Source: an uncultured Isosphaeraceae bacterium (GTDB taxonomy: Bacteria; Planctomycetota; Planctomycetia; Isosphaerales; Isosphaeraceae). Taken from it: 64,000 nucleotides of DNA. A model generated the notes under the pieces. That model was not told the origin of the DNA. It made no database searches and was given only the letters and a program-made list of their open reading frames with translations. The translations under genes were made by a program, and so were the position numbers. Shown one piece after another: positions 1 through 64,000 of this stretch. The stretch is taken from the NCBI GenBank assembly GCA_963823675.1, contig CAWGMT010000013.1:759177-823176 (forward strand), read 5' to 3'. Numbering within the stretch: the first letter of the stretch is position 1; every line of letters begins with the position of its first letter.

Positions 1-1262
1 GAGCTGCGCTGAATCAACCCGGATCCGCGCATGCGGCGCGGAACGGCGCCCTGGCTCGGTGTCGCGGCGACTGGACGAGGCAGAAAGGCTGGCTGGCTCG
101 CGGGTGCCGCCGTATCGGGGGTTGCGGCCGGCAGCGACATCTCGGGGCCCGTCGGAATTTGAGGGCCCGGTGTCATTGCCCTCGCGCCGCTCGCACCTTT
201 CGCACTGGCATCACCCGAGAGCGAGGTTTGTTGGCCAACCCGGATGGGCACCAGCTTTCCACCGGGCAGCCGTTCTTCAATCGTGACCGTGCTGTCCTCA
301 GCGAAAAACAGAAATGCTTCGTCGAGACGTTCGGGCTCGGCGGCCGTCTGGACCGTGATGGTCCAGCTCAGATAGCAACGTTCCGGGTCAAGAGTCTCGA
401 GCGGTGGAACCGCGCCTGGATCGGTGGCAACGGTCGTCTTACCCAGTTCGCGCAGCTCATCCAGAACACCTAATGGGTTGATTCCACGGCGCAGTACTTC
501 GGGACCGGGCACAAGCGTGATCTGGTAGGTCCTCAAATTCGCGTCATCGGTCGCTGCCGGCGAGCTGTCTGGTGGCGTCGCGGCCGGCGGGACCGCAGCT
601 CGGTCCATCCTTCGGGCCTTGCGCCGACTCGGCGCCGGCTTGGAAGTCTCTGGAATCGCAGCCGACGGTGCTTTCCGGCGCTTCGATTTTGGTGCCTTCG
701 AAATCGGCTCACGTTCCTTTGGCGACGCGGACGCATCGGCTGTCCTGGGTTGTGGTTCAGGGGATAATCGCGCGAGCCGACCAGGGGCGGGGACCGATGC
801 GATCGTGGTGTCCGGCCTGATCGGAGCGGCTGCCGGAGGGACGCGCGTGGAGATCGAATGCAAGGGCGCCGCGTCGTCAGGGGGCTTTTCGGTGGTACTA
901 CCTTGTGCCGGCCCGCGCAAAAGGATCGCCAAACGCTGCGCCAGCTCCGTCGAGTGAGGAATGGGAGACTTGGCCGCTTCAGCCTCGACCATTGCCGCCA
1001 GGTGATCGCGCGCTTCGAGCAGCGTTGTAATGATGTCGGAATCGATCGGCAGCAAGCCGGATCGGATTCGCTCGAGGACGGCCTCGATGTTGTGGGTGAA
1101 TTCGGAGATCGAGCCGAGACCGACCATGGCCGCCGCTCCCTTGAGCGTGTGTGCGGCCCGAAACGTCTTATCGAGGTGCGCGCGGTCCGTCTGCTTGCGC
1201 TCGAGGTCCATCAGTCCTTCTTCAAGACTGATGAGAAGCTCGCGCGCTTCCTCAAAGAACAT
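1..1262 (-). CDS. CheA-like histidine kinase, N-terminal portion (Hpt/P1 domain, Pro/Ala linker, P2-like region); gene runs off the window start
   Basis: The minus-strand frame is open from the window edge, so it is absent from the ORF track (no in-window stop). Translation of 960-1262 gives MFFEEARELLISLEEGLMDLE...FRAAHTLKGAAAMVGLGSISEFTHNIEAVLERIRSG, a canonical Hpt phosphotransfer motif with the conserved His. Downstream is a P/A-rich linker followed by LGVLDELRELGKTTVATDPG. Near positions 1-60 another frame reads HARIRVDSAQL, resembling the CheA P3 start (TIRVD..LD), which suggests an additional frameshift around 250-290. Confidence 0.65.
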   Translation of the reverse strand, partial: MFFEEARELLISLEEGLMDLERKQTDRAHLDKTFRAAHTLKGAAAMVGLGSISEFTHNIEAVLERIRSGLLPIDSDIITTLLEARDHLAAMVEAEAAKSPIPHSTELAQRLAILLRGPAQGSTTEKPPDDAAPLHSISTRVPPAAAPIRPDTTIASVPAPGRLARLSPEPQPRTADASASPKEREPISKAPKSKRRKAPSAAIPETSKPAPSRRKARRMDRAAVPPAATPPDSSPAATDDANLRTYQITLVPGPEVLRRGINPLGVLDELRELGKTTVATDPGAVPPLETLDPERCYLSWTITVQTAAEPERLDEAFLFFAEDSTVTIEERLPGGKLVPIRVGQQTSLSGDASAKGASGARAMTPGPQIPTGPEMSLPAATPDTAAPASQPAFLPRPVAATPSQGAVPRRMRGSGLIQRS

Positions 1263-1340
1263 CTCGCGGAAACGGTCGTCCGAACTGCTACTCAAGTTCC
1301 AAAGTCCTTAACGCGATCGCAGGTTCGTGGGCCTCTGTGT

Positions 1341-1715
1341 TTAGCGCGGCAAGACGCGCCGAACCCAACGTCTGAGCGTTTCCGGTTCTATCGGCTTCAC
1401 CAGCCAACCTGTAACTCCTTGACGATGCGCCGGCTCAAAGTCACTGGCCTGGTGGCACGACAGGACGAGAACCGGCAAAAAACGATGCGCCGGCAGGTCG
1501 CGCACAGCCGCCACCAAGGAAAGCCCGTCACGATTCGGCATCTCCAGGTCGGTCAGCAGGAGGTCGCAGTGCGAATCGCGCAGGACCTGCAAGGCGGCCT
1601 CGCCGTCGGCGACCGAGATCACCTTCAGGTCCAGGTCGCCAAGCTGTTCGGCCACCCACCGTCGCACCGAAGCGCTGTCATCCGCGTGCAAAACCGTTTT
1701 ACTCATGAGATTCAT
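1341..1715 (-). CDS. single-domain CheY-like response regulator (REC)
   Basis: ORF 1341..1904 trimmed to the internal start MNLMSKTVLHADDS. The phospho-acceptor D and DLEMP..DGL are typical REC motifs, and ...KPIEPETL is REC-like. Confidence 0.8.
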   Translation of the reverse strand: MNLMSKTVLHADDSASVRRWVAEQLGDLDLKVISVADGEAALQVLRDSHCDLLLTDLEMPNRDGLSLVAAVRDLPAHRFLPVLVLSCHQASDFEPAHRQGVTGWLVKPIEPETLRRWVRRVLPR

Positions 1716-1750
1716 CGCGACTGGTACCTGGGATGCTCCACGCACCTCCG

Positions 1751-2047
1751 TCAGCTCTGATGCGCTGCAAGCCAACCCGACAAACCGGCTCGTTCGGCGA
1801 TATCGACGCAACCTTGGGGCGTATTGAGCAGGACCACATTCCGGCCGCGGCTCTCTGCCGACTTCGCACCAGAAATCAGCAGTTGGAACCCGGCCAGATC
1901 CCATGGTCCCGAATCGCTCAGATCGATCCGAAGACGCTTCCCTAGAGCGATCGCGGCCTGCAAAGTCTCGCGGACCACCAAAACCTCGTACAGAGTCACA
2001 GGGCCTGACAAGACAACCGTTTGGGGTTCTTTTGATTCGACCGTCAT
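1751..2047 (-). CDS. STAS-domain anti-sigma-factor antagonist (SpoIIAA/RsbV-like)
   Basis: 98 aa. The VVLSGPVTLYEV..LQAAI pattern with a phosphorylatable DLSDSGPWDLAGFQLLI is the STAS fold signature. It sits in an operon with the PP2C gene. Confidence 0.75.
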   Translation of the reverse strand: MTVESKEPQTVVLSGPVTLYEVLVVRETLQAAIALGKRLRIDLSDSGPWDLAGFQLLISGAKSAESRGRNVVLLNTPQGCVDIAERAGLSGWLAAHQS

Positions 2048-2198
2048 GGTCCGATCCTGATCGAGAGACCAGTGCGCGCCGGAGTTATGTTAGGCTCACC
2101 CCTGCTGGACTTGAGATCGAGGGAGCAGAAACCGCTGACCCGAGATGGTCTCGAACGCCCAACTTAGTTTAACATGCCGCGAGAGGCTTGGGGAGCGT

Positions 2199-3383
2199 TC
2201 ACTTGGCGAGATGTTGGAGGACGATGATGTTGATATCGTCGGATGGCCGTCCCGGCGCGGTGTGGCGATCCAGCGCCGCTTCGACTTGATTGAGTATCTC
2301 AGCGGGATCGGCACCGTAATGCGACTGCAAGACGGTCTTGAGACGCTCCTCCCCAAACAGGACGTCGCAAGGGTCCATCGCGTCGGTCAAACCGTCGGTA
2401 TAAATCACCAGGGACTCGCCGGGTTCGAGCCGTTCGGTATCTCCCGCGGTGCCATCGACCATGCCGATCCCCAGCATCCCGGGGTTGGACTGGAGCGTCC
2501 GCGGGCCCCCGGGACCGATGATGATCCCGGGAGGATGGCCGACTCCGGCATAGCGAATCAAACCCGTCTCCTCGTCGGCGATCAGATAGAACCCCGTACA
2601 GAAATAACCTTCGGGAAAATACTGTTCCGTGGCAACATCCAGACCGGCCAGCAGCTCACCCGGCTCGAGCACGGCGATCGACAGCGGGGCGGCGAGGGCT
2701 TTGACCATCCCCGAGAGCATGGCGGAATTCACGCCATGGCCCGAGACATCGGCAACCAGAATGCCGAGTCGATTGTTCTCGAGGCGGTAGAAATCGTACA
2801 CGTCCCCGCCGAGCTGGTTGGCCGGCGTATACCGGACCGCCAGTCGCAGTATGCCCCGGGGCTTGGGAGGGCGGGGCATCAAGGCAAATTGCACCTTCTG
2901 CGCCAGGCCCAGCTCGAACTTGTGTTTCTTGATGGCCGCTTCCTGAAGTCGGGTCAAGTCGACCACTTCGGCGTTCAGGTCCGCAATCCTCAGATGCGCC
3001 CGAATTCGCGCAACCAACACCTTGAATTCGTCGGCCCCTTTGGGCTTCTGGATGTAATCGTCGGCCCCGGCTTCCAGGCCGGCGATCTTGTTGTGCGTAT
3101 CCCCCAGCGTTGTCAGCATGAGAATTGGTATCGACCGTAACTCCTTATCGGCCTTGACTGCCCGACACAAGCCCGCGCCATCGAGCTCGGGCATCTCGTA
3201 ATCGGTCAGGATCAATTCCGGTCGCGGCAGGGCGCGTGCTTTGGCCAGCCCTTGAACACCGTCGTTAGCGGTCTCGACCTCGAAGCAGTTTTCGCCCTCG
3301 ACTCGCTCCTCCATGAGCATTGTCGAAAGCATTCGTCGCATGGTGGAGCTATCTTCGACCAGCAAGAGGCGACGCGATGCCAT
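2199..3383 (-). CDS. response-regulator receiver fused to PP2C-type (SpoIIE/RsbU-like) serine phosphatase
   Basis: The N-terminal REC reads LLLVEDSSTMRRML..ILTDYEMPELDG. The C-terminal PP2C reads GGDVYDFY..ILVADVSGHG...FCTGFYL...YAGVGHPP...IYTDGLTDAMD. Confidence 0.85.
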   Translation of the reverse strand: MASRRLLLVEDSSTMRRMLSTMLMEERVEGENCFEVETANDGVQGLAKARALPRPELILTDYEMPELDGAGLCRAVKADKELRSIPILMLTTLGDTHNKIAGLEAGADDYIQKPKGADEFKVLVARIRAHLRIADLNAEVVDLTRLQEAAIKKHKFELGLAQKVQFALMPRPPKPRGILRLAVRYTPANQLGGDVYDFYRLENNRLGILVADVSGHGVNSAMLSGMVKALAAPLSIAVLEPGELLAGLDVATEQYFPEGYFCTGFYLIADEETGLIRYAGVGHPPGIIIGPGGPRTLQSNPGMLGIGMVDGTAGDTERLEPGESLVIYTDGLTDAMDPCDVLFGEERLKTVLQSHYGADPAEILNQVEAALDRHTAPGRPSDDINIIVLQHLAK

Positions 3384-3628
3384 CAGCCCTCTCTCCTCGT
3401 GTCAGACTCAGAATCCGGGTCGTGAGGTGTTACTCGTCCGCGAGTCGCCCTGGTATCGCCGGCTTTCAATCAGCATCCGCTCGCGAGTTCGGCCGGGCAA
3501 TCGCGCGCTTGCCCGCCGCCAATTATCACGATAAGAATGGTCGCGGCCGAATGTCTAGGCCCGTGATGTCGGCGGCGGGAGTGGCCTCGAGAGCCGCTTG
3601 ATCAGCCAGAGCCTCGCGGCTCCCGGAG

Positions 3629-4702
3629 TCAAGCGGGAAAACGAGGTGGCGGAAGACAGCACGTCTCGGGGCAGACGTCAGCGCCCGGTCCGAATCCACC
3701 AATCGCTCGGGGCGTCTGCGCCAAAGCGCCTTCGGTGCGCTCGGCGATCAGCTCGCCGAGCATCGCGACGAATCGATGGTGGGTCCCGACCGTTTGACTT
3801 CGGACGAGGCGAATTCCGAGCGCAGTGGCACAATCCCGCGCTTCCACATCGAGGTCGTGCAAGACCTCCACGTGGTCCGAGAGAAAGCCGATCGGATGGA
3901 CCAGGACATCCTGCACGCCTCGACTCCGAATGTCCCTCAAGTGGTCGAGAATGTCCGGCTCGAGCCAGGGGTCCGTCGGCCTGCCGCTTCGACTTTGATA
4001 GACGAGCGACCAGCGCTCCCCGCCGATCCCAATCTCCGCGGCCACCAGGCGGCACGCCTCTCGGAGCTGCGGCTCGTAATCACATCCGCGGGCCATTGCA
4101 ACTGGGATGCTGTGGGCGGTGAAGACGAAGTGCCGGGCATCGCGATCCTCGACCAACCCGGTCGCCACCGCTTCGCGCACCCGGTCGCTGTTCGCTGCGA
4201 TGAAGTCGGGGTGATTGTAGAATACCCGCATCTTATCGACCTGGGGTGCGCCTGGTCCGGCCGCCGCTTGGGCGCGTGCGATGTCCTCACGATACTGGCG
4301 GCAACTGGAATAGGAGCTATAGGCGGCCAGGACAACGGCCAGCGCTCTCCTGACTCCGACTGCGGTCATCCTTGCCAGAGCGTCCACCAGGAAGGGGCTC
4401 CAGTTCCGATTGCCCCAAAAGATCGGTAGGGCGATGCTCCGCCGATCGAGCTCCGATCGGAGCGACGCAATCAAGGCCTGGACCTGACTGTTGATCGGGC
4501 TCGCTCCACCGAGATCGTAATAATGCCCGGCGACCTCGGCCAACCGTTCGTAAGGAACATTCCTTCCCCGAGTTACGTTCTCGAGGAAGGGCATGACGTC
4601 CTCGCGACGCTCCGGACCTCCAAAACCGACGACGAGAATCGCGTCATACACCGTCGATTCACCACGCGCGGTCAAGGAGTTCCTCCAGGTCGGCCGCGGC
4701 AC
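3629..4702 (-). CDS. hemH: ferrochelatase
   Basis: ILVVGFGGPE near the N-terminus, then HFVFTAHSIP, SRSG..WLEPD and HPIGFLSDHVEVLHDLD. An alternative GTG start near 4650 would remove the 44-nt overlap with the upstream ADH gene. Confidence 0.85.
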   Translation of the reverse strand: MPRPTWRNSLTARGESTVYDAILVVGFGGPERREDVMPFLENVTRGRNVPYERLAEVAGHYYDLGGASPINSQVQALIASLRSELDRRSIALPIFWGNRNWSPFLVDALARMTAVGVRRALAVVLAAYSSYSSCRQYREDIARAQAAAGPGAPQVDKMRVFYNHPDFIAANSDRVREAVATGLVEDRDARHFVFTAHSIPVAMARGCDYEPQLREACRLVAAEIGIGGERWSLVYQSRSGRPTDPWLEPDILDHLRDIRSRGVQDVLVHPIGFLSDHVEVLHDLDVEARDCATALGIRLVRSQTVGTHHRFVAMLGELIAERTEGALAQTPRAIGGFGPGADVCPETCCLPPPRFPA

Positions 4703-5798
4703 AGCACCGGGGGTTCGTCCGGTGGCAGTGGTCGAGCATGGCGAGGCGAGCGTACTCCGCGATTCGATCGTGCCGCAGCCCGTCGAGCTGTCGCAAACGT
4801 CGTGGGAGTGGTAGCCGGGCCAGCAAAAGCTCTGTCAGGGTGATCAAATGTCCGCAGGCGTCTCCTCCGCGCCCCAGTCCCAGGCGGCCGGCCAGATCGG
4901 CCATCCGGGCCCCAGAAGCCTCTTTGTTGTAGCGCAGGGAATGAGGAAGCAAAATCGCATTGAGGGTGCCATGATGGATGCGCCCTTCAGAACCCAAGGC
5001 GTGCGACAGCGAATGAACGACCCCAAGACCTTTTTGAAAGCTGATCCCGCCCAGGAGCGCGCCCATCATCATCGCAACGCGTGCCTCCGAGTTGGAGCCG
5101 TCGCGGACCGCCGCCTCGAGGCCCTTGGAGATGTACCGCAGACCTTCCACGGCGATCCCGTCGCAAATGGGATTAAACGCGGTCGAAAGGTAGCTTTCGA
5201 CGCAGTGGCTGAAGGCGTCCATGCCCGTACCGGCCGTCAGGACCGCCGGGAGGTCGCGCGTCAACTCCGGGTCGCAAATGGCTGCGGCCGGCAGCAGAAA
5301 CTGGCTCAATACAGCCGACTTGCGCCCGGTTTGCGGCAGTTGGATCAACGCTCCCCGCCCGACCTCGCTGCCGGTTCCGGCGGTGGTCGGAATCGCCACC
5401 ATCGGCGGCATCTTGGCACGAATTCCGTCCTGCCCGCCCTGCGTGAGATCGTAGTCAGCAAGTCGGCCCGGGTGCGAAACCAACAGCCTGATGGCCTTGG
5501 CCGCGTCGATCGGACTGCCGCCGCCCAATCCGATCAACCCGTCGCAGCCGTCCGCGCGGTAGCGATCCAGGCCCGCCAGGACGTCCTCCTCCGTCGGGTT
5601 GGCATGAACCCCGGACTCGAAAACGGCCGAGCTCTCCGCCGGTGAAATAACCTCCTTAACCAAACCGGCGGTCAGAACGCCGGCGTCAGTCACCACCAAT
5701 GGCCTGGTGACCCCAAGCCGGGCCAGCTCTGCCGCGAGCGAGCTTCGGGCGCCATTTCCGAAGAGAATCCGCGTCGGGAACGTGAACGTCCCGAACAT
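4659..5798 (-). CDS. iron-containing (group III) alcohol dehydrogenase family oxidoreductase
   Basis: GIGGGSPIDAAK, PTTAGTGSE and GMDAFSHCVESY...HGTLNA are Fe-ADH motifs. The ORF track extends to 5921, but the probable start is MFGTFTFPTRILFG at 5798. Confidence 0.8.
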   Translation of the reverse strand: MFGTFTFPTRILFGNGARSSLAAELARLGVTRPLVVTDAGVLTAGLVKEVISPAESSAVFESGVHANPTEEDVLAGLDRYRADGCDGLIGLGGGSPIDAAKAIRLLVSHPGRLADYDLTQGGQDGIRAKMPPMVAIPTTAGTGSEVGRGALIQLPQTGRKSAVLSQFLLPAAAICDPELTRDLPAVLTAGTGMDAFSHCVESYLSTAFNPICDGIAVEGLRYISKGLEAAVRDGSNSEARVAMMMGALLGGISFQKGLGVVHSLSHALGSEGRIHHGTLNAILLPHSLRYNKEASGARMADLAGRLGLGRGGDACGHLITLTELLLARLPLPRRLRQLDGLRHDRIAEYARLAMLDHCHRTNPRCCAAADLEELLDRAW

Positions 5799-6279
5799 GG
5801 AAGCCGGAAGACTCTCAATCGGCCAGCTCTCGGCCTGCGGCGTCCCCCGCGCGGCCGTTGTTGCCCCGTTGCCGGATTGCATCGTCGCACTGATCGGAGA
5901 AGTCAACGTCAATGACAGCACTCCCTTCGTTACGGGCTTAATCCACTAATATTTTAGGTTAGGCGCTCTTGCTCCAATGTCAATCCATCGTTGCTTCATT
6001 TGGGTACTCCCAAGCATTCATTCTGTGACCGTTTCGCCGACGCTGCCCCTTCCGGACCTGCCGTTTGGATAGTCTGGGTCGGAACTACGGATAATTACGA
6101 AATCAGGGAAAGCTAGGGGACATCGGGGTGACTAGATTCAAGCTGCGAAACAGGGTAACCGATCCAGAACCAAGCTGGGATCCGCATCCGAGACTCGCCG
6201 ATTGGGAGATTTCGCAGAAGGGTATCTGACTTACCCGAGTGCGGCCTCAACCTAACGCTGATCTGAGGGGACGACCGCC

Positions 6280-7695
6280 GTGGCAACGCCCGTCAAAAGT
6301 CGGAGAGCGGGAGTGCTTGGAACATTCGCTCGATCATTGCGTGCAGTGGTGATAGTGCTGACGTTGACTCAGGGAGCGGGCCTTTCCGCGTCTGAATTGC
6401 GGCGAACTGCCGTCGTCAACGCGATCGAGAAGGTTCACCGATCCGTGGTGAGTATCTCGAGCGAGAAAAAGGCCGCCTCTCATAGTCGCTGGCCTTTCAC
6501 CCCGGAGGAAAACCGGCTGCCGCGGGTCAACGGGATGGGAAGCGGGGTGGTCATCGACAGTCGCGGTTACATTCTGACAAACCACCACGTCGTCGACCGA
6601 GTTCAGGGCATCGCAGTTCAGTTGTACGACGGCCAGACTTACACAGCGACGGTGCTCCAATTCGATCCTGTGCTCGACCTCGCCGTGATCAAAATTGATC
6701 CCGTCAGCCCCTTGGCCGCGGTCGAGATCGGTACGTCGTCCGACCTGATGGTGGGTGAGACGGTGGTCACGATCGGTAATGCATTCGGCTACGAGAACAC
6801 CGTCTCGGTCGGAATCATCAGTGCCCTGCATCGCGACGTCACTCTGTCTGACGATCAAGTCTATCGCAACCTGATCCAGACGGATGCTTGCATCAACCCC
6901 GGCAATTCGGGGGGACCGCTGATCAATATCGACGGCGAGCTGATCGGCATCAACGTGGCCGTCAGGGCCGGTGCCCAGGGAATCGGTTTTGCCCTGCCGA
7001 TCGATGACGTAAAGCGAGTCGCCGCGGAACTGTTGAGCACACGGCGGTTAGTGTCAACCTGGCACGGGATCGTTGCCACCGACCAGAGACGAGGACCGAA
7101 GCGCGGACTGGTGGTCGCGGAGGTCCAGGCAGGGAGTCCGGCGGAAGCTTCGGGTTTGAAGCCGGGTGACGAATTGGTCCGAGTGGGAGACCTGCGTGTT
7201 ACGAACGCACTCGACGTCGAGCGGGGCATGATCGACGCGCTACCAGGCCGCCCGACCAGCGTGACGGTCCGTCGCGGAGCCGTCGAGACAACTCTTTCGC
7301 TGGAAGTCAGACCGCTCCCAGCCGTGGCCGCCGCTGCACCTGTGGATCCCGACGATCTGGTCTGGAAGCTGCTGGGAATGAAAACACTTCCCGTCTCCAA
7401 CGAGTATGTCGCGGCGGTCTCGTCCAAGCTCCGAGGCGGATTGTACGTGCAGTCGGTCCTGCCTGGCAGTCCGGCTGCGCTGGCTTCGATCCAGAAAGGC
7501 GATATCCTCGTCGGAATGAATGTCGGCAGCCGGCATTGGGAGACGATCCGAGCCGACAACATCCTCTACGTCCTGCGGCAGCCCGAAACGATTCAGACGC
7601 AAAGTGCTCTATTCTACGTGGTCCGCCGCAACGGGATCCAGCCGCGCCGCGTCTCTCTGGGTGAGTCGAACGTGCAGTCGGTCCTGAGCCGTTGA
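6280..7695 (+). CDS. htrA: HtrA/DegP-family periplasmic serine protease (trypsin domain plus two PDZ domains)
   Basis: Catalytic triad context HHVV, DLAVIKI and GNSGGPL, followed by two PDZ-like segments. A signal/TM segment is present at the N-terminus. Confidence 0.9.
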   Translation: MATPVKSRRAGVLGTFARSLRAVVIVLTLTQGAGLSASELRRTAVVNAIEKVHRSVVSISSEKKAASHSRWPFTPEENRLPRVNGMGSGVVIDSRGYILTNHHVVDRVQGIAVQLYDGQTYTATVLQFDPVLDLAVIKIDPVSPLAAVEIGTSSDLMVGETVVTIGNAFGYENTVSVGIISALHRDVTLSDDQVYRNLIQTDACINPGNSGGPLINIDGELIGINVAVRAGAQGIGFALPIDDVKRVAAELLSTRRLVSTWHGIVATDQRRGPKRGLVVAEVQAGSPAEASGLKPGDELVRVGDLRVTNALDVERGMIDALPGRPTSVTVRRGAVETTLSLEVRPLPAVAAAAPVDPDDLVWKLLGMKTLPVSNEYVAAVSSKLRGGLYVQSVLPGSPAALASIQKGDILVGMNVGSRHWETIRADNILYVLRQPETIQTQSALFYVVRRNGIQPRRVSLGESNVQSVLSR

Positions 7696-7873
7696 CCGCA
7701 GTCCCGGCGTTTTCGAGTCGCCGGGGCTATGCCCGGTCGAATTGATGATCCTGGTCCCCGAGTCGCACGCGGTCGAATTGTCATCGACAATTGCTCAACA
7801 AGCCGCTAGCTTGATAACATTGGCTTGCGAGTGAAGCTGCAACATTGAGATTCGCCAGGCTGGCAGGGTTCAT

Positions 7874-8536
7874 GTGCAAATGGCTCCCGCACCGATGGAT
7901 CAAGATCGCATCGCCATGGAAGAACTCCAGGAGGAACCTCAGTACGATCCGCCGGGCCGGGACGTGATCCTGATCTTCGCCGTTTTTTTCGAGGGTGGAC
8001 TGGCGCCGATCTCCCTGTTCCTGGGGTGGCTCCTGGGTCATCCGCCGCTCGCGGAATTCGGGTGGAGCTGGCGTGATGGCCTCCTGGGCGCGGCCGCGGC
8101 GGTTCCGCTGGTACTCGCGTTCCTGGCGATGATCCGTTGGCCGATCGGGCCCCTGCATCGGCTTCGCAAGTTCTGCGACGAGGAGGTTACGCCGCTTTTC
8201 GCCGAGAGTTCCTGGTCCGAGATCGCCTTAGTCTCGGTCGCCGCGGGTGTCGGCGAGGAGATGCTGTTCCGAGGGTTCCTTCAAGCCTCGTTCTGCGCCT
8301 GGCTCGGTATGCCCTGGGGACTGGCCGTTTCGAGCATACTCTTCGGACTGCTTCATCCGATTTCGATCATCTACATGGTGATCGCCGGCTGCATTGGCTT
8401 CTACCTGGGCGCGATCTGGGTTCTGAATGGAAATCTCCTCACCGTCATGGTCACGCACGCGGTCTACGATTTCGCCGCACTCGGTTACCTGGTAAGAATC
8501 CGGGCGGGGGATGGATTCACCACCGACGGCGACTAA
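7874..8536 (+). CDS. CPBP-family (CAAX/Abi) intramembrane metalloprotease
   Basis: EEMLFRGFL, FGLLH and a HAVYD motif across multiple TM helices. Confidence 0.7.
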   Translation: MQMAPAPMDQDRIAMEELQEEPQYDPPGRDVILIFAVFFEGGLAPISLFLGWLLGHPPLAEFGWSWRDGLLGAAAAVPLVLAFLAMIRWPIGPLHRLRKFCDEEVTPLFAESSWSEIALVSVAAGVGEEMLFRGFLQASFCAWLGMPWGLAVSSILFGLLHPISIIYMVIAGCIGFYLGAIWVLNGNLLTVMVTHAVYDFAALGYLVRIRAGDGFTTDGD

Positions 8537-8553
8537 ATGGCCTTGCACGATTC

Positions 8554-8616
8554 GGGGAGGGCGAACCTCCGTGTGAGCCGGTTGTTTGCATGGCTCGGAC
8601 GGAGCCTCGCCCTCCC
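8554..8616 (+). terminator. long GC-rich hairpin (GGGAGGGCGA ... TCGCCCTCCC) downstream of the CPBP gene; possible intrinsic terminator or RNA structure
   Basis: A 10-bp perfect inverted repeat with an inner ctccgt/acggag pair. There is no U-tract. Confidence 0.25.
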
Positions 8617-8724
8617 AGGATCACGAAACTCCATTTAGCGACATGATTTGTCGCCCGCGGCTTTCCAGTCGTCCTTCTCGCCACGGTCAGCCCCAAGGCG
8701 AAGCTGACGGTTCGAGGTGATTTT

Positions 8725-9747
8725 ATGGCGCGGATTGGTTATGTTGCATTCTCCTTATCGCGAAAGGTCGGACTGATGCAGAAAACCTTGATCGAGAAAC
8801 AGCGTTCCGCTCCGATGCGGTCCCTGACGGCTTTCACGGTTCGGACATCGCTTCTTGGTCTGGCGGTTCTCGGGTGCGGAAGCTTGAATCGAGATGCTTG
8901 GGCCGGCGGCCTGAGCTGGAAGCTCAAGGCCGGTGAGGTCCTGCGGTATACGGTGGAAGAGAAGACGACAACCACACGCAAGGTGATGGAGAAAGAGGAC
9001 AAGGGAACTACAACTCGAACCACCAATCTGAGCTGGAGCGTAAAGGGCGTTTCCGAAGGTGGCGACGCGGAAATCGCGCTTCGGTTCGACCGGGTGCGCA
9101 TGCACATCGAACAGCCGCCCTTCATGCCGTACGACCTGGATTCGAGCGCAACCAAGATCGACGCTCCCGAGCCGTTCGGCGGGCTGGCGCGACAACTCAA
9201 GGCAATGGCCGGCGCTGAGTTCACCTTCAAGCTCAAGCCCAGTGGCGTCATCGAGGACTTGAAGATTCCCGAGAACACCCTCAAGACGCTTCGCGCGGGT
9301 ATTCCCGAAAAGGCGGCTCAGGATATGTTTTCGGAACAAGGGCTCAAGGATCTGATCTTGCAGTCGACTCCCCCGGCTTTTCCCGAGAACGCATCGGAAC
9401 AGGGAACATCCTGGGCCAGCAAGCCGGCGAAGATCCCCAGTCCGATCGGGAACGTGGTCGTCGAGAAGACCTTCACAACTCTCGGGCCGGATCCCCAGAA
9501 TTCCGCTCTGGTGCTGATCGGCACCGAGACCAAGGTGTCGATTGAGCCCCAGGAGAATGCCGGCGTCTCGGCCAAGATCCAGTCCCAGGAGGGCAAGGGC
9601 TCGATGACCTTTGATACGGCCAGCGGTCGCATCATTAGCACCCGACTCACCCAGAAGATGCAGTTGCAGATCGCCCTGCCGATGGATCCAAACCAGAAGA
9701 TCGACCAGACGACCGAGACAACCTCGACCATGACGATGGAGCGCTAG
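8725..9747 (+). CDS. hypothetical secreted protein (signal peptide, Thr-rich region)
   Basis: 340-aa ORF with good coding appearance. The likely start is MQKTL (8776) or MRSLTAF (8815) before a hydrophobic signal segment. No recognisable domain. Confidence 0.55.
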   Translation: MARIGYVAFSLSRKVGLMQKTLIEKQRSAPMRSLTAFTVRTSLLGLAVLGCGSLNRDAWAGGLSWKLKAGEVLRYTVEEKTTTTRKVMEKEDKGTTTRTTNLSWSVKGVSEGGDAEIALRFDRVRMHIEQPPFMPYDLDSSATKIDAPEPFGGLARQLKAMAGAEFTFKLKPSGVIEDLKIPENTLKTLRAGIPEKAAQDMFSEQGLKDLILQSTPPAFPENASEQGTSWASKPAKIPSPIGNVVVEKTFTTLGPDPQNSALVLIGTETKVSIEPQENAGVSAKIQSQEGKGSMTFDTASGRIISTRLTQKMQLQIALPMDPNQKIDQTTETTSTMTMER

Positions 9748-9758
9748 CCGGGCCTCGT

Positions 9759-12700
9759 TCAGACGATCCCATGCTTTTTCAGCTTGCTGAAAAAAGTGCT
9801 TCGCGGAATTCCGAGCAGGCGTGCTGCGACGCTCTTGTTGCCCTTGGCTTCATTGAGGATGTCGAGAAGCCGCTGGCGCTCGTAGGCAAGGAATTCCGCA
9901 TTCCACTCTTCGGCCGCTGGAGACTCGCGGTCGACTTGAGTCGAGGATGACGGCTCTGTCAGCGAGTGTGACACAGCCGAAGAGCCCGGCAGCGCGGGCA
10001 GGCCAGCGACAAAACCCGACTTGCTGGCAAGGGAAAGTGCCGGGGTTGCCGCGGCGCTGGGGAGTCGTGGGCGAACTCGCCGCCGGATCGGTTGCCGCAG
10101 CTCCGGCGGCAAGTCACTCAGCGTCACGGCCGGACCATCGGCCAGCACGACCGCTCGTTCCAGGACGTTTTCCAGCTCGCGAATATTTCCCGGCCACTCA
10201 TGGGCGACGAGCGCTTCGACCGCCTCTGGCTCGAGGTGAGTGACGAACTTGCCGGTTCTTTGCGACTGGACCTTCAGGAAAAAGACCGCCAGCTCGAAGA
10301 TGTCTTCGCGGCGCTCGCGCAGCGGGGCGCTTGCAGGCAGATCACATTGAGACGGTAGTACAGATCTTCGCGGAACCGCCCGGCGCGAATCAGAGCCTCC
10401 AGGTCTTGGTGCGTCGCCGCCAAGATTCGGACATCAACTTTGATCGGCTGCGAGCTGCCCACCCGTTCGAACGACATCTCCTGGAGAACGCGGAGGAGCT
10501 TGGTCTGCACTTCCAGGTTGATATCGCCGATCTCGTCCAGGAATAACGTCCCACCGTTGGCCTGCTCGAACCGGCCGACTCGATCGCGATCCGCCCCCGT
10601 GAAGGCGCCCTTGACGTGGCCGAAGAGCTCGCTTTCCAGCAGGCTCTGAGACAACGCGGCACAATGGACCTTGACAAATGGCCGCGCCCGCGCGAACTGG
10701 CGTGGTGGATCGCCATTGCCAGCAACTCCTTGCCAGTGCCGCTTTCGCCGCGGATCAGCACGGCGGAGTGTGTCGCCGCTACTTTTTGGGCCATTCTGTT
10801 CATCGTTCGAACCGGGGTGCTCGAACCGATGATGCCGTCAAAGGCACGGGAGAGATCGAACTGGTCGCCGGCGCGCTCCGCGATGGCGTGTTCACTGGAC
10901 GGCCCGACCCCCACGACTTCTCGCACCCGTTCGGCTCGATCCCGCAGTTGATCTTGAAGAATCAGAATGCGTCGTTGCTGTTCGGCGATCTTCTCGACCT
11001 TGTCACGTAATTCGCGATTCAAGCTTTCCAGTGTTTGCTGAATGTCGGCGGAATGCAGGACCAGAGTGGCAACTGAGCTCAGAGCCGCCAGGAAGGCCAT
11101 TTCTTCATCCTCGTAGGGCATGCCGCTGCGCTTGGGACCGAGCACCAAGAGCCCGGCAACGTGGCCATCGCCTCCCAGGGCGGCAGCCGCCTCGCCTCCC
11201 AGAGCAATCATCGCATCGGTGGCGTCGTCCGACGAGCTGCTCAGTACGGGGGGATGCGAGAGGCGGACGGTGGGTGATTGCCGCAGCCGCGCCACGAGCG
11301 GATTGTCGGCATGAAGGGTCCGCTCATCGGGCGTAGGGCCGTGACTCGCGATGAGCGAGAGCGGCCGGCCCGGCGCTTCTGCGAGGTACAGGGCTCCCCA
11401 TTCGAGCCGCAAGACCTCGGCCGCCGCCTCCAGCAACCGGCGGCCCAGTGTCACCCGGTCAATCAGGCTGCCGACTGCCAGGCGCATCTTCTGCATCGCT
11501 CGATCGAACTTGTATTTCTCCCGGAAGAAGTGTCGATCGATCACCCGTTGGTATCGCCCGCGCACGACCTCCGAGACAATCAAGACGAAGATCACCGACA
11601 CGGCTGCCACCAGAGCCCCTCGCGAGGTCGCGTGCGTCGCGAACAACTGATCTCCGATCAACTTGCCAAACACCAAGAGCAGGGCCGAGTAGATCAATCC
11701 AGGCGTCAGGCTAAACGCGAAATACACCGCGCTTCGATTGATGATCGCTTCGACCTGCATGAGCTTGTAGCGCGTGATGCTGAACGCGTGGGCCATCGTG
11801 TAGAGCAACGATACGCCAAACATCGGCCACGCAGCGTTGTTCCGCCCCAGCGTCGCCGGATCGCGCCAGGCCTGCGCCAGCAAGTACGCAATGAGACCGG
11901 AAGCGATGACCGACGCCAGCAGGATCCATTGAACCTGATTCCGTTCGGCGCGTGTCCGCGCGTTGCGGTAGCTGGCCGCAAGACAGAAGAGGCACGCGCC
12001 GAAGGTCACCGCGGCGAGCGCGACATAGCCCAGCGCCAGTCCCCGGACCATCTCAAAGGCCGCGGCTGCTCGCAGGCTCTGTTCGTGCCTCGAGAGCCAC
12101 CGCGCCGAATACATGGTTCCCCAGAGCGCAAGCAGGTAGGCCGTCGCGATCCCGTAAAGGACGCCCAGCACCCGGCGGCCATGACGCTGGAGAATCGGAT
12201 TGCGCCGAGGAAAGACCAGATAGAAATGCAGGTTGACCACCGGCACGAAAACGGCAAACAAGGCGAACGGATAGATCAAGGCAGGCTCGTGGACGATCTC
12301 GGTCCAGTGATAGCCTCCCATGTAAGCGCCGACCGTGACGATGCAGAGCGCGAAGAACCACTGGGCCGAGTCGTCATCCGGGCGCTTCCAGAAGACACGC
12401 GCACCGATGCCGAAAATCAGTAGTTCCTGAAGGAACCAGACGCAAGACCAAAAATAAGTACGAGCCGGTGGATACTGCACAACGACTGCGGCAGTGCAAA
12501 TCTCTCCGCTCGCCTGGTCGCGCCACTTCACGTCGATTGTCTGACCGACTCGCCCGTTCAGATCCCGCATCGCCTGAAGGTAGTCCGCATAAATCCCCTC
12601 ATTAATGCGCACCTGACCGATCCACAACAGCGTGTCGCCTACTTCGGGCCGCCTGTCATGCCAGACATATTCCGGCGGAATCTCTTCACCCAGCTTCGTC

Positions 12701-12951
12701 CCGAACATGCAACGCGCGCCGATTGTGCCCATCCATGCGACGTGGGTAAGCACCGCGATCGAGTAGAGGATGACCCCTAATGAGCACCCCATCCAGAAGG
12801 TACGCAACAGCGTGCGATTCTTCGACGTGCCGAGCGTCGTAAACCGTGCGCCAGGGACACCCCTCGTCACCCAGGAGTCGCCCCTACCGAAGCGACCCCG
12901 ACTTTCTGCGTTGAATGGAGGTCGCGGGCTTTGACTTGCTGGTAGATCCAT
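9759..12951 (-). CDS. sigma-54-dependent transcriptional activator with a large N-terminal polytopic membrane sensor and GAF-like domain; split into three frames by two single-base frameshifts
   Basis: ORF 10390..12951 has more than 10 TM helices, an extracytoplasmic segment, a GAF-like region, then [18 protein letters not shown] (Walker A). ORF 10274..10654 is the sigma-54 AAA+ core ([49 protein letters not shown]). ORF 9759..10148 is PLRERREDI...[10 protein letters not shown] plus the Fis-type HTH ([20 protein letters not shown]). Adding one C or G at about 10681 and about 10325 restores one continuous frame. Confidence 0.8.
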
Positions 12952-13545
12952 GATGTCATCACAAAGGAGCAGTCACGCAGGAGCAGGAACTTCGGTGAAA
13001 TCAACGCAGACAAGACTGTGCTATTCTAGAACAACCCTATCCATTCGGCGCCGACATGCAAGGGTTTCGCTGTCGAGATATCGCCAGTTCGCCGATGCGA
13101 CACCGTTGCCTCCGGAGTATCTCGCTGGTCTTACGAATTTCACTCATCTTACCCGAACTCGCGAGAATAACTATCGTGTACCGCCTTAACTCAGCTCATT
13201 CAGGTCCCTAGTCATTAATATAAGGTGTATAGGATGGCTTTAGCGATATCGTCTCTAGAGGTTTTAACGGAGACAAGCCTGTGTCGGCGCCGAAAGCACG
13301 TCACCCGGGGCCCGGCCACCAGGCGCGCCGAACCGACTTCTCAGCGTCTTCAGGCTGTTGGAAGCTTTTACGCGCAGGGGCACGAAAGATGCAGATGACC
13401 TCTGCGCTACTAGTAGGCCGATCTGACCTGCGTGAAGGTTGGTTCTCGTTCCCGGGCGGTGTGCCTGATCGCGGCAGCGGTCCAACGTTGATTCTGCACC
13501 AAGTTTTCAAGCCATCAAGATTTTGCTTCTGATTGAGGAACACCC

Positions 13546-14424
13546 ATGCGGCTTGCGGCGAAGTGGCAAACTTCGTGGTCCGTCGTCTCGTCGGGCGCTG
13601 ACACCGAGCGCGCCAAATCGGTGCCTCTCGAACGGGGACGCGTTGACGTGTTACGTCTGGGTCAGGGCGACCCCATCGTTCTTGTTCCTGGGCTGGCCGG
13701 AAGCTGGAAACTGGTGCTCCCACTCGCCAGGCAACTGGCGAGAGACTTCGAGGTCTTCGCCATCGGATTACGCGGTGATCGCTCGTCGTGGGGCGGCGAT
13801 AGCGACGCGTGCAGTGTTTCCGACATCGGCGAGCACGCCGACGACCTAGCCCGAGTCATTGAACTTCTTGGCCTGGAGTGTCCCACGGTATTCGGCGTCT
13901 CGTTCGGCGGGGCGGTCGCGCTGGAAATGGCCGTCGCTTACCCGCATCGCCTGGGAGGGCTGATCGTGCACGGCGCCGAGGCCCGTTTCCGCACGACACT
14001 CGGTTCGACGATCGCTCGCCAGGTGCTCGATCGTTTTTCTCTCCCGACTGATAACCGCTTCATCAACCAATTCTTCCATCTTCTCTACGGCGCCAAACCC
14101 AAACCTGGCCCGCTGGTTGATTTTGTCGTTGACCGGATCTGGGAGACGGATCAGAGCGTGATGGCTCGGCGATTGGCTCTACTGGAAACTTTCGACGTTT
14201 CGGATCGGCTCTGGCGAATCGAGGTACCGACCCTCGTACTGGCCGGGTTGCGCGACATCATCATCCCCGCGTCCCGGCAACGCGCCCTGGCGCAGGGAAT
14301 CCTCGGCGCGCAATTCGAGGTGATCGAAAACGCCGGTCACATCGGTTTTTTGACCCACACAACCGAAGTCGTGCGCAACGTCCGCCGCCACCTCCGCAAG
14401 GTCAAGGCCGCCTTCCAGCATTGA
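13546..14424 (+). CDS. alpha/beta-fold hydrolase
   Basis: The nucleophile elbow GVSFGG and the overall a/b-hydrolase spacing. Confidence 0.75.
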   Translation: MRLAAKWQTSWSVVSSGADTERAKSVPLERGRVDVLRLGQGDPIVLVPGLAGSWKLVLPLARQLARDFEVFAIGLRGDRSSWGGDSDACSVSDIGEHADDLARVIELLGLECPTVFGVSFGGAVALEMAVAYPHRLGGLIVHGAEARFRTTLGSTIARQVLDRFSLPTDNRFINQFFHLLYGAKPKPGPLVDFVVDRIWETDQSVMARRLALLETFDVSDRLWRIEVPTLVLAGLRDIIIPASRQRALAQGILGAQFEVIENAGHIGFLTHTTEVVRNVRRHLRKVKAAFQH

Positions 14425-14777
14425 TGTGCGTCCTCTACATGTAAGCGGTCGGGACTCAACTTGAACTCGGCAAAGACCTTCAATCCCTTGCACCTCGCCT
14501 TCAAGCTTTCCACCAGTTCACGCTTCACCGAACCCGACCCGATCCAGATCGCATTGACACCGTAGTCGTCCAGGGACGATCCCCTGTCGAAGATCTGGGT
14601 CGGCACGCCCCCGTAGATTCCGCGGATCTCGATGTGCGACCGTCGCTCGGATCGTCCAGGCGGTTGTGTCGTGGCGAAACACACGCACAAGTTGAGGACC
14701 ACGACTGCCAGTCCCGTGGCTTTCGGCAATGACGGAAATCCGCACATCGTATTCGCTTTCTTTGGTCGTTCGTTCAC
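14337..14777 (-). pseudogene. possible truncated gene fragment (signal peptide plus the start of a TIM-barrel-like lipoprotein) overlapping the 3' end of the hydrolase gene
   Basis: 146-aa ORF with a signal-like MCGFPSLPKATGLAVVVLNLCVCFA, ending inside the convergent gene (88-nt overlap). It may be spurious. Confidence 0.2.
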
Positions 14778-14876
14778 CGCGCGAGATCACGTCGCCGGGA
14801 ACCGGTCCCCGATTGCTCGTGAATCCGCTAGTATCGAATCAACGCCCGGCCGTCTCAAGAGGCCGGCTTCGATGTT

Positions 14877-15497
14877 GTGAGCGGTACGCCGTTAACCTCG
14901 AATCTCACGGATCGATTCATGTGCTCTCCATTGATCTCGTCACGCCTTGAAGAGGCTTTGCGCTGGGCAGCCCAGTGCCATCAAGGCCAAACTCGTCACG
15001 GGGGAAATACGCCCTATATCACCCACGTCGTCGCCGTCGCAATCATCCTCGATCGGGCGCGGTTTGACGAGGACGTCGTCATCGCCGGCCTGCTTCACGA
15101 TATCGTCGAGGATACGCCGGTCATGCTCACGGAGGTGGCCGCTCGATTTGGAAACTGCGTGGCCGAAATCGTCCGGCATTGCTCCGAGGTCAAGACCGAC
15201 GATCTCGGGCTGAAACGGCCTTGGATCGACCGGAAGCGTGACCACATCGCGGCACTGGCCGACGCCCCTCTTGCCGCGCGGGCGGTCGTCCTGGCCGACA
15301 AGCTGCATAACCTCGTCTGCATCGAGGTCGACCTCCTCCAGGGCCGTCCGGTCTGGTCTCAATTCCACGCGGAGCGGGATCAGGTTCTCTGGTATTACCA
15401 CGCCATGATCGACCGATGCGGCGAGGACGAACATCGGCTGGTGCAACTTGCCGAGGTATGTCGCCAAGTGCTGAGCCGCATCGAAGGTGCGGGGTAG
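14877..15497 (+). CDS. HD-domain protein, RelA/SpoT-N-terminal-like (possible small alarmone hydrolase)
   Basis: LEEALRWAAQCHQGQTRHGGNTPYITHVVAV and LLHDIVEDT are the HD motifs of (p)ppGpp hydrolases. An alternative start is at 14919. Confidence 0.7.
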   Translation: MSGTPLTSNLTDRFMCSPLISSRLEEALRWAAQCHQGQTRHGGNTPYITHVVAVAIILDRARFDEDVVIAGLLHDIVEDTPVMLTEVAARFGNCVAEIVRHCSEVKTDDLGLKRPWIDRKRDHIAALADAPLAARAVVLADKLHNLVCIEVDLLQGRPVWSQFHAERDQVLWYYHAMIDRCGEDEHRLVQLAEVCRQVLSRIEGAG

Positions 15498-15690
15498 AGG
15501 AGGAGTTCCGTGAGCATAAAACTCATCCCCCTGAGCCGGCTGGCGGCAGATTCGCAGGGGACACTGACTGAGTGTCTGGACTCTGGGGAGGCGCTGGTCG
15601 TTGAGCTGCCGGAGCTATCCGACCGCACCAGTCGCCGAGCCCGATGCGGCCTCTCCCGCGACGTCACTCTTGAGCTTGCCGAGCAGATCA

Positions 15691-16709
15691 TCATAAGTTG
15701 AACGGCATGCCGCGATCGTAGACAAACCGAGGTGGGAGCCCTACCACGCGACTTGCCCCCAGGCGAAACAGTGCGCGGCGGCAGGTTGTCAGCTCTTGCG
15801 CCTGGAGGAGTGCGGTGACACGCCAGCCGGAACGGCCGTGCTCGTCGCGGGCCTCCCCGCGCGCACATGCAGACCGCCCCGATCGCGCAGGTGATTCGCG
15901 ACCAGGTCGGCGTTGTCGGTTTGCCCAGGCGCCGCGCCGCCAACCACTTCGAGATAGAGCCAGCTCTCGGCGTCGCGGACTCCGTCGATCGCGTCGAAAA
16001 GGAGCGCGAGCGGGCCGTTATCCCCCTCTTCGGTCAAACATGCCAGGCTCGGCCGGTGGCCGATCATGCAGGCCGCCGACTCGAGCACGGTGCCTCCCTC
16101 GATCTCACGCAGGCGGTTGTCCCTCAGGGTCGTGCCCGAGCTGGTCAAATCGACGATGATGTCGGCGATCCCCAGGCTCGGATGCAGCTCGAGCGCCCCG
16201 TCCGAGTGGATCAATTGATAATAATAGATGCCGAATTTACGGAAGTGCTGCCGGACAAGCGCCGGATACTTGGTTGAGACCCGGAAGCTGCGGCTGGCGC
16301 TCTTGTATTCCGTCGTCAGATCGACTAGATCCAGGATGTGGCTGACGTCGATCCAACTTTCGGGCACGGCGATGGCCAGCCGGCAGCCGCCAAATCCCAG
16401 GTCGGAGACGGCCACGATCGCCTGGTCGGCAAAAGCGGCGTGCTCAGAAAAGACATCCAGGCCCGTCACACCGAGATGGCAGCGCCCTTCTTGAACCTGG
16501 ATTACAATATCGGCCGGACGCATGAAGACGACGTGGAATCGGCTCTGGCCGGCGATCGTGGCCTCGTACTGGCGGTCGCTGGGTCGCCTGACCTTGTAGC
16601 CGGCCGTCTTCAAGAGCTCGACGGTCCCCTCGTAGAGATGGCCCTTGGAGGGAAGTGCCAGCCGGATCGGATCGATGGGTTCTCTGGACATGAGCCGAGC
16701 ATCCTTCAT
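15691..16709 (-). CDS. hisG: ATP phosphoribosyltransferase, apparently long form with a C-terminal regulatory domain; the C-terminus is reached only after a single-base frame correction
   Basis: MKDARL..PIRLALPSKGHL..DIVIQVQEGR..LGVTG..IVDLTSSGTTLRDN. The ORF-track frame ends at 15789 with a non-conserved tail. A -1 frame from about 15850-15880 reads WRVTALLQAQEL..ALFRLGASRVVGLPPRF, resembling the HisG C-terminal domain, with a stop at 15691. The 187-aa N-terminal extension in the ORF track is spurious. Confidence 0.8.
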
Positions 16710-17949
16710 GCCGCGTTCGACGTGACGTCGACCAGCCGCTCGAGCCCAAAAGCGAACCCGACGCCGCGCGCGTCGCGGTCGCTCCCCAGGACACGGGCCA
16801 GGCCATCGTAACGTCCGCCTCCGCAGACTTCGATCGGTCCGGCCGGAGTCGGGACAACCAGCTCGAAGATCATCTGGGTGTAAAAGCCGATCCCCCGGCC
16901 GAAACCCAGGTCCAGCTCGACCCGGCTTGACTCGACGCCGTGCGCGCCGAGGTGCGCCACCAGCTCTCCCAGGCCGGATACCGATCGAGGCGCCAGTGCG
17001 GCGAATGATCTGGCTAGTTGCGCGAGCACGATGTCGGTCGGGCCGCGCAGCTCGGCGAGCGCATGGACCTGCTGGCGTACCCGGCCCAGGATCTGGTCGA
17101 GCGAGCGGGCCAGGTCCCACTTCCGCCGCAGGCGGTGAATGATCTCGTGGCCCGATCGGCGGCCGGTGACGTCGGGTACGAGGTGCCGGAACAAGCGATC
17201 GACTCCGCGGTCGTCGGCCCGGCTTACCGCCGGCACGATGGCCTCGGCGTCGTCTCCAGCCTTGAGCCACCCGGCCAGGCGATCCAGCGCCGACTCGAGA
17301 TCCTGGATGCCTTTCCCTTCCGCGGCCGAGGCGCTCAGCATCTCGACCAAGGCCGAGGTGGCCGCCGGCGGCAGCCCTGTTCCACCCAGGATTTCGAGGA
17401 TCAGTCCGACATGTCCGATCCGAACGAACGCATCCGGGATTCCCGCCTCCTGGAGCGACCGATTGGCCAGGCCGATCACTTCGGCGTCCGCGGCCGATCC
17501 CCCAGCCCCGATCAACTCGACGCCGACCTGGGTAAACTCGCGCAGGCGGTGGCCGCTCGGGTCGCTCTCATACCGGAACACCGGGCCCGAGGAGCTCACG
17601 CGCCAGGGCAGGGGCGGGCAGAAGGCGCTTCGGCATAGGCTCGCACGATGCTCGCGGTGAGCTCGGGTCGCAGGCAGATCGCCGCCGGGCCGCCACCGGT
17701 CAGCTCGAAGAGCTTGGACACAATCCCCGCGCCGCTTTTCCGCTCGTGCAGCTCGGCAAATTCCAGGATCGGCGTGCGCACGGGCTCGTAACCTGCTCGC
17801 GCGAAGCCCTCGAGCAGTTGCCGCTCGAGAGCCGCCAATCGCGAGCAGTCGGCCGCCAGGTAGTCTTGCGTTCCGCGAACCAGCCCGACCGGACGCTCCA
17901 GCAGCGGTATCGAGCCGCGCGGCACTGGCTGGGATGCCGGAGCGTTCAT
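16706..17949 (-). CDS. hisZ: ATP phosphoribosyltransferase regulatory subunit HisZ (HisRS paralog lacking the anticodon-binding domain); one apparent frameshift at a G4/C4 run near 17611
   Basis: The N-terminal ORF 17596..17949 reads GTQDYLAADC..LRPELTASIVRAY. The C-terminal frame reads PVFRYE..REFTQVGVELIG...GGGRYDGL..GFAFGLERL and stops without an anticodon domain. The stop overlaps the hisG ATG (ATGA) and the start overlaps the hisS stop (ATGA). Confidence 0.8.
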
Positions 17950-19316
17950 GGACCGGCTCCTTCCTGCTTGAGGATCTCAAGCGCGCTTTCGACCGAGTCC
18001 TCGAGTACCGACAGGTCAAGCCCCTTGTCCTCTTCGCGCGTGGTCAAGCTGCGGAGGTTGAAAACCTGCCTGGCCTGCTCGTCCGGTCCGACGATCACGG
18101 CGAGCTTATGGCCGCGCTTCGAGCCATAACCCATTTGCTTGCCGATCGAGATCGGGTCGGGAAAGACCTCGGCCCCGATCCCCGCGGCCCGCAGCCGTGC
18201 CGCCAGCTTGATGGGTACGCTCGGGTCGGTCCCGGGAAAGTTCGCGACCAGAACCGGCACCGTCGTCGAACTGGACTTGAGCCGGCCGGCCTCGTCCAGG
18301 AGTGCCAGCAGCCGATCGAGCCCGATCGACGCCCCCACGCCGGGCAGTCGCCGCGGGGTGAACAAGCTCGCGAGGTTGTCGTACCGTCCGCCCGATGCGA
18401 CACTCCCGAACTTTTCCCAGCCGTTGACGGTCGTCTCGAAGACGATACCTGTATAGTAATCAAGGCCCCGGGCCAGTCCGAGATTGATCCGGAACCGATT
18501 CGGCGGCACGCCGGCTGCGACGAGTAGCTCGAGGACCGTGTGCAGGTTCGCGATGCCTTCCTGGACGAGTGGATTGGCTCCCAGGGCCTTCTTTGCATCT
18601 TCCAGGATCTCGTCCCCTCCTCGAAATCGAACGGCTAGCTCGACGATTTGTGCGGCTTTGTCCGCCGGCAAACCCGCCCCGCCACCGTTGACGCTCTTTT
18701 GCAGTTCGTCGCACACGCCGTCGGCGCCGAGCTTGTCCAGTTTGTCGAGGGCCCGGAGTACCGGACCGCATCGATTTCCCAGGCCCTGCAAATCGAGCAA
18801 ACCGGTCAGTACTCTGCGGTCGTTGAGCGTGATCGTGAAGTCGGACACTCCTGCCGAAATGAGCGCCGCGTGGATCACCTGGGCGGTCTCGGCGTCGGCA
18901 ACCGTGCTCTCGGTGCCGATCGTGTCGAAATCGCACTGCGCGAATTCGCGAAATCGGCCCTTGGCCGGGCGCTCGCCGCGAAAGACCGATCCGATGGCGT
19001 AACGCTTGAACGGAGTACCCAGTTCGTCAATGTGCTTGGCCACGAATCGGGCCAGGGGAACCGTCAGGTCGAATCTCAGGGCCAGCTCGCCCGGAGTACC
19101 ACCTTTATTGGTCACCTCGAAGATCTGCCGCAGAACCTCATCCGAGCCTGCTCCTTTCCCGGTCAGGACTTCCATCCGCTCAATGTGCGGCGTCTCGATC
19201 GGCACGAACCCGAAGCTGGCGAACGTCGCGCGGAAGCCCGCCAGGATTCGCTCGCGCGGAATCATCACCGCCGGGGTCAGGTCTCTGAGGCCGCTGGCCA
19301 CGCGAGGGTCGATCAT
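17946..19316 (-). CDS. hisS: histidyl-tRNA synthetase
   Basis: Class II aaRS motifs (GLRDLTP..RYAIGSVFRGERP..FREFAQCDFD..GGGRYDNL..GVGASIGLDRL) plus a C-terminal anticodon-binding domain. The start is taken at MIDPRVASGLRD. Confidence 0.9.
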   Translation of the reverse strand: MIDPRVASGLRDLTPAVMIPRERILAGFRATFASFGFVPIETPHIERMEVLTGKGAGSDEVLRQIFEVTNKGGTPGELALRFDLTVPLARFVAKHIDELGTPFKRYAIGSVFRGERPAKGRFREFAQCDFDTIGTESTVADAETAQVIHAALISAGVSDFTITLNDRRVLTGLLDLQGLGNRCGPVLRALDKLDKLGADGVCDELQKSVNGGGAGLPADKAAQIVELAVRFRGGDEILEDAKKALGANPLVQEGIANLHTVLELLVAAGVPPNRFRINLGLARGLDYYTGIVFETTVNGWEKFGSVASGGRYDNLASLFTPRRLPGVGASIGLDRLLALLDEAGRLKSSSTTVPVLVANFPGTDPSVPIKLAARLRAAGIGAEVFPDPISIGKQMGYGSKRGHKLAVIVGPDEQARQVFNLRSLTTREEDKGLDLSVLEDSVESALEILKQEGAGP

Positions 19317-19335
19317 GGAGCGAATTCTCTTTCTT

Positions 19336-20265
19336 TCAGTTTCGGCCCTGGTCACCGAGCGGCCGCGCGACATAACGGCCGCCGTTGGCGGCGGCGATCC
19401 GCTTGAGATGGTCGCCAGCCAGCCCGGGGGCGAGGTCGATGCAGTGGATCGGGACCTTGCGCCTGTTGAACTTGGTGATCTCTTCGACGGTCCCCGGTGG
19501 ATACTCGCCGTCGGAGAGCAGGAAGACGGCGTCCGGCTTCAGTCCCAGCGCCTGCCGCATCGCGGCGCGGGGATCGGTGCCGCCGTCGGGCTCGATCAAG
19601 CGAAGCCACGAGATCAAGAGGTTCTTGGACTGGAGATCCGCGGTTCGGGGCGTGGGACCACCGGGCATGGGATTGGATTCGTGGTTATAGAAGATCACCT
19701 CAAACCGCTGGGGCGCTTGCAGGGCAAGCACGCTGCGCCGCAGCTCGATCGTCGCGCGGGCAAGTCGAGCTTCGTCGATCATGCTGCCCGAGCTGTCCAC
19801 GACGTAAACAAAGAACAGGCCTCGCTCGCGGATGCCGAAAAACGAAGCCCGCCGCCAGGGGGGAATTTCGTTCCAGTCGGCGGCGTCGGCGGCGTTGTAA
19901 CGGTCCTTGGGATCGCTTCCCGGCGGCATGAGAAACGGGCTTCTGGGTTTCTCCATCTCGGCCTGGGTGCGAACCTCCACAGCGAAAGGGCCGTCGCCGG
20001 CCGCCGGCTGGGATCGCCGGGAAAAGGGCGCACTCGCCGCCGGCTTCTGGGTCGAGGCCGGCCCGGCGCTCCCGCCAGGCTTGGATTTTGGGGCAGGCCG
20101 ACCCGCTGGCTGGGGCGCCCTGTCTTTCGTCTGGCCGGGCGCAGGCTTGGTCTGGTCCTTTGCTTGAGACCGAGCCTGGTTTGGCGGTTCCTGCGCGCTG
20201 CGCGACGATTGCTGGTCCTGGGCCGCCATGGCGGTCGCCAAAATCAGGGCGGGCAACCACGACAT
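19336..20265 (-). CDS. secreted von Willebrand factor A (VWA) domain protein
   Basis: Signal peptide MSWLPALILATAMAA, a Pro/Ala/Lys-rich linker, then a VWA MIDAS-like YVVDSSGSM...LSDG. Confidence 0.7.
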   Translation of the reverse strand: MSWLPALILATAMAAQDQQSSRSAQEPPNQARSQAKDQTKPAPGQTKDRAPQPAGRPAPKSKPGGSAGPASTQKPAASAPFSRRSQPAAGDGPFAVEVRTQAEMEKPRSPFLMPPGSDPKDRYNAADAADWNEIPPWRRASFFGIRERGLFFVYVVDSSGSMIDEARLARATIELRRSVLALQAPQRFEVIFYNHESNPMPGGPTPRTADLQSKNLLISWLRLIEPDGGTDPRAAMRQALGLKPDAVFLLSDGEYPPGTVEEITKFNRRKVPIHCIDLAPGLAGDHLKRIAAANGGRYVARPLGDQGRN

Positions 20266-20516
20266 CTCGATCACTCCTGGCGGGTCAGCCGGGTCCGTTC
20301 TAGAAGGGCCCGCCACGGCAGAAGCCATGCCGGCGGACGAGGCTAGTGTACCATAATGGCGTCGCTAATGAGCGGTTCCCGCTCCGACCACTAGGATCGC
20401 TCGTCCGTGTTTTATAAAATACAATGGAAATCGGGAGGAACAGACTCGGCGCGGCTGTCGAAGTGCGCGTGTGCGCCGGGCCCAGGCGATCTGTATTTTC
20501 CGGGTGAGAATCGCAA

Positions 20517-21311
20517 ATGCTGGCGAAGCGGATCATTCCCTGCCTCGACGTTGACCATGGCCGAGTGGTGAAGGGAACGAATTTTGTCAATCTCAGGGAT
20601 GCGGGCGACCCCGTCGCCGTGGCCGCGCGCTACGACGCGGAAGGAGCCGATGAGCTCGTGTTCCTGGACATCACGGCCAGCCACGAAGTGCGCGCCATCC
20701 TCCTGGACGTGGTGAGTCGCACGGCTGAGGTCTGCTTCATGCCGCTCTGCGTCGGTGGCGGGATCCGCACGCTCGATGACATCCGAACTCTCTTGAAGGC
20801 CGGCGCCGACAAGGTCTCGATCAACTCGGCGGCGGTGCGCGATCCCGAGCTGATCCGCCAGGCGGCCCGGCGGTTCGGCAGCCAATGCATCGTGGTCAAT
20901 ATCGACCCCAAGCGCGTCTGGCACGACGGGAGTGAAGTCTGGGAAGTTCATATCAATGGCGGACGGTTGCCGACCGGCCGGGACGCCGTTTCATGGGCGC
21001 GGGAAGTCGAACGTCTGGGCGCCGGCGAGGTCGTGCTGACCAGCATGGACGCCGACGGGACGAAAAACGGCTACGACCTGGAAATGACGCGCGCCGTGGT
21101 CGACGCCGTCGGGATCCCGGTCGTGGCGTCCGGCGGTGCCGGCAGCCCCGAGCATCTCCGCGCCGCTCTGGCCGAGGGTGGTGCCAGCGCAGCCCTGGCC
21201 GCAAGCATCTTTCATTACCGCGAATATTCGATTGGAGAAACCAAGGACTACCTGGCCCGGCGGGGCGTGCCCGTCCGGCTGGTCGAACCGCGAAAGCCTG
21301 CGGTCGCCTGA
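20517..21311 (+). CDS. hisF: imidazole glycerol phosphate synthase cyclase subunit
   Basis: [33 protein letters not shown] and SGGAG are the hallmark HisF motifs. Confidence 0.9.
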
Positions 21312-21424
21312 GTCGGACCAGTATCGGTAAGATGGCATAGGTCGAAAACGTCTCGCTGCGACGAGGAATGGCTTACCGGCACGACGATTGTTCTTAACTT
21401 CCCGGATTAACAGGAGCCAAGTTC

Positions 21425-22576
21425 ATGGCGACGGTCACCGAAACCCCGATCGAAGCTCTGCCCAATGAGCCCGAGGCCAACAAGCTCTTTCGAATGGTAA
21501 TGAAGTACAAGGGATCTGACCTCCACCTCAAGGTCGGCCAGCCCCCCGCGATGCGACTGGCCGGCGTCCTCCGATACATGCAGCTACCGCCGCTCTCCAC
21601 CGCCGATATGGAGCGCCTGATGTATCCGCTCCTGTCGGCCCGGCAAAGAGGAATCCTCGACGAGGAAGGCGGGGTCGATCTCGCCCACGTCGTCTTCGAT
21701 GCGGACCTCGAGACACGCTTTCGCGTCAATTTGTTCCGGCAGCGCGGCAAGCTGAGCCTGGTAGCACGGCGCGTCAACAACTCGATTCCCAACTTCGAGG
21801 GCCTCGGCCTGCCTGACGTTCTCGGCGAGATCGCCAGCTACGACCAGGGGATCGTGATCTTGGCGGGGGTCACGGGCAGCGGAAAGTCGACCACGATCGC
21901 CTCGATGCTCCAGTACGTCAACGAGCGGGAACGGTATCACATCGTGACCCTCGAAGACCCGATCGAATATACCTTTCGCGATGACAAGTCGATCATCAAC
22001 CAGCGAGAGATCGGCATCGACGTCATCGACTGGGACATCGCGCTGAAGCATGCCGTGCGTCAAGATCCCGATATCATCCTGGTCGGCGAAATGCGCGACA
22101 AGGACACGTTTAGTGCCGCCTTGCACGCGGCCGAAACTGGCCACCTGGTCTTCGGAACGATCCACGCTTCGAGTGCGCCTTCGACGATCAGCCGCATTCT
22201 CGACTTGTTCCCGCGCGACATGCACGGTGCGATGCGGCAGAACCTGGCGTTCAACCTCAAGGCCATCATCGCCCAGAAGTTGCTGCCGACCACCAAGGAG
22301 CTGGCGGCCAAGGGGCTTACCCGTGTCCCCACGTGCGAGATTCTGAGGATGAATCCGACGGTCCGCAAACTGATTCAAAACGAGGAGGACGCGAAGCTGG
22401 CCGATGCGATCCGGATCGGCAAGGAAGAAGGAATGATGGACTTTACCGAGAGCTTGCGCCAGCTCGTCGTCGCCGAAAAGATCGAGCGCGGCGTGGCGTT
22501 CGAGGTCGCGCCCAGTCCCGAGGCTTTGAAAATGGCGCTCAAGGGCATTACACTCGCACAACCCGGAATTCTCTAA
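21425..22576 (+). CDS. pilT: type IV pilus retraction ATPase PilT
   Basis: GSDLHL, Walker A GVTGSGKSTT, ITLEDPIEY, VGEMRD and the His box TGHLVFGTIH. Confidence 0.9.
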   Translation: MATVTETPIEALPNEPEANKLFRMVMKYKGSDLHLKVGQPPAMRLAGVLRYMQLPPLSTADMERLMYPLLSARQRGILDEEGGVDLAHVVFDADLETRFRVNLFRQRGKLSLVARRVNNSIPNFEGLGLPDVLGEIASYDQGIVILAGVTGSGKSTTIASMLQYVNERERYHIVTLEDPIEYTFRDDKSIINQREIGIDVIDWDIALKHAVRQDPDIILVGEMRDKDTFSAALHAAETGHLVFGTIHASSAPSTISRILDLFPRDMHGAMRQNLAFNLKAIIAQKLLPTTKELAAKGLTRVPTCEILRMNPTVRKLIQNEEDAKLADAIRIGKEEGMMDFTESLRQLVVAEKIERGVAFEVAPSPEALKMALKGITLAQPGIL

Positions 22577-22586
22577 CAATAGAAGG

Positions 22587-24341
22587 ATGGCAATGTCTCG
22601 CCCGTTCCTGGCGTTCCTGACGTTTTCCGCACTGTTCCTCGGCGCTACGGCCGCGGCCCAAGCCTCGGATTTCCTACCGGTCGTGCTGGCGCAGTCGACA
22701 TCCATCGTGCGCGGGCCGGGGATGTACTTGAATCTCTTCAAGTTCATCCCGGTGTTGCTCATCTATCTGCTCTGGGCCTGGAGCACCGACTGGGTCGAGC
22801 ACGATACCAAGGAGCTGAACAATCTCAAGTTCGGCATCTGGAACACGGCGGTTTTCTGCTCGGGCGCGCTCGGCTTGCTGCTCATCTTCGCCATCCCGAT
22901 CTACCCCCTCGGGTTGGGGCTCTTGCTGCTTGCCTACTTCGTGCCCATTCTGACCTACGTTTACGTCCGCAACCAAACGGTGCCCGACGACCAGAAGGTG
23001 CTGACTCCCTATCACTTGGGCGAAGTTGCCAACGAGCTGTTGTTTCGGCTGGGCATGAAGCCCCTTTTTAACCGCGACGCCGGGCCGATCGATCGGGCCG
23101 GTCCCCCGATCACGTTCGTGGGCAAGACGCAGGGCACCGGCAAGGAAGACCCGGCGCGGGTGCGTCAAGCCGAGGAATCGCGGTCGTACATGGCGTGCAA
23201 GGAATTGGTGTACGACGCGGTGCTGCGGCGGGCGACCGACATCCACCTGGAGCCGACCACGGAACAGCTCTCGGTCCGCTACCGGATCGACGGTATTCTC
23301 CATGCCGCCGAGCCGTTCGATCGGCCCACCGGCGACGCCGTGGTCAATGTCTTCAAGGTCCTTTCGGCCCTCGATATCTCCGAGAAGCGCAAGCCGCAAG
23401 ACGGCTCCTTCGGCGCCAAGCTGCAAGGGCGCGATCTCGACTTCCGCGTGGCGACATCCGGCTCCAAGGCCGGTGAGAAGCTGGTGATGCGCATCCTGGA
23501 CAACTCGACCTCGATCACCAAGCTCGAAGACCTGGGCATGAGGCCCAAGCTCATCGAATCGGTCCGGGGACTGGTGACGCAGCCCCATGGAATGTTCCTG
23601 TGCTGTGGCCCGACCGGGGCCGGTAAATCGACCACGCTCTACGCGGCCCTCCGCGAGATCGATCGCTACCAGAAAAACATCATCACCGTCGAGGACCCGA
23701 TCGAGTACCACCTGGACAACATCACCCAGATGGAGGTCAACACCAAGGCCGGTCAGACCTTCGCGGGCAGCCTGCGGTCAATCCTGCGACAAGATCCCGA
23801 CGTGATCATGATCGGCGAAATCCGGGACCAGGAGACGGCCTCGATCGCCTGCCAGGCGTCCAACACGGGGCACATGGTCTTCTCGACCGTGCACTCCAAC
23901 GACGCCGTGACCGCCCTGTTCCGCCTCCTCGACCTCGGTGTCGAGCCGTTCATGATCGCTTCGGCACTCTCCGGAGTGCTGGCCCAGCGGCTGGTGCGGC
24001 TCCTCTGCGAGGCTTGCAAGGAACCCTACAAGCCCAAGCCCGACTTCCTCAAAAAGGCCAACCTCCCCGTCGAGAAGGTCAACGTCTTCTACCGGCGTCC
24101 CGAGAACCCCGAACAGGTGTGCCAGCAATGCGGCGGCACGGGCTACTTCGGGCGCATCGGAATCTTCGAGCTGATGGTCCTGACCGAGCCGATGAGGGAG
24201 ATGATCCGCGAGAACCCATCGATCACCAAGCTCAAGGCCGAGGCGCGCAAAAACGGCATGATCTACCTCCAGGAAGACGGCCTGCGTCAGGTCATCCAGG
24301 GGCGCACCTCCATCGAAGAGCTGCTCCGCGTCGTAAAATAG
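22587..24341 (+). CDS. GspE/PilB-family secretion ATPase with an unusual N-terminal signal-like segment plus three predicted TM helices
   Basis: Residues 1-130: a hydrophobic leader, then three roughly 20-aa hydrophobic helices. The C-terminal portion is a complete GspE core: CCGPTGAGKSTT, TVEDPIEY, DVIMIGEIRD, TGHMVFSTVH and the tetra-Cys Zn motif CEAC...CQQCGGTGY. Confidence 0.85.
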   Translation: MAMSRPFLAFLTFSALFLGATAAAQASDFLPVVLAQSTSIVRGPGMYLNLFKFIPVLLIYLLWAWSTDWVEHDTKELNNLKFGIWNTAVFCSGALGLLLIFAIPIYPLGLGLLLLAYFVPILTYVYVRNQTVPDDQKVLTPYHLGEVANELLFRLGMKPLFNRDAGPIDRAGPPITFVGKTQGTGKEDPARVRQAEESRSYMACKELVYDAVLRRATDIHLEPTTEQLSVRYRIDGILHAAEPFDRPTGDAVVNVFKVLSALDISEKRKPQDGSFGAKLQGRDLDFRVATSGSKAGEKLVMRILDNSTSITKLEDLGMRPKLIESVRGLVTQPHGMFLCCGPTGAGKSTTLYAALREIDRYQKNIITVEDPIEYHLDNITQMEVNTKAGQTFAGSLRSILRQDPDVIMIGEIRDQETASIACQASNTGHMVFSTVHSNDAVTALFRLLDLGVEPFMIASALSGVLAQRLVRLLCEACKEPYKPKPDFLKKANLPVEKVNVFYRRPENPEQVCQQCGGTGYFGRIGIFELMVLTEPMREMIRENPSITKLKAEARKNGMIYLQEDGLRQVIQGRTSIEELLRVVK

Positions 24342-24440
24342 ACCAAGAAGCGAGCGGGAATTCCTTACGAAATCGTTCGTGCTGCGCGGGCCCAGAACCC
24401 TTTTCCACGGACGTCACACTCGAAACGCGAGACATTCGCC

Positions 24441-25157
24441 ATGGCTGCAAATATCATCAACGGCATCATCTTGTTCCTCACGCTGGGACTGACGTACGTC
24501 CTCACGAGCGAAGGGCTCTGGGGCGCGGCCCTGATGTTCTTCAACGTCTTGTTCGGAGCGATGATCGCGTTCAACTTCTACGAGCCGCTGGCCGCGATGC
24601 TGGATCGGACCGGCATCAACTGGGGATTCTCAGATACCCTTTGCATGATGAGTCTATTCTGCATCTCGGTTGTCATGTTGCGAATGATTACCGAGACCCT
24701 CGGGCCCGCGCAAGTGCGGTTTCCCACGCCGATCTACCACATCGGCCGGCTTGCCTTCGGATTGGCTGGGGCGGTCGTCACCATGGCGGTCATCATCCTG
24801 GCATTTCATGCGGCGCCGGTTCACAAGAAGATCTTCTTCGCGATCACGTATGAATCCAAGCCCCCTTTCGGTCTGGGTATCGATCATCAGTGGCTGGGGT
24901 TTTTCCAGCACACGACCGGTGACGTATTCGCCCGGTATGGCGTCGGTAGCCGTGATCCATTCCGGCAATACGGACATGGGGGACGGGTGCAAGTCTTCGA
25001 TCCCCGCGCCGAATGGCTGATCGACCACCAGGAAGCCCGGCCATACGGCGAGGGATCGATCATCGGAGGAGACGAGGGCGAGGGCAAAGCGGAGGGTCAA
25101 GGACAGGCTGGCCGGCCTGGCGGCAGGATCGGCGCGCCTGGCGGTGCTCCGCCGTGA
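24441..25157 (+). CDS. CvpA-family-like polytopic membrane protein (uncertain)
   Basis: Four predicted TM helices with a CvpA-like N-terminus and a Gly-rich low-complexity C-terminus. Confidence 0.45.
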   Translation: MAANIINGIILFLTLGLTYVLTSEGLWGAALMFFNVLFGAMIAFNFYEPLAAMLDRTGINWGFSDTLCMMSLFCISVVMLRMITETLGPAQVRFPTPIYHIGRLAFGLAGAVVTMAVIILAFHAAPVHKKIFFAITYESKPPFGLGIDHQWLGFFQHTTGDVFARYGVGSRDPFRQYGHGGRVQVFDPRAEWLIDHQEARPYGEGSIIGGDEGEGKAEGQGQAGRPGGRIGAPGGAPP

Positions 25158-25178
25158 GATCAACTTTTGAACCTCACG

Positions 25179-25727
25179 TCAGCGGCTGGAGTTCGTCACG
25201 TCGCCCCTGGCGAGAGCCCGTAGCTCGACCAGCTCGAAGCGCGACTTCGCCGATTTTCCCACGGTCTGCTGCGTCTGGAGGCGATAAATTCCCACTTGTT
25301 TCGTGGTGGTTTCAATGACATAGAGCGGCGCCCAGCCCTCGGTATACGCGCCCAGCGAGCCAGTGGTCATCAGGAAATGCGGACGAGGGCCTGTATCCAG
25401 ATCCAGCTTGAAATCGGCGACGAGGTTGCGCTCCTCGAAGGCATCAATCAGGCTGAGCGACTTGGTGGTCTGCCGGTACGATGGAATCGTCGCCATCAGA
25501 CGCCCGCCCTTATAGTCCAGGAAATAGAGTGCATCGGTCGGGATCGCGGACTTGGTTCCCTCATCGAAACGAACCATAACCGGACCGGTCGCAACCACCG
25601 AATCGCCAGAGCGGTCGCCGGCACTGGCTCGCATCGGCGCCGGCCGAAGACTCGCAAGCAGCACGCCCAGAACGACACCCCCGGCGACGGCAACAACCGT
25701 AGGAACACGCATTTGAGACAGAGCCAT
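25179..25727 (-). CDS. hypothetical protein with an N-terminal TM/signal anchor
   Basis: 182-aa ORF with a hydrophobic N-terminus. No recognisable domain. Confidence 0.4.
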   Translation of the reverse strand: MALSQMRVPTVVAVAGGVVLGVLLASLRPAPMRASAGDRSGDSVVATGPVMVRFDEGTKSAIPTDALYFLDYKGGRLMATIPSYRQTTKSLSLIDAFEERNLVADFKLDLDTGPRPHFLMTTGSLGAYTEGWAPLYVIETTTKQVGIYRLQTQQTVGKSAKSRFELVELRALARGDVTNSSR

Positions 25728-26023
25728 GGATCATCGACTCCTTTCCAGCTTGTGGGTCGCTCGCCGTCTTCGCGAGGCGGCGGTCTTCGGGCACCGATCG
25801 CTAAGTCCACGCGCGGAACGACTTGCGCAAGTTTAAGTCAAGCTGGAAAGCCTGACTTACGGCGCGCGGTATTTCGCGGTTCCACGTATCATCCCCATTT
25901 TCGAGGCAGCAGGCGGTGCATTGTGAAATGATCCGCCGAAGGTGTCCAGCCCAACGAAGACGCCTACATGGTGTTGGCGAGCGTCATGCGATACGTTCGG
26001 GTCAGGCGCTGCGCGAGAATAAG

Positions 26024-26050
26024 TGTCGCCTTTCGCTCCGCGAAAGGACG
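26024..26050. promoter_or_regulatory. palindromic motif TGTCGCCTTTCGCTCCGCGAAAGG about 140 bp upstream of the gene starting at 26189; the same 23-nt core is repeated three times at 60839-60916
   Basis: The reverse complement reads CTTTCGCGGAGCGAAAGGCGACA, identical to copies B and C at 60876-60916. It contains a CCTTTCGC/GCGAAAGG 8-bp hairpin. Confidence 0.4.
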
Positions 26051-26188
26051 TTCAATTCTCGCACAGCTCCCTTGTGGTACCATCAACAGCCGGTGCGCTG
26101 GTCGAACCGCCCGGTACCGAATAATCGGGAATCCGCGGCGTCTCTCAATCATGATAGGATGCGCTAAACCTTCGTTGGAGAAACCACG

Positions 26189-28077
26189 ATGGGCGGTGTC
26201 GGCTGTGTTCTCGGTTTACTGGTTTTTCTCCAGGTTCCTCCCCCTTCACCCACAGACCAAAATGCACGCGAGCTGGAAGCGGCGCGGCGGTGGGTTCTCG
26301 CACGAGAGACCACGGCTCTCGAGGGGGTGGCGGAAGAGCTCACGCGTCTCGATAAGCCGGAAGGCGCTGGTCAGATCCATAAGTTGTTGCTGACGGCCGC
26401 TTCACCGGACGGACCGACCCGGTTCATGCCGCTTCCCGAGGTCGTCGGTCACGGCGGTAAACTGCCGGCTGGAGGAGACGGGCTTCCCGGGCCCAAGAAG
26501 CAACCGGAGCAACGTTCCCTGGCGCTGGACGCGCCATGGCAAGCCAAGGTTGACACGATTCGATCCCAGGCGGCGTCGAAGCTGTGCGAGGTTGCCCAGC
26601 GCGGCGCCAAGTCGGACCCGCCACGGTACTCGCTGGCCAGTGTGTGTCTGCGCTCGGTGCTCGAGCGGCAACCCGATCATCCCGAGGGCGCAGGCTGCTG
26701 GGGTATGTCCGGCATGGGGATGGCTGGGCCCGGCCTTTTGCCGTCCGCCAGCTCAAGGACGGGAAGGTAAACCACCCCACGTTCGGTTGGGTCCCGTCCG
26801 ACTGGCTCCCTCATCTCGAGCGCGGCGAGCTGCCGGCGCCCCGGCGACGAGGCCAAAGAGAAGACCGCTGGCTGTCCGCCGCCGACGCCGACCGCCTCAG
26901 GGCTGACTGGGATCAGCGGTGGCAGATCGCGACCGAGCACTTCACGCTGCTGACGAATGTGCCGCTCGCGGAGGCGATCCACTTCGGCCGTCGCCTCGAG
27001 GCCTTCCACGACCTGTTCACAACGCTCCTCGCCGATATCCTGGGCGACAAGCTGCCGCTGGTCCGTCGGTTCCGCGACCCCGCCATGACGGGCGAGCCCG
27101 AGTACAGGCCGCACGTCGTTTATTATTTTGCATCCAAGGCGGAATACGTCGACTATTTCCGCAACAGGGCCGGAGCCGCCGCACGCGAACTCGGTTATTA
27201 CGATCCACCCAAGTCGGAGCGAGGGCGCGTCCCCGCTTACTTCTTCCGCGACCCGGAAGGCGAGCTTCCGGTCGAGGCCAACCTTTATCACGAAGTTTCG
27301 CACCAACTTCTCTTCGAGACGGCCCCATCCAACGCTTACACCAAGAATTTCGGGAATTACTGGGTCTTCGAGGGTTTGGGAACCTATTTCGAGACGGTGT
27401 TGCCCCAAGACGACGGATCGCTCGAGGTCGGCGGAATGGTCGGCCGCCGCATCGAGGCAGCACTCAGCTCGCTGGTCAACCAAAAGCGGAAATTTCCCCT
27501 GGCCGAGTTCATCGCTTTGGGTGAGCCTGCATTCAAGAGGGACAGTCCCCGGATCGTTCTCTATTACCAGCAGGCCATGGCTCTTACGGTGTTCCTCATG
27601 CAGTGGCGCGCAGGAACCTACCGTGACGCCTTCCTGGATTACGTCCACGATGCCTATCGGGGACGGATCAAACGGACCACAGGCCGCTCGCTCCAGGATC
27701 GCCTGGGTCAGCCTTACGAGACACTCGACCGCCAGTTCCTGACGTTCCTGGAGAGCGCTCGCGCCGCGCTGCGCGTGGTGAATCGTCACCCGCGAAATCC
27801 CAGAGCGGCGGGATCAGAACCGTCCCGAATCCATAGGCCCTTCAGGGCCGCGGATCGACAACTCGTTGTCGATGTTGGGCGTGGGTCTCCTGACCCCGCC
27901 CGCTGCCGGACCGAAGGTCTCCCGACTGCCGGCTGCCCCGCAACGGGCCACTTTTTCCGGGCGAAGTCCCGGAAAAAGCGTAGATTCTTTCCGCTGAACT
28001 TCTACGCAACTTGCGCATCCTGCGATCGCCGGACGGAGCCGGCTCCTACAAAGGCACGTGCTGCTGCGCCGCTGTAG
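26189..28077 (+). CDS. secreted HExxH-motif protein (putative zinc-metallopeptidase-like); frameshifted at about 26680-26690, 3' end uncertain
   Basis: ORF 26189..26770 carries a signal peptide. ORF 26584..28077 contains YHEVSHQLLFE (HExxH) and a long conserved-looking body. One added C or G near catcccgaggg joins them. The tail after about 27800 is low-complexity and may be read-through. Confidence 0.5.
27951..27978 (+). terminator. perfect 11-bp stem hairpin CTTTTTCCGGG-cgaagt-CCCGGAAAAAG followed by a T-rich stretch; candidate intrinsic terminator
   Basis: Seen directly in the sequence. Followed by gattctttcc. Confidence 0.4.
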
Positions 28078-28271
28078 GAGGGGGCTCTGTCCCCCGATCT
28101 GTTGGCTGCGGCTCTGCCGCGTTGGGATCAGGACGTCAATAACTTCGCGGAGAGGGAGCTTGTCGCATCGAAGCCCGGTCGGGTGCGGCCCAGGCCCATA
28201 CTAACCCGACGCGCCAGCGAGCGACGTCCGCCGAGGCCGGCGGCAGATGCATAGCCGCTCCCTCGCTTGCC

Positions 28272-28513
28272 TCATTCGCCCACGTACGGTAAAAGCGCCA
28301 TGAACCGCGCCCGCTTGACAGCGGCGCTGGAAGCGCGCTGGAACGCCGCGCAACTGCCGCTGCGCTGCGCGAGAAGATCTTGTTCTGGTTGGTGCACAGC
28401 TTCTTGAGCAGACCGATATCCTTGTAATCGACGTAAGCCGGCCGGGGGCACCCGTCACGCGTGCAAAACCGGCAGCGATTCTTGCGGTTTCGTCCGAACT
28501 TCTTCCGGGGCAT
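28272..28513 (-). CDS. rpsR: 30S ribosomal protein S18, interrupted by a single-base frameshift near 28358-28372
   Basis: The N-terminus MPRKKFGRNRKNRCRFC..AYVDYKDIGLLKKL..NKIFSR matches S18. The listed frame continues into non-S18 sequence. The -1 frame gives SGSCAAFQRASSAAVKRARFMALLPYVGE*, the conserved S18 C-terminus, with a stop at 28272. Confidence 0.8.
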
Positions 28514-28713
28514 TTCCTTGGTTTCCTTGACCCATCGGGAACCAGAGCACTTCTCTGGGGGCGGATAACGCCACTCGACCGGTGAGCATACGATGTCTCA
28601 AATAGTCGGAAACTATGAATTTAGCCCCATTGGTCCGTACAGTCAAGCGCGCGCGAAGGACCTCTGTCCTGCCGACCCATTCACGGCCCACGACTGAGCG
28701 GCGGGGCCCGCGT

Positions 28714-28992
28714 CTAATCGAGCAGGGCCGCCAAGGCGGGGCCAGGGGAATTGCCCATGTAGGCAGCAACCTCGGCCGGGTGACGCTCGGCGAAGCCCAG
28801 AACGTCGCGGATCAGCTCCAGACTCAGTTCGTATTCCTCCGCGATCAGCTCCGGTGGCTTGCCGAGTTCGTGATGTGCATTCAAGATGTCGAAAAGCGCG
28901 ATCCTACGCCCAGCAACTCGTACATCACCGTCGCGGCTCCATTGCAAAGAGGCAGGCAAGAGCTGGATCAACGCATCCGGTCGGTCCATCAA
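28714..28992 (-). CDS. DUF433-like small protein
   Basis: GRRIALFDILNAHHELGKPPELIAEEYELSLELIRDVLGFA matches the DUF433 pattern (G.RI...il..l..G...eeI...Y.ls.e.i). Confidence 0.55.
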   Translation of the reverse strand: MMDRPDALIQLLPASLQWSRDGDVRVAGRRIALFDILNAHHELGKPPELIAEEYELSLELIRDVLGFAERHPAEVAAYMGNSPGPALAALLD

Positions 28993-29074
28993 TCATCGGC
29001 TCCCCGTGCACGGCATGCCTTTGGCCGCGGACATGCGACGTGCTAAAGTCCATTTGGTTTTTCCCGCCATGTCA

Positions 29075-30403
29075 TTACTCGCCAAAGTAGCCGAGCCAGG
29101 CCAGGTCAAGCACGTCGGGTGTCAGCTCCAAGGGCTTGCCCTGGAACCGGCAGATATCGCAGGCCCGCTCGATCAGGTCGCGCGGCTCACACGAGCGCGG
29201 TTCCCGGTTCTGCGCACGGTAACGCTCCAGCAGTTTGGCGATTAGCTCGGGAGTAACCGCCAGCCCCCGGCCGTTGGCATAGTTCTGGAAAATCTGGGTG
29301 AATTGTTCCGGCGTGGGCGTCCCCAGATAGACTCGATACCCCAGGCGGCGCAAAAAGGCCGGGTCTGTGACCACCTCGGGGCTGAGGTTGGTGGCGATGA
29401 TGAGCACGTGGCGCAGCGGCAACTGAATCTTCCGACCGGTGCGCAGTGTGAAATAGTCAATCTGGTATTCCATCGGCGTGATGAAACGATTGAGTAACTG
29501 GTCGGGTGAAACACGCTCGCGCCCGAAGTCATCGACCAGGAACACGCCGCCGTTCGCCTTGAGATGTGGTGGCGCCTCATATTGGTGCAGCGCCGGGCTG
29601 TAGATCAAATCGAGGGACTCGAGCGTCAACTCGCCACCGACCACCACGAGTGGACGACGGATTCGAACCCATCGTTGATCGATTGAAGCGGACTGGTCGT
29701 CGTCGCTCTTCAAGCGCTCATGAGTCTGATCATCAAACAGACGGACAACGTCGTTGCCCACGCTGATGGCGTAGGGGATCCAGTAACCCCCGGGAAGCGC
29801 GGAGTGGAGCTTGCGGCCAACGCTGCTTTTGCCGTTTCCGGGCGGCCCGAAGAGAAACAGGCTGCGCCCGGAGGAGACGGCGAGGCCGGCGAGCTCCGCG
29901 GCCTTCGGTGTGAGAACCAGTCCCGAGAGCGCGGCGACCACGTTCTCCTGCTTCACCGGCCGCATGTTCGCGAATTGCCAGCGCAGCATCGCCGCATAAG
30001 ACTCCAGGCTGACCGGCGCCGGGCCGATGTAGCCGCAAATCTCGAGCAAGCGCGACGCCTGCTGGCGGCCTTGGTCCGTGATCCGGTAATGGTGACCGCC
30101 CTCGCCAGTCTCCCAGAGTTGCTCCATCGTCCCATCCATACAGACTCGTTCCAGGACCTTACGAGCCAGCAACGGGGAGATGTGCAGCCGCTGGGAGACC
30201 CAATCGGTGGTGAACCGGGTTTCGGTGAAACCCCACTTCACCATCATGTCGGCCAGGATGCGTGGTTCCAGTCCCGTCGTCGCGATCTCTTGCGGCGCCT
30301 TGGGCGCGATCAGGTTGCCGACCCGGTGCAGAGGCGGCAAGTGGGGGTCTTTCTCTTTGGAAGGGGCGGGCGCTGCACCGGCGCTTGTAGTCTTGTCTGC
30401 CAT
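29075..30403 (-). CDS. AAA+ ATPase with an N-terminal winged-helix-like domain
   Basis: Walker A LFLFGPPGNGKSS. Walker B/sensor context GGVFLVDDFGRE..VLIIATNL and arginine-finger-like FLRRLGYRV. The N-terminal region resembles a wHTH (GHHYRITDQGRQ). Confidence 0.75.
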   Translation of the reverse strand: MADKTTSAGAAPAPSKEKDPHLPPLHRVGNLIAPKAPQEIATTGLEPRILADMMVKWGFTETRFTTDWVSQRLHISPLLARKVLERVCMDGTMEQLWETGEGGHHYRITDQGRQQASRLLEICGYIGPAPVSLESYAAMLRWQFANMRPVKQENVVAALSGLVLTPKAAELAGLAVSSGRSLFLFGPPGNGKSSVGRKLHSALPGGYWIPYAISVGNDVVRLFDDQTHERLKSDDDQSASIDQRWVRIRRPLVVVGGELTLESLDLIYSPALHQYEAPPHLKANGGVFLVDDFGRERVSPDQLLNRFITPMEYQIDYFTLRTGRKIQLPLRHVLIIATNLSPEVVTDPAFLRRLGYRVYLGTPTPEQFTQIFQNYANGRGLAVTPELIAKLLERYRAQNREPRSCEPRDLIERACDICRFQGKPLELTPDVLDLAWLGYFGE

Positions 30404-30841
30404 GACGTTCCTCTTTGAGCGTCAGGTTGGAGTGATTGATTCAAACGAAGAAGCCAACGGCGTGTCGTTTCATCACGCGAGGCTCAGGCCCCAGCTTAGC
30501 AAATCCGGCCCGCCGAAAACCACCCTGATGATATCAAAAACCGCCGCGACGTCGTGAGACATTTCCCGCACCTCCCAGTACAGGCTTGTAAGTTTCCAGG
30601 ACTTTCAGCCGATAACCGCGAGTCACCCAGCCCGCGAACGGCGCGGGAACCAGGAGCGGTGCGGTCAGGGCGTTCCAGACAGGAGGGGCCTGATCAAGCA
30701 GCCCTCGTGGTTCGTGGTCAGCGGCCAGGGGGCAGTGCTACAAGGAAGCCACGGATGAGCTCAATGAACCGAGTTCCGCTCCTGGGGCTCGTCGCCGGCT
30801 TACGGCCACTCGACCTGGAGCGGACTCGATTGTGCGGCGGG

Positions 30842-33190
30842 TTAGACAGGTTTGCTGCCGTCAACCGTGTCAGTCAGCGACGTCGCCGCGACGGCTTTCG
30901 CGGGTGCGGGAGGTGCTGCCGCCGCACCGTTGCTCTTGCCCGTGGGCGCCGCGAACGCCGGGTTGGTGCCGACGGATTGCTGAAGGCCAGCCATGACCTG
31001 ACGGGTCACCTCGTCGGTGAACGCCCTCAAGTCGGATCCTGCCGGTTGCTCAACAAGCTGGAATCCCGATTTCTCCGCGACCAAGAGGCTCACGAGCAAG
31101 CCGACAAGTCCGTTCCCCGCGCTCGCGCCCAAGCCCGGCTGGCCGTCGCTGCCCGTGCCGCCGCCAGCTCCGCCGGCGATGAATACCCGCTCGGGCACCA
31201 GCGGCTGGGTGCACTTCGCCAGGTTCTGGGCGACCACGGACAGGGCGTACAGCCGGGGATCCGAGAAGGAATTGATCTTCTGGAGCAAGACCGAGGCCTC
31301 GGACAGACCTTCCTGGAGAATACGGGCGCCTTCGCCGCGGCCGGCCAGGATGCGCTCCTGGCTGTGGGCCTGGGCGGTGACGACCACTTGCTCGGCCTGT
31401 TTGCGAGCCCGAGCGAGTTGGGCCTCGGCCTCATTCTCGGCGATGCGCACCTGAACCAGCGAGTTCGACAACTGGGTCTGCATCTGCGCCTGGGCCTGGG
31501 CTTCGTTGAGCACGCGCAGGTTCTGGGCCGCGGTGACCTGTTTCGAGTAGGTTTCGACCTGCTCAAGCGACAGTTGCCGCAACCGCAATTGCTCGAGCAA
31601 CGTCTCGATCTTGCCTCCGGCCTGCTGCGTGTCGGGCTTGCCGATCAGGACGTCGACACACTCGATGTCGAAATTGTGGAACTTTCTCCCCAGTTCGCCG
31701 CTCGACTCGCGCTGGATCGAGTCACGATCCTGAAGCAATTCCAGCATGGTTCGCTTGTGGGCGATATCCCGGAAGTAGGCGCTCAAGAGCGGGTCGAGCG
31801 TCTGGGTGATCAGCATCTTGACGTCGCCAAACCGCTGGATCACGCTGGGCGCCTTCTGGTAGTCGATGTGGACCACGACCGACAGGGGCAATGCCGGTTC
31901 GTAGGCGTCCTTGGTCACGAGGTCGATCGAGCGCAGGCTCTCGTCGTAGCGGTGCGCCTCGGTGCGGCCGGTGACCCAGTGCAAGACGAAGTTGGTCGTC
32001 GGCACCAGGACAATGCTCCCGGCATAGGTGTTGAAGGCGTACTTGCCCGGGCCGAGCGGTTTTTCCTGGACGCCCCGCTCGCCTTCAGCGACGCGTTCGC
32101 CGTGGCGGAACGTCTCGCCCGAGACGTCGTGGCCGCTCCGTCCGTAGTAACTGACGATCACGCCCACGTAGCCGATCGGGACGATCGTCTTGGGGATCGA
32201 CTCGATGGTGGCGAACCAGCGGTTGATGAAGTAAGTACCGTCGGTGAGCGGGACATATTGCTTACCGCGGCGTCCGCCGGCACGGAGGAACGCTTCGGTG
32301 TCCTGGAAATTGTTGTGGAAGTCCTTGTCGTTGCGGTCAACGCCCACGCCCGGGGCGATGATCTCACCCGGGGGAAGGCTCGGACCATCGTGAACCGCGA
32401 CGATTCCTATGCTGTCGACCGTCAACATTCGGCCAGGGTAGAGCGGGTCGGGCGCTTCAACGGGACCGCCAATGATGACGGGATCGAACCCGTCGATCTC
32501 GTTCAGCTCGTTCTGCCAGCTCACGAGCGTCTTCAGCTCCTTGGAGCCTCCCGCTTCCAGCCGGTAAACCGTCTCCTGGGTCATAACCGTGAAGAGGGCG
32601 AGGTTGATCGCGTAGACACCTTCACGCAGGAAGGCCCGCTGACGTCCTCGCTGGCCGAGCATCGGCTCCTGGTCCGGACTTGTCGCCTCACCCGAAAGGA
32701 AGCGGCGGGCATCCTGAAAGTTGTTGCAATCGATCACATGGCCCAGCGTCTGGCTTGGCCGCAGTGCTTCGCCGCCGCGGGCATATACGTAACCGATTTT
32801 TCCTTGGGGTACCGCGACGAGCGGAACTTTGTGAATACGGAACTGCCAGCGCCAGAGCCCAAAATGCAAGCCGCCGCGCAGGACTTCGGCCTGGAACCCG
32901 GCTTCCCCCGCCAGCGCGATGATCCCACCCTCGGGTACAGACCCCTTGAGCGACCAGAGTTTCTCGACGATCCCGACCCGGTTGTTGGCGATGTAGCGCA
33001 AACCGGCCAGTTCGCTCGCCACCACGATCGCAACGATGATACCCAGAAGTGTAAAACCTACCGGCGACCACGACGAGGACGCAGCGAACAGCGGCGGCAC
33101 GCCCGGTGAAATCGATGCCGCCAACAGCGATGCCACGTGCTCTGCGAGTGGCGACCACACAGTTCTTCTCCTTGACGAACGGACGCTCAT
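30842..33190 (-). CDS. flotillin-like SPFH/band-7 domain protein (long, 782 aa)
   Basis: N-terminal TM, SPFH core, then a long coiled coil with an EAQAQAQMQ repeat and a flotillin-type EA-rich heptad region. C-terminal Gly/Ala-rich tail. The antisense 851-aa ORF is spurious. Confidence 0.8.
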   Translation of the reverse strand: MSVRSSRRRTVWSPLAEHVASLLAASISPGVPPLFAASSSWSPVGFTLLGIIVAIVVASELAGLRYIANNRVGIVEKLWSLKGSVPEGGIIALAGEAGFQAEVLRGGLHFGLWRWQFRIHKVPLVAVPQGKIGYVYARGGEALRPSQTLGHVIDCNNFQDARRFLSGEATSPDQEPMLGQRGRQRAFLREGVYAINLALFTVMTQETVYRLEAGGSKELKTLVSWQNELNEIDGFDPVIIGGPVEAPDPLYPGRMLTVDSIGIVAVHDGPSLPPGEIIAPGVGVDRNDKDFHNNFQDTEAFLRAGGRRGKQYVPLTDGTYFINRWFATIESIPKTIVPIGYVGVIVSYYGRSGHDVSGETFRHGERVAEGERGVQEKPLGPGKYAFNTYAGSIVLVPTTNFVLHWVTGRTEAHRYDESLRSIDLVTKDAYEPALPLSVVVHIDYQKAPSVIQRFGDVKMLITQTLDPLLSAYFRDIAHKRTMLELLQDRDSIQRESSGELGRKFHNFDIECVDVLIGKPDTQQAGGKIETLLEQLRLRQLSLEQVETYSKQVTAAQNLRVLNEAQAQAQMQTQLSNSLVQVRIAENEAEAQLARARKQAEQVVVTAQAHSQERILAGRGEGARILQEGLSEASVLLQKINSFSDPRLYALSVVAQNLAKCTQPLVPERVFIAGGAGGGTGSDGQPGLGASAGNGLVGLLVSLLVAEKSGFQLVEQPAGSDLRAFTDEVTRQVMAGLQQSVGTNPAFAAPTGKSNGAAAAPPAPAKAVAATSLTDTVDGSKPV

Positions 33191-33354
33191 GGGCTGCTCG
33201 CGGGACGACCCATCACGAGACTCAGCCTATCTGAAGCATAACCGATTCTTCAGCCCCGAGGGATCGTTCGGCCCCCCGAGTTGACGGTTATTCGTCACCG
33301 GCGTCGAATATTGGACGAAATCCACCACGGGAGAACCTCCAGAAGGCCACGCCG

Positions 33355-33957
33355 TTGACTCCGCCGCAAACGAGCGCTTACGCTCTAGGGATGAGCTACG
33401 AAGTCGAACTCAAATACCGGCTGGCCGATTCCGACCGGCTCGTCCGGCGGCTCGCGGAGCTTGGCGCCTCGGCATGCACGTCGATGGTTCAGGCGGATGT
33501 TTATCTCAGCCACCCGTCGCGCGACTTTGCCCAGACCCATGAAGCCCTGCGCATACGACGTACCGGAAACGAGAATCGTGTCACCTACAAGGGGCCCCGC
33601 AAGAGCGGGCCGACCAAGACGCGCGAGGAGATTGAGATCCGGTTCGCCGACGGTGACGAGGCTTGCGAGCAGTTGGCCCGATTGCTGGAAAACCTGGGGT
33701 TCCGTCCGGTCGCGACGGTGCGGAAGCAACGCACCACCTTCCGGTTGACCGAATCCGCTCGACTGCTGGAGATCGCCATCGACGTCGCGGACGGATTGGG
33801 CCAGTTCGCCGAGATCGAGGCTCAGGCTGCCAATGAGGCCGATCTCCCCGCAGCCCAGGCGGCTGTTCTCGCGGCAGCCGATCAACTGGGATTGACCGAA
33901 GTCGAGCCGCGAACATACCTTCGGATGTTACTCCAGGCACGGGCCCAATCAACCTGA
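33355..33957 (+). CDS. CYTH-domain protein (CyaB/thiamine-triphosphatase-like class IV adenylyl cyclase fold)
   Basis: The YEVELKYRL signature EXEXK motif is at the N-terminus. The probable start is MSYEVE at 33394. Confidence 0.7.
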   Translation: MTPPQTSAYALGMSYEVELKYRLADSDRLVRRLAELGASACTSMVQADVYLSHPSRDFAQTHEALRIRRTGNENRVTYKGPRKSGPTKTREEIEIRFADGDEACEQLARLLENLGFRPVATVRKQRTTFRLTESARLLEIAIDVADGLGQFAEIEAQAANEADLPAAQAAVLAAADQLGLTEVEPRTYLRMLLQARAQST

Positions 33958-34167
33958 GCCAGCGGGCGCCAGGTGCCAGGCCAAGGCGGCATGCGCCTTG
34001 GTGGAACGAGTTCAACGAGTCCGGCCCTCGCCAATCTGCCTAGTCAGGGCACGGCGATTGTGGTAAGAACAGCAACCTCCCAGGGGACGGGAGGTTGAAG
34101 CCATTTCTCATTTCTTCGACCACCCCCGTCGGATCAAGCGTGCCCCTTCACTTAGGAGTTCCGCGCG

Positions 34168-35016
34168 ATGGAACGCCGCCGGTTTGTTCCCTCCTCCGAA
34201 AGCCTCGAAGGACGCACGCTCCAGGCAACCGTCAACCCGTTCAATCCATTCGGCGCCCAGGTAACCAGCAACCTGAATATCCCGATCTCATACCAGCAAA
34301 AGGCACTCAGGATCGAGCGCCTGCCGTACTATCTGGAGAAGATCCGCCCGGGCCGGTTCATCCCCAAGCCCGAAATCCAGGAAATCACGGATGCCTTGTT
34401 CAACATGATGGACGCCATTCGTAGACCGCCGCCGGCGGCTCTCAATCGTTACAACTACGAGCTTCGTCCTGTTGTCTCCAAGCAATCCCTGTCCGCTTCC
34501 GACATTCATCGACTCGACTATTCGTTCAACGCCGTCTTGCGCTCGGCCGAGACGCCTCCGGGGTCGACCTATCTGATGAGCGCGGCGTTGTTTCAAATGG
34601 TGAGTCAAGTCGATACCGCCAGCCCGCAGCCGGTCTACCTCGGCACCAACGACTACTCACTCGTGCTCCAGACCGCTTTGGCGATCGGCCGGCCCATGCC
34701 CAGCCCGGCAGTACCCAAGATCGCCAGAAACAACGGAATCCAGGCCGACGCTCAGCGCATCAAGACTCCGCTCCACCACCCGACATTGGTCGGCACTTAC
34801 CACTTCCACACCTACATGCAAATCATCTCGCCCGCCGGAATCGTGTTCGGCACCACCAATGTCCACAGGAACAACAACTACAAACTGGACGTGACCACTC
34901 CGCTCCCTGTCGGCACCTACGAGTTCCGCTTACAGGCGGTCAACGACGTCGGTCACATAAGTCGCGTCAGCAAACCATTCCTGATCAAGGTCGTGCCGAA
35001 ACGCAAGCATCACTAG
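34168..35016 (+). CDS. hypothetical secreted protein with the Planctomycete-type N-terminal motif MERRRFVPSSESLEGRTLQA
   Basis: 282-aa ORF with slightly lower GC than its neighbours. The N-terminus resembles the recurrent RR..F..LE.LE.R.L motif of Planctomycete extracellular proteins. Confidence 0.5.
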   Translation: MERRRFVPSSESLEGRTLQATVNPFNPFGAQVTSNLNIPISYQQKALRIERLPYYLEKIRPGRFIPKPEIQEITDALFNMMDAIRRPPPAALNRYNYELRPVVSKQSLSASDIHRLDYSFNAVLRSAETPPGSTYLMSAALFQMVSQVDTASPQPVYLGTNDYSLVLQTALAIGRPMPSPAVPKIARNNGIQADAQRIKTPLHHPTLVGTYHFHTYMQIISPAGIVFGTTNVHRNNNYKLDVTTPLPVGTYEFRLQAVNDVGHISRVSKPFLIKVVPKRKHH

Positions 35017-35428
35017 ACGACTGCCTGACAAACGCCGGCGGCAGGCACGCGACGTTTCGCTAAAGAGGCGGCTTCGCCTTGAAGCCTGGGAGCGGCCATC
35101 TCATAATAGACCCCTTCGCTCAGAATGATCGTTAAATCGCGAGGCATGGGTATCTGGCATCGGCCGTCGCCACCAAGAGAACCTGGACAGCTTATGAAAA
35201 CCAAGACCCGGCACCGAAAAAGCTATAAATGGCGCAAGAAGTGCGATAGTTCGCCCATTGCGAAGGGGCGTCGTGCCAAGATTCACGGCGTGCGTAATCC
35301 GAGAAAAGCCGGCCGTGCCGGCGGCTACGATCTCTGATTCGGGCCCGGCACGGTGCGGGCCACCGCCGCGCGTGGCTCGGCTGGTACTCCTCGGACCCGA
35401 AGGTTAACCCCGGCGGTGTAAATTGGGG

Positions 35429-36658
35429 TTACATGCCGCCTAGAATATGCGCTCGGCCGACGCGGGAGATCGCCTTCATGAACGCAGCCGTGCGCAGCGT
35501 GACCCCCTTTCGCTCCGCCAGGTCGTACATCTCGCGAAAGGCGTCGACGAGCCGGATTTCTTCTTCGCGCTGGATCTGTTCGAGCGGCCAGCGGAAGTGC
35601 TGAAGGTTCTGGACCCATTCGAAGTAGCTGACGATGACGCCGCCGGCGTTGGCGAGCACGTCCGGGACCACCACGATGCCGCGCGAATTGAAGATCTCGT
35701 CGGCTTCCGGGCGAGTCGGCCCATTGGCGGCCTCGACGATCATCTGGGCTGAAACCGCCTTGGCCATATCACGGTCGAAGATGCCTCCCAAGGCTGCGGG
35801 GATCAGGACATCCACGGGCATGGTCAGGAGCTGCTCGTTCGTGGCGGCGTCGCCCCCCTGGAAGCCGACGATCTTGTGTGACATCGCGACGTGCTTATCG
35901 AGTTCGGCGATGTCGAGGCCTTCGCGATTGACCGCGGCGCCATAAGCGTCGCTGACCCCGATGATCTTGCCGCCGAGCTGATACAGGCAACGAGCCGTGT
36001 AGCTGCCCACATTGCCGTAACCCTGAATGGCGAAAGTCGTACCGGCAACAGCCCGTTTGAGCCGCGCGAGGGCTTCGCGGGTGATGATCGCCACGCCGTA
36101 GCCGGTCGCCGCCTCGCGGCCGGCTGAACCGTGAAATTCGACCGGCTTGCCCGTGACGCAGGCTGGGTGAAACCCCTCATATTTCGAATACTCGTTCATG
36201 ATCCACGCCATCACCTGCGCGTCGGTCCCCATGTCGGGCGCGGGAATATCCTTGTACGGCCCGATCATATCGTGAATTTTCTCGATGAACTTCCGGGTCA
36301 AGCGTTCTAACTCTGGCTTGGACAACTTGTTAGGATTGCAGTTGATCCCTCCCTTGGCGCCGCCGTAGGGAAGATCGACGATCGCGGTTTTCCAGGTCAT
36401 CAAGCTGGCCAGCGATCGGGCCTCGTCGTCATCGATTTGGGGGTGGTATCGCAACCCGCCCTTGTAGGGCCCCCGGGCATTGTCATGCTGGACCCGGTAG
36501 CCGATGAAGTTGCCGATGTCGCCGGAATCCAGCTCGATCACAACTTCAACCCGGACCTCACGATCAGGGGTGATCAGCAGCGTGCGGACGTTGTCACTGA
36601 GACTGAGGCACTTGGCCGCCTGATCGAAATAATGGTTGGTGGCCTCGGAGGCTTGCAT
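35429..36658 (-). CDS. gdhA: NAD(P)-dependent glutamate dehydrogenase
   Basis: The GGAKGG active-site region (KTAIVDLPYGGAKGG) and a Rossmann GYGNVG. Confidence 0.9.
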   Translation of the reverse strand: MQASEATNHYFDQAAKCLSLSDNVRTLLITPDREVRVEVVIELDSGDIGNFIGYRVQHDNARGPYKGGLRYHPQIDDDEARSLASLMTWKTAIVDLPYGGAKGGINCNPNKLSKPELERLTRKFIEKIHDMIGPYKDIPAPDMGTDAQVMAWIMNEYSKYEGFHPACVTGKPVEFHGSAGREAATGYGVAIITREALARLKRAVAGTTFAIQGYGNVGSYTARCLYQLGGKIIGVSDAYGAAVNREGLDIAELDKHVAMSHKIVGFQGGDAATNEQLLTMPVDVLIPAALGGIFDRDMAKAVSAQMIVEAANGPTRPEADEIFNSRGIVVVPDVLANAGGVIVSYFEWVQNLQHFRWPLEQIQREEEIRLVDAFREMYDLAERKGVTLRTAAFMKAISRVGRAHILGGM

Positions 36659-36911
36659 CAGATCGCCGGTCCCGTGTTAACTGGAAGCGTTGCCGATTGA
36701 GGGGATTGTTCCATAACGCCCAGATCCTAACGGACCACCCGCGCGGGCCGCAATGGCAGTGGCCGACCACGGCGATCGAGCCGGCGGCCACACGCCGCGT
36801 CCCGGACTGGGCGCGGGCGCCCTTCAACGATTCCGAGTGCGTCCGGCGGGAACGGGTGATCGTGCGAAAGTCGATCGATGTTCGACCCGAAAGGTGCAGG
36901 GGTGACTCAAG

Positions 36912-37685
36912 ATGCAACCATGGCGGCTCGATGAGTTGAACTACGGCAAAGTCAAATCGACGACCGCTTACGAGGTCGCGGTCTTGCCGCTCGGCGCGAC
37001 CGAGCCGCACAACCTCCACCTCCCTTATGGCACCGATACCTTTCAGGTCGAAGCGATCGCCCAGCGAGCGTGCTCGCTTGCGCATGAGCAGGGTGCGCGG
37101 GTGCTCTTGCTGCCCGCAATTCCTTACGGCACCGAGACCAACCAGATGCAGTTCCCGCTGGCGATGAATCTCAACCCGTCGACTCTGGCCCGGGTGATCA
37201 CCGACTTGGTCGACTCGCTGGCGGCTCATGGAATCCTGCGCTGCGTGCTCTTGAACGGCCATGGCGGCAACGACCTGAAGTGGGTGCTCCGCGAGCTTCA
37301 TCGAGCAACGCCCGTGCGGCTGTTTCTCTGCAACTGGTACAAGGTTGCCAGTGACGTGTACGCGACGATCTTCGAGCAAAAGGACGATCACGCCGGAGAA
37401 ATGGAGACCAGCATGGGGCTTTGCCACTTTCCCGATCTGGTCGCGCTGGAAGAAGCCGATGCCGGGGCGATCAAGCCGAGCCGGTTCGAGGCGGTCAACC
37501 GGGGCTGGGTCGAGATCACGCGGCCGTGGCACCTGCTCACGACCAACTCGGGAGCCGGCGACCCACGCGCCGCCACCGCGGCCAAGGGCGAGAAGCTCAC
37601 TGCGCTTGTCGCGTCACGAATCAGCTCATTTCTCCGGGAGCTGGCCCAGAGCCCGCTCGATGAGACTTTTCCATTCGAAAGATGA
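36912..37685 (+). CDS. creatininase-family amidohydrolase
   Basis: LPLGATEPHNLHLPYGTD and the GHGGN motif. Confidence 0.75.
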   Translation: MQPWRLDELNYGKVKSTTAYEVAVLPLGATEPHNLHLPYGTDTFQVEAIAQRACSLAHEQGARVLLLPAIPYGTETNQMQFPLAMNLNPSTLARVITDLVDSLAAHGILRCVLLNGHGGNDLKWVLRELHRATPVRLFLCNWYKVASDVYATIFEQKDDHAGEMETSMGLCHFPDLVALEEADAGAIKPSRFEAVNRGWVEITRPWHLLTTNSGAGDPRAATAAKGEKLTALVASRISSFLRELAQSPLDETFPFER

Positions 37686-37694
37686 TAACTAGCC

Positions 37695-38726
37695 GTGGAT
37701 ATCGCAATGTTCCGATGTGATATGGATCGCCGGTACGTCAAGCTCGCCGCGCTCCTGGCGGTGGAGGCCGGTTTGTGGCTTGCGGTCGCGGGCGGCTGCG
37801 GGCCCGCCGGGCCGGGCCGCACGGGTGACCGGGCGAGTGCGACGGATGGCCAGCCGGGAGCCCGCAAGAACCTGGCCGCCTCGGGCGTCGTCTTGACCGA
37901 CTACTTGCTCAAAGGGGTTGTCAGGAAGGTCGAGAAAGACAATGGGCATGTGACAATACGCCATCAAGCGATTCCCGGCTTCATGGATGCGATGACCATG
38001 CGGTTTTCGCTCAAGGACAGCGCTCTGCTGGCGGAACTGCGGCCGGGGGACGAAGTCGAGGGCACATTGCGGGTCGAGACGCGAGGCGGCGTGGTCAACG
38101 ACTACGAGCTGCGCGGCCTGGCCGTGACCAAGCCCGCGCCGCGACAAGCCATGATCATCGACCTGGCCAAGGGAAAGATGCAACTGCGCGCCGCGCCCAA
38201 GCGGCTCGAGGTGGGAGACCCGGTTGCGGATTTCGCCATGACCATGCAGGACGGTAAGCTCGTGCGGCTTGCCGACCTGCGCGGCAAGGTGGTCGCGCTC
38301 ACCTTCATCTACACGCGCTGTCCACTCCCCGATTTCTGTCCGCTCATGGACCGTAAGTTCTCGGCGCTCGCCCAGAGCATCGGCGCTTTCCCCGAACGCG
38401 CCAAGTACATCCGTTTAATCTCACTTTCATTTGATCCAGAGCATGACACTCCCGAAATCTTGCGCAAGCACGCGCTCATTCGCGGGGCGACGCCGCCGCT
38501 CTGGTCCTATGCGGTTGCCAGCCATGAAGAACTCGCGAAGATCGCGCCGGCGCTCGGCCTTTTTTACGGGCCCACCCAGGGCGAGGTCGCCCATAATCTC
38601 TGCACGGCCGTCATCGATCGAGAGGGAAAGCTGGCTCGCGTTGAAGTTGGAACGCAGAGCAACCGATGGGAAACTGCGGATCTCCTCAAAACAGTTTATT
38701 CTCTTATCCCGACTTCAGGAAAATGA
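37695..38726 (+). CDS. SCO1/SenC-family copper chaperone fused to an N-terminal CusF-like Cu(I)-binding domain
   Basis: N-terminal HQAIPGFMDAMTMRF (Met/His-rich CusF-type). C-terminal thioredoxin-like FIYTRCPLPDFCP (the CxxxC of SCO). Confidence 0.8.
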   Translation: MDIAMFRCDMDRRYVKLAALLAVEAGLWLAVAGGCGPAGPGRTGDRASATDGQPGARKNLAASGVVLTDYLLKGVVRKVEKDNGHVTIRHQAIPGFMDAMTMRFSLKDSALLAELRPGDEVEGTLRVETRGGVVNDYELRGLAVTKPAPRQAMIIDLAKGKMQLRAAPKRLEVGDPVADFAMTMQDGKLVRLADLRGKVVALTFIYTRCPLPDFCPLMDRKFSALAQSIGAFPERAKYIRLISLSFDPEHDTPEILRKHALIRGATPPLWSYAVASHEELAKIAPALGLFYGPTQGEVAHNLCTAVIDREGKLARVEVGTQSNRWETADLLKTVYSLIPTSGK

Positions 38727-39289
38727 TGGCGCTATCGCTGTCTTACCCGATCTGCTTTTGCTAGAAGGCGTTGCGGCAGATTTCGGCTCCTGGGGCGGCC
38801 GGCCGGTTGATTCGTTCCTGCCACCTGTCGGCCCCGACGATACGGCATTGGCTTGCTCGAACAAATGTGACGGATCAAAGCGATATAAAAGATTGCAGAT
38901 TACGGTTGACACTTCTTAGAATAACCTTAAGATGTCCTCAAGCACCCACGTTGAGATAAGTTCGCGCAAGATCGTGATGGGGCTGTTGTCGGATATCGTC
39001 GGGTCATGCGTCAATTGATCGACGTGGCCGTTGGTGGTCGGGCAACCTTGACTTAAGGCGTAATCAGCAAGGCTTTGCGCTGGTCTAGTGCCCGCACGCC
39101 AAACTGAGTTTCAGGTCGGCATCCTGGCTTGCAACCGCCAATTCGTGGAGCGAATGCTGGTTGCCTGAGGGCGAAGTAGGTCCACGGGCGACTACATGCG
39201 ATGCCGTGAGCCCCGGAGATGGAGTCGGGGGTGCGGACGATCTGCCGCGCGCCAGCAACCGAACCAATTCAGGTCAGGAGGCCATTGTC

Positions 39290-39652
39290 ATGCCGCCATC
39301 AGTCAAAACCAGTGTCAAGAACGCCCCCAGCGCCAAGGCCGCTCCGGGCCGGCCCAAGGCCGTCAAGGCAGCCGAGCAGCGGTATCATCAGGCACGCCGC
39401 GCCTCGATCCTGCTCAAGCACGTCAGCGATCCGACCCGGCTTCAGGTCATCATGATCCTGTCGGAGGGAGAGCGGCATGTCGGCGCACTGTGCTCGCAGC
39501 TCAGCCAGAGCCAGCCCGCCGTCAGCCATCACCTCGCCCTCCTGCGCCACGGCGGCATCATCGCCCCTCGCCGCCAGGGCAAGAACAACTTCTACAGCCT
39601 CACCGATACCGGCTCCGACCTCGCACGCGTCGTCAAGAACCTGATCGCTTGA
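39290..39652 (+). CDS. ArsR/SmtB-family metalloregulatory transcription factor
   Basis: HTH LCSQLSQSQPAVSHHLALLRHGGII. The start is at MPPSVK (the ORF track begins earlier at 39161). Confidence 0.8.
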   Translation: MPPSVKTSVKNAPSAKAAPGRPKAVKAAEQRYHQARRASILLKHVSDPTRLQVIMILSEGERHVGALCSQLSQSQPAVSHHLALLRHGGIIAPRRQGKNNFYSLTDTGSDLARVVKNLIA

Positions 39653-39859
39653 TCGCTCGGCCCGCATTCACGCGCAACACGACGAGTGCAGGACATCAAG
39701 CATGCAGTCACTTGCGCGCGAACCGCCGAAGAACCTCGCCCCCTTGCTAAGGGGGGGCAGGGGGGGTGAGCGCGGCACCACCAACGGCTCGGCCAGAGTC
39801 GTGCTTTTCCCCCGAGGGCGTTCGCCACGGCGTTGCTAGCGAGCTGTTCACCCCCGCTT

Positions 39860-42217
39860 CCCCCCCTTAGCACAGCGATTTTTTGGGGGCAGTTAATTTT
39901 CAAGTGGCCGGCTGCCCCTCGCGGGTATCCGCCGCCTCGGGCGGTTGCTGTCGAGCCGATCGCCGCAGATTCGGCCGGGTGACCCCTCTCTTGCCCGCGG
40001 ATCCTTTCGCCATCTCGATCGGGTTGATTGTCTTCCAAACCGCTGGTTGAACCCGATCGGAGTATACCGCCGAACTCGACGCGAAGCCGCCTGGGCACTG
40101 GTCCGGCTGCGCCCAAGGCCTGGCTGCAATTGAGGGGGCATTTCTGAGCCCCCTACGTCGCGGTCGATGATCCCCCGTCATTGCGCATCCATGTGTGTAA
40201 TATAAAATATGGCGGTATTCGCTCCGTATTACTTCAATTTTTCCCCTAATATTGACCAGATGTACAGCCATTAGTCCGCCATATTTTCGTTGACACATTC
40301 TGCGCACACTCTTATCCTCTATCCCAGGATCGTCAGCCCCCATCCCCTACCCGAGGACCCTCCCATGGACTTCGTGCTGCCCGATCGCCACATCGTCGGA
40401 CCTACTGGCCAACTCCTCGTCCCGGAAATCGACGAGATCACCCCACGGCTGTTTATGCTCGCGGAGGGAGAATGCGGAGCAGAAGGCGTCGCTAAGGCCG
40501 CCGCCAAGTACGGCTATTCAAGACAACGGTATTATCAATTGCTTAAACGATTTCAGAAGGAGGGGGCCCTCGCCCTCCAGTCTCAAAAACGCGGACCCAA
40601 AACCAACTACGTCCGCACCGATGAACTCGAACGCCAGGTCATTCGCCACCGCTTCCTCGATCCCGACGCCACCGTCGAGGTCATCGCCCAGAAGCTGCGC
40701 CAGACTGGCTTCATCGTCAGCACCCGCAGCGTGGAACGCGTCGTGGAGAAGTATGGCCTTCAAAAAAAAACTCTATCGCTACCGCCCTGACGCCCAGCCA
40801 CCTGTGGAGGCGCAGACCACCAAGACGCGGACGACCCCCGTTCCCTGCGACCCCCGGAGCATCGAACGGGGCGTGCGCCAGCTTCTCGCCGACAAGGCCA
40901 TGGGAAACCTGGCTGGCGTCTGGCTGCTGGCCCCCGAATTGCTCCGGTTGGGTGCCTGGGATCTGGTCTGCTCTTGGACCACCCAACGGCCTGATCGTGT
41001 CGAGCCGCGCCTGGCGTTGCAACTGATCCACGAAGCGGCTCTGTGCACAACGGGCTTGCGGCACCGCCGCACCGTGAACCAACACATCTTCGAGTTGGCC
41101 AACGGCCTACCCTTCCTCGCCACCGACATGGCCGTGCACGAGCTTCTCGGGGCTCGAACCGTGGTCGACAGTCAACGCCTCCAAGTCGCCTTGGGCAAGA
41201 TCCGCCGAACCTCGGGCGATTTCCAAGCCCGGCTGCTGGCCATCGATCCGCATCGCGTGCGCAGCTTCAGCAAGCGGCACATGCGCCGCCACCGCGACAA
41301 CCAGGCCGAACGCCCCACCAAGGTCGCCCCAACCTTCTTCGTGCTCGACGCCGACACGCACCAACCGGTTTGCTTCACCACCGCCACGTCCTCCCGCACT
41401 GCGACCACGGCGGCGGAGGAATTACTCGAATTGGCGGCCCGCATCCTCGACACCCAGCCCGGACAGACCCTCGTCCTGGTCGATGCGGAGCACTTCACCG
41501 TCGAACTGCTGGACAAGGTCAAGAGCGAGACCAACTTCGACCTGCTGGTGCCGATGTCCGATCAACGTAGCCGGCGCGAAACTGCAGGCGCTGCCACCGG
41601 AAACATTCCAACCCCGTTGGGCAGGTTATGCCACGGCGAAGATGGCCTACACCCCCCGGGACAGCCAAGCCGGACCGTTTTCCCAATATGTCCAGCGGCT
41701 GGGAGAACGGCCCGAAGAGTACCGCTTCAAGGCATTCCTCTCGACCCGAGACGGCGACGAGGTGGAGGGCTTGACTCTGGACTTTCCCATGCGCTGGCAC
41801 GTGGAGGAGTTCTTCAACGCCCATCAGGCGTTGGGCTGGGACCGAGCCGGGACATGCAATCTGAACATCAGGTACGGGCAGGCGTCGATGGCCTTGGTCG
41901 CTCAAGCAGCGACCGATCGGTTGCGTAAGCACCTGGGCCCAACAGCAGCGAGCTGGGATGCGGGGCACCTGTCCACGGCTTTCTTCGCTGGGCTCGAAGG
42001 AGACGTGCGGGTCGTCGAGGGAGATACCATCTTGGTAACGTACTACAATGCTCCGACCGACAACAACCTACGCCAAGTGTACCAGGACCTGCCCGCGAGG
42101 CTCCGAGCCGAGGGTGTCGACCCGCGTATCCCATGGCTGTATGGATTTAAACTCGACTTTTGCTTCCGCTGATGTCAAATTAACCAGCCCCAAAAAATCG
42201 CTGTTAGCAAGGGGGGG
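39860..42217 (+). mobile_element. insertion sequence (about 2.36 kb) with roughly 40-bp imperfect terminal inverted repeats ending in C7/G7 runs
   Basis: Left end CCCCCCCTTAGCACAGCGATTTTTTGGGGGCAGTTAATTTTCA. The reverse complement of the right end is CCCCCCCTTGCTAACAGCGATTTTTTGGGGCTGGTTAATTTGA. It contains the transposase ORFs and an AT-rich internal leader with a 12-bp inverted repeat (AAAATATGGCGG/CCGCCATATTTT). A TSD could not be resolved. Confidence 0.75.
40290..42172 (+). CDS. IS transposase (N-terminal HTH plus DDE domain with an RW.VEEFF motif, IS4-like superfamily) split over three reading frames
   Basis: ORF1 40290..40790 has an HTH (KYGYSRQRYYQLLKRFQ). ORF2 40621..41928 is +1 relative to ORF1 and joins across the A9 run at 40762-40770 (A8 would fuse them in frame). 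ORF3 41483..42172 is +1 again and carries RWHVEEFFNAHQALGW. The acidic residues FVLDAD and LVLVDAEHF are present. Confidence 0.65.
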
Positions 42218-42316
42218 AAAAGGCGCGCAACGAAACTGGAGCGAACGGGAAATGGCCGCGAGCCCAAGTTCTCTACGCCCCAGCCTGACCGAAGGGAGCC
42301 CAAGCCCCGCGACCGT

Positions 42317-43987
42317 CTACGGCAGGATCCGTTGGCCCAGTACCGTGTTCAAGGACAGCATGCTCCGGCGATGGCGAACGGCCGAATCGAGATAGGCCTT
42401 GGCGGTCTCGTTGTACTTGCGCTGGGCGTCGAGAAAAGCAATCTTGGTCGCTTCGCCTTCCTCGAATAGGTGCAGCCGATCCCGGTAGGCTTGCTGCAAA
42501 GGGGGCAAAACCTGGCTGCGCAGGGTCTGCACGATCCGGCCGCTGACGACGTACTCGCTCAGTGCCTGCTGGACCTCGGTCTGGACCTTACGCTCGAGCG
42601 AGACAAGCTGATACTGCGACTGATGGACATTGATCCGTGCGCGCTCGATGTTCCCCTGGTTACGGTTGAAGACCGGCATTGGAACCGTAAGGCCCACCGC
42701 CCAAGAGGTTGCGCTCTCCGTGCGGTAAGGCGCGTTGTTCTGAAACGTGTAGGGCTGATACAGCAGGTAGGCGTCCGAAAATCGATTGGCAAGCTGAAGC
42801 CGCACATTGGCCTGCGCAGCCTCGATACCAAGCCGGAACGCCGCGACGTCGGGCCGGCACGAAAGTGCAATCTGCCACAGCTCTTCCCGCGGCGGCGGCG
42901 GCGGCGCGAGGTCGCCGATCGTTCCCCGGACTTCGATCTGCTCGGCTTGCTCGGGTGCCAGGAACAAGAGCTCTCCCAGAACGCGCTTCCTTTGACGGAG
43001 GTTTTCCTCGGCATCGAGCAAGCCAACCTCCGCCATCTCGCGGTCGGACCGCGCCTGATCGACGTCGGCACGAGTCGCGCTGCCTCGCTTGTTAAGTTCC
43101 AGGTTAATTCTCAGATATTCATCTAGCCCGCGCACGCTCGTTTTCACATAACGCACAACCTCGCGCACCGCCAGCACGTCAACATAGGCGTTGTAAAGAT
43201 TCTGAATCGCCAGGCGGACCTCGTCCTGATACTGGGCCTCCATCACCTGAAGCGCACGGGTCGCATAGGTCGTTCTCGCCTGCCGCTTGTGGGAAAAGTC
43301 GATGGGTTGTGAGATATTGACATCGTACTGCGTTGGCCCTCCGGGCCGCCGGATCGAGTCGCTCCCGTAGGGAACGAGCTGGCTGTCGGCATAGAAGATC
43401 GGGTTGGCGCGCAGGCTGGCCGTCAACACATCGGCACGACCCTGCGGGATCTCCATATACTTGGCTTTCAGGTCGAGGTTCCGATGCAGTAAAAGTTCTA
43501 TGGCCTGGTCAAGCGTCAGGCCATCGGCGGGTCCCTCATCAGCTTCTTGTTTGGGTAGCTCCAGGGTCCCATAGAATGGCGGGCGAGGCACTGGAATCGG
43601 TTGCGGGGCGGTCACTCCCCGGCTGACAGGCGGCCCCTGGTAGACGCCTCCGGGGGTGGTGACGGCCGTCGGAACCCTCGGCATCGACGTGCCGATCCGG
43701 CCAAGCAGCATGTCGTCTCGCCCGGGCTGCATCCCCCGAACGCCACGCCCCGAGCCCGGCATCGGTCCCAGGAGCGACTCCATCGAGCCCGGTCTCGAAT
43801 TCGCGTTCGCCGCTCCCGCGACGACCGCCTGCTGCTCGATCGTCGGAGCCTGAGCGCATGCCGAGCGCGATAGCCCGATCGCCAGCCAGAGTAACGCCCA
43901 GCAGATCCCCCATCTCTCACTGCGGCTCGCCATCGCTCGCCGACCCTCCTCGACCCAGCGCCAACGCAACAACCGCCTTGTATTCAT
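42317..43987 (-). CDS. TolC-family outer-membrane efflux protein
   Basis: Two repeated OEP helical-barrel halves and a signal peptide. The likely true start is MASRSERW at 43933. Confidence 0.8.
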   Translation of the reverse strand: MNTRRLLRWRWVEEGRRAMASRSERWGICWALLWLAIGLSRSACAQAPTIEQQAVVAGAANANSRPGSMESLLGPMPGSGRGVRGMQPGRDDMLLGRIGTSMPRVPTAVTTPGGVYQGPPVSRGVTAPQPIPVPRPPFYGTLELPKQEADEGPADGLTLDQAIELLLHRNLDLKAKYMEIPQGRADVLTASLRANPIFYADSQLVPYGSDSIRRPGGPTQYDVNISQPIDFSHKRQARTTYATRALQVMEAQYQDEVRLAIQNLYNAYVDVLAVREVVRYVKTSVRGLDEYLRINLELNKRGSATRADVDQARSDREMAEVGLLDAEENLRQRKRVLGELLFLAPEQAEQIEVRGTIGDLAPPPPPREELWQIALSCRPDVAAFRLGIEAAQANVRLQLANRFSDAYLLYQPYTFQNNAPYRTESATSWAVGLTVPMPVFNRNQGNIERARINVHQSQYQLVSLERKVQTEVQQALSEYVVSGRIVQTLRSQVLPPLQQAYRDRLHLFEEGEATKIAFLDAQRKYNETAKAYLDSAVRHRRSMLSLNTVLGQRILP

Positions 43988-44228
43988 CCGTCCCCATCCA
44001 CTCGGGGCGATTCGCTGCGCGCGAGATTGCTCTTTCTCACGATTTTATCGGCTTGACGCAGAAGCCGAGTTAAACCGAACTTGCTGATGCTTCTCGTCTT
44101 CGCTATATCCCCTACAACCGGAACAACCCACAGAGTCTTCTTGCTTCGATCTGTCGCAGCCCGTTTATCCGCGGTAGGATGTCGCTTTCGGGAGCACACA
44201 AGGGGCCAAGTGCGGGGGTGAGACGACA

Positions 44229-45539
44229 ATGATCACCGTCGGTCGAGGAACATCGGCAACCTGTACAGGGGTTACGCGCCGCGATTTCCTCCGGGTGGGA
44301 GGGCTCGGGCTCGGCTCGTTGGGATTCACCCAGGCCGAATTGCCGGCCGCGCTGAACCCGGCCTCAAGCGCCGAGCGTTCCGTGATTCTGCTTTTGCTGG
44401 TTGGCGGGCCCAGTCAATTGGAGACCTGGGACCCCAAGCCGGGCGCTCCGGCGGCGGTTAGAGGGCCCTTCGGCTCGATCGCGACCCGTTGCCCCAGCGT
44501 CCGGATCTGCGAGCACCTGCCTGGTTTGGCGTCGAGGATGGACCGCCTTGCCCTGGTTCGATCCGTCCATCACGACGCGGCCCCGATTCATGAAACGGGC
44601 TTCCAGTTGCTCCAGACGGGCCGGCTCTGCCAAGGCCGCGAGGAGCCGCCCCACTTCGGCTCCGTGGTCGCCCGGCTCAGGGGAGCGCGCAATGGACAGC
44701 CAGCCTCGGCAATAATTCCTGGCCCGATCGCCAGCACCGGCGTTCCGATTTCGCATGGCCAGTCATCGGGCTGGCTGGGCACGGCCTGCGATCCATTCAC
44801 ACTGAACGCCGGCCCCGGCGCCCCGGATTTCGATTCGCGCTCGGCTTTTGACAACGCATCGGCATGTCTTTACCGGGCCGCAAGCGGCGGGTCATCGGAT
44901 GCGATCGCGTCAACCCGTAAATCGGAGCCGCTCTTGACCCCGACGGCTCGCAATGCCTTTGACCTGGTCGAGGAGAGCAGCCGCACGCGCGAGGCTTACG
45001 GACGGTCAACCTTCGGCCAGAGTTGCCTCCTGGCGCGCCGGCTGGTGGAGGGCGGCGTGCGGGTCGTCACGGTCAACATGTACGCGACCGTCTTCAATCA
45101 GGTCACCTGGGACTGCCACGGGTCTGCGCCTTTCAGCACGCTCGACGACTACGCTCGGGAACTGCTGCCAACCTTCGACCGGGCGTTTTCGGCCCTGATC
45201 GACGACCTCGAGGATCGCGGCCGGCTTGATTCGACGCTGGTCGTCGCGGCCGGCGAATTCGGCCGCACCCCCCGGCTCAACGCCGCGGGCGGCCGCGACC
45301 ACTGGCCGGGGGTCTGGAGCGTCGCCCTCGCCGGCGGCGGCGTTCGCGGCGGTCAGGTCATTGGAGCCAGCGACGCCGATGCCGGCGCGCCTGCCGACCG
45401 CCCCGTCACGCCCCAGGACTTGCTGGCGACGATTTACCACAGCCTGGGCATCGATGGGAAGCAGTACCACGCCCGCCCCGATGGTGAATCCTACGCGCTC
45501 GTCGAGGATGGAGGACCGATTCGCGAACTGTTCGCTTGA
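44229..45539 (+). CDS. DUF1501-family (sulfatase-like) protein with a Tat signal
   Basis: Tat motif TRRDFLRVGGLGLG and the DUF1501 hallmark GGRDHW. Confidence 0.8.
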   Translation: MITVGRGTSATCTGVTRRDFLRVGGLGLGSLGFTQAELPAALNPASSAERSVILLLLVGGPSQLETWDPKPGAPAAVRGPFGSIATRCPSVRICEHLPGLASRMDRLALVRSVHHDAAPIHETGFQLLQTGRLCQGREEPPHFGSVVARLRGARNGQPASAIIPGPIASTGVPISHGQSSGWLGTACDPFTLNAGPGAPDFDSRSAFDNASACLYRAASGGSSDAIASTRKSEPLLTPTARNAFDLVEESSRTREAYGRSTFGQSCLLARRLVEGGVRVVTVNMYATVFNQVTWDCHGSAPFSTLDDYARELLPTFDRAFSALIDDLEDRGRLDSTLVVAAGEFGRTPRLNAAGGRDHWPGVWSVALAGGGVRGGQVIGASDADAGAPADRPVTPQDLLATIYHSLGIDGKQYHARPDGESYALVEDGGPIRELFA

Positions 45540-45681
45540 CACGGTGGAAGCTGGCGAGGTGTCTGATTACAAATCGAGGGACCCAGTTCTTTCCACTTGG
45601 ATACACCATCGTAGACTCTTTCCCAGCCTTGCCCGGAGCTGCTCCGCGGCAATGGCTTTGAGGTAGCGCACCGGGGTAACC

Positions 45682-46318
45682 ATGCAAGAGAACCTTTTGC
45701 GCTTTATCGAACACGCGCGGCAGAAAGGGATGGACCACGCGACCACCTTCCTGCTCTTGCGGTCCACCGGCTGGAGGGAAAGGGAAATCGCCGAAGCCTT
45801 CGCCGCCCGCGAGCTGACGATGCCCATCCCGGAGCGAGCGGGCGCTGGCTCTGCAAGAGACGCTTTCTTTCACCTGTTGGCGTTCACGGCGCTTTACGCC
45901 TGGGCCATCAGCCTGATTTTTTTTGTTCTTCACTTACATTGAGTTCGCATTTCCCGATCCGGCGACGCGGACACGGACCTATGCCCTCGAAGCGGCCCTG
46001 TCGAGCATTCGTGCGTCGCTGGCGACACTCATCGTGTCTTATCCGCTCTTCTTGCTAGTCTGGTCGTTTCTGTTGCGCGAAGTCCGCATGTCTCCGGAAA
46101 AGGCAACGAGTGGTGTGCGGCGATGGTTATCGTTCTTGTCGCTGTTCGTCGGCGCCGTGACGATCCTGACGGATGTGATCGTCGTCGTCTACTACCTCGT
46201 GGAAGGGGACCTGACGGTTCGTTTTCTGCTCAAGGTAGTCGTTCTGTTGGTCATTGCCGGAGCGTTGTCAACCTATCTCGCGATGGTATTGCGCTCTGAA
46301 GCGGAGGCCAGGAAATGA
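45682..46318 (+). CDS. hypothetical polytopic membrane protein split by a frameshift inside a T8 run (45917-45924)
   Basis: ORFs 45682..45942 and 45923..46318 are in adjacent frames and overlap exactly at the T8 homopolymer. The hydrophobic helices continue across the junction. Confidence 0.4.
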
Positions 46319-46758
46319 CGCTCAGAGTCCACGCTGCGTTCGCAGTTGTCGTGTCGATCGTCGTCGCCTTCGCCGTTGCATGGGGGTTTTTGCTGGTCGG
46401 CTCGCCGGCACTTCGGCGGCTCGAGCAGTTTGACAAGCAACGTTTGGCGGATCTACAGACGATCGCCTGGGAGATTCAGTCGATGGTCGAGAATAAGAAT
46501 AAAAAGGGGACCCTCAAGGAGCCGCTCCCCAAGACGCTCGAAGAGGCGGCTGAGCGGGCGCGAGACCGAAGAGTGAATCCACGCGACCCCGAAACCAACC
46601 AGCCGTACCGTTATCGCGTCAAGAACGAAACAACCTACGAGCTGTGTGCCACCTTCGCGCGGCCACGCGAGTCGGACGCGGGCGTCTTTTGGAACCACCC
46701 CGCCGGCACGCATTGTTTCACGATCAAAGTTCTCGATCCGCCACCGTCGTTTCACTAA
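46315..46758 (+). CDS. hypothetical small membrane-anchored protein
   Basis: Its ATG overlaps the preceding stop (ATGA) and it has one N-terminal TM helix. Confidence 0.4.
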   Translation: MTLRVHAAFAVVVSIVVAFAVAWGFLLVGSPALRRLEQFDKQRLADLQTIAWEIQSMVENKNKKGTLKEPLPKTLEEAAERARDRRVNPRDPETNQPYRYRVKNETTYELCATFARPRESDAGVFWNHPAGTHCFTIKVLDPPPSFH

Positions 46759-47491
46759 GCCGTCGGTGGACGATTCGCCTGAAGTTCGGCGGCGTGATGG
46801 TCTCAATCCACCCGTCACACAATGTTCCTGAAGATACTACGGCGCACGAGCGGCTGGACGGTGCCCTGCACGAGTACAACCGACCCGTCGCAGGCGTGTG
46901 AGGGGGACAAGGCACCGTGAACCCTGACTCTCGGCTCGCACCGGCTAGACTTAGCAAGCTGGTGGCACTTTGCATATTGCTCGCGTGCACGTGCTCGAAC
47001 GCCCTTTCGGCGTCGCCGCCCGATGCCGCGGTTTTCCTTCGCGCCAACCAGGTCGGCTACTCAGCCAAAGACATGAAAGTCGCGATTGCGTTCTCCGAGT
47101 CACCGCTCCCCGCCAAGTTCGCCGTGGTCGCAGCCGATACCGGCGCATCGGTTTTCGAGGGCGAGACCGTATCGCTCCCCGGTGAACGGTGGGGGAAGTT
47201 CGACCAGTATGGAGAGCTTGACTTCACAGGGGTAACTCGGCCGGGCCGCTACGTGCTGCGGATGGGTGAGGCGAGATCGTTGCCCTTTGCCATCGGCGAG
47301 CTCGTGCTGGCGGGCTTGCCGGACCATTTTCTGGATTTCATGCGTCAACAGCGGTGTGGCTACAACCCATGGCTGGGCGTGAAGTGCCACCAGCTCGACG
47401 GCCGGACCGCCTTCGGTCCACTTCCCGACGGAACGGAGATCGACGCCCGTGGCGGCTGGCACGACGCGGGCGACTTGTTGAAGTACCAGCT

Positions 47492-48510
47492 GGGCCTGTA
47501 AGAAATATTGTGTCAACGTAGGGAATCGGGTATTCCTTCCTATCCTCTTTTCCTTACGGAGATTGTCGCATGGATGCGATTTTGACAGAAAAGGCCGAAC
47601 GGCTCGCGAAAGAGGTCGCGACACAGGCAAGGACGCTGGATGACCTCAACGGCCTCATCAAGCTGATGATGAAATCCGCGCTGGAACGCATGCTCGACAC
47701 CGAAATGGATGTGCATCTCGGACGTAAGAAGCTGCCTGGGCTGACTGCCGACTCTCCGGCTGAGGTGCCGGCGAACTGTGCTGCCGAGGCGCCTCCGAAG
47801 AAGGGGGCAAAGAATCGTCGCAATGGACATTCACACAAAACGGTACAGGGCGATCTTGGCGAAATCAGGGTCACGACGCCGCGCGATCGCGATGGCACCT
47901 TCGAGCCACAATTGATCCCCAAACATCGCCGTCGCTTGACCGGTTTCGACGAGAAGATTCTTGCTCTCTACGCCAAGGGTATGACCACTTGGGACATTCA
48001 GCAGATTGTGAAAGAACTCTATGATGTTGATGTTTCACCGACGCTGGTCTCAGAGATTACCACTGACCTCGACGCGCAAGTGACAGCGTGGCGCACCCGG
48101 CAGCTCGACGCCGTTCTGGCCAATCGTCTATTTCGACGGCATCGGGCGACAAATATCCGACCATCGTCAAGCAGTGGCGTTTGAAGTGGCCGGACATCGC
48201 GGCCATGTTCGAGTTCCCGCCTGCGATCCGCAAGGCGATCTACACGACCAACGCCATCGAGTCGGTCAACAGCGTGATTCGCAAGTTCACGCGGAACCGC
48301 AAGCAATACCCCAACGAGGAGTCAGCGCTGAAGCTCGTGTACTTGGCCATCCACGAAGCGCCGAAGAAGTGGACCATGCCGATCCCGAAGTGGAGAGAAG
48401 CGCTGAACCACTTCGCCATCATGTTCGAGGACCGACTGCCGACCCCAGCTCGCACTTGACCCTGCAAGTTCCGTACCCAACTGTGTTGACACAAAAAGAT
48501 TTACAAGCCC
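47492..48510 (+). mobile_element. internally deleted IS256-family element (about 1.0 kb) with 26-bp imperfect inverted repeats and an 8-bp TSD TACCAGCT
   Basis: IR-L GGGCCTGTAAGAAATATTGTGTCAAC. IR-R (reverse complement) GGGCTTGTAAATCTTTTTGTGTCAAC. TACCAGCT is found at 47484-47491 and again at 48511-48518. Confidence 0.85.
47570..48459 (+). pseudogene. IS256-family transposase remnant lacking the DDE catalytic core
   Basis: The N-terminal part (MMKSALERMLDTEMDVHLG..NGHSHKT..GEIRVTTPRDRDGTFEPQLIPKH) runs to ...LDAV followed by PIVYFDGI. It then jumps directly to the C-terminal module IVKQWRLKWPDIAAMFEFPPAIRKAIYTTNAIESVN..FTRNRKQYPNE..KKWTMPI. About 160 aa of the D-D-E core are missing. Confidence 0.85.
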
Positions 48511-49926
48511 TACCAGCTTACGTCGGGTAACGCCACGGCCCAGATGCTTCTGGCCTATGCGCTCGGCCGACGGTCCGCGCCGCGGGGTCCGCGCTTCGCC
48601 AACTGCGTCGAACGCGCTGGGCGATCCCGTTCCCAACGGTGTGCCCGACCTTCTCGATGAAGCTCGCTGGGGCCTCGACTGGATGCTCAAGCTTCACCCT
48701 GCGCCCGACCAGCTCTACCACCAGGTGGCCGACGATCGCGACCATGTCAGCTTCCGCCTGCCGCAAAACGAAATCGCGGACTACGGCTGGGGCAAGGGGG
48801 GCGCGCGTGTCGTCTATTTCGCGGACGGCCGCCCCCAGGGTTTGCAGCGGTTCAAGAGCGAGTCGACCGGCCTGGCGAACCTCGCGGGCCGATACGCCGC
48901 CGCCATGGCGCTGGCCTACCAGACGTGGAGGGACGACCCGGGTGCCCGCGCTTTCGCCGAGCGCTGCTTGAAGGCTGGCCGCGAGGTCTACGAGCTGGGC
49001 CGCACCCACGAGGGGTCGCAACAGGGCAATTCCTACAAGGCGCCCTACCGCTACGAGGAAACAACCTGGGCCGACGATATGGAATGGGGCGGGGCCGAGC
49101 TGTTCCGCGCCACGGGCGAGCGCCGCTACCTCGACCAAGCGAAACGCTACGCGCTGATGGCCGGCACCGACACGTGGATGGGCCGGGAACAGGCCAAGCA
49201 CTATCAGTTCTACCCGTTCCTGAACGTCGGCCACTTCCGGCTTTATGACCTGGTAGATGCCGACTTTCAGAAGGTTCTCGCCGGCTACTACCGCGACGGG
49301 ATCGACCGTTGTGTGCGAGCGGGCCAGACCAATCCGTACCGCCTCGGCGTGCCGTTCATCTGGTGCTCCAACAACCTTGTCGTCGCGCTCGTGGCACAGT
49401 GTTATTTGTATGAGCGAATGACCGGGGACGTACGCTACCACGGTTTCGCGGCGCGCAACCGCGACTGGCTGCTCGGCCGCAACCCGTGGGGATACACGAT
49501 GTTCACCGAGGTGGGCACTGTGTTTCCCAAGGACGTACACCTACAGACCACGAAGCTCACGGGGCGCTCGGTGCGCGGGGGATTGGTGGACGGGCCCGTC
49601 TATGAGCGCATCTTCCGGTCCCAGCGCGGTGTCTCGATCACCGAGCCGGACCCGCTCGCCCCCTTCCAGGACGAGCGGGCCGTCTATCACGACGACATCA
49701 AGGACTATGTGACCAACGAACCGACAATGGACGGCACGGCGTCGGCGATCCTGATGTGGGTGGCAGGGGATGAGCAAGGTCCAAGTGCGCGCCCGTAGGG
49801 ACCGGTGGCTCTTCGGGGTCCGCTAACAACTTCGTTGACTTTGGCAGCAGAGCAACGGATCGCAAGGCGTGGTATACTCGATCGAAGGATGGACATAGCG
49901 GTTAAATTCTGGCAGGGGGAGTCGCT

Positions 49927-50196
49927 ATGGAGGGGGCAAAAGCACGTCCGGGTCGGCGTCTTCGAAGCACAACCTTGAATCGGGAGCAGGCCGTGTATGA
50001 CGCCAGCCTGCCCCAATGGGTGCAAGAGCACGATTCCGCACACGTCCTCATCAAGGATGACGAGGTTGTCGGCTTCTATCCGACCCGCGAAGAAGCACTC
50101 GCCGCCGGCTACAGTCGGTTTGGGGTGGTGCCGCTGTTCGTCAAGAAGATCACGGCCGCCGAGCCCGTTTATTACATCCCCAACGTGACCCTCTGA
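49927..50196 (+). CDS. small hypothetical protein (89 aa) at the left edge of the low-GC islet
   Basis: ORF with a plausible coding pattern and no recognised domain. It lies upstream of the helicase-HNH gene. Confidence 0.3.
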   Translation: MEGAKARPGRRLRSTTLNREQAVYDASLPQWVQEHDSAHVLIKDDEVVGFYPTREEALAAGYSRFGVVPLFVKKITAAEPVYYIPNVTL

Positions 50197-50593
50197 TGGC
50201 CCGCTTCCGACTGCGGATCGGAGGGGACGGCCCGGTCATCTCCTGGCTTTGATCGGCCGTGATATGCTGGCCTACTGCCGGTTCTTCTACGACGGACCGA
50301 ATGGCGAGCTCATACTCGCGGTTTGACCGGTTCTTCCCCTATAGCTGGCGATGGGCAATCCGGGTCAACAGCCGCGCCAGTGACTTGGTGGCCTCGGGGA
50401 ACCGTTTGCAAAATTGCAGCAAGGCTTGAACGACCCCTGTGCGGCTCGAATCGCAGGAGGATACACTGGTCTGAGTGGGAGTTGCGGGCATCGTTGCAGA
50501 TGCCAAGAACCGGCTACCGTTCCGCTCGATGGTGCGAAAGACGAAACGACAACGCTCCGACCGCAGAGTCCAACAGCGTGGAGGTCGACTCTC

Positions 50594-53161
50594 ATGGGCT
50601 TTTCCCGGCTGAATTTGAACGATCTGCGAAACCAAGATGGCAGGAGAGAGCAGAAGACTCCCTTCGAGCATCAACTCGACGCTTTCAAAGCCCTCGACCG
50701 TACTTTTTCCTTCACGGATGCCAACGGCAAGGGCGCTTTGCTCGTCCTTCCTACCGGGGCCGGCAAGACGTTTACGACTGTCAAATGGCTTTGCGATCGG
50801 GCTCTTACGAGAAACATGAAGATTCTCTGGCTGGCACAGTCGTTTTACCTCCTCGACCAAGCGTTCAAGGAGTTTAACGACTACGCTGCCTGGATTCCTG
50901 AGCCCAGGGAAATGCTTCACATCCGCCGTGTGTCGAGCAACCCATCGCATCAGCTACCCCATTCCGTCGAGATAACGGATGACGTGGTAATCATGACCAC
51001 GCAAACAGCCATCAAAAACCTGCACTCGGACGCGACGGACCGAACGGGTAGCAGGGTTATCAGCAGTTTCAGACGGTTTGTCGAGGAGGCCAAGAATAAC
51101 GGTCTGTTCGTCGTGCTGGATGAGGCCCACCATGCCCCCGCTCACGGGTGCCGGCACTTGTTAGTTAACGAAGACGAATCCACGCCTGGAATTCGCCGGC
51201 TCGTGCCGAGCGCGTACCTTCTTGGCCTCACCGCTACGCCCACTTACACGGACGAGACAAGAAGAGGATGGCTCAGCAGGATTTTTGAGGCAGGGATTAT
51301 CCATAACGCGGACAAGACCGAGCTCATGGCTCAAGGCATCTTGGCAAGGCCCAAATACATCGAAAGGCCGACGGGGAGGGAGCTCATCGTTTCCGATGAT
51401 CTCTACAACCGCCTTGTCAGGGAACACAAGGACTTGCCTGAAAACGTGATCGAAATCCTCGCGGGCGATTCCCGGCGTAACGATTACATTGTGCAGGAAT
51501 ATGTCCAGAACAGGGATCGCTACGGGAAGACGATCATATTTGCCGACCGCTGGTTCCAGTGTGTCTACCTGAAGGAGAAGCTACTTGACAAAGGCGTCAG
51601 AGCCGATGCCATTTACTCGCACATCGATGCCGATCCCGGGTCCGCTGAGGCCCGAAACAAGCGGACGGCAAGCGACAACGAGCGCATCTTGAACGAATTC
51701 AAGCACGGCAAGGACAGCTCGGGGCGGGACACTCTTGAGGTACTGATAAATGTAAGAATGCTGACGGAAGGAGCCGATGTACCTAGCGTCCGAACAGTTT
51801 TCCTGACCCGCCAGACAACGAGTGCCATCCTGATGACCCAAATGATCGGGCGAGCTTTGCGTGGCAGAAGGGCAGGCGGAGGCGATGAGGCGAACATCGT
51901 CCTGTTCATCGATAACTGGAAACGACTTATCGATTGGGCTACGCCGGCGTCGCTTGACGGCGGCACAGCGCAGGAGCGAGTGATCCGCGGTTACTATCCG
52001 CTGGAATACATTTCGATCCGCTTGGTGGAGGAACTTACTCGCCAGGTCAACAGTGGCGGCGATATTCCCTCTCCGCCTTTCTCTCAGATCGTTCCTGTCG
52101 GATGGTTTCAGACAGAAATCGTTGTGGCGACTGAAGACGCTGCCGACGAAACGCAGTCGTTCACCGAGTTCGTGATGGCCTATGAGGGTACAAAGCCGAA
52201 ATTCGACGCCTTCATTGAACATTTCCAGCGCAGCGTACCGGAAGGATGGGACAAAGAGTCCCTGTCATTCGAATGGATGATGGCGCAGACACAGCGCTGG
52301 GTGGCCAAGTTTTTTGACCTCGAAGCAGATCAACTCGGCGGCGGACTGGAGATGAACCTCGCACGGATCGCCCGCCACATCGCGCAGACGCAAACAGCGC
52401 CGCCTTTTCACTCGTTCGAGGATCGCCCCAAATATGATTTGGACGAGTTAGCCCGACGCCGCCTTAACAATAGCCCGGTCGAGAACAGCACATTTTTGGA
52501 ATCAGAGTTCACCAGACCGGGGAATTTATGGAGGGTTTTCTACAAGACAATCGACCGTTTCCACACGGCATTCGACGGAGCGGTAAGGCGAGCTCTGCGC
52601 CCAGGACGAGGCATGTCGCCCACGACCTTGACCTCGAGCGAAAAACGCAGCAAGCGGGAACTATCGGAGGCCGAGAAAGAGCAAGTCAAGCGGCGGGACA
52701 GCTACGCGTGCTTGTGCTGCGGTGCGTCTGGCAGAGGCGTTCGGCTCCAGATTGACCACATCGTTTCGTACAACATCGGAGGGGAAACGAGCGTAGAGAA
52801 TTCCCAGACGCTTTGCAGCGTTTGCAACCGAGAAAAGAAAATCAACGAGCTGAACTTCCTTCAAACGGCGACGCTGCTGCCCGGGCCGCCCGAACCGGAA
52901 CTGCTCACCCGCTCCGGCACGGAAGACGTCAAACGGACGATCACGAGACTTGTCAACCACTTCTACCGGTGCCGGGCCGTCTCTGAAGTTCGGATGCACA
53001 CGCGGTCCACTGGCCGATTCTACTCGACGTGGGAGATCGAACTGTTCGCTGGCAACAAGCCGAAGTGGCTGAATGATCACAAGTGGTCTCTAGTCGACCA
53101 CATCCAGGAGAATTTCGGCTGCTCGCATGTTACTGACATCAGAATTGTTGGCGCGAGGTAA
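50594..53161 (+). CDS. SF2 helicase (ResIII-like DEAH N-terminal domain plus helicase C-terminal domain) fused to a C-terminal HNH endonuclease; candidate single-gene defense factor
   Basis: Start ATG at 50594 with GGAGG 12 nt upstream (the ORF track begins earlier at 50414). Walker A LVLPTGAGKTF. DEAH box VVLDEAHHA. Motif VI region TQMIGRALRG. The HNH reads CLCCGASGRGVRLQIDHIVSYNIGGETSVENSQTLCSVCN. GC is markedly lower than the surrounding sequence. Confidence 0.85.
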   Translation: MGFSRLNLNDLRNQDGRREQKTPFEHQLDAFKALDRTFSFTDANGKGALLVLPTGAGKTFTTVKWLCDRALTRNMKILWLAQSFYLLDQAFKEFNDYAAWIPEPREMLHIRRVSSNPSHQLPHSVEITDDVVIMTTQTAIKNLHSDATDRTGSRVISSFRRFVEEAKNNGLFVVLDEAHHAPAHGCRHLLVNEDESTPGIRRLVPSAYLLGLTATPTYTDETRRGWLSRIFEAGIIHNADKTELMAQGILARPKYIERPTGRELIVSDDLYNRLVREHKDLPENVIEILAGDSRRNDYIVQEYVQNRDRYGKTIIFADRWFQCVYLKEKLLDKGVRADAIYSHIDADPGSAEARNKRTASDNERILNEFKHGKDSSGRDTLEVLINVRMLTEGADVPSVRTVFLTRQTTSAILMTQMIGRALRGRRAGGGDEANIVLFIDNWKRLIDWATPASLDGGTAQERVIRGYYPLEYISIRLVEELTRQVNSGGDIPSPPFSQIVPVGWFQTEIVVATEDAADETQSFTEFVMAYEGTKPKFDAFIEHFQRSVPEGWDKESLSFEWMMAQTQRWVAKFFDLEADQLGGGLEMNLARIARHIAQTQTAPPFHSFEDRPKYDLDELARRRLNNSPVENSTFLESEFTRPGNLWRVFYKTIDRFHTAFDGAVRRALRPGRGMSPTTLTSSEKRSKRELSEAEKEQVKRRDSYACLCCGASGRGVRLQIDHIVSYNIGGETSVENSQTLCSVCNREKKINELNFLQTATLLPGPPEPELLTRSGTEDVKRTITRLVNHFYRCRAVSEVRMHTRSTGRFYSTWEIELFAGNKPKWLNDHKWSLVDHIQENFGCSHVTDIRIVGAR

Positions 53162-53520
53162 AGAGTTCAAAGCGCCCAGCGCCGCGCAGGCCGGCAGTGG
53201 GAGAGCAGCCGATTACGTCAAGCAAAGGAGCGCTCCAAGGTCCCCTTCCAGTCGCGTGACCGATCGGGGTCAAGTGTGGACGTGCCGTTCTGCTCTCTTG
53301 TTACTGATCTCGAGCGCAGTGCCGTATTTCGGGCCTCATAGACAACGTAACGGCCGGACTCCTCCCGGCTCGGCACAGACGATGACGCCGCTGACGGAAT
53401 CTGCGTTCCCAATCGGGGTTTCTTTCGTCGATTGGAACGGGCAACACGAATGATAGGGGGGGGGGATCGGCTTCGATAGACCACGGAGGCGGAGCGTGGC
53501 TTAGTTTGGCAGCAGAGCCT

Positions 53521-54990
53521 TTATCGCGCCGCCGCCTGATTGCCCACTCGCTTGTATCCCGGCGCGGCGATGATGGTGCGCAGCAGCTTGCCATCCGCCA
53601 GGTTCCACAGCCGGACTTCGCCGTCCCAGCCTCCCGAGGCCACGGTCTTGCCGTCGCGAGAGATGGCCAGCGAGTAGATCCAGTCCTGATGGCCCGGCAT
53701 CCGGCGGACCTGCGAGCCTTTGTCGGTGAAGACCGCGACGTTCTTGTCGGCACCACACGCGAGCAGGTTCTTGCCGTCGGGCGTAAACCGCAGCTTGAAG
53801 ACCGTGCCGCCGAAACCGCCGATCTCGCGGATCGCCTTGGCCTCGCTGTCCGGGTTCCAGACCCTGATGCGGTTGTCTTCGCCGCCGGTGGCAACCCCTT
53901 TGCCGTCAGGGGTGAACGAGACCGTGTAAACCGGCGCGCCGTGGCCGGGAAATGTCACCAGCGATTCCTTTTTGTCAACGTCGAAGACCTTGGCGGTCTT
54001 GTCGCGGCTCGCCGTCGCCAGTCGCTTCCCGTCCGGGCTGAAGGCGATCCCCAGAACCCAATCGGCATGGTCTTCGATCTGGAACAGGAGCTTTCCGGTC
54101 TCGACCTCGAAGAGTCGCAGGGTCCGGTCGGCCCCCGCGGTGGCGATCTTCTTGCTATCCGGGCTGAATGCGACCGCGAACGCCGCGTCCTGGGTTTCGA
54201 CCAGGTCGCGAACCGGCTTGCCGCCTCCATCGGGCTCGGCCAGCCAGAGCTTGACCACGCCGAAGACGCCCGGGTCGCCGCTGGCGGTGGCCAGCCACTT
54301 GCCGTCCGGGCTGTAGGCGATGTCGTAGACCCGCTCGGCCAGTCCGCTTAACCTGCGCCTCAGCTTGCCGTCGGCTGTATTCCAGAAGGTGATCTCGTGA
54401 TAACCCGACGCCGCGATCGTCGAGCCGTCCCGGCTGAATGCCAGGGCCGTGATCGGGACGGTCGCCGGATAATCCTGGGGGATATTGACGCGCCTTGTCT
54501 TGCGCAGCACGATCGTCCAGTCGTCGTTGGGGGAACCGCCGTCATATTTGGCTCCCTCCGCAACCCATCGCTCGATCACGGCGATCTTCGCGGGTGTAAG
54601 CGGGTCCTGCTTGTACGGCATCCTTGGCTGGCCTTCCGGGCCGATCACCTCGACGAGATTGCTCTCGTCGGGTTTGCCCGGCTCGAGCGTGGTCCCCTCG
54701 CCCTGCTGGCCGCCCTTGGCGAGCTGGGCAAAGGTCGTCATGACGTATTTGCTCTCCGTCTTCTTCGGGTTGTGGCATGCAATACAGCTTTCGACCAGGA
54801 TGGGCGCCACGTCTCGAATGAAGCTCACAGGAGGCTCCTTCGACTTTCCTTTCGCCTCCGGGATCGCCGATCCAGGACGCCGGCCGCCTTGATCGGCCGG
54901 TCCCTGGCCAGCCTCGCTCGCAACGGAAATCACCAGGAACAGCCCGAGGGCCAGGCCGGTCGTGACGCAGGTGCGCAGAATTCGAGACAT
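53521..54990 (-). CDS. Planctomycete-type cytochrome c (CxxCH) domain fused to a WD40 beta-propeller
   Basis: Signal peptide, then heme motif CIACH. At least six WD-like repeats (SPDGK..A.GD......W). Start at MSRIL (54990) with GGAGGA upstream. Confidence 0.85.
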   Translation of the reverse strand: MSRILRTCVTTGLALGLFLVISVASEAGQGPADQGGRRPGSAIPEAKGKSKEPPVSFIRDVAPILVESCIACHNPKKTESKYVMTTFAQLAKGGQQGEGTTLEPGKPDESNLVEVIGPEGQPRMPYKQDPLTPAKIAVIERWVAEGAKYDGGSPNDDWTIVLRKTRRVNIPQDYPATVPITALAFSRDGSTIAASGYHEITFWNTADGKLRRRLSGLAERVYDIAYSPDGKWLATASGDPGVFGVVKLWLAEPDGGGKPVRDLVETQDAAFAVAFSPDSKKIATAGADRTLRLFEVETGKLLFQIEDHADWVLGIAFSPDGKRLATASRDKTAKVFDVDKKESLVTFPGHGAPVYTVSFTPDGKGVATGGEDNRIRVWNPDSEAKAIREIGGFGGTVFKLRFTPDGKNLLACGADKNVAVFTDKGSQVRRMPGHQDWIYSLAISRDGKTVASGGWDGEVRLWNLADGKLLRTIIAAPGYKRVGNQAAAR

Positions 54991-55035
54991 TCTCTGGGTC
55001 CTCCGAGCATCGGCCGTTGGCCGCATCCCTTCATC

Positions 55036-57401
55036 TTACTTGATCGGCGCGACTTTCACAGCGAGGGGAGTGGTCGGAACGGGGTAATCCTTCTTGTTGA
55101 CCTGAAAGATCAGGGCGAGCTGGGTGTTCGCGGATGTGGGTGCCGCCTTGGGCTCGGCGGCGATCTTCACGGCAAAGGCCGCGGCCGCGCCGCTGAGTGT
55201 GACTGGATCGGCCTTCACTCCAGCCGGCAAACCATTGATCCGAACGGTCACGGGGCCGTCGAACGTTCCCTTGCGCACCAGCTTTCCCTTGACCAGGGCG
55301 GTGGAGCCCGGCTTGACCTCGACGCTGGCCGCGGCCAGCTCGGCCGCGACCGGATGCACCACGCTCAAGGTCACGGCCGGAACCGCGATGGTCCGGTCCG
55401 CGCCGGCAAATTTGCCTTTGGCCAGAAGCGCAATGGTCATGGTTCCAAGCACCGTCTCGACCGGGCGCTGACCGTCACGCTGCCCTCGAGCAATTTCGCG
55501 GCGATCGGCGCGCCGGTGACGGTCACTCCCGGAGGCAGGCTCAGTCCTGAGATCGCGATCGGCGCATCGGCTCCTTTGGTCCGCGCGACCTTGATGGGGA
55601 TCTTCGCGCTAAAGCCGCGAGGAACCTCGATCGGCTGGGCCGGAGTGTCGAGCGCCACGGCCGTGGGAAGGGCCGGCGCGGCCACCAGCCCATACTGGGT
55701 CATCGCGCCGGCCGGGGGAGTCGCTTGCGGGGTGAATACCAATAACTGCGAGGCAAGCCGCTCGAAAGGACCATCGGTGCGCTGGCCCCGCCCCACCAGC
55801 TTGATCGCAGTAGCGGGAAACGCGGCGTCGGCGCTCGCCGAGACCGTGATGACGCCGGTCGTCTGGCCGGCGGCGACGCTCCCGGGCCGAACGCTCAGAC
55901 CCGCCGGGGGCTCGGCGACGGTCAGGGTAATCGGCCCGCTATAGCCCCTCCGCCGGACTGTCGCACTGATCGCCGCCGACCCTCCGCGCGGCACGCTCAC
56001 CTGGGGTTCGCTCAAGACGAGCTCGAAATCGGGCAGGAGCGGCTCGACCACGATCCGGTAGGGGAAGCCGACACCGCCCCGCTTTTCAAGGTCGCGAATG
56101 ACCAGCGTGATCTCATTCGTACCGCCGGGAATCGTCAGGTCGAACGACGGATCGGCCAGGACGATCGGCGGGGCCTGCTGACCATTGCGCGGGGGCCGGG
56201 CGATCGTCGTGTCGTCGGCATTCGCCAGAACACCGCCTCCCTTGCCGAGCACCTGGACAACTCCGTCGAGATTCGAGCCCAGGTCGGCGGCCTTTACCGT
56301 GATCCGCAGTCGCTCGCCGGGCGTCGCCACCACGCCGAAGCGGTCTTCGTCGCCGGGCGGGTCGAGCCGGCCGTTGAAAACGACCGGTGCAACGGCCCGA
56401 ACGGGCTGGTCCGAGCGATCCGCTGGCTCGCGCAACTCGGGATACGACGAGACAACCAGCGGCGGGAGCGATTCCACGTCGTAGTTCGGCTCGCCGGCCT
56501 TGACGCCGTCGATCATCGCGCTCGTGATCCGAGGCAGGAATAGCTCGGTGCCTGGGATGGGTTGAACGGACGCCGCGGCGATCTTGGTCCCCGCGAGCGA
56601 CCCGCCGCGAAGCTCAAGCCCGAGCGTTTCCCCCTGCCGGCCTCCCAGCGGATAGACCTCCTCGGCCATCGGCAAGTTGCCGATCACCAGCCGATAGCCC
56701 GGCCGGCTCGCTCCCTGATAGCGTGAGTCGGAGATCTCGACGACGTAATCCGTATCCTCGGGCAAAACGGCGGCGAGTCGCGCGTCGGTCACCAGGCCGG
56801 GCGAGTCGTCGGCCGAGGCGATATAGGTCCGCGTGGCCGAGGCCTTCGTCAACCGAATGGTGGGGTCGATAGCCGACCCGATCCGCGCGCACTGGGCGTC
56901 GACCACGATCTTCTGCCCCTTCTTGCCGTGAAAGCGGAAGAAGTCGACGTCGTTGCCCGCAACTTGACCCTCCACCACCAGCGGCGGGTCGGGAATCGGC
57001 TGGGCTGCCTCGAAGACGCTATTGTCTTCCTTCTCGCTGACCTGGGGCAGTTGACCGACCGCGAACAGGAAGGGGTTGGAGATCCCGTCGTCGGTCTGAA
57101 CCCGGATTGGATAAACCCCGACCGCGACGTCGCCCGCGATCGTCACCTTGGGCTTCCAGCTCGATGCGCTCTGCCCGGCCGATGGCGACTCGATCTTGAA
57201 CGGGAATGGAGCGATCAGCCGGGGGTTCCCCGCAAGCTCGGAGCCGCTGATCGAAAGCTCGGTGGCCACGCCCCGCTGCACACCATGGGGCGTGATGTCG
57301 CCGATCTTCGGAGGCGCCGCAAGACACTGGCTGGAAAAGGCAACCAGAGTGAAAAACGTCAGCACAAACGTGGCTGGCGTTAGACCATGTTGAGGACGCA
57401 T
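55036..57401 (-). CDS. large secreted repeat protein with a PPC/pre-peptidase-C-terminal-like domain; -1 frameshift at a CCGGG run near 55460-55466
   Basis: ORFs 55437..57401 (signal peptide, DVDFFRFHGKKGQKIVVDAQC..DPTIRL, PPC-like) and 55036..55452 are contiguous if one C/G is added. Ig-like repeat character throughout. Confidence 0.55.
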
Positions 57402-57620
57402 GGGAAAACACTCAGGGCGGGATAAGGTCGCGATGGCGGGGTTAAGTCTTTGTTCAACGTAATTTTAACGTCCCACGAACGCCGAAGTTTGTCAATGATA
57501 AGAGCGGGGCTACTCGCCCTGAAGCAGCATGGTGCGCCTGCGAACGTCGCGAGGTCGTCGCGACTCTGATCGCGATACTCAACGACCGGCTTCGGTTCCC
57601 TGCCTTGATGATTTCATCCT

Positions 57621-57990
57621 TCACCCTTCATCCTTTTCTTTGTCTCCAGGCCGCCAAGGCAGCTTCGAGCAAGTGCTCGAGCCCGGGGTTTGCGACGTCG
57701 GCGACAGTTCGAAGTTGCACATGCCGGTGAACCTTGCCGCTCCCTTGCAGTAACTGCGCGGGGTCCGGCAGCTCGGAGCCGCGCCGATCCCAACCTTGAC
57801 GCCGGTTCGGCTCATGAGCAGCGTGCAGATCGTGTCCTTGTAACCGGGCCCGTAACCGTAACCGATGAGCCGCGCGGACCGATCGACCGTTTCGGTGGCA
57901 TCGGGCACGGTGTGCACCACGAGCTCGCGCACTGCCAGCGCGATGTCTCTCACGTTCGGCGGGTAGAGGGCCAAGAACTCGACGACCACC
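57621..57990 (-). CDS. DUF1801-domain protein (YdhG-like)
   Basis: EFLALYPPNVRDIALAVRELVVHTVPDATETV...KDTICTLLMSRTGVKVGI fits the DUF1801 pattern. The start is uncertain (GTG near 57990, or it is fused with the upstream ORF). Confidence 0.45.
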
Positions 57991-57993
57991 ACG

Positions 57994-58260
57994 TCACCGG
58001 GTTTCAACAAGGTCGTCTTGCTCCGGGTATTCCGCGTCGAACAGCCGCGCGGAATAGGCGGCAACATCCGTCATGTCTTGTTCGTTCCACGCCTCGCGGA
58101 TGTCTAGAACGCTTTGTGGCGGAATCTCGTTCAGGATGAGCGTGGCCAACCGGAACCGCTCCGATGGCGGTAGCGGTTTGATTGCTTCGTCGTAAATCTC
58201 TTCGATCGTCATTTCAATCGGTCTCGCCGAGCGCTGAGGCATACGATCCACTCCCTCCAT
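57994..58260 (-). CDS. small addiction-module-component-like protein
   Basis: TIEEIYDEAIKPLPPSERFRLATLILNEIPP resembles the LP..ER..LA..L..SL antitoxin-like family. Confidence 0.35.
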   Translation of the reverse strand: MEGVDRMPQRSARPIEMTIEEIYDEAIKPLPPSERFRLATLILNEIPPQSVLDIREAWNEQDMTDVAAYSARLFDAEYPEQDDLVETR

Positions 58261-58401
58261 TCACGACATTCTAGCGGTTCAACCTGTGCGAGCCAAGCTC
58301 GCGATGATCGAGCAGCGCCTCGGTTAGTCAACCCCTCAGCGAAGGATCCACACTTCGTTTGGCTCGTTGGCGCGTAGTACTGTCAGGCCGCCCCCGCGCG
58401 C

Positions 58402-59073
58402 TTAACCGCCCGCCACCTCTTTCCAGCGCTTGTCCCATTCCCACATCCGGAGCGCCTGCTCGGGCGTGAGCGGCGCGCCGAGCTGGTTGGCCCAGTGGCA
58501 GATCTGGCCGCGGTGATGCGCGTCGTGCGTGATTGCAGCGCAGACAAGAGCGACGACATCAGGACGAAGGTCGGGAACGTGGCCGCCGGCTTCGATCGAA
58601 TGCTCGATCAGGCGCACCATCGCTGCCGCGCTCGTCGCGAGCGCCTCCTTGGCCTCGCTCGGCGTGACCTCCGCTCGATCGAGCTTTCCTGGAGGTTTCT
58701 CGTCCCGGACGGACATCGCGAGCCGCATGCACCGCACGTTATGCATGTGGGCGAACGTGGTCGCGATATTGCGCCGCTTCGAGCACGCAGGCTGGGCCCT
58801 CCAGATCTTTGGGTCAAGGGAGTCGATCAGAACCTGGTTGATCCGCTCGTTCGTCAGGTAAGCCTCGACAAGAGCGCGGCCGAGGTCGATAGGCTCGCGT
58901 CGGTTTCGTGCTCCAGTGTGGGTCGGTGGTGTGGCCGTGGATTTCGTTGCCGTCTTTTCGTGGCGGCGTGCATTCTTGCCGCTTAGGGCGTCGCTCTTGG
59001 GCATGTCAAATTCACCGGGCTTCCGGATTCTCGATTTGAGCAGCAGCTTCTCGGCATCCTGGAGCGTGCTCAT
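58402..59073 (-). CDS. DinB/YfiT-like (DinB_2 superfamily) metal-dependent protein
   Basis: Conserved HMHNVR...H and THDAHHRGQ histidine motifs. Start at MSTLQD. Confidence 0.65.
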   Translation of the reverse strand: MSTLQDAEKLLLKSRIRKPGEFDMPKSDALSGKNARRHEKTATKSTATPPTHTGARNRREPIDLGRALVEAYLTNERINQVLIDSLDPKIWRAQPACSKRRNIATTFAHMHNVRCMRLAMSVRDEKPPGKLDRAEVTPSEAKEALATSAAAMVRLIEHSIEAGGHVPDLRPDVVALVCAAITHDAHHRGQICHWANQLGAPLTPEQALRMWEWDKRWKEVAGG

Positions 59074-59323
59074 CGCTTGACCGCCCTCTCCGATTCTACG
59101 GCAGGGCATCAATAACATGAGGAGCCGCCAATTATCATACTCCAAGGTACGTCACGCCGGCCATTCGGTCACGTGGCTCTGTCCCCTACTCACGCGCTCG
59201 AATTCCAGGAAAGTCGCCAAGAAGCCAGCCGAGCGAAGGAGGAATCGCGCTCCCGAGTCCACTTGGATCATCGCCGCGGGGATGGCATAATCGAAGGATC
59301 GAAGACCAAAAAAGGAGGCTGTC

Positions 59324-59881
59324 ATGTCCACGGCATCTGTGACCACGCCCTTGATGACCGCCGAAGAGTTCGCCGAGCGGCCCGATCCGGGCTATCCCGA
59401 GGAGCTCGTTCGAGGAAGGATCGTCCCAATGTCGGTACCCGATCGACGCCACGGTCAAGTTTGCGGGCACGCGTACATCCTGATTCGCTCGTTCGTGGAC
59501 GCCCACGACCTCGGCCATGTCTTGTGTAACGACTCCGGCGTCATCACGGAGCGCGACCCGGACTGCGTGCGCGGGGCAGACGTCGCCTACTACAGCTTCA
59601 ACCGCTTGCCGCGTGGGCCGCTGCCGCGGTCTTATGGGCCGGAAGTGCCCGAGCTGGTGGTCGAGGTTCGCTCGAAAGGCGACAAGTGGCCCAAGGTGCT
59701 CGCCAAGGTGGTGGAATACCTCGACGCGGGCGTGGCCGTCGTCGTCGTTCTGGACGACGAGCGCCAAGTCGCTCAAGTCTTCACGGCTGACAGCACCCGA
59801 TTTCTCGGGCCTGACGACGAGCTGACGATCCCCGAGGTCCTGCCCGGCTTCGCCGTCGCCTTACGGCGGTTCTTTGAGTGA
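59324..59881 (+). CDS. Uma2-family (DUF820) PD-(D/E)xK putative endonuclease, paralog 1
   Basis: LTAEEFAERPDPGYPEELVRGRIV..PELVVEV are Uma2 motifs. It is about 70 percent identical to the next gene. Confidence 0.8.
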   Translation: MSTASVTTPLMTAEEFAERPDPGYPEELVRGRIVPMSVPDRRHGQVCGHAYILIRSFVDAHDLGHVLCNDSGVITERDPDCVRGADVAYYSFNRLPRGPLPRSYGPEVPELVVEVRSKGDKWPKVLAKVVEYLDAGVAVVVVLDDERQVAQVFTADSTRFLGPDDELTIPEVLPGFAVALRRFFE

Positions 59882-60046
59882 AGCACAAACTGGCCTCGTT
59901 CGAGGGACCGAGAAGCTCCACGGAGGAAACTGGGACGCAGCTCGTTTATCCGTGAGGGATTGTCATACGACCGGAACGGGTCGACTGGGATCGCCTGCGT
60001 GGGAATGCGATAATTCAACGATCGAAGACCCGAGGAGGAGATCGCC

Positions 60047-60607
60047 ATGTCCACGGCATCAGTGCCCACGCCCTTGCTGACCGCCGAAGAGTTCGCCGAA
60101 CGGCCCGACCCGGGCAATCCCGAAGAGCTTGTACGAGGAAGGATCGTGCTCATGCCCATGCCCAAACCGAGACACGGGCAAATCTGCGGTCGAGCATACT
60201 TCTTGTTCCGCGTACACGTCGATGCTCAGGACTTGGGCCATTTGCTCAGCAACGACTCGGGCGTGATCACCGAGCGAGGTCCCGACACGGTCCGCGGTGC
60301 TGACATCGCCTTCTATAGCTTTGCCCGCGTTCCCAAGGGGCCGTTGCCCGATCGCTATCTGGACATCGCGCCCGACCTGGTTGTCGAGGTCCTCTCACCG
60401 GGCGACCGCTGGCCGAAGGTGCTGCGCAAGGTGGCGGAGTATCTCGATGCCGGGGTAACCGTCGTCTTGGTGCTTGACGACCAGCGCCGACAAGCGCAGC
60501 TTTACCGAGCCGACGGGACAACACGCCTGCTCGACGCCGAAGAGGAGCTTTCCATTCCCGATCTGCTCGGCGATTTCCGCGTTCGGGTCGGGCGGTTCTT
60601 CGAGTAA
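60047..60607 (+). CDS. Uma2-family (DUF820) PD-(D/E)xK putative endonuclease, paralog 2 (tandem duplicate)
   Basis: Same architecture and length as 59324..59881. The upstream leaders are also similar. Confidence 0.8.
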   Translation: MSTASVPTPLLTAEEFAERPDPGNPEELVRGRIVLMPMPKPRHGQICGRAYFLFRVHVDAQDLGHLLSNDSGVITERGPDTVRGADIAFYSFARVPKGPLPDRYLDIAPDLVVEVLSPGDRWPKVLRKVAEYLDAGVTVVLVLDDQRRQAQLYRADGTTRLLDAEEELSIPDLLGDFRVRVGRFFE

Positions 60608-60838
60608 TGCGCTCGCCGGTCCTGCTCGTTGCTTCGGGGAACGTTCGTATCCCGCGGCATCGGACGATTAGCCATGGTGACCGTGCGGATCACGCCGCGA
60701 TGGGAGACAAATGGTTTACTTCGAAGGATTTCGATCATGACGGCCGAGCGACGTACCTCCCAACTCTGGCTCTGATTATCCCCGGCGACATTTCCGTCAA
60801 AGGCCAGAGCCTGAAGCGACCCGAGCGCTTTGACCGAT

Positions 60839-60916
60839 CCGGGCGAAAGGCGACAAAAATCCCTGCGCGGAGCGAAAGGCGACAACAACTTCTTTTCGCG
60901 GAGCGAAAGGCGACAA
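60839..60916 (+). repeat. three direct copies of an 18-nt motif (C)GGAGCGAAAGGCGACAA spaced about 30 bp apart, upstream of the DUF1559 gene
   Basis: Copies at 60839, 60868 and 60899. Each overlaps small hairpins (GCGAAAG/CTTTTCGC). The same core occurs at 26024-26050 in reverse orientation. Confidence 0.6.
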
Positions 60917-61046
60917 TGATTTCGCCCAGCGTTGCCGTTGATTCTTCCCCGAAGGAATTCGGCTTGTCGCTCATGGCCGGGCGCGCGAAACTGGATGGAT
61001 CATGTCTCTTTGATCGGGGTTCAATTCCCCAAGAGGAGGGCTAATC

Positions 61047-62225
61047 ATGATCCGGCCGGTTCGCCCGCGCAGTGGGTTTACGTTGATCGAGCTCTTGGTC
61101 GTCATCGCCATTATCGGGGTGTTGATCGCCTTGTTGTTGCCCGCCGTTCAGTCGGCTCGTGAGTCGGCGCAACGCGCGCAATGCATCAACAACTTGAAGC
61201 AACTGGGCCTGGCCGTGCAGAGCTATGTCACGGCGACGAATGTTCTGCCGGCTCAGACACTCGATAACGTCATGCTTCCCAACGGAATGGGAAACGTGAA
61301 CTGGTTCACGTCCTGGACCGCCAGCATCCTTCCCCACCTCGAACAGCAGCCTGCGTTCAACGCGCTCAACTTCAATGTCCCCATGATGGAACTGGCGCCA
61401 CCGATCCTGGGCGCGAACACGACCGTGGGGCTCATGACGATTGCGACTTTGCTTTGCCCGTCCGAGAGCGTGACCAAGTCGCCGAGCTACGCGCTTTCGG
61501 GGGCCACGCCGGCCGGCTACACGGCTCAATTCGGCGTGGCGAACTACGCCGGCAATTACGGCGGGCCGCCCACGATCCGCGCATGCAGCGGCGCGATCGT
61601 CCCTGTCAAAGGCAACAAGTCCCTCGTCTTCAACCTGATGTCGGCGGCGAACTTGACCTCGCCGCTCTCGGCCGGGCCCGTTCGCATGCAGATGATCACC
61701 GACGGCGCCGCGAGCACGGCACTTTTCAGCGAGCACCTGCTGTCGAGCACCCCTCCCTATATTGCGAATGATTCGAGCGTCACCCCGGGAGGACGGAACG
61801 CCAGGCGCGGGCTCTTCCCGGTTCCCATCACGGTCACGCTGGATCAGGCGAGTACCGCCAGCGCGCAGGCGTTCGTCAGTGCGTGCCAGAGCCTGCCGGC
61901 GGGCACTCCGGTGCTCGCGGGCATCGGTTTCGGGGCCCAGTGGCTCATGAGCATCGACTTCGCCCCGGCCAACAACGCCTACACCCATGTGATGGCCCCC
62001 AACAGCATCTCCTGTACCGGGTCTAACGACCCATCGGGCTACTTTTCGAGCGCCAACGGCGGATTTGGCGCCGCGATCTCCGCGACCAGCAACCATCCGG
62101 GCGGGGTCAACGTGGGATTCTGCGACGGCTCGGTGAAGTTCATCAACAATTCCATCGCCCTTCAGACCTGGTGGGGGCTGGGGACACGAAACGGCCATGA
62201 GATCATCGGCGCCGACACGTACTGA
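61047..62225 (+). CDS. DUF1559 protein with a type IV pilin-like (prepilin cleavage/methylation) N-terminus and an H-X9-DG C-terminal motif
   Basis: GFTLIELLVVIAIIGVLIALLLPAVQSARE and the C-terminal SNHPGGVNVGFCDGSVKFI. Confidence 0.85.
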   Translation: MIRPVRPRSGFTLIELLVVIAIIGVLIALLLPAVQSARESAQRAQCINNLKQLGLAVQSYVTATNVLPAQTLDNVMLPNGMGNVNWFTSWTASILPHLEQQPAFNALNFNVPMMELAPPILGANTTVGLMTIATLLCPSESVTKSPSYALSGATPAGYTAQFGVANYAGNYGGPPTIRACSGAIVPVKGNKSLVFNLMSAANLTSPLSAGPVRMQMITDGAASTALFSEHLLSSTPPYIANDSSVTPGGRNARRGLFPVPITVTLDQASTASAQAFVSACQSLPAGTPVLAGIGFGAQWLMSIDFAPANNAYTHVMAPNSISCTGSNDPSGYFSSANGGFGAAISATSNHPGGVNVGFCDGSVKFINNSIALQTWWGLGTRNGHEIIGADTY

Positions 62226-62311
62226 GCCGAGGCTGCGAGCATGCGCCTCCATGGGACGGTGGCCCACTTGATTTAGCGTTGAATACGGAAGGAAACTTCT
62301 TGGGCGAAGAG

Positions 62312-62667
62312 CGGTGGGTACTGAGGCCCGCCCCACTGGGAGAATCAAGGGATCCTGTAGAGGGGCGGGCGTCTCTGCCCGCCTCCGGAGCTTTCTTTCG
62401 CGGTGGGTACTGAGGCCCGCCCCACTGGGAGAATCAAGGGATCCTGTAGAGGGGCGGGCGTCTCTGCCCGCCTCCGGAGCTTTCTTTCGCGGCGGGCCCT
62501 GAGGCCCGCCGCGCTAAGAGAATCAAGGGATCCTCTAGTGGGGCGGGCGTCTCTGCCCGCCTCCGGAACTTTCTTTCGCGGCGGGCACTGAGGCCCGCCC
62601 CACTGGGAGAATCAACGGATCCTCTAGTGGGGCGGGCACTGAGGCCCGCCTCCGGAGCTTTCTTTCG
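62312..62667 (+). repeat. four perfect-length tandem copies of an 89-bp hairpin-forming repeat between convergent genes
   Basis: Units at 62312-62400, 62401-62489, 62490-62578 and 62579-62667. Copies 1 and 2 are identical. Copies 3 and 4 carry substitutions. Each has a GCCCGCCCC..(about 28 nt)..GGGGCGGGC stem. Confidence 0.9.
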
Positions 62668-62732
62668 TTGTGCAACGCGCAGTAACACGCTCGCGGGGAT
62701 TGGCGATGTCCAGGGCAGCGCGAGCCAACTTG

Positions 62733-64000
62733 TCAACGCCCCCGCGCTGTTCCAGACTTTCGGGCTTCCCGGCTGCGCCACCATTGCTGAAGGGTCTTCA
62801 CCCTCAAGGCGTTGCGATCACGGCCGACACCCCTCTTCGGATCGTAGGGCTCCATGTTGTGGCGGATGTTTTCAGACTCCCTGGCGTCGATATACCAGTT
62901 GAGCGTCTCGACGTTCTGCGTTTCTTGTCCAGACTGCACGGTGTCGCACGTGAAGATGACGGAGCGGAAAAACTCCTTGTCGCCGGTCACGTTGCTGAAC
63001 ATCGCGTGGAGGCCGACAATCTGCTCGTCATTGCGGAAGTACATCGACGACGAGCGCGCCGTCGCGAGGCCCTCGAACGGAATCACCACAGACTTCACGC
63101 CGTCGGCCACGAGCGAGAATAACCGTGGGAAGAGATGAAACGCTCGCGCGCTCCAGGGCCCCCGAGTGTCTATCGCGCCGTCGCCGGAGGAGGGCTCCTG
63201 AATGTCCGTGCTCAGCTTCTTGAGACGTCCTTCGTTGCGAAAGGCGCGGATCTGGACCAGCAGGACTCCCGCCGTGTTCATCTTGATCCAATCGCGGTGG
63301 CTGGCGATCCAGGCGGCGGCCAGGTTCACTCCGTAGTTATCGTAGTAGCCGGCGTCGACGACGTGGCGGGGCGGGACCGTCGGCAGGGTCACCGACGAGG
63401 TGACGTAAGGAAACGTCGCACTCATGCGTACGGCGGTCGCCAGCCGGAGCCGGTTACGACTCTCCTCGCCGAACATCCCGAAAAACTCGACGGCCGAGAC
63501 CGAGGTGAGTTCTGGGTACTCCAGATCATCGTCGGTCGGCGGTTTTGGCTTACCTTTCGCCTGGGCCTCCTTCAAGAACTGCTCGCGCAGAGCGTGGACA
63601 TCATCCGCAAGCAAGGCGCTGCCAAGGTTGACCCCCAGGTCGTGGAGCGGCTGATTGCTGATCAGCAGCCGGCGGCCATCCTCGACGAGCATCGGCGAAA
63701 AGATGATCGACGGGATCAGGCCCTCTTGCTCCTTCCGGTTGATCTCGCCGAAAGTGTGGGCGATCCCGTCGTCGAACTCGATCCAGGCGTCCTCGAGGGC
63801 GTCGCCCCGATTGTACGTCGCCCAGGGGACCAGTGAGCAGGGAAAAAAGTCGCGGAACGCAATGTGCCAGGCGATGGGCGTGAGGTAGTCGGGCACCGTC
63901 AGGGGCTTGCCCGGCCCGCCCAAGACGCCGGTTCCGTCATGGTGCCCGCTGACGTACCGCGCCGCGCCGAGCATGCCCCCCGAAGCCCCCGTGATCAGGC
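62733..64000 (-). CDS. patatin-like phospholipase family protein, 3' portion (gene continues beyond the window end)
   Basis: The frame is open to the window edge. ITGASGGGML (the GxSxG nucleophile) lies just upstream of the listed Met. The catalytic Asp motif VVDAGYYDNYGV (DGA/DGG variant) is downstream. Confidence 0.7.
   Translation of the reverse strand, partial: LITGASGGMLGAARYVSGHHDGTGVLGGPGKPLTVPDYLTPIAWHIAFRDFFPCSLVPWATYNRGDALEDAWIEFDDGIAHTFGEINRKEQEGLIPSIIFSPMLVEDGRRLLISNQPLHDLGVNLGSALLADDVHALREQFLKEAQAKGKPKPPTDDDLEYPELTSVSAVEFFGMFGEESRNRLRLATAVRMSATFPYVTSSVTLPTVPPRHVVDAGYYDNYGVNLAAAWIASHRDWIKMNTAGVLLVQIRAFRNEGRLKKLSTDIQEPSSGDGAIDTRGPWSARAFHLFPRLFSLVADGVKSVVIPFEGLATARSSSMYFRNDEQIVGLHAMFSNVTGDKEFFRSVIFTCDTVQSGQETQNVETLNWYIDARESENIRHNMEPYDPKRGVGRDRNALRVKTLQQWWRSREARKSGTARGR

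Follow-up and report, generated by a model that had tools for sequence, protein, structure and literature searches.

The 64,000-nt stretch of DNA analysed here (the window), which lies on a 1.27-Mb contig from an uncultured member of the Isosphaeraceae (Planctomycetota), very probably comes from a long-read consensus assembly with systematic, motif-specific consensus errors of a methylation-associated, nanopore-like type at GCGC and GTCGAC. These lesions occur in none of the other assemblies that cover them, are associated with the two motifs and show no dependence on homopolymer length. An initial annotation had listed 11 places where conserved genes are broken and had ascribed them to base errors at homopolymer runs, ‘not pseudogenes’. 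Ten of these places do show a frame break, the exception being one proposed within cheA, and the ‘errors, not pseudogenes’ reading holds at eight, failing for the cheA site (250–290), an A9 run in a transposase and a T8 run in a membrane protein gene. Genes and lesions are collected in Table 1.

Table 1. Genes and intergenic sites of the window affected by frame changes
Feature	Position	Strand	Details
Consensus deletion in cheA	35..36		GGGCGC read as GGCGC; one independent locus (L005)
cheA, running off window start	1-1295	-	one missing G at 35, the only lesion
Sigma-54-dependent activator	9759..12870	-	1037 aa intact; two deletions, both abutting GCGC
hisG	15615..16691	-	358 aa intact; two lesions (L005, L006, L008); Pfam HisG match
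hisZ-like gene	16706..17949	-	414 aa intact; G missing at 17624-17625, GGGCGC read as GGCGC
HExxH / DUF1570-like protein	26189..27833	+	549 aa intact; two deletions (L001)
2-nt intergenic deletion	28012..28013		(GC)3 read as (GC)2 (L001, L002)
rpsR (S18)	28272..28513	-	80 aa intact; one base missing at 28365-28366 (4 assemblies)
IS transposase	40365..42169	+	orfA 40365-40790 (HTH); orfB 40753-42169 (DDE_Tnp_1, +1 frame)
DUF5671 membrane protein gene	45682..46318	+	split, 86 aa + 131 aa; genuine T8 at 45917-45924
GH9 endoglucanase gene	46917..49798	+	IS256-like insert and consensus errors
PPC-domain protein	55039..57401	-	788 aa intact; one base missing at 55464
DUF1801 protein gene	57631..58010	-	127 aa intact; one base missing at 57784 inside (CG)n

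Comparison with independent assemblies

The reference set consisted of independent assemblies (MAGs, metagenome contigs and Logan contigs) of the same Isosphaeraceae population, ∼99.9% identical to the window. Twenty-five independent loci cover 58.9 kb of it, with a gap in coverage at 49688–53566 (3.9 kb), and each listed site was compared with two to eight such assemblies from several samples. The deletions at 35, 26687, 27763, 55464 and 57784 were each compared with a single independent assembly, with which ORF restoration and homolog lengths agree.

Compared with the covering assemblies, 14 indels are private to the window (∼1 per 4 kb). Twelve are deletions and two are extra A's, and private insertions occur only within GTCGAC. 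All 14 are missing from every covering assembly, Logan contigs L010 and L023 included; among the 25 loci no lesion common to other assemblies of the same population was found for these motif-linked indels. Where the window genes break, gene calls in the independent loci are full length: rpsR, hisG, hisZ, the IS orfB and the genes for CheA, the sigma-54 activator and the HExxH, PPC and DUF1801 proteins are all intact elsewhere. The proposal that genes needing an added base reflect assembly errors is thus borne out, the lesions being private and the genes intact in the same population, except at the cheA site. The list of sites proved incomplete, as it lacked the 2-nt deletions at 28012 (intergenic) and 41574 (IS orfB) and the deletion at 57784 in the DUF1801 gene.

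Deletions at GCGC

Each of the 12 deletions is at most 1 nt away from a GCGC, as are 6.1% of random positions (p ∼3e-15). Among runs of at least 3 nt, 5 of the 76 touching GCGC are discordant with the other assemblies vs 0 of the 2431 not touching it (Fisher 2e-8). Five deletions (35, 10324, 10687, 17624 and 27763) fall in true runs of 3–5 nt, so that a location ‘at homopolymer runs’ is correct for these; the remaining seven occur in 1–2 nt runs or in (GC)n, that at 55464 affecting a single T that follows GCGC. Covered runs of at least 6 nt number 25, including the A9, the T8 and four 7-nt runs, and all of them agree with the other assemblies.

Plain miscalls of homopolymer length, independent of the surrounding sequence, are therefore a very unlikely explanation. 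Homopolymer indels are a classic long-read error (PMC6591954, PMC9262707), and the five deletions in true runs would fit it; the clean record of runs away from GCGC and of all long runs, the seven deletions outside such runs and the fact that substitutions track the same motifs as the indels do not. The window resembles long-read, 454 and Ion Torrent data with homopolymer indels in that single-base indels split conserved genes, some of them in 3–5 nt G/C runs, but here run length plays no part, none of the long runs is wrong and the errors are confined to GCGC and GTCGAC. Homopolymer length as the cause must be given up: it is with the two motifs, not with run length, that the errors are associated.

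Misreading of GTCGAC

GTCGAC is read as GTCAAC or GTTGAC at 14 of 37 sites (38%), with GTCAAC prevailing 12:2 although the motif is palindromic, and both private insertions are an extra A inside GTCGAC (hisG, 15697–15703; GH9, 48611). Counted per strand, C>T at CpG amounts to 14/76 in GTCGAC vs 19/13858 elsewhere. Of the ∼46 private substitutions, 33 are G>A or C>T changes, almost always in a CpG; these 33 affect the inner C in GCGC and the CpG in the centre of GTCGAC. Divergence from the other assemblies outside the motifs is ∼0.03%.

C>T and G>A changes at CpG are the signature of 5-methylcytosine deamination, and real deamination is possible in principle. One could thus think of genuine pseudogenisation, or of a mutator lineage accumulating real frameshifts and CpG transitions, e.g. 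by deamination of 5-methylcytosine and slippage at methylated motifs, the more so as the window does contain real disruptions (the T8, an IS256 insertion and the two-ORF layout at the A9). We consider this extremely improbable. The lesions affect essential or core genes (rpsR, hisG, hisZ and cheA) at ∼1 per 4 kb, a density which, extrapolated, would leave a large part of the genome inactive; GTCGAC is altered at 38% of its sites against ∼0.03% divergence outside the motifs; each lesion is present in one assembly alone and missing from up to eight others; and the indels are almost all in one direction, deletions.

Restoration of individual genes

In rpsR one A is missing, within the interval named initially (28358–28372): the coding strand GCGCAAGCGC is read as GCGCAGCGC in the window. 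Against TIGR00165 (NCBIfam cutoff 38.75 bits) the intact S18 scores 70.4 bits, while the C-terminal fragment of the window scores 33.8, below the cutoff. The two missing bases predicted for the sigma-54 activator were found as well, one in exactly the G4 named (G5 read as G4, 10324–10327) and the other slightly away from the proposed ∼10681 (C4 read as C3, 10687–10689). The extra base is present in five to six independent assemblies at these positions, and tblastn gives three frames joining exactly at 10325 and 10687. For the PPC protein the missing base is where it was expected (about 55460–55466), the coding strand having GCGC for GCGCT, with no homopolymer involved; its homologs are ∼780–790 aa long, and P0122 is a near-identical intact form.

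In other genes the predictions were correct in part. The C missing from hisG at 15864 (GCGCGCC read as GCGCGC) lies inside the interval 15850–15880 proposed, while a second lesion, GTCGAC read as GTTGAAC at 15697–15703 (one substitution and an extra A), had been overlooked. One G is indeed missing from hisZ, but the G4 held responsible (17611–17614) is unchanged in three assemblies and the lesion is ∼10 nt away. The gene of the HExxH protein lacks a base at 26687 inside GCGCGC, as anticipated, and also one at 27763–27765 (CCC read as CC between two GCGC), which had escaped notice. No frameshift exists at 250–290 of cheA, where one had been placed: on the minus strand 36–1295 encodes CheA aa 1–420 in one frame with 100% identity.

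Probable origin and consequences of the errors

The errors show the following pattern. Inside or beside GCGC the window has lost a single base or, in some cases, a GC dinucleotide, and a T sometimes stands in place of the inner C; in GTCGAC the CpG in the centre appears as CA or TG, with one A occasionally added. The lost and added bases frameshift ∼10 ordinary genes, essential ones included, that are very probably intact in the real organism. GCGC may carry an HhaI-type m5C and GTCGAC a SalI/HgiDII-type modification, and a nanopore basecaller and polisher untrained on these modifications would then produce the errors. No methyltransferase motif or domain was found within the 64-kb window. Circumstantially, a nanopore source would fit the 1,271,440-bp contig, present in NCBI and ENA, on which the source protein P0125 is encoded, and the provenance of many related Isosphaeraceae loci, which belong to Nanopore-only ‘MFD’ MAGs built by Flye with a single round of Medaka (PMC12313526).

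Residual nanopore consensus errors are dominated by methylation motifs (PMC6591954), and R10.4.1 data contain C/G miscalls at modified sites, including G-to-A (PMC11610603). The errors of the window resemble the Oxford Nanopore errors at the Dcm (CCWGG) and Dam (GATC) motifs (Wick et al. 2019, PMC6591954; Liu et al. 2024, PMC11610603) in being located at short palindromic motifs, in consisting of C/G miscalls at or beside a presumed modified base that survive polishing, and in having no counterpart where the same organism is assembled from short reads. They differ in that the motifs are GCGC and GTCGAC, with methylation and platform being what we infer here, and in that the main error at GCGC is a frameshifting deletion of 1–2 nt, not a substitution.

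For annotation, the errors mean that ∼10 genes in these 64 kb would be wrongly called pseudogenes, among them ribosomal protein S18 and two histidine-biosynthesis genes, and metabolic reconstructions from this MAG would lose real functions. Since the errors sit at GCGC and GTCGAC, corrections aimed at homopolymers would miss most of them and risk ‘repairing’ the genuine A9 and T8; a motif-aware or short-read polish is needed. A by-product is the prediction, open to testing, that these two motifs are methylated in an uncultured planctomycete.

Conserved A9 run in an IS transposase

The A9 at 40762–40770, at the orfA/orfB junction of the IS element, does separate two frames, as first described, but the base to be removed is not an error: the run is identical in six independent assemblies. 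Comparison of homologs (orfB identity 39–93%, many phyla) showed that 57 of 68 junctions keep the run at exactly A9 and have orfB in the +1 frame. Homologs fused in one frame are rare (L100, with A8, and L084, where the run is broken, AAGAAA). No NCBIfam IS-family model matched the transposase (HTH and DDE_Tnp_1, ∼610 aa when fused). Separately, orfB has suffered the 2-nt consensus deletion at 41574 in (GC)n, which splits it at 41576 in the window alone.

Conservation among homologs is the comparative criterion for recoding (PMC1088944). The retention of A9 in ∼57/68 IS copies across phyla argues that it is a programmed slippage site, and a conserved recoding site, at which slippage would fuse orfA and orfB, is well supported by these alignments. 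Similar A9-slippage IS transposases have been described (Baranov et al. 2005, PMC1088944; Antonov et al. 2013, PMC3711429), the likeness being the orfA/orfB overlap and the exactly conserved A9. In contrast to the common −1 arrangement, orfB is here in the +1 frame, and the IS transcript would have to lose one A or gain two. The window thus provides a second by-product, a well-supported candidate recoding site conserved in a widespread, unclassified IS family.

Extended to the frameshifted genes in general, programmed recoding (their expression via ribosomal frameshifting or transcriptional slippage) is a highly improbable explanation. It probably holds for the IS element, where A9 and the +1 frame of orfB are conserved, and is conceivable for the T8 of the DUF5671 gene; the 14 GCGC/GTCGAC sites have no slippery sequence, and since these lesions are absent from sister assemblies they are not conserved signals.

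T8 run in the DUF5671 gene

The T8 of the DUF5671 gene likewise separates two frames without being an assembly error, being identical in six independent assemblies, Logan contig L023 among them. Reading it as T7 gives a conserved 211-aa protein. Among 120 listed homologs nearly all are exactly 211 aa long, and the closest listed ones read WAISLIFLFFTYIE across the junction. T8 is thus a genuine frameshift (T7 to T8) relative to a strictly 211-aa family.

The arrangement recalls the ‘pseudo-pseudogenes’ in which a frameshift lengthens an A/T run into a slippage-prone one (PMC1088944), in that a T8 is present where the 211-aa reading needs T7; the run differs in having 8 nt, not 9. In some bacteria slippage on runs of eight is reportedly productive (PMC1088944), and the runs listed for transcriptional realignment include Tn with n>8 (PMC3711429). 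The gene may also be simply a recent true pseudogene.

A bolder reading, which we put forward tentatively and rate at somewhat less than an even chance, is that the error spectrum is an indirect read-out of the methylome, reflecting two active methyltransferase specificities (GCGC and GTCGAC), and that the only true homopolymer frame breaks of the window are biological: an unclassified IS found in many phyla with an invariant A9 opening the +1 frame, and a DUF5671 ‘pseudo-pseudogene’ perhaps rescued by slippage on T8.

Polymorphic insertion in the GH9 gene

In the GH9 gene a true disruption and consensus errors occur together. The frame change noticed in its 3′ part is real and an error, but it is not at the suspected G4 near 48575, which is unchanged: it lies at 48611, where an additional A turns GTCGAC into GTCGAAC in the window. 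The window also has a G>A at 48601; L020, L022 and L023 read GTCGAC. The gene also contains an IS256-like element (47492–48510) with an 8-bp target duplication and matches to the IS256 NCBIfam and Pfam models. As GH9 is truly interrupted by this insertion, the ‘not pseudogenes’ verdict fails for it in this genome. The insert is polymorphic: it is missing in L020, L022 and L023, and L021 carries a longer copy.

Comparison with independent assemblies

The window has a GC content of 62%, and the closest named relatives of its proteins come from Isosphaeraceae and Isosphaerales MAGs, Paludisphaera and Aquisphaera (all Planctomycetota). The comparison set comprised 25 loci found by exact-protein look-up with intact window genes; these loci originate from the MAGs GCA_052147895.1 and GCA_052145515.1, several metagenome assemblies (GCA_0529158xx-0529162xx) and Logan contigs (run SRR31840446), and most of them are 99.6-100% identical to the window. 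Independent coverage amounts to 58.9 kb, i.e. positions 1-49687 and 53567-64000 minus a divergent stretch (62401-62577). Exact-protein look-ups of 42317-43987(-), 50414-53161(+), 53521-55026(-) and 57621-58067(-) gave no match.

Lesions private to the window

The independent loci carry full-length gene calls for S18 (80 aa), the sigma-54 activator (1037 aa), HisG (358 aa), a HisZ-like protein (414 aa), CheA (821 aa), an HExxH/DUF1570-like protein (549 aa) and the PPC protein (788 aa); the shortened PPC protein of the window (P0125, 654 aa) has a catalogue entry on a 1,271,440-bp contig (NCBI, ENA). The initial annotation had ascribed frameshifts in these and other genes to assembly errors and had urged caution with pseudogene calls, which was right for most of the sites that it listed, as intact alleles are present in the independent assemblies. 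The added base is indeed needed in rpsR, the sigma-54 activator (twice), hisG and the HExxH and PPC genes, where single-base deletions were found to be private to the window, i.e. absent from the independent assemblies covering the site. In tblastn comparisons of the intact proteins with the window, the frames meet exactly at the deletion points of the listed genes. Against TIGR00165 (cutoff 38.75 bits) the intact S18 reaches 70.4 bits, while the C-terminal fragment encoded in the window reaches 33.8 bits.

For hisZ the predicted deletion is real, but the G4 run at 17611-17614 to which it had been assigned is unchanged, the true site being ~10 nt away. The frameshift proposed at 250-290 in the CheA gene does not exist: 36-1295 (minus strand) encodes amino acids 1-420 in one frame with 100% identity.

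Lesions and split genes in the window
Gene or region	Position	Lesion or feature	Compared with
CheA gene (minus strand)	35	G missing, sole lesion	
sigma-54 activator	10324 and 10687	one base deleted at each, private	independent assemblies
hisG	15697-15703	second lesion, overlooked initially	independent assemblies
hisG	15864	one base deleted, private	independent assemblies
hisZ	17624	one base deleted, private	independent assemblies
HExxH protein	26687	one base deleted, private	independent assemblies
HExxH protein	27763	second deletion, overlooked initially	independent assemblies
intergenic	28012	2-nt deletion, overlooked initially	independent assemblies
rpsR	28365	one base deleted, private	independent assemblies
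IS element	40365-42169	HTH orfA and DDE_Tnp_1 orfB	
IS orfB	41574	2-nt deletion, overlooked initially	independent assemblies
DUF5671 membrane-protein gene	45682-46318	split by T8 at 45917-45924	
PPC protein	55464	one base deleted (lone T after GCGC), private	independent assemblies
DUF1801 gene	57784	deletion, overlooked initially	independent assemblies

The deletion in hisG lies 163 nt from an added A at 15701; the two offset each other, and the original frame is regained for the last ~27 codons. Mutually compensating lesions of this kind could hide an error from simple ORF-length checks. The ORF at 57621-58067(-) is a frameshift chimera produced by the deletion in the DUF1801 gene.

Sequence contexts of the errors

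All 12 private deletions lie inside or at most 1 nt from GCGC, as compared with 6.1% of random positions (p ~3e-15), and the two private insertions each add an A within GTCGAC. Only five of the deletions fall in true runs of at least 3 nt; the rest are located in 1-2 nt runs or (GC)n. Of the runs of at least 3 nt, 5 of the 76 that touch GCGC are wrong, as against 0 of the 2431 that do not (Fisher 2e-8), and all 25 covered runs of at least 6 nt are concordant with the other assemblies. Thus, homopolymers, to which the errors had been attributed, are not their cause; the errors follow GCGC and GTCGAC, and the practical value of the analysis lies in this diagnosis.

Among the private substitutions ~33 of 46 are G>A or C>T. 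GTCGAC is read as GTCAAC or GTTGAC in the window at 14 of 37 sites; counted per strand, C>T at CpG is seen at 14/76 GTCGAC sites versus 19/13,858 other CpG sites. The inner C of GCGC makes a second substitution group (GCGC read as GTGC or GCAC). A broader form of the second motif (GTCG or TCGA) was rejected given the frequencies of 14/76 in GTCGAC and 6/995 in other GTCG contexts. The HaeII-type RGCGCY was also rejected as a refinement of GCGC, its flanks being inconsistent in contexts judged by eye. On the plus strand of the window the misreads of the palindrome GTCGAC (sites e.g. 5902, 7053, 24078, 34939) are strongly lopsided, with 12 GTCAAC versus 2 of the GTTGAC type.

Origin of the errors

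Indels occur in the window at a rate of ~1 per 4 kb. The lesions are unidirectional and motif-specific and strike essential genes, and no other assembly of the population has them; therefore, they are a consensus artefact and not biology. Genuine mutation by deamination could produce similar transitions, yet it accounts neither for a change at 38% of GTCGAC sites against ~0.03% divergence elsewhere nor for the deletions in rpsR, hisG and hisZ. The counts of synonymous and non-synonymous private substitutions were too small to tell error from real mutation.

In nanopore data, C/G miscalls at specific motifs have been described, as have consensus errors that persist at methylated motifs (PMC6591954, PMC11610603). 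We infer that this organism is likely to methylate GCGC and GTCGAC and that the window probably stems from a nanopore-type assembly. In GTDB, the related Isosphaeraceae loci belong for the most part to Nanopore-only 'MFD' MAGs, built with Flye and a single round of Medaka (PMC12313526). A search of the 64-kb window for a methyltransferase gene produced only chance motif matches inside the ResIII-helicase/HNH protein.

A sister long-read contig (L104; ENA ERZ25039509 contig_198310) from a strain ~92% identical also has conserved genes split, at 3207 and 11702 (PPC, 597+207 aa; SBP_bac_10, 263+129 aa). The PPC break there comes from an additional G in GATC-ACC, away from GCGC, and the contig was set aside as evidence on the motifs of this organism since the break occurs in another context. 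Frameshift errors seem to be common in assemblies of this kind, but in other sequence contexts.

The A9 run of the IS element

The IS transposase had been listed among the genes needing a removed base, at an A9 run (40762-40770). This run is genuine, as it is the same in six independent assemblies and is conserved in related elements. A9 lies in the overlap of orfA (141 aa, HTH_28/HTH_32) and orfB (473 aa when intact), the latter being read in the +1 frame. From GTDB genomes we gathered 78 related loci (orfB identity 39-93%) from Planctomycetota, Acidobacteriota, Proteobacteria, Chloroflexota, Bacteroidota, Verrucomicrobiota and other phyla; 57 of the 68 scorable junctions have exactly A9 with orfB likewise in +1. 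Fused variants, one copy each, have the run shortened to A8 (L100) or broken to AAGAAA (L084). A run of 9 As is efficient in reporter data (PMC3711429), and the conservation of A9 agrees well with the comparative criterion by which transcriptional slippage in IS elements is called functional (PMC1088944). Together with the conserved +1 layout, this suggests that the supposed error is a programmed recoding site, either transcriptional or translational. The element had no tblastn match among the PLSDB plasmids, and orfB received no NCBIfam IS-family assignment.

The T8 run of the DUF5671 gene

The T8 run of the membrane-protein gene, also taken for a miscall, is genuine: six independent assemblies agree, including a Logan contig (L023) built from raw reads. 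Reading T7 instead yields a 211-aa DUF5671 protein whose junction, WAISLIFLFFTYIE, matches that of the closest homologs exactly; of the 120 homologs listed (68-93% identity), nearly all have precisely this length. T8 therefore represents a genuine +1 expansion fixed in the population. The gene has either become a pseudogene recently or is a 'pseudo-pseudogene' (the term of PMC1088944) rescued by slippage.

GH9 and other variable regions

In GH9 a base has indeed to be removed, but the site is not the G4 near 48575: GTCGAC is read as GTCGAAC at 48611, and a G>A change is present at 48601. No exact match to a GH9 50-mer was present among GTDB species representatives, and the protein collection searched held no near-identical GH9 protein (the best was ~90% identical), so the region was settled via a neighbouring 147-aa gene. 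GH9 is interrupted by an IS256-like element (47492-48510) with an 8-bp target duplication. Since the insert is missing from three loci of the same population (L020, L022 and L023) and has a longer form in a fourth (L021), it is a genuine insertion, polymorphic in the population. The copy in the window is ~400 nt shorter than that in L021, and its transposase lacks the middle part.

The region without independent coverage, 49688-53566, has a lower GC content (57-59%), ends near a G10 run (53456-53465) and includes a gene (50414-53161) for a 915-aa ResIII/DEAD helicase with an HNH nuclease. Contigs of other assemblies stop at both of its borders; it may therefore be a variable or mobile island.

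Dense real variation is present in a short tract at 36248-36685, where ~90 positions differ in one locus (L003) within the 5' portion of the gene for glutamate dehydrogenase, and in intergenic 62250-62400 another (L013) differs by indels mixed with substitutions. Recombination or strain differences, and not error, seem to lie behind both tracts.

What the first reader, a model, noticed from the sequence alone, without database searches (positions are those of the whole stretch)
49840..53518. Low-GC islet carrying a stand-alone SF2-helicase-HNH nuclease fusion, bounded by 14-bp direct repeats
The segment between the GH9 gene and the cytochrome-WD40 gene has much lower GC than its flanks. It contains one large gene (50594..53161): an N-terminal ResIII/DEAH helicase (Walker A LVLPTGAGKTF, DEAH VVLDEAHHA, motif VI QMIGRALRG), a roughly 250-aa linker of unknown function, and a C-terminal HNH nuclease (CLCCG...QIDHIVSYNIGGETSVENSQTLCSVCN). 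An 89-aa small ORF lies upstream. An exact 14-bp direct repeat TTTGGCAGCAGAGC flanks the segment: one copy at 49840-49853, just after the GH9 stop, and one at 53505-53518, abutting the stop of the downstream gene. This is consistent with att-like boundaries of an integrated element. The helicase-nuclease single-polypeptide architecture resembles antiphage factors (Hna-like or type-III-Res-like logic), but no methyltransferase partner is present. It could be an uncharacterised defense gene.
Basis: partly seen in the sequence, partly recalled or inferred. Interest (0 to 1): 0.75.

Follow-up and report, generated by a model that had tools for sequence, protein, structure and literature searches.

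The report
Stand-alone helicase–HNH nuclease gene, DRA0131 family
The gene is real and intact: a conserved one-protein DNA motor plus DNA cutter that is probably an uncharacterised anti-phage nuclease, but it belongs to a family first noted in Deinococcus in 2001, and the 14-bp "boundary repeats" are a chance match, not the ends of an integrated element.

Summary
The sequence observation holds. ORF 50594-53161 encodes an 855-aa protein with an SF2 helicase (ResIII + Helicase_C), an unassigned middle domain of about 190 aa, an HNH nuclease and a KH-like C-terminal domain. All catalytic residues are invariant in 42 homologues.

The "att" reading fails:
- The window holds 8 independent exact direct repeats of 14 nt or more at 1-10 kb spacing; chance predicts 6.3.
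- A sister-species locus carries the same gene in the same place without either repeat copy.
- The window has no integrase and no tRNA gene.

The gene does sit in a variable spot. More distant relatives join DUF1501 directly to the PSCyt-WD40 gene. The variable block is therefore about 8 kb (45540-53520), a patchwork that also includes GH9.

The protein aligns end to end with D. radiodurans DRA0131 (37% identity, E 4e-170), the "Rad25-like helicase + McrA/HNH" fusion noted in 2001. No functional study of DRA0131 turned up in my searches. It matches no PADLOC 2023 model over its full length and is not Hna.

It is always solitary, with no conserved partner and no methyltransferase. Two homologues lie inside clear defence islands, next to DISARM and next to type I R-M with a GmrSD-like gene.

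Best reading: an ATP-driven restriction-like defence nuclease (about 0.5). Main rival: a genome-maintenance helicase-nuclease (about 0.3).

The parts
50594..53161 (+). Helicase-HNH gene, 855 aa, DRA0131 family. The start at ATG 50594 agrees with the N-termini of the homologues.
   Evidence: Under purifying selection against the L002 orthologue: 91% aa identity, dN/dS 0.14. End-to-end 37% identity to D. radiodurans DRA0131.
50657..51244 (+). Motor lobe 1 (ResIII, residues 22-217), with Walker A GAGKT (55-59) and DEAH (176-179).
   Evidence: Pfam PF04851, E 9e-17. The motif residues are invariant in 42 homologues.
51488..51862 (+). Motor lobe 2 (Helicase_C, residues 299-423), with motif VI QMIGRALRG.
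   Evidence: Pfam PF00271. A profile search of the PDB finds SauUSI, LlaGI/LlaBIII and RadD as the closest solved motors. Foldseek finds XPB, RadD, SauUSI and HsdR.
52019..52597 (+). Middle domain (about residues 476-668): two beta-hairpins plus a helical bundle. It is specific to this family and has no assigned function.
52709..52837 (+). HNH nuclease (residues 706-748): zinc ligands C706, C709, C741, C744 and catalytic D721, H722, N736, N745.
52928..53158 (+). C-terminal alpha/beta domain (about residues 779-855), assigned as type-II-KH-like; possibly binds nucleic acid.
49927..50196 (+). 89-aa gene, first gene of a separate two-gene cassette. Not a partner of the helicase.
   Evidence: Conserved in L002 (76% aa identity, dN/dS 0.27). 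The pair with a retropepsin-like gene recurs in L013 with no helicase nearby. Absent beside helicase homologues in all other contexts.
50197..50326 (+). Remnant of the retropepsin-like aspartyl-protease gene (148 aa in L002). A 316-bp internal deletion leaves it frameshifted.
   Evidence: Alignment A1, BLAST, and weak Pfam aspartyl-protease hits on the L002 copy.
49840..49853 (+). Left copy of the 14-mer TTTGGCAGCAGAGC. Chance repeat.
   Evidence: It lies in a stretch of about 45 bp that is absent from L002.
53505..53518 (+). Right copy of the 14-mer, 2 bp from the stop codon of the convergent PSCyt-WD40 gene. Chance repeat.
   Evidence: The homologous L002 position differs at several bases. 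L002 has no copy within 3 mismatches at either boundary.
45540..53520 (.). The real variable interval between DUF1501 (ends 45539) and the convergent PSCyt-WD40 gene (stop at 53521). It holds a DUF5671 pair, the GH9 gene split by an IS, the 89-aa/protease cassette and the helicase-HNH gene.
   Evidence: In metagenome contigs L090 and L091, DUF1501 and PSCyt-WD40 lie about 115-130 bp apart, with OEP and p654 on the outer sides as in the window. That short junction holds a GC-rich hairpin.

Best explanation
The gene encodes a single-polypeptide, ATP-driven DNA translocase-nuclease of the DRA0131 family. It most likely acts as a stand-alone restriction-like defence enzyme that needs no methyltransferase.

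Proposed mechanism:
1. The ResIII-type SF2 motor loads on DNA and translocates using ATP.
2. The family-specific middle domain and the KH-like C-terminal domain select the substrate. Candidates are a foreign DNA modification or a replication or recombination intermediate.
3. The zinc-stabilised HNH site cuts one strand. Double-strand breaks would need two molecules, by dimerisation or collision, as in other translocating restriction enzymes.

Shown here by computation: an intact motor and nuclease, purifying selection, a solitary gene, accessory status and defence-island neighbours.

Inferred only: translocation, the substrate, the trigger, and how the host's own DNA is spared.

The gene is an old resident of a plastic chromosomal spot. 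It is not the cargo of a recently integrated element.
For: - All helicase motifs and all HNH catalytic and zinc residues are invariant in 42 homologues of 50-91% identity. dN/dS against the sister-species orthologue is 0.14.
- By sequence profile, the closest solved motors are restriction translocases, SauUSI (type IV) and LlaGI/LlaBIII (type ISP), together with RadD. By fold they are XPB, RadD, SauUSI and HsdR.
- The gene is solitary in about 11 independent contexts, with no conserved neighbour and no DNA methyltransferase.
- The 77%-identical homologue lies between a UvrD/PD-(D/E)XK gene and a class 1 DISARM operon (DrmD E 3e-196, DrmMI), with HEC-05 upstream. The 69% homologue follows a type I R-M operon that has an embedded GmrSD-like gene. 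A third homologue lies in an island with RES, Nmad3 and SNase-LTD genes.
- The gene is missing from the same junction in relatives L090 and L091.
- Its GC is below that of the flanks in 8 of 9 hosts.
- One variant, P0197, has lost the catalytic Asp-His of the HNH site (QIDH becomes MVSR) and has gained an N-terminal PLD nuclease. This is the kind of nuclease swap seen in restriction enzymes.
- No family member was found in phage records or among the best 80 viral-contig matches.
Against: - There is no experimental evidence for any member of the family.
- Only 2-3 of about 11 contexts are defence islands. The rest lie among housekeeping genes.
- In Nostocaceae the downstream synteny is shared between genera, which suggests stable vertical inheritance.
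- The family is unusually well conserved for a defence gene: mean column identity is 60%, with 50-55% identity between phyla.
- No recognisable modification-reading domain (SRA, PUA, DUF3427) is present.
- The solved HNH domain closest in sequence belongs to ZRANB3, a replication-fork repair enzyme.
- No PADLOC model covers the whole protein.
Confidence: 0.5

Rival explanations
1. It is a genome-maintenance helicase-nuclease, as the historical annotation of DRA0131 as 'Rad25/XPB-like' in DNA-repair inventories implies. On this reading it processes stalled forks, bubbles or damaged DNA. It would be a fused analogue of archaeal XPB-Bax1 or of eukaryotic ZRANB3 (annealing helicase plus HNH).
For: - The top fold matches include XPB in TFIIH and RadD. 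RadD is the best NCBIfam and best PDB-profile hit.
- The HNH domain is closest in sequence to the ZRANB3 HNH (E 7e-4).
- DRA0131 is listed with the repair genes of D. radiodurans (PMC2587704, PMC5867870, PMC10614293).
- Conservation is high and dN/dS is low.
- The downstream synteny is shared in Nostocaceae.
- Most contexts are housekeeping genes.
Against: - All hits to repair families fall far below their family cut-offs: RadD 47 bits against 720, rad25 14 bits against 329.
- I see no XPB-style RED tripeptide after motif III. The sequence reads TATPTYTDE (the RED motif is recalled from my own knowledge of XPB).
- The distribution is patchy. The gene is absent at the junction in L090 and L091 and is reported absent from Deinococcus rubellus (PMC10614293).
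- GC is below the host's in 8 of 9 contexts.
- Two homologues are embedded in R-M and DISARM islands.
- The listing of DRA0131 as a repair gene rests on domain similarity alone.
Confidence: 0.3
2. One reading: segment 49840-53518 is an integrated mobile islet, and the 14-bp direct repeats are its att-like ends.
For: - The 14-mer is exact, and both copies lie in the intergenic DNA that flanks the segment.
- The gene has lower GC than its neighbours.
- The locus is variable among relatives.
Against: - There are 8 such repeat pairs in the window against 6.3 expected.
- L002 and L003 carry the same segment in the same place with neither copy.
- The empty junctions in L090 and L091 carry no copy.
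- The window has no tRNA gene. No integrase was found among the ORFs listed and scanned in the interval.
- The interval missing from relatives also includes GH9 and starts at DUF1501, not at 49840.
- The segment contains two unrelated modules, the 89-aa/protease cassette and the helicase gene.
Confidence: 0.03
3. It is an orphan or degenerate restriction subunit, a type III Res or type I HsdR left behind after loss of its Mod or HsdMS partners.
For: The Pfam ResIII domain is present, and there are partial PADLOC hits to type I, type III and type IIG enzymes.
Against: - Those hits cover only motor segments, at E 1e-4 to 1e-11.
- The nuclease is HNH at the C-terminus, not PD-(D/E)XK.
- The same solitary 850-aa architecture is conserved in more than 140 clusters at 50% identity and is under purifying selection. 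That does not fit a decaying orphan.
- No Mod or HsdMS partner lies beside it in any context except L005, where a complete type I system already has its own HsdR.
Confidence: 0.05

Closest known systems
Deinococcus radiodurans DRA0131 ('Rad25-like helicase fused to McrA/HNH endonuclease', Makarova et al. 2001, as cited in PMC10614293)
   Same: The domain order and length match (870 against 855 aa). The alignment runs end to end at 37% identity, E 4e-170, and includes the middle and C-terminal domains. Both have 10 Cys and two CxxC motifs, as tabulated for DRA0131 in PMC5867870. Both are solitary genes.
   Different: Different phylum, and only 27% identity in the C-terminal half. DRA0131 is filed as a repair gene on domain similarity. 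I found no functional study of it in the searchable literature.
SauUSI-type type IV restriction enzymes (PLD nuclease + SF2 motor + DUF3427 reader)
   Same: A single polypeptide with an ATP-dependent motor of the same class; SauUSI gives the longest helicase match in the PDB profile search (residues 173-463). No methyltransferase. One family variant (P0197) even has the PLD-helicase arrangement.
   Different: Here the nuclease is a C-terminal HNH, not an N-terminal PLD. There is no DUF3427 or other known modification reader. Dependence on DNA modification is untested.
Hna (single-protein helicase-nuclease abortive-infection system; PMC13381803)
   Same: A protein of about 850 aa with an N-terminal SF2 helicase and a C-terminal nuclease, acting alone.
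   Different: Hna has a DinG-like helicase and a PD-(D/E)XK nuclease that acts as a 3'-5' ssDNA exonuclease stimulated by phage SSB. The window protein has a ResIII-type motor and an HNH nuclease. No named Hna chain appeared among its PDB sequence or fold matches.
ZRANB3 (eukaryotic SNF2 annealing helicase with an HNH nuclease)
   Same: A helicase fused to an HNH nuclease. The HNH domains are the closest pair in the PDB sequence search (E 7e-4).
   Different: The ZRANB3 motor is SNF2-type and the protein has PCNA- and ubiquitin-binding modules. Here the SWI2_SNF2 Pfam hit is just below its cut-off (26.6 against 26.7 bits), and the rest of the protein is unrelated.
PbeA (HKD nuclease + SF2 helicase of the PbeABCD / CxC-ABC-DndE systems; PMC10853773)
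   Same: It is the best PADLOC hit (E 5e-14), with a motor of the same class fused to a nuclease.
   Different: The hit covers only residues 13-235. PbeA carries an HKD nuclease and works in a four-gene operon. No pbeBCD-like genes lie next to any family member examined.

Membership tests
DRA0131 family (ResIII-type helicase + family-specific middle domain + HNH + C-terminal domain) | End-to-end homology to DRA0131, including the non-Pfam middle and C-terminal regions | tested here: met
   BLASTP gives 37% identity over 875 columns, E 4e-170, covering residues 20-855. The Deinococcus protein has the same Pfam domain set, and its 10 Cys and 2 CxxC motifs match the published DRA0131 entry (PMC5867870).
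DRA0131 family | Intact ATPase and HNH catalytic residues | tested here: met
   GxGKT, DEAH, TATP, motif VI, C706/C709/C741/C744 and D721/H722/N736/N745 are invariant in 42 sequences.
Hna | C-terminal PD-(D/E)XK nuclease and a DinG-like SF2 helicase (PMC13381803) | tested here: not met
   The nuclease is HNH. No named Hna or DinG chain appeared among the PDB sequence or fold matches.
Type III R-M Res subunit | An adjacent Mod methyltransferase and a PD-(D/E)XK nuclease at the C-terminus | tested here: not met
   No Mod gene in the window or in about 11 homologue contexts. The PADLOC REase_III hit is E 6e-4 over 52 residues only.
Type I R-M HsdR | Reaches the HsdR family score; has an N-terminal PD-(D/E)XK nuclease; has HsdM and HsdS partners | tested here: not met
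   TIGR00348 scores 23.9 bits against a cut-off of 284.6, and EcoAI 44.8 bits against 550. There are no hsdMS genes nearby. In L005 the type I operon has its own HsdR.
SauUSI-type type IV restriction enzyme | PLD nuclease and a DUF3427 modification-reading domain | tested here: not met
   Neither domain is found by Pfam. Only the motor matches.
SauUSI-type type IV restriction enzyme | Cleavage depends on modified DNA and on NTP hydrolysis | not testable with these tools
   This needs biochemistry or phage and plasmid assays.
XPB/Rad25 | Reaches the rad25 family score; RED motif after motif III | tested here: not met
   TIGR00603 scores 13.9 bits against a cut-off of 328.7. The sequence after TATP is TYTDE, not RED (the motif definition is from my own knowledge).
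RadD (YejH) | Reaches the RadD equivalog score | tested here: not met
   NF053632 scores 47.4 bits against a cut-off of 720.
Integrated element with att direct repeats | Repeats conserved at the ends of the element in relatives, a single copy at empty sites, and an integrase or tRNA target | tested here: not met
   (no copies in L002, L003, L090 or L091). (no tRNA gene). No integrase among the ORFs listed and scanned in 45.5-53.5 kb. (the repeat count equals chance).
Known anti-phage systems in PADLOC-DB v2.0.0 | A full-length match to a system model | tested here: not met
   The best hits are partial: PbeA over residues 13-235, type IIG over 15-98 and type IV over 168-461. Libraries released after 2023, such as the current DefenseFinder, were not available.

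The most novel reading that the evidence does not exclude
DRA0131-family proteins, with at least 140 clusters at 50% identity across Planctomycetota, Cyanobacteria, Chloroflexota and Deinococcota, may be a widespread single-gene anti-phage or anti-plasmid system that has not been recognised. On this reading their fold-orphan middle domain is a new kind of sensor that tells foreign from host DNA without a methyltransferase. The 25-year-old 'DNA repair' label on DRA0131 would then be wrong.
Probability: 0.35. Interest if true: 0.6.

Novelty: new member of a known kind. Interest (0 to 1): 0.38.

Why it matters
- If the defence reading is right, a compact one-gene helicase-HNH system would join Hna, SauUSI and similar enzymes. 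It is common in environmentally important phyla that are poorly covered by defence catalogues built mostly on Proteobacteria and Firmicutes.
- It would also correct the long-standing repair annotation of DRA0131.
- The middle domain has no solved relative and would be the place to look for a new way of recognising foreign DNA.
- If the repair reading is right, the protein is a bacterial fused counterpart of XPB-Bax1 or ZRANB3. That would interest specialists but would not be a surprise.
- The 'repeat-bounded islet' part of the finding is ordinary. It shows how easily a 14-mer can mislead in 64 kb of GC-rich sequence.

Tried and rejected
- **Empty site through GH9:** GH9 homologues of 72-85% aa identity occur in many Planctomycetota and Verrucomicrobiota genomes, but apart from L002 and L003 none has the helicase or an orthologous PSCyt-WD40 gene nearby. 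GH9 is itself mobile and could not define an empty site. The p654 side did.
- **A phage origin:** the best 80 viral-contig matches cover only the helicase domain at 23-30% identity. The C-terminal half finds nothing in 50,697 phage records.
- **A plasmid origin:** the only matches are two Deinococcus replicons.
- **The 78-aa ORF called downstream in L002:** a 1-nt indel against the window breaks the frame, so it is probably not a gene. The conserved 250 nt there shows no Rfam hit and no excess folding energy (z +1.1 and -0.1).
- **Promoter and terminator scans:** nothing above the shuffled background.
- **Literature:** searches for helicase-HNH defence systems found no described system with this architecture. 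The Makarova 2001 paper itself is not in the library.

Full report
**1. What is in the sequence**

Pfam assigns three domains:
- ResIII at residues 22-217, E 9e-17;
- Helicase_C at residues 299-423, E 2e-10;
- HNH at residues 706-748, E 3e-10.

The 89-aa ORF (49927-50196) and the two exact copies of TTTGGCAGCAGAGC (49840 and 53505) are also there.

The GC claim is only partly right. The helicase ORF has GC 0.558 and GC3 0.68. The window average is 0.621, and the neighbouring genes have GC 0.63-0.675 and GC3 0.75-0.83. The 50-52 kb bin is the lowest 2-kb bin in the window. However, the dip is confined to the ORF, and the left part of the proposed islet has a GC close to the window average.

**2. 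The 14-bp repeats are a chance match**

- The window contains 8 independent exact direct repeats of 14 nt or more spaced 1-10 kb apart. Second-order Markov simulations give a mean of 6.3.
- A sister-species locus is 86% identical in nucleotides across the helicase region, and its protein is 91% identical. It occurs on two metagenome contigs, L002 and L003, and has the same gene order: DUF1501, GH9, small ORF, protease, helicase-HNH, then the convergent PSCyt-WD40 gene.
- That locus has neither copy of the 14-mer. The left copy falls in a stretch of about 45 bp that is absent from L002, and the right copy is diverged at several positions.
- Across 2.5 Mb of fetched loci, the word (up to 2 mismatches) occurs at these boundaries only in a 99.9%-identical contig of the same strain, L001.
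- The window has no tRNA gene. No integrase turned up among the ORFs I listed and scanned in the interval.

**3.

Two metagenome contigs from more distant relatives, L090 and L091, are 53-63% identical in protein. They place DUF1501 (57% identical) tail to tail with PSCyt-WD40, about 115-130 bp apart, across a GC-rich hairpin. OEP and p654 lie on the outer sides, exactly as in the window.

The whole interval 45540-53520 is therefore extra. It is a patchwork of four modules:
- a frameshifted DUF5671 gene plus a 147-aa ORF, both absent from L002;
- the GH9 gene, which has homologues of 72-85% identity scattered through Verrucomicrobiota and Planctomycetota with, apart from L002 and L003, no shared gene order;
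- the 89-aa/protease cassette;
- the helicase-HNH gene.

In this strain GH9 is split by a 1019-bp IS256-family deletion derivative. It has an 8-bp target duplication (TACCAGCT), and contig L001 lacks it.

**4. The 89-aa ORF is not a partner of the helicase**

- In L002 its stop overlaps the start of a 148-aa gene that gives weak retropepsin-type aspartyl-protease hits.
- The same pair, with a DTGAS motif, occurs in L013 with no helicase nearby.
- In the window the protease gene has a 316-bp internal deletion.
- No homologue of the 89-aa protein lies beside the helicase in any other context examined.

**5. The protein family**

A search of 5.8 billion proteins returned more than 100 full-length relatives of about 855 aa at 50-91% identity. 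They come from Planctomycetota, many Nostocales, Leptolyngbya and Anaerolineae.

A 42-sequence alignment has 60% mean column identity along the whole length. The invariant residues include the following:
- Walker A, DEAH, TATP and motif VI of the motor;
- the four zinc cysteines C706, C709, C741 and C744;
- the HNH residues D721, H722, N736 and N745;
- many residues in the unassigned regions.

I searched the C-terminal half alone (residues 441-855) against 1.84 billion representative proteins. It found 143 clusters with E below 1e-30. In the full-length hits it lies at about positions 420-850 of proteins of about 850 aa; shorter hits look like fragments. This is one coherent architecture.

Rare variants add other domains:
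- an N-terminal protein kinase;
- C-terminal Sel1 repeats;
- C-terminal HEAT repeats;
- a C-terminal GyrA-C domain.

One variant, P0197, has replaced the catalytic Asp-His of the HNH site (QIDH becomes MVSR). It keeps the zinc cysteines and has gained an N-terminal PLD nuclease. This is a nuclease swap.

**6. Structure**

AlphaFold models have mean pLDDT 80 for the whole protein and 88.6 for residues 473-855. They show:
- a two-lobed SF2 motor;
- a disordered linker (residues 445-475);
- a middle domain of two beta-hairpins and a helical bundle;
- the HNH domain;
- a C-terminal alpha/beta domain.

Whole-model Foldseek hits are XPB in TFIIH, RadD, SauUSI, EcoR124I HsdR and RIG-I-like helicases, all at E of about 1e-13. 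A sequence-profile search of the PDB ranks RadD, SauUSI and the type ISP enzymes LlaGI and LlaBIII first.

**7. Link to the literature**

A tblastn search of plasmid and secondary-replicon records found a D. radiodurans chromosome II gene. The protein has 870 aa, the same Pfam domains, 10 cysteines and two CxxC motifs. Those counts match the entry 'Rad25, DRA0131' in PMC5867870.

DRA0131 is described as an endonuclease domain fused to a RAD25-like helicase domain (PMC10614293, citing Makarova et al. 2001). It is listed as XPB/ERCC3-like and YejH-like in PMC2587704.

It aligns with the window protein from residue 20 to 855 at 37% identity, E 4e-170. The family has therefore been known as a domain fusion since 2001. 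I found no functional study of it.

**8. Comparison with known defence systems**

- PADLOC-DB v2 gives only partial, motor-level hits: PbeA over residues 13-235, then type IIG, type IV and type I enzymes.
- NCBIfam gives nothing near a family cut-off: RadD 47 against 720 bits, EcoAI 45 against 550, rad25 14 against 329.
- Hna is a DinG-like helicase with a PD-(D/E)XK nuclease (PMC13381803), so the resemblance is one of design, not membership.
- HmaA is a Snf2 helicase with a PD-(D/E)XK nuclease.
- PbeA is an HKD nuclease with an SF2 helicase, working inside a four-gene system.

**9. Genomic contexts**

I examined about 11 independent contexts. The gene is always solitary, with no conserved neighbour and no DNA methyltransferase partner.

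Two contexts are clear defence islands:
- L004 (77% identical): HEC-05, a UvrD/PD-(D/E)XK gene, the helicase-HNH gene, then DrmD (E 3e-196), DrmMI, a NYN gene and a DEAD+MZB helicase. This is class 1 DISARM.
- L005 (69% identical): HsdM, HsdS, a GmrSD-like gene, HsdR, YgjP, the helicase-HNH gene, and later Nmad3.

A third context, L093, is a conflict-type island with RES, NUDIX, Nmad3, pEK499_p136 and SNase-LTD genes.

The others lie among housekeeping genes, sometimes beside Uma2 or Fic genes. In Nostocaceae the downstream block (DUF1257, AAA, a 115-aa gene) is shared by Halotia and Nostoc CENA543, which suggests vertical inheritance there.

The gene's GC is below that of its flanks in 8 of 9 hosts, while its GC3 tracks the host from 0.21 to 0.87. 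This fits an accessory gene that has been resident for a long time.

No family member was found in phage records or among the best viral-contig matches.

**10. Selection and an oddity**

Against L002, dN/dS is 0.14, so the gene is functional. Its dS is 0.32, against 0.52-0.80 for the flanking genes. The ORF is 90-92% identical in nucleotides, against 81-87% on either side. Either the gene was exchanged between the two lineages after they split, or composition affects the estimate. I leave this unexplained.

**11. Verdict**

The most likely function is a stand-alone, ATP-driven, restriction-like defence nuclease (about 0.5). The motor translocates, the middle and KH-like domains choose the substrate, and the HNH site cuts. 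Only the integrity of the parts, the solitary and accessory nature of the gene, and its neighbours are shown. Translocation, the trigger and the sparing of host DNA are inferred.

The main rival is a genome-maintenance helicase-nuclease (about 0.3). The att-bounded islet (about 0.03) and the orphan Res subunit (about 0.05) are essentially excluded.

The window gene is a new member of a family that is known but functionally uncharacterised. Interest is moderate.

Noticed in passing
window 47492-48510 (target duplications at 47484-47491 and 48511-48518): A 1019-bp IS256-family (Transposase_mut) element splits the GH9 cellulase gene into 46917-47501 and 48557-49798. It has imperfect terminal inverted repeats of about 27 bp and an 8-bp target duplication, TACCAGCT. 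Its transposase lacks the central part (about profile positions 167-297), so it cannot move on its own. A 99.9%-identical contig of the same strain (L001, GCA_052915805.1) lacks the insertion.
   Followed up: yes
window 50197-50326: The retropepsin-like aspartyl-protease gene that follows the 89-aa ORF (148 aa in L002) carries a 316-bp internal deletion with a TCAT microhomology at the junction (50236-50239). Only a frameshifted remnant is left.
   Followed up: yes
window 45540-46815: About 1.3 kb between DUF1501 and GH9 is absent from the sister locus L002. It holds a DUF5671 membrane-protein gene, apparently frameshifted at a T-run near 45920 (ORFs 45682-45942 and 45923-46318), and a 147-aa ORF (46315-46758) with no Pfam hit.
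   Followed up: partly
window 55036-57401 (-): The ORFs of 138 aa and 654 aa overlap at 55437-55452. They correspond to a single 788-aa gene in L002, so the window has either a frameshift or a sequencing error.
   Followed up: partly
window 39860-42216: A second likely insertion sequence: 40-nt inverted repeats (80% complementary) at 39860-39899 and 42177-42216 flank an ORF (40621-41928) with a weak DDE_Tnp_1 hit.
   Followed up: partly
window 59324-59881 and 60047-60607 (+): Two tandem Uma2-family (putative restriction endonuclease) paralogues, about 75% identical over 300 nt. Uma2 genes also lie directly beside helicase-HNH homologues in three cyanobacterial loci (L097, L180, L182).
   Followed up: no
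window 62222-62755: A tandem array of an 89-nt unit (about 6 copies, 61-100% identity to the reference copy). It overlaps long ORFs on the minus strand (61041-62348 and 62733-63974).
   Followed up: no
window 50611-53010 against L002: The helicase-HNH ORF is less diverged from the sister species (90-92% nucleotide identity, dS 0.32) than the flanking genes (81-87%, dS 0.52-0.80). This hints that the gene was exchanged between the lineages after they split. Unexplained.
   Followed up: partly
protein P0197: This family variant has lost the catalytic Asp-His of the HNH site (QIDH becomes MVSR) but keeps the zinc cysteines. It has gained an N-terminal PLD nuclease and a C-terminal DUF5679. Other variants add a protein kinase, Sel1 repeats, HEAT repeats or a GyrA-C domain.
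   Followed up: partly
window 53190-53420: The non-coding stretch downstream of the helicase stop codon is about 85-90% conserved with L002, more than other intergenic DNA at this locus. The ORFs predicted there are not conserved (a 1-nt indel breaks the frame), there is no Rfam hit and there is no excess folding energy. A run of 10 G lies at about 53456-53465.
   Followed up: partly
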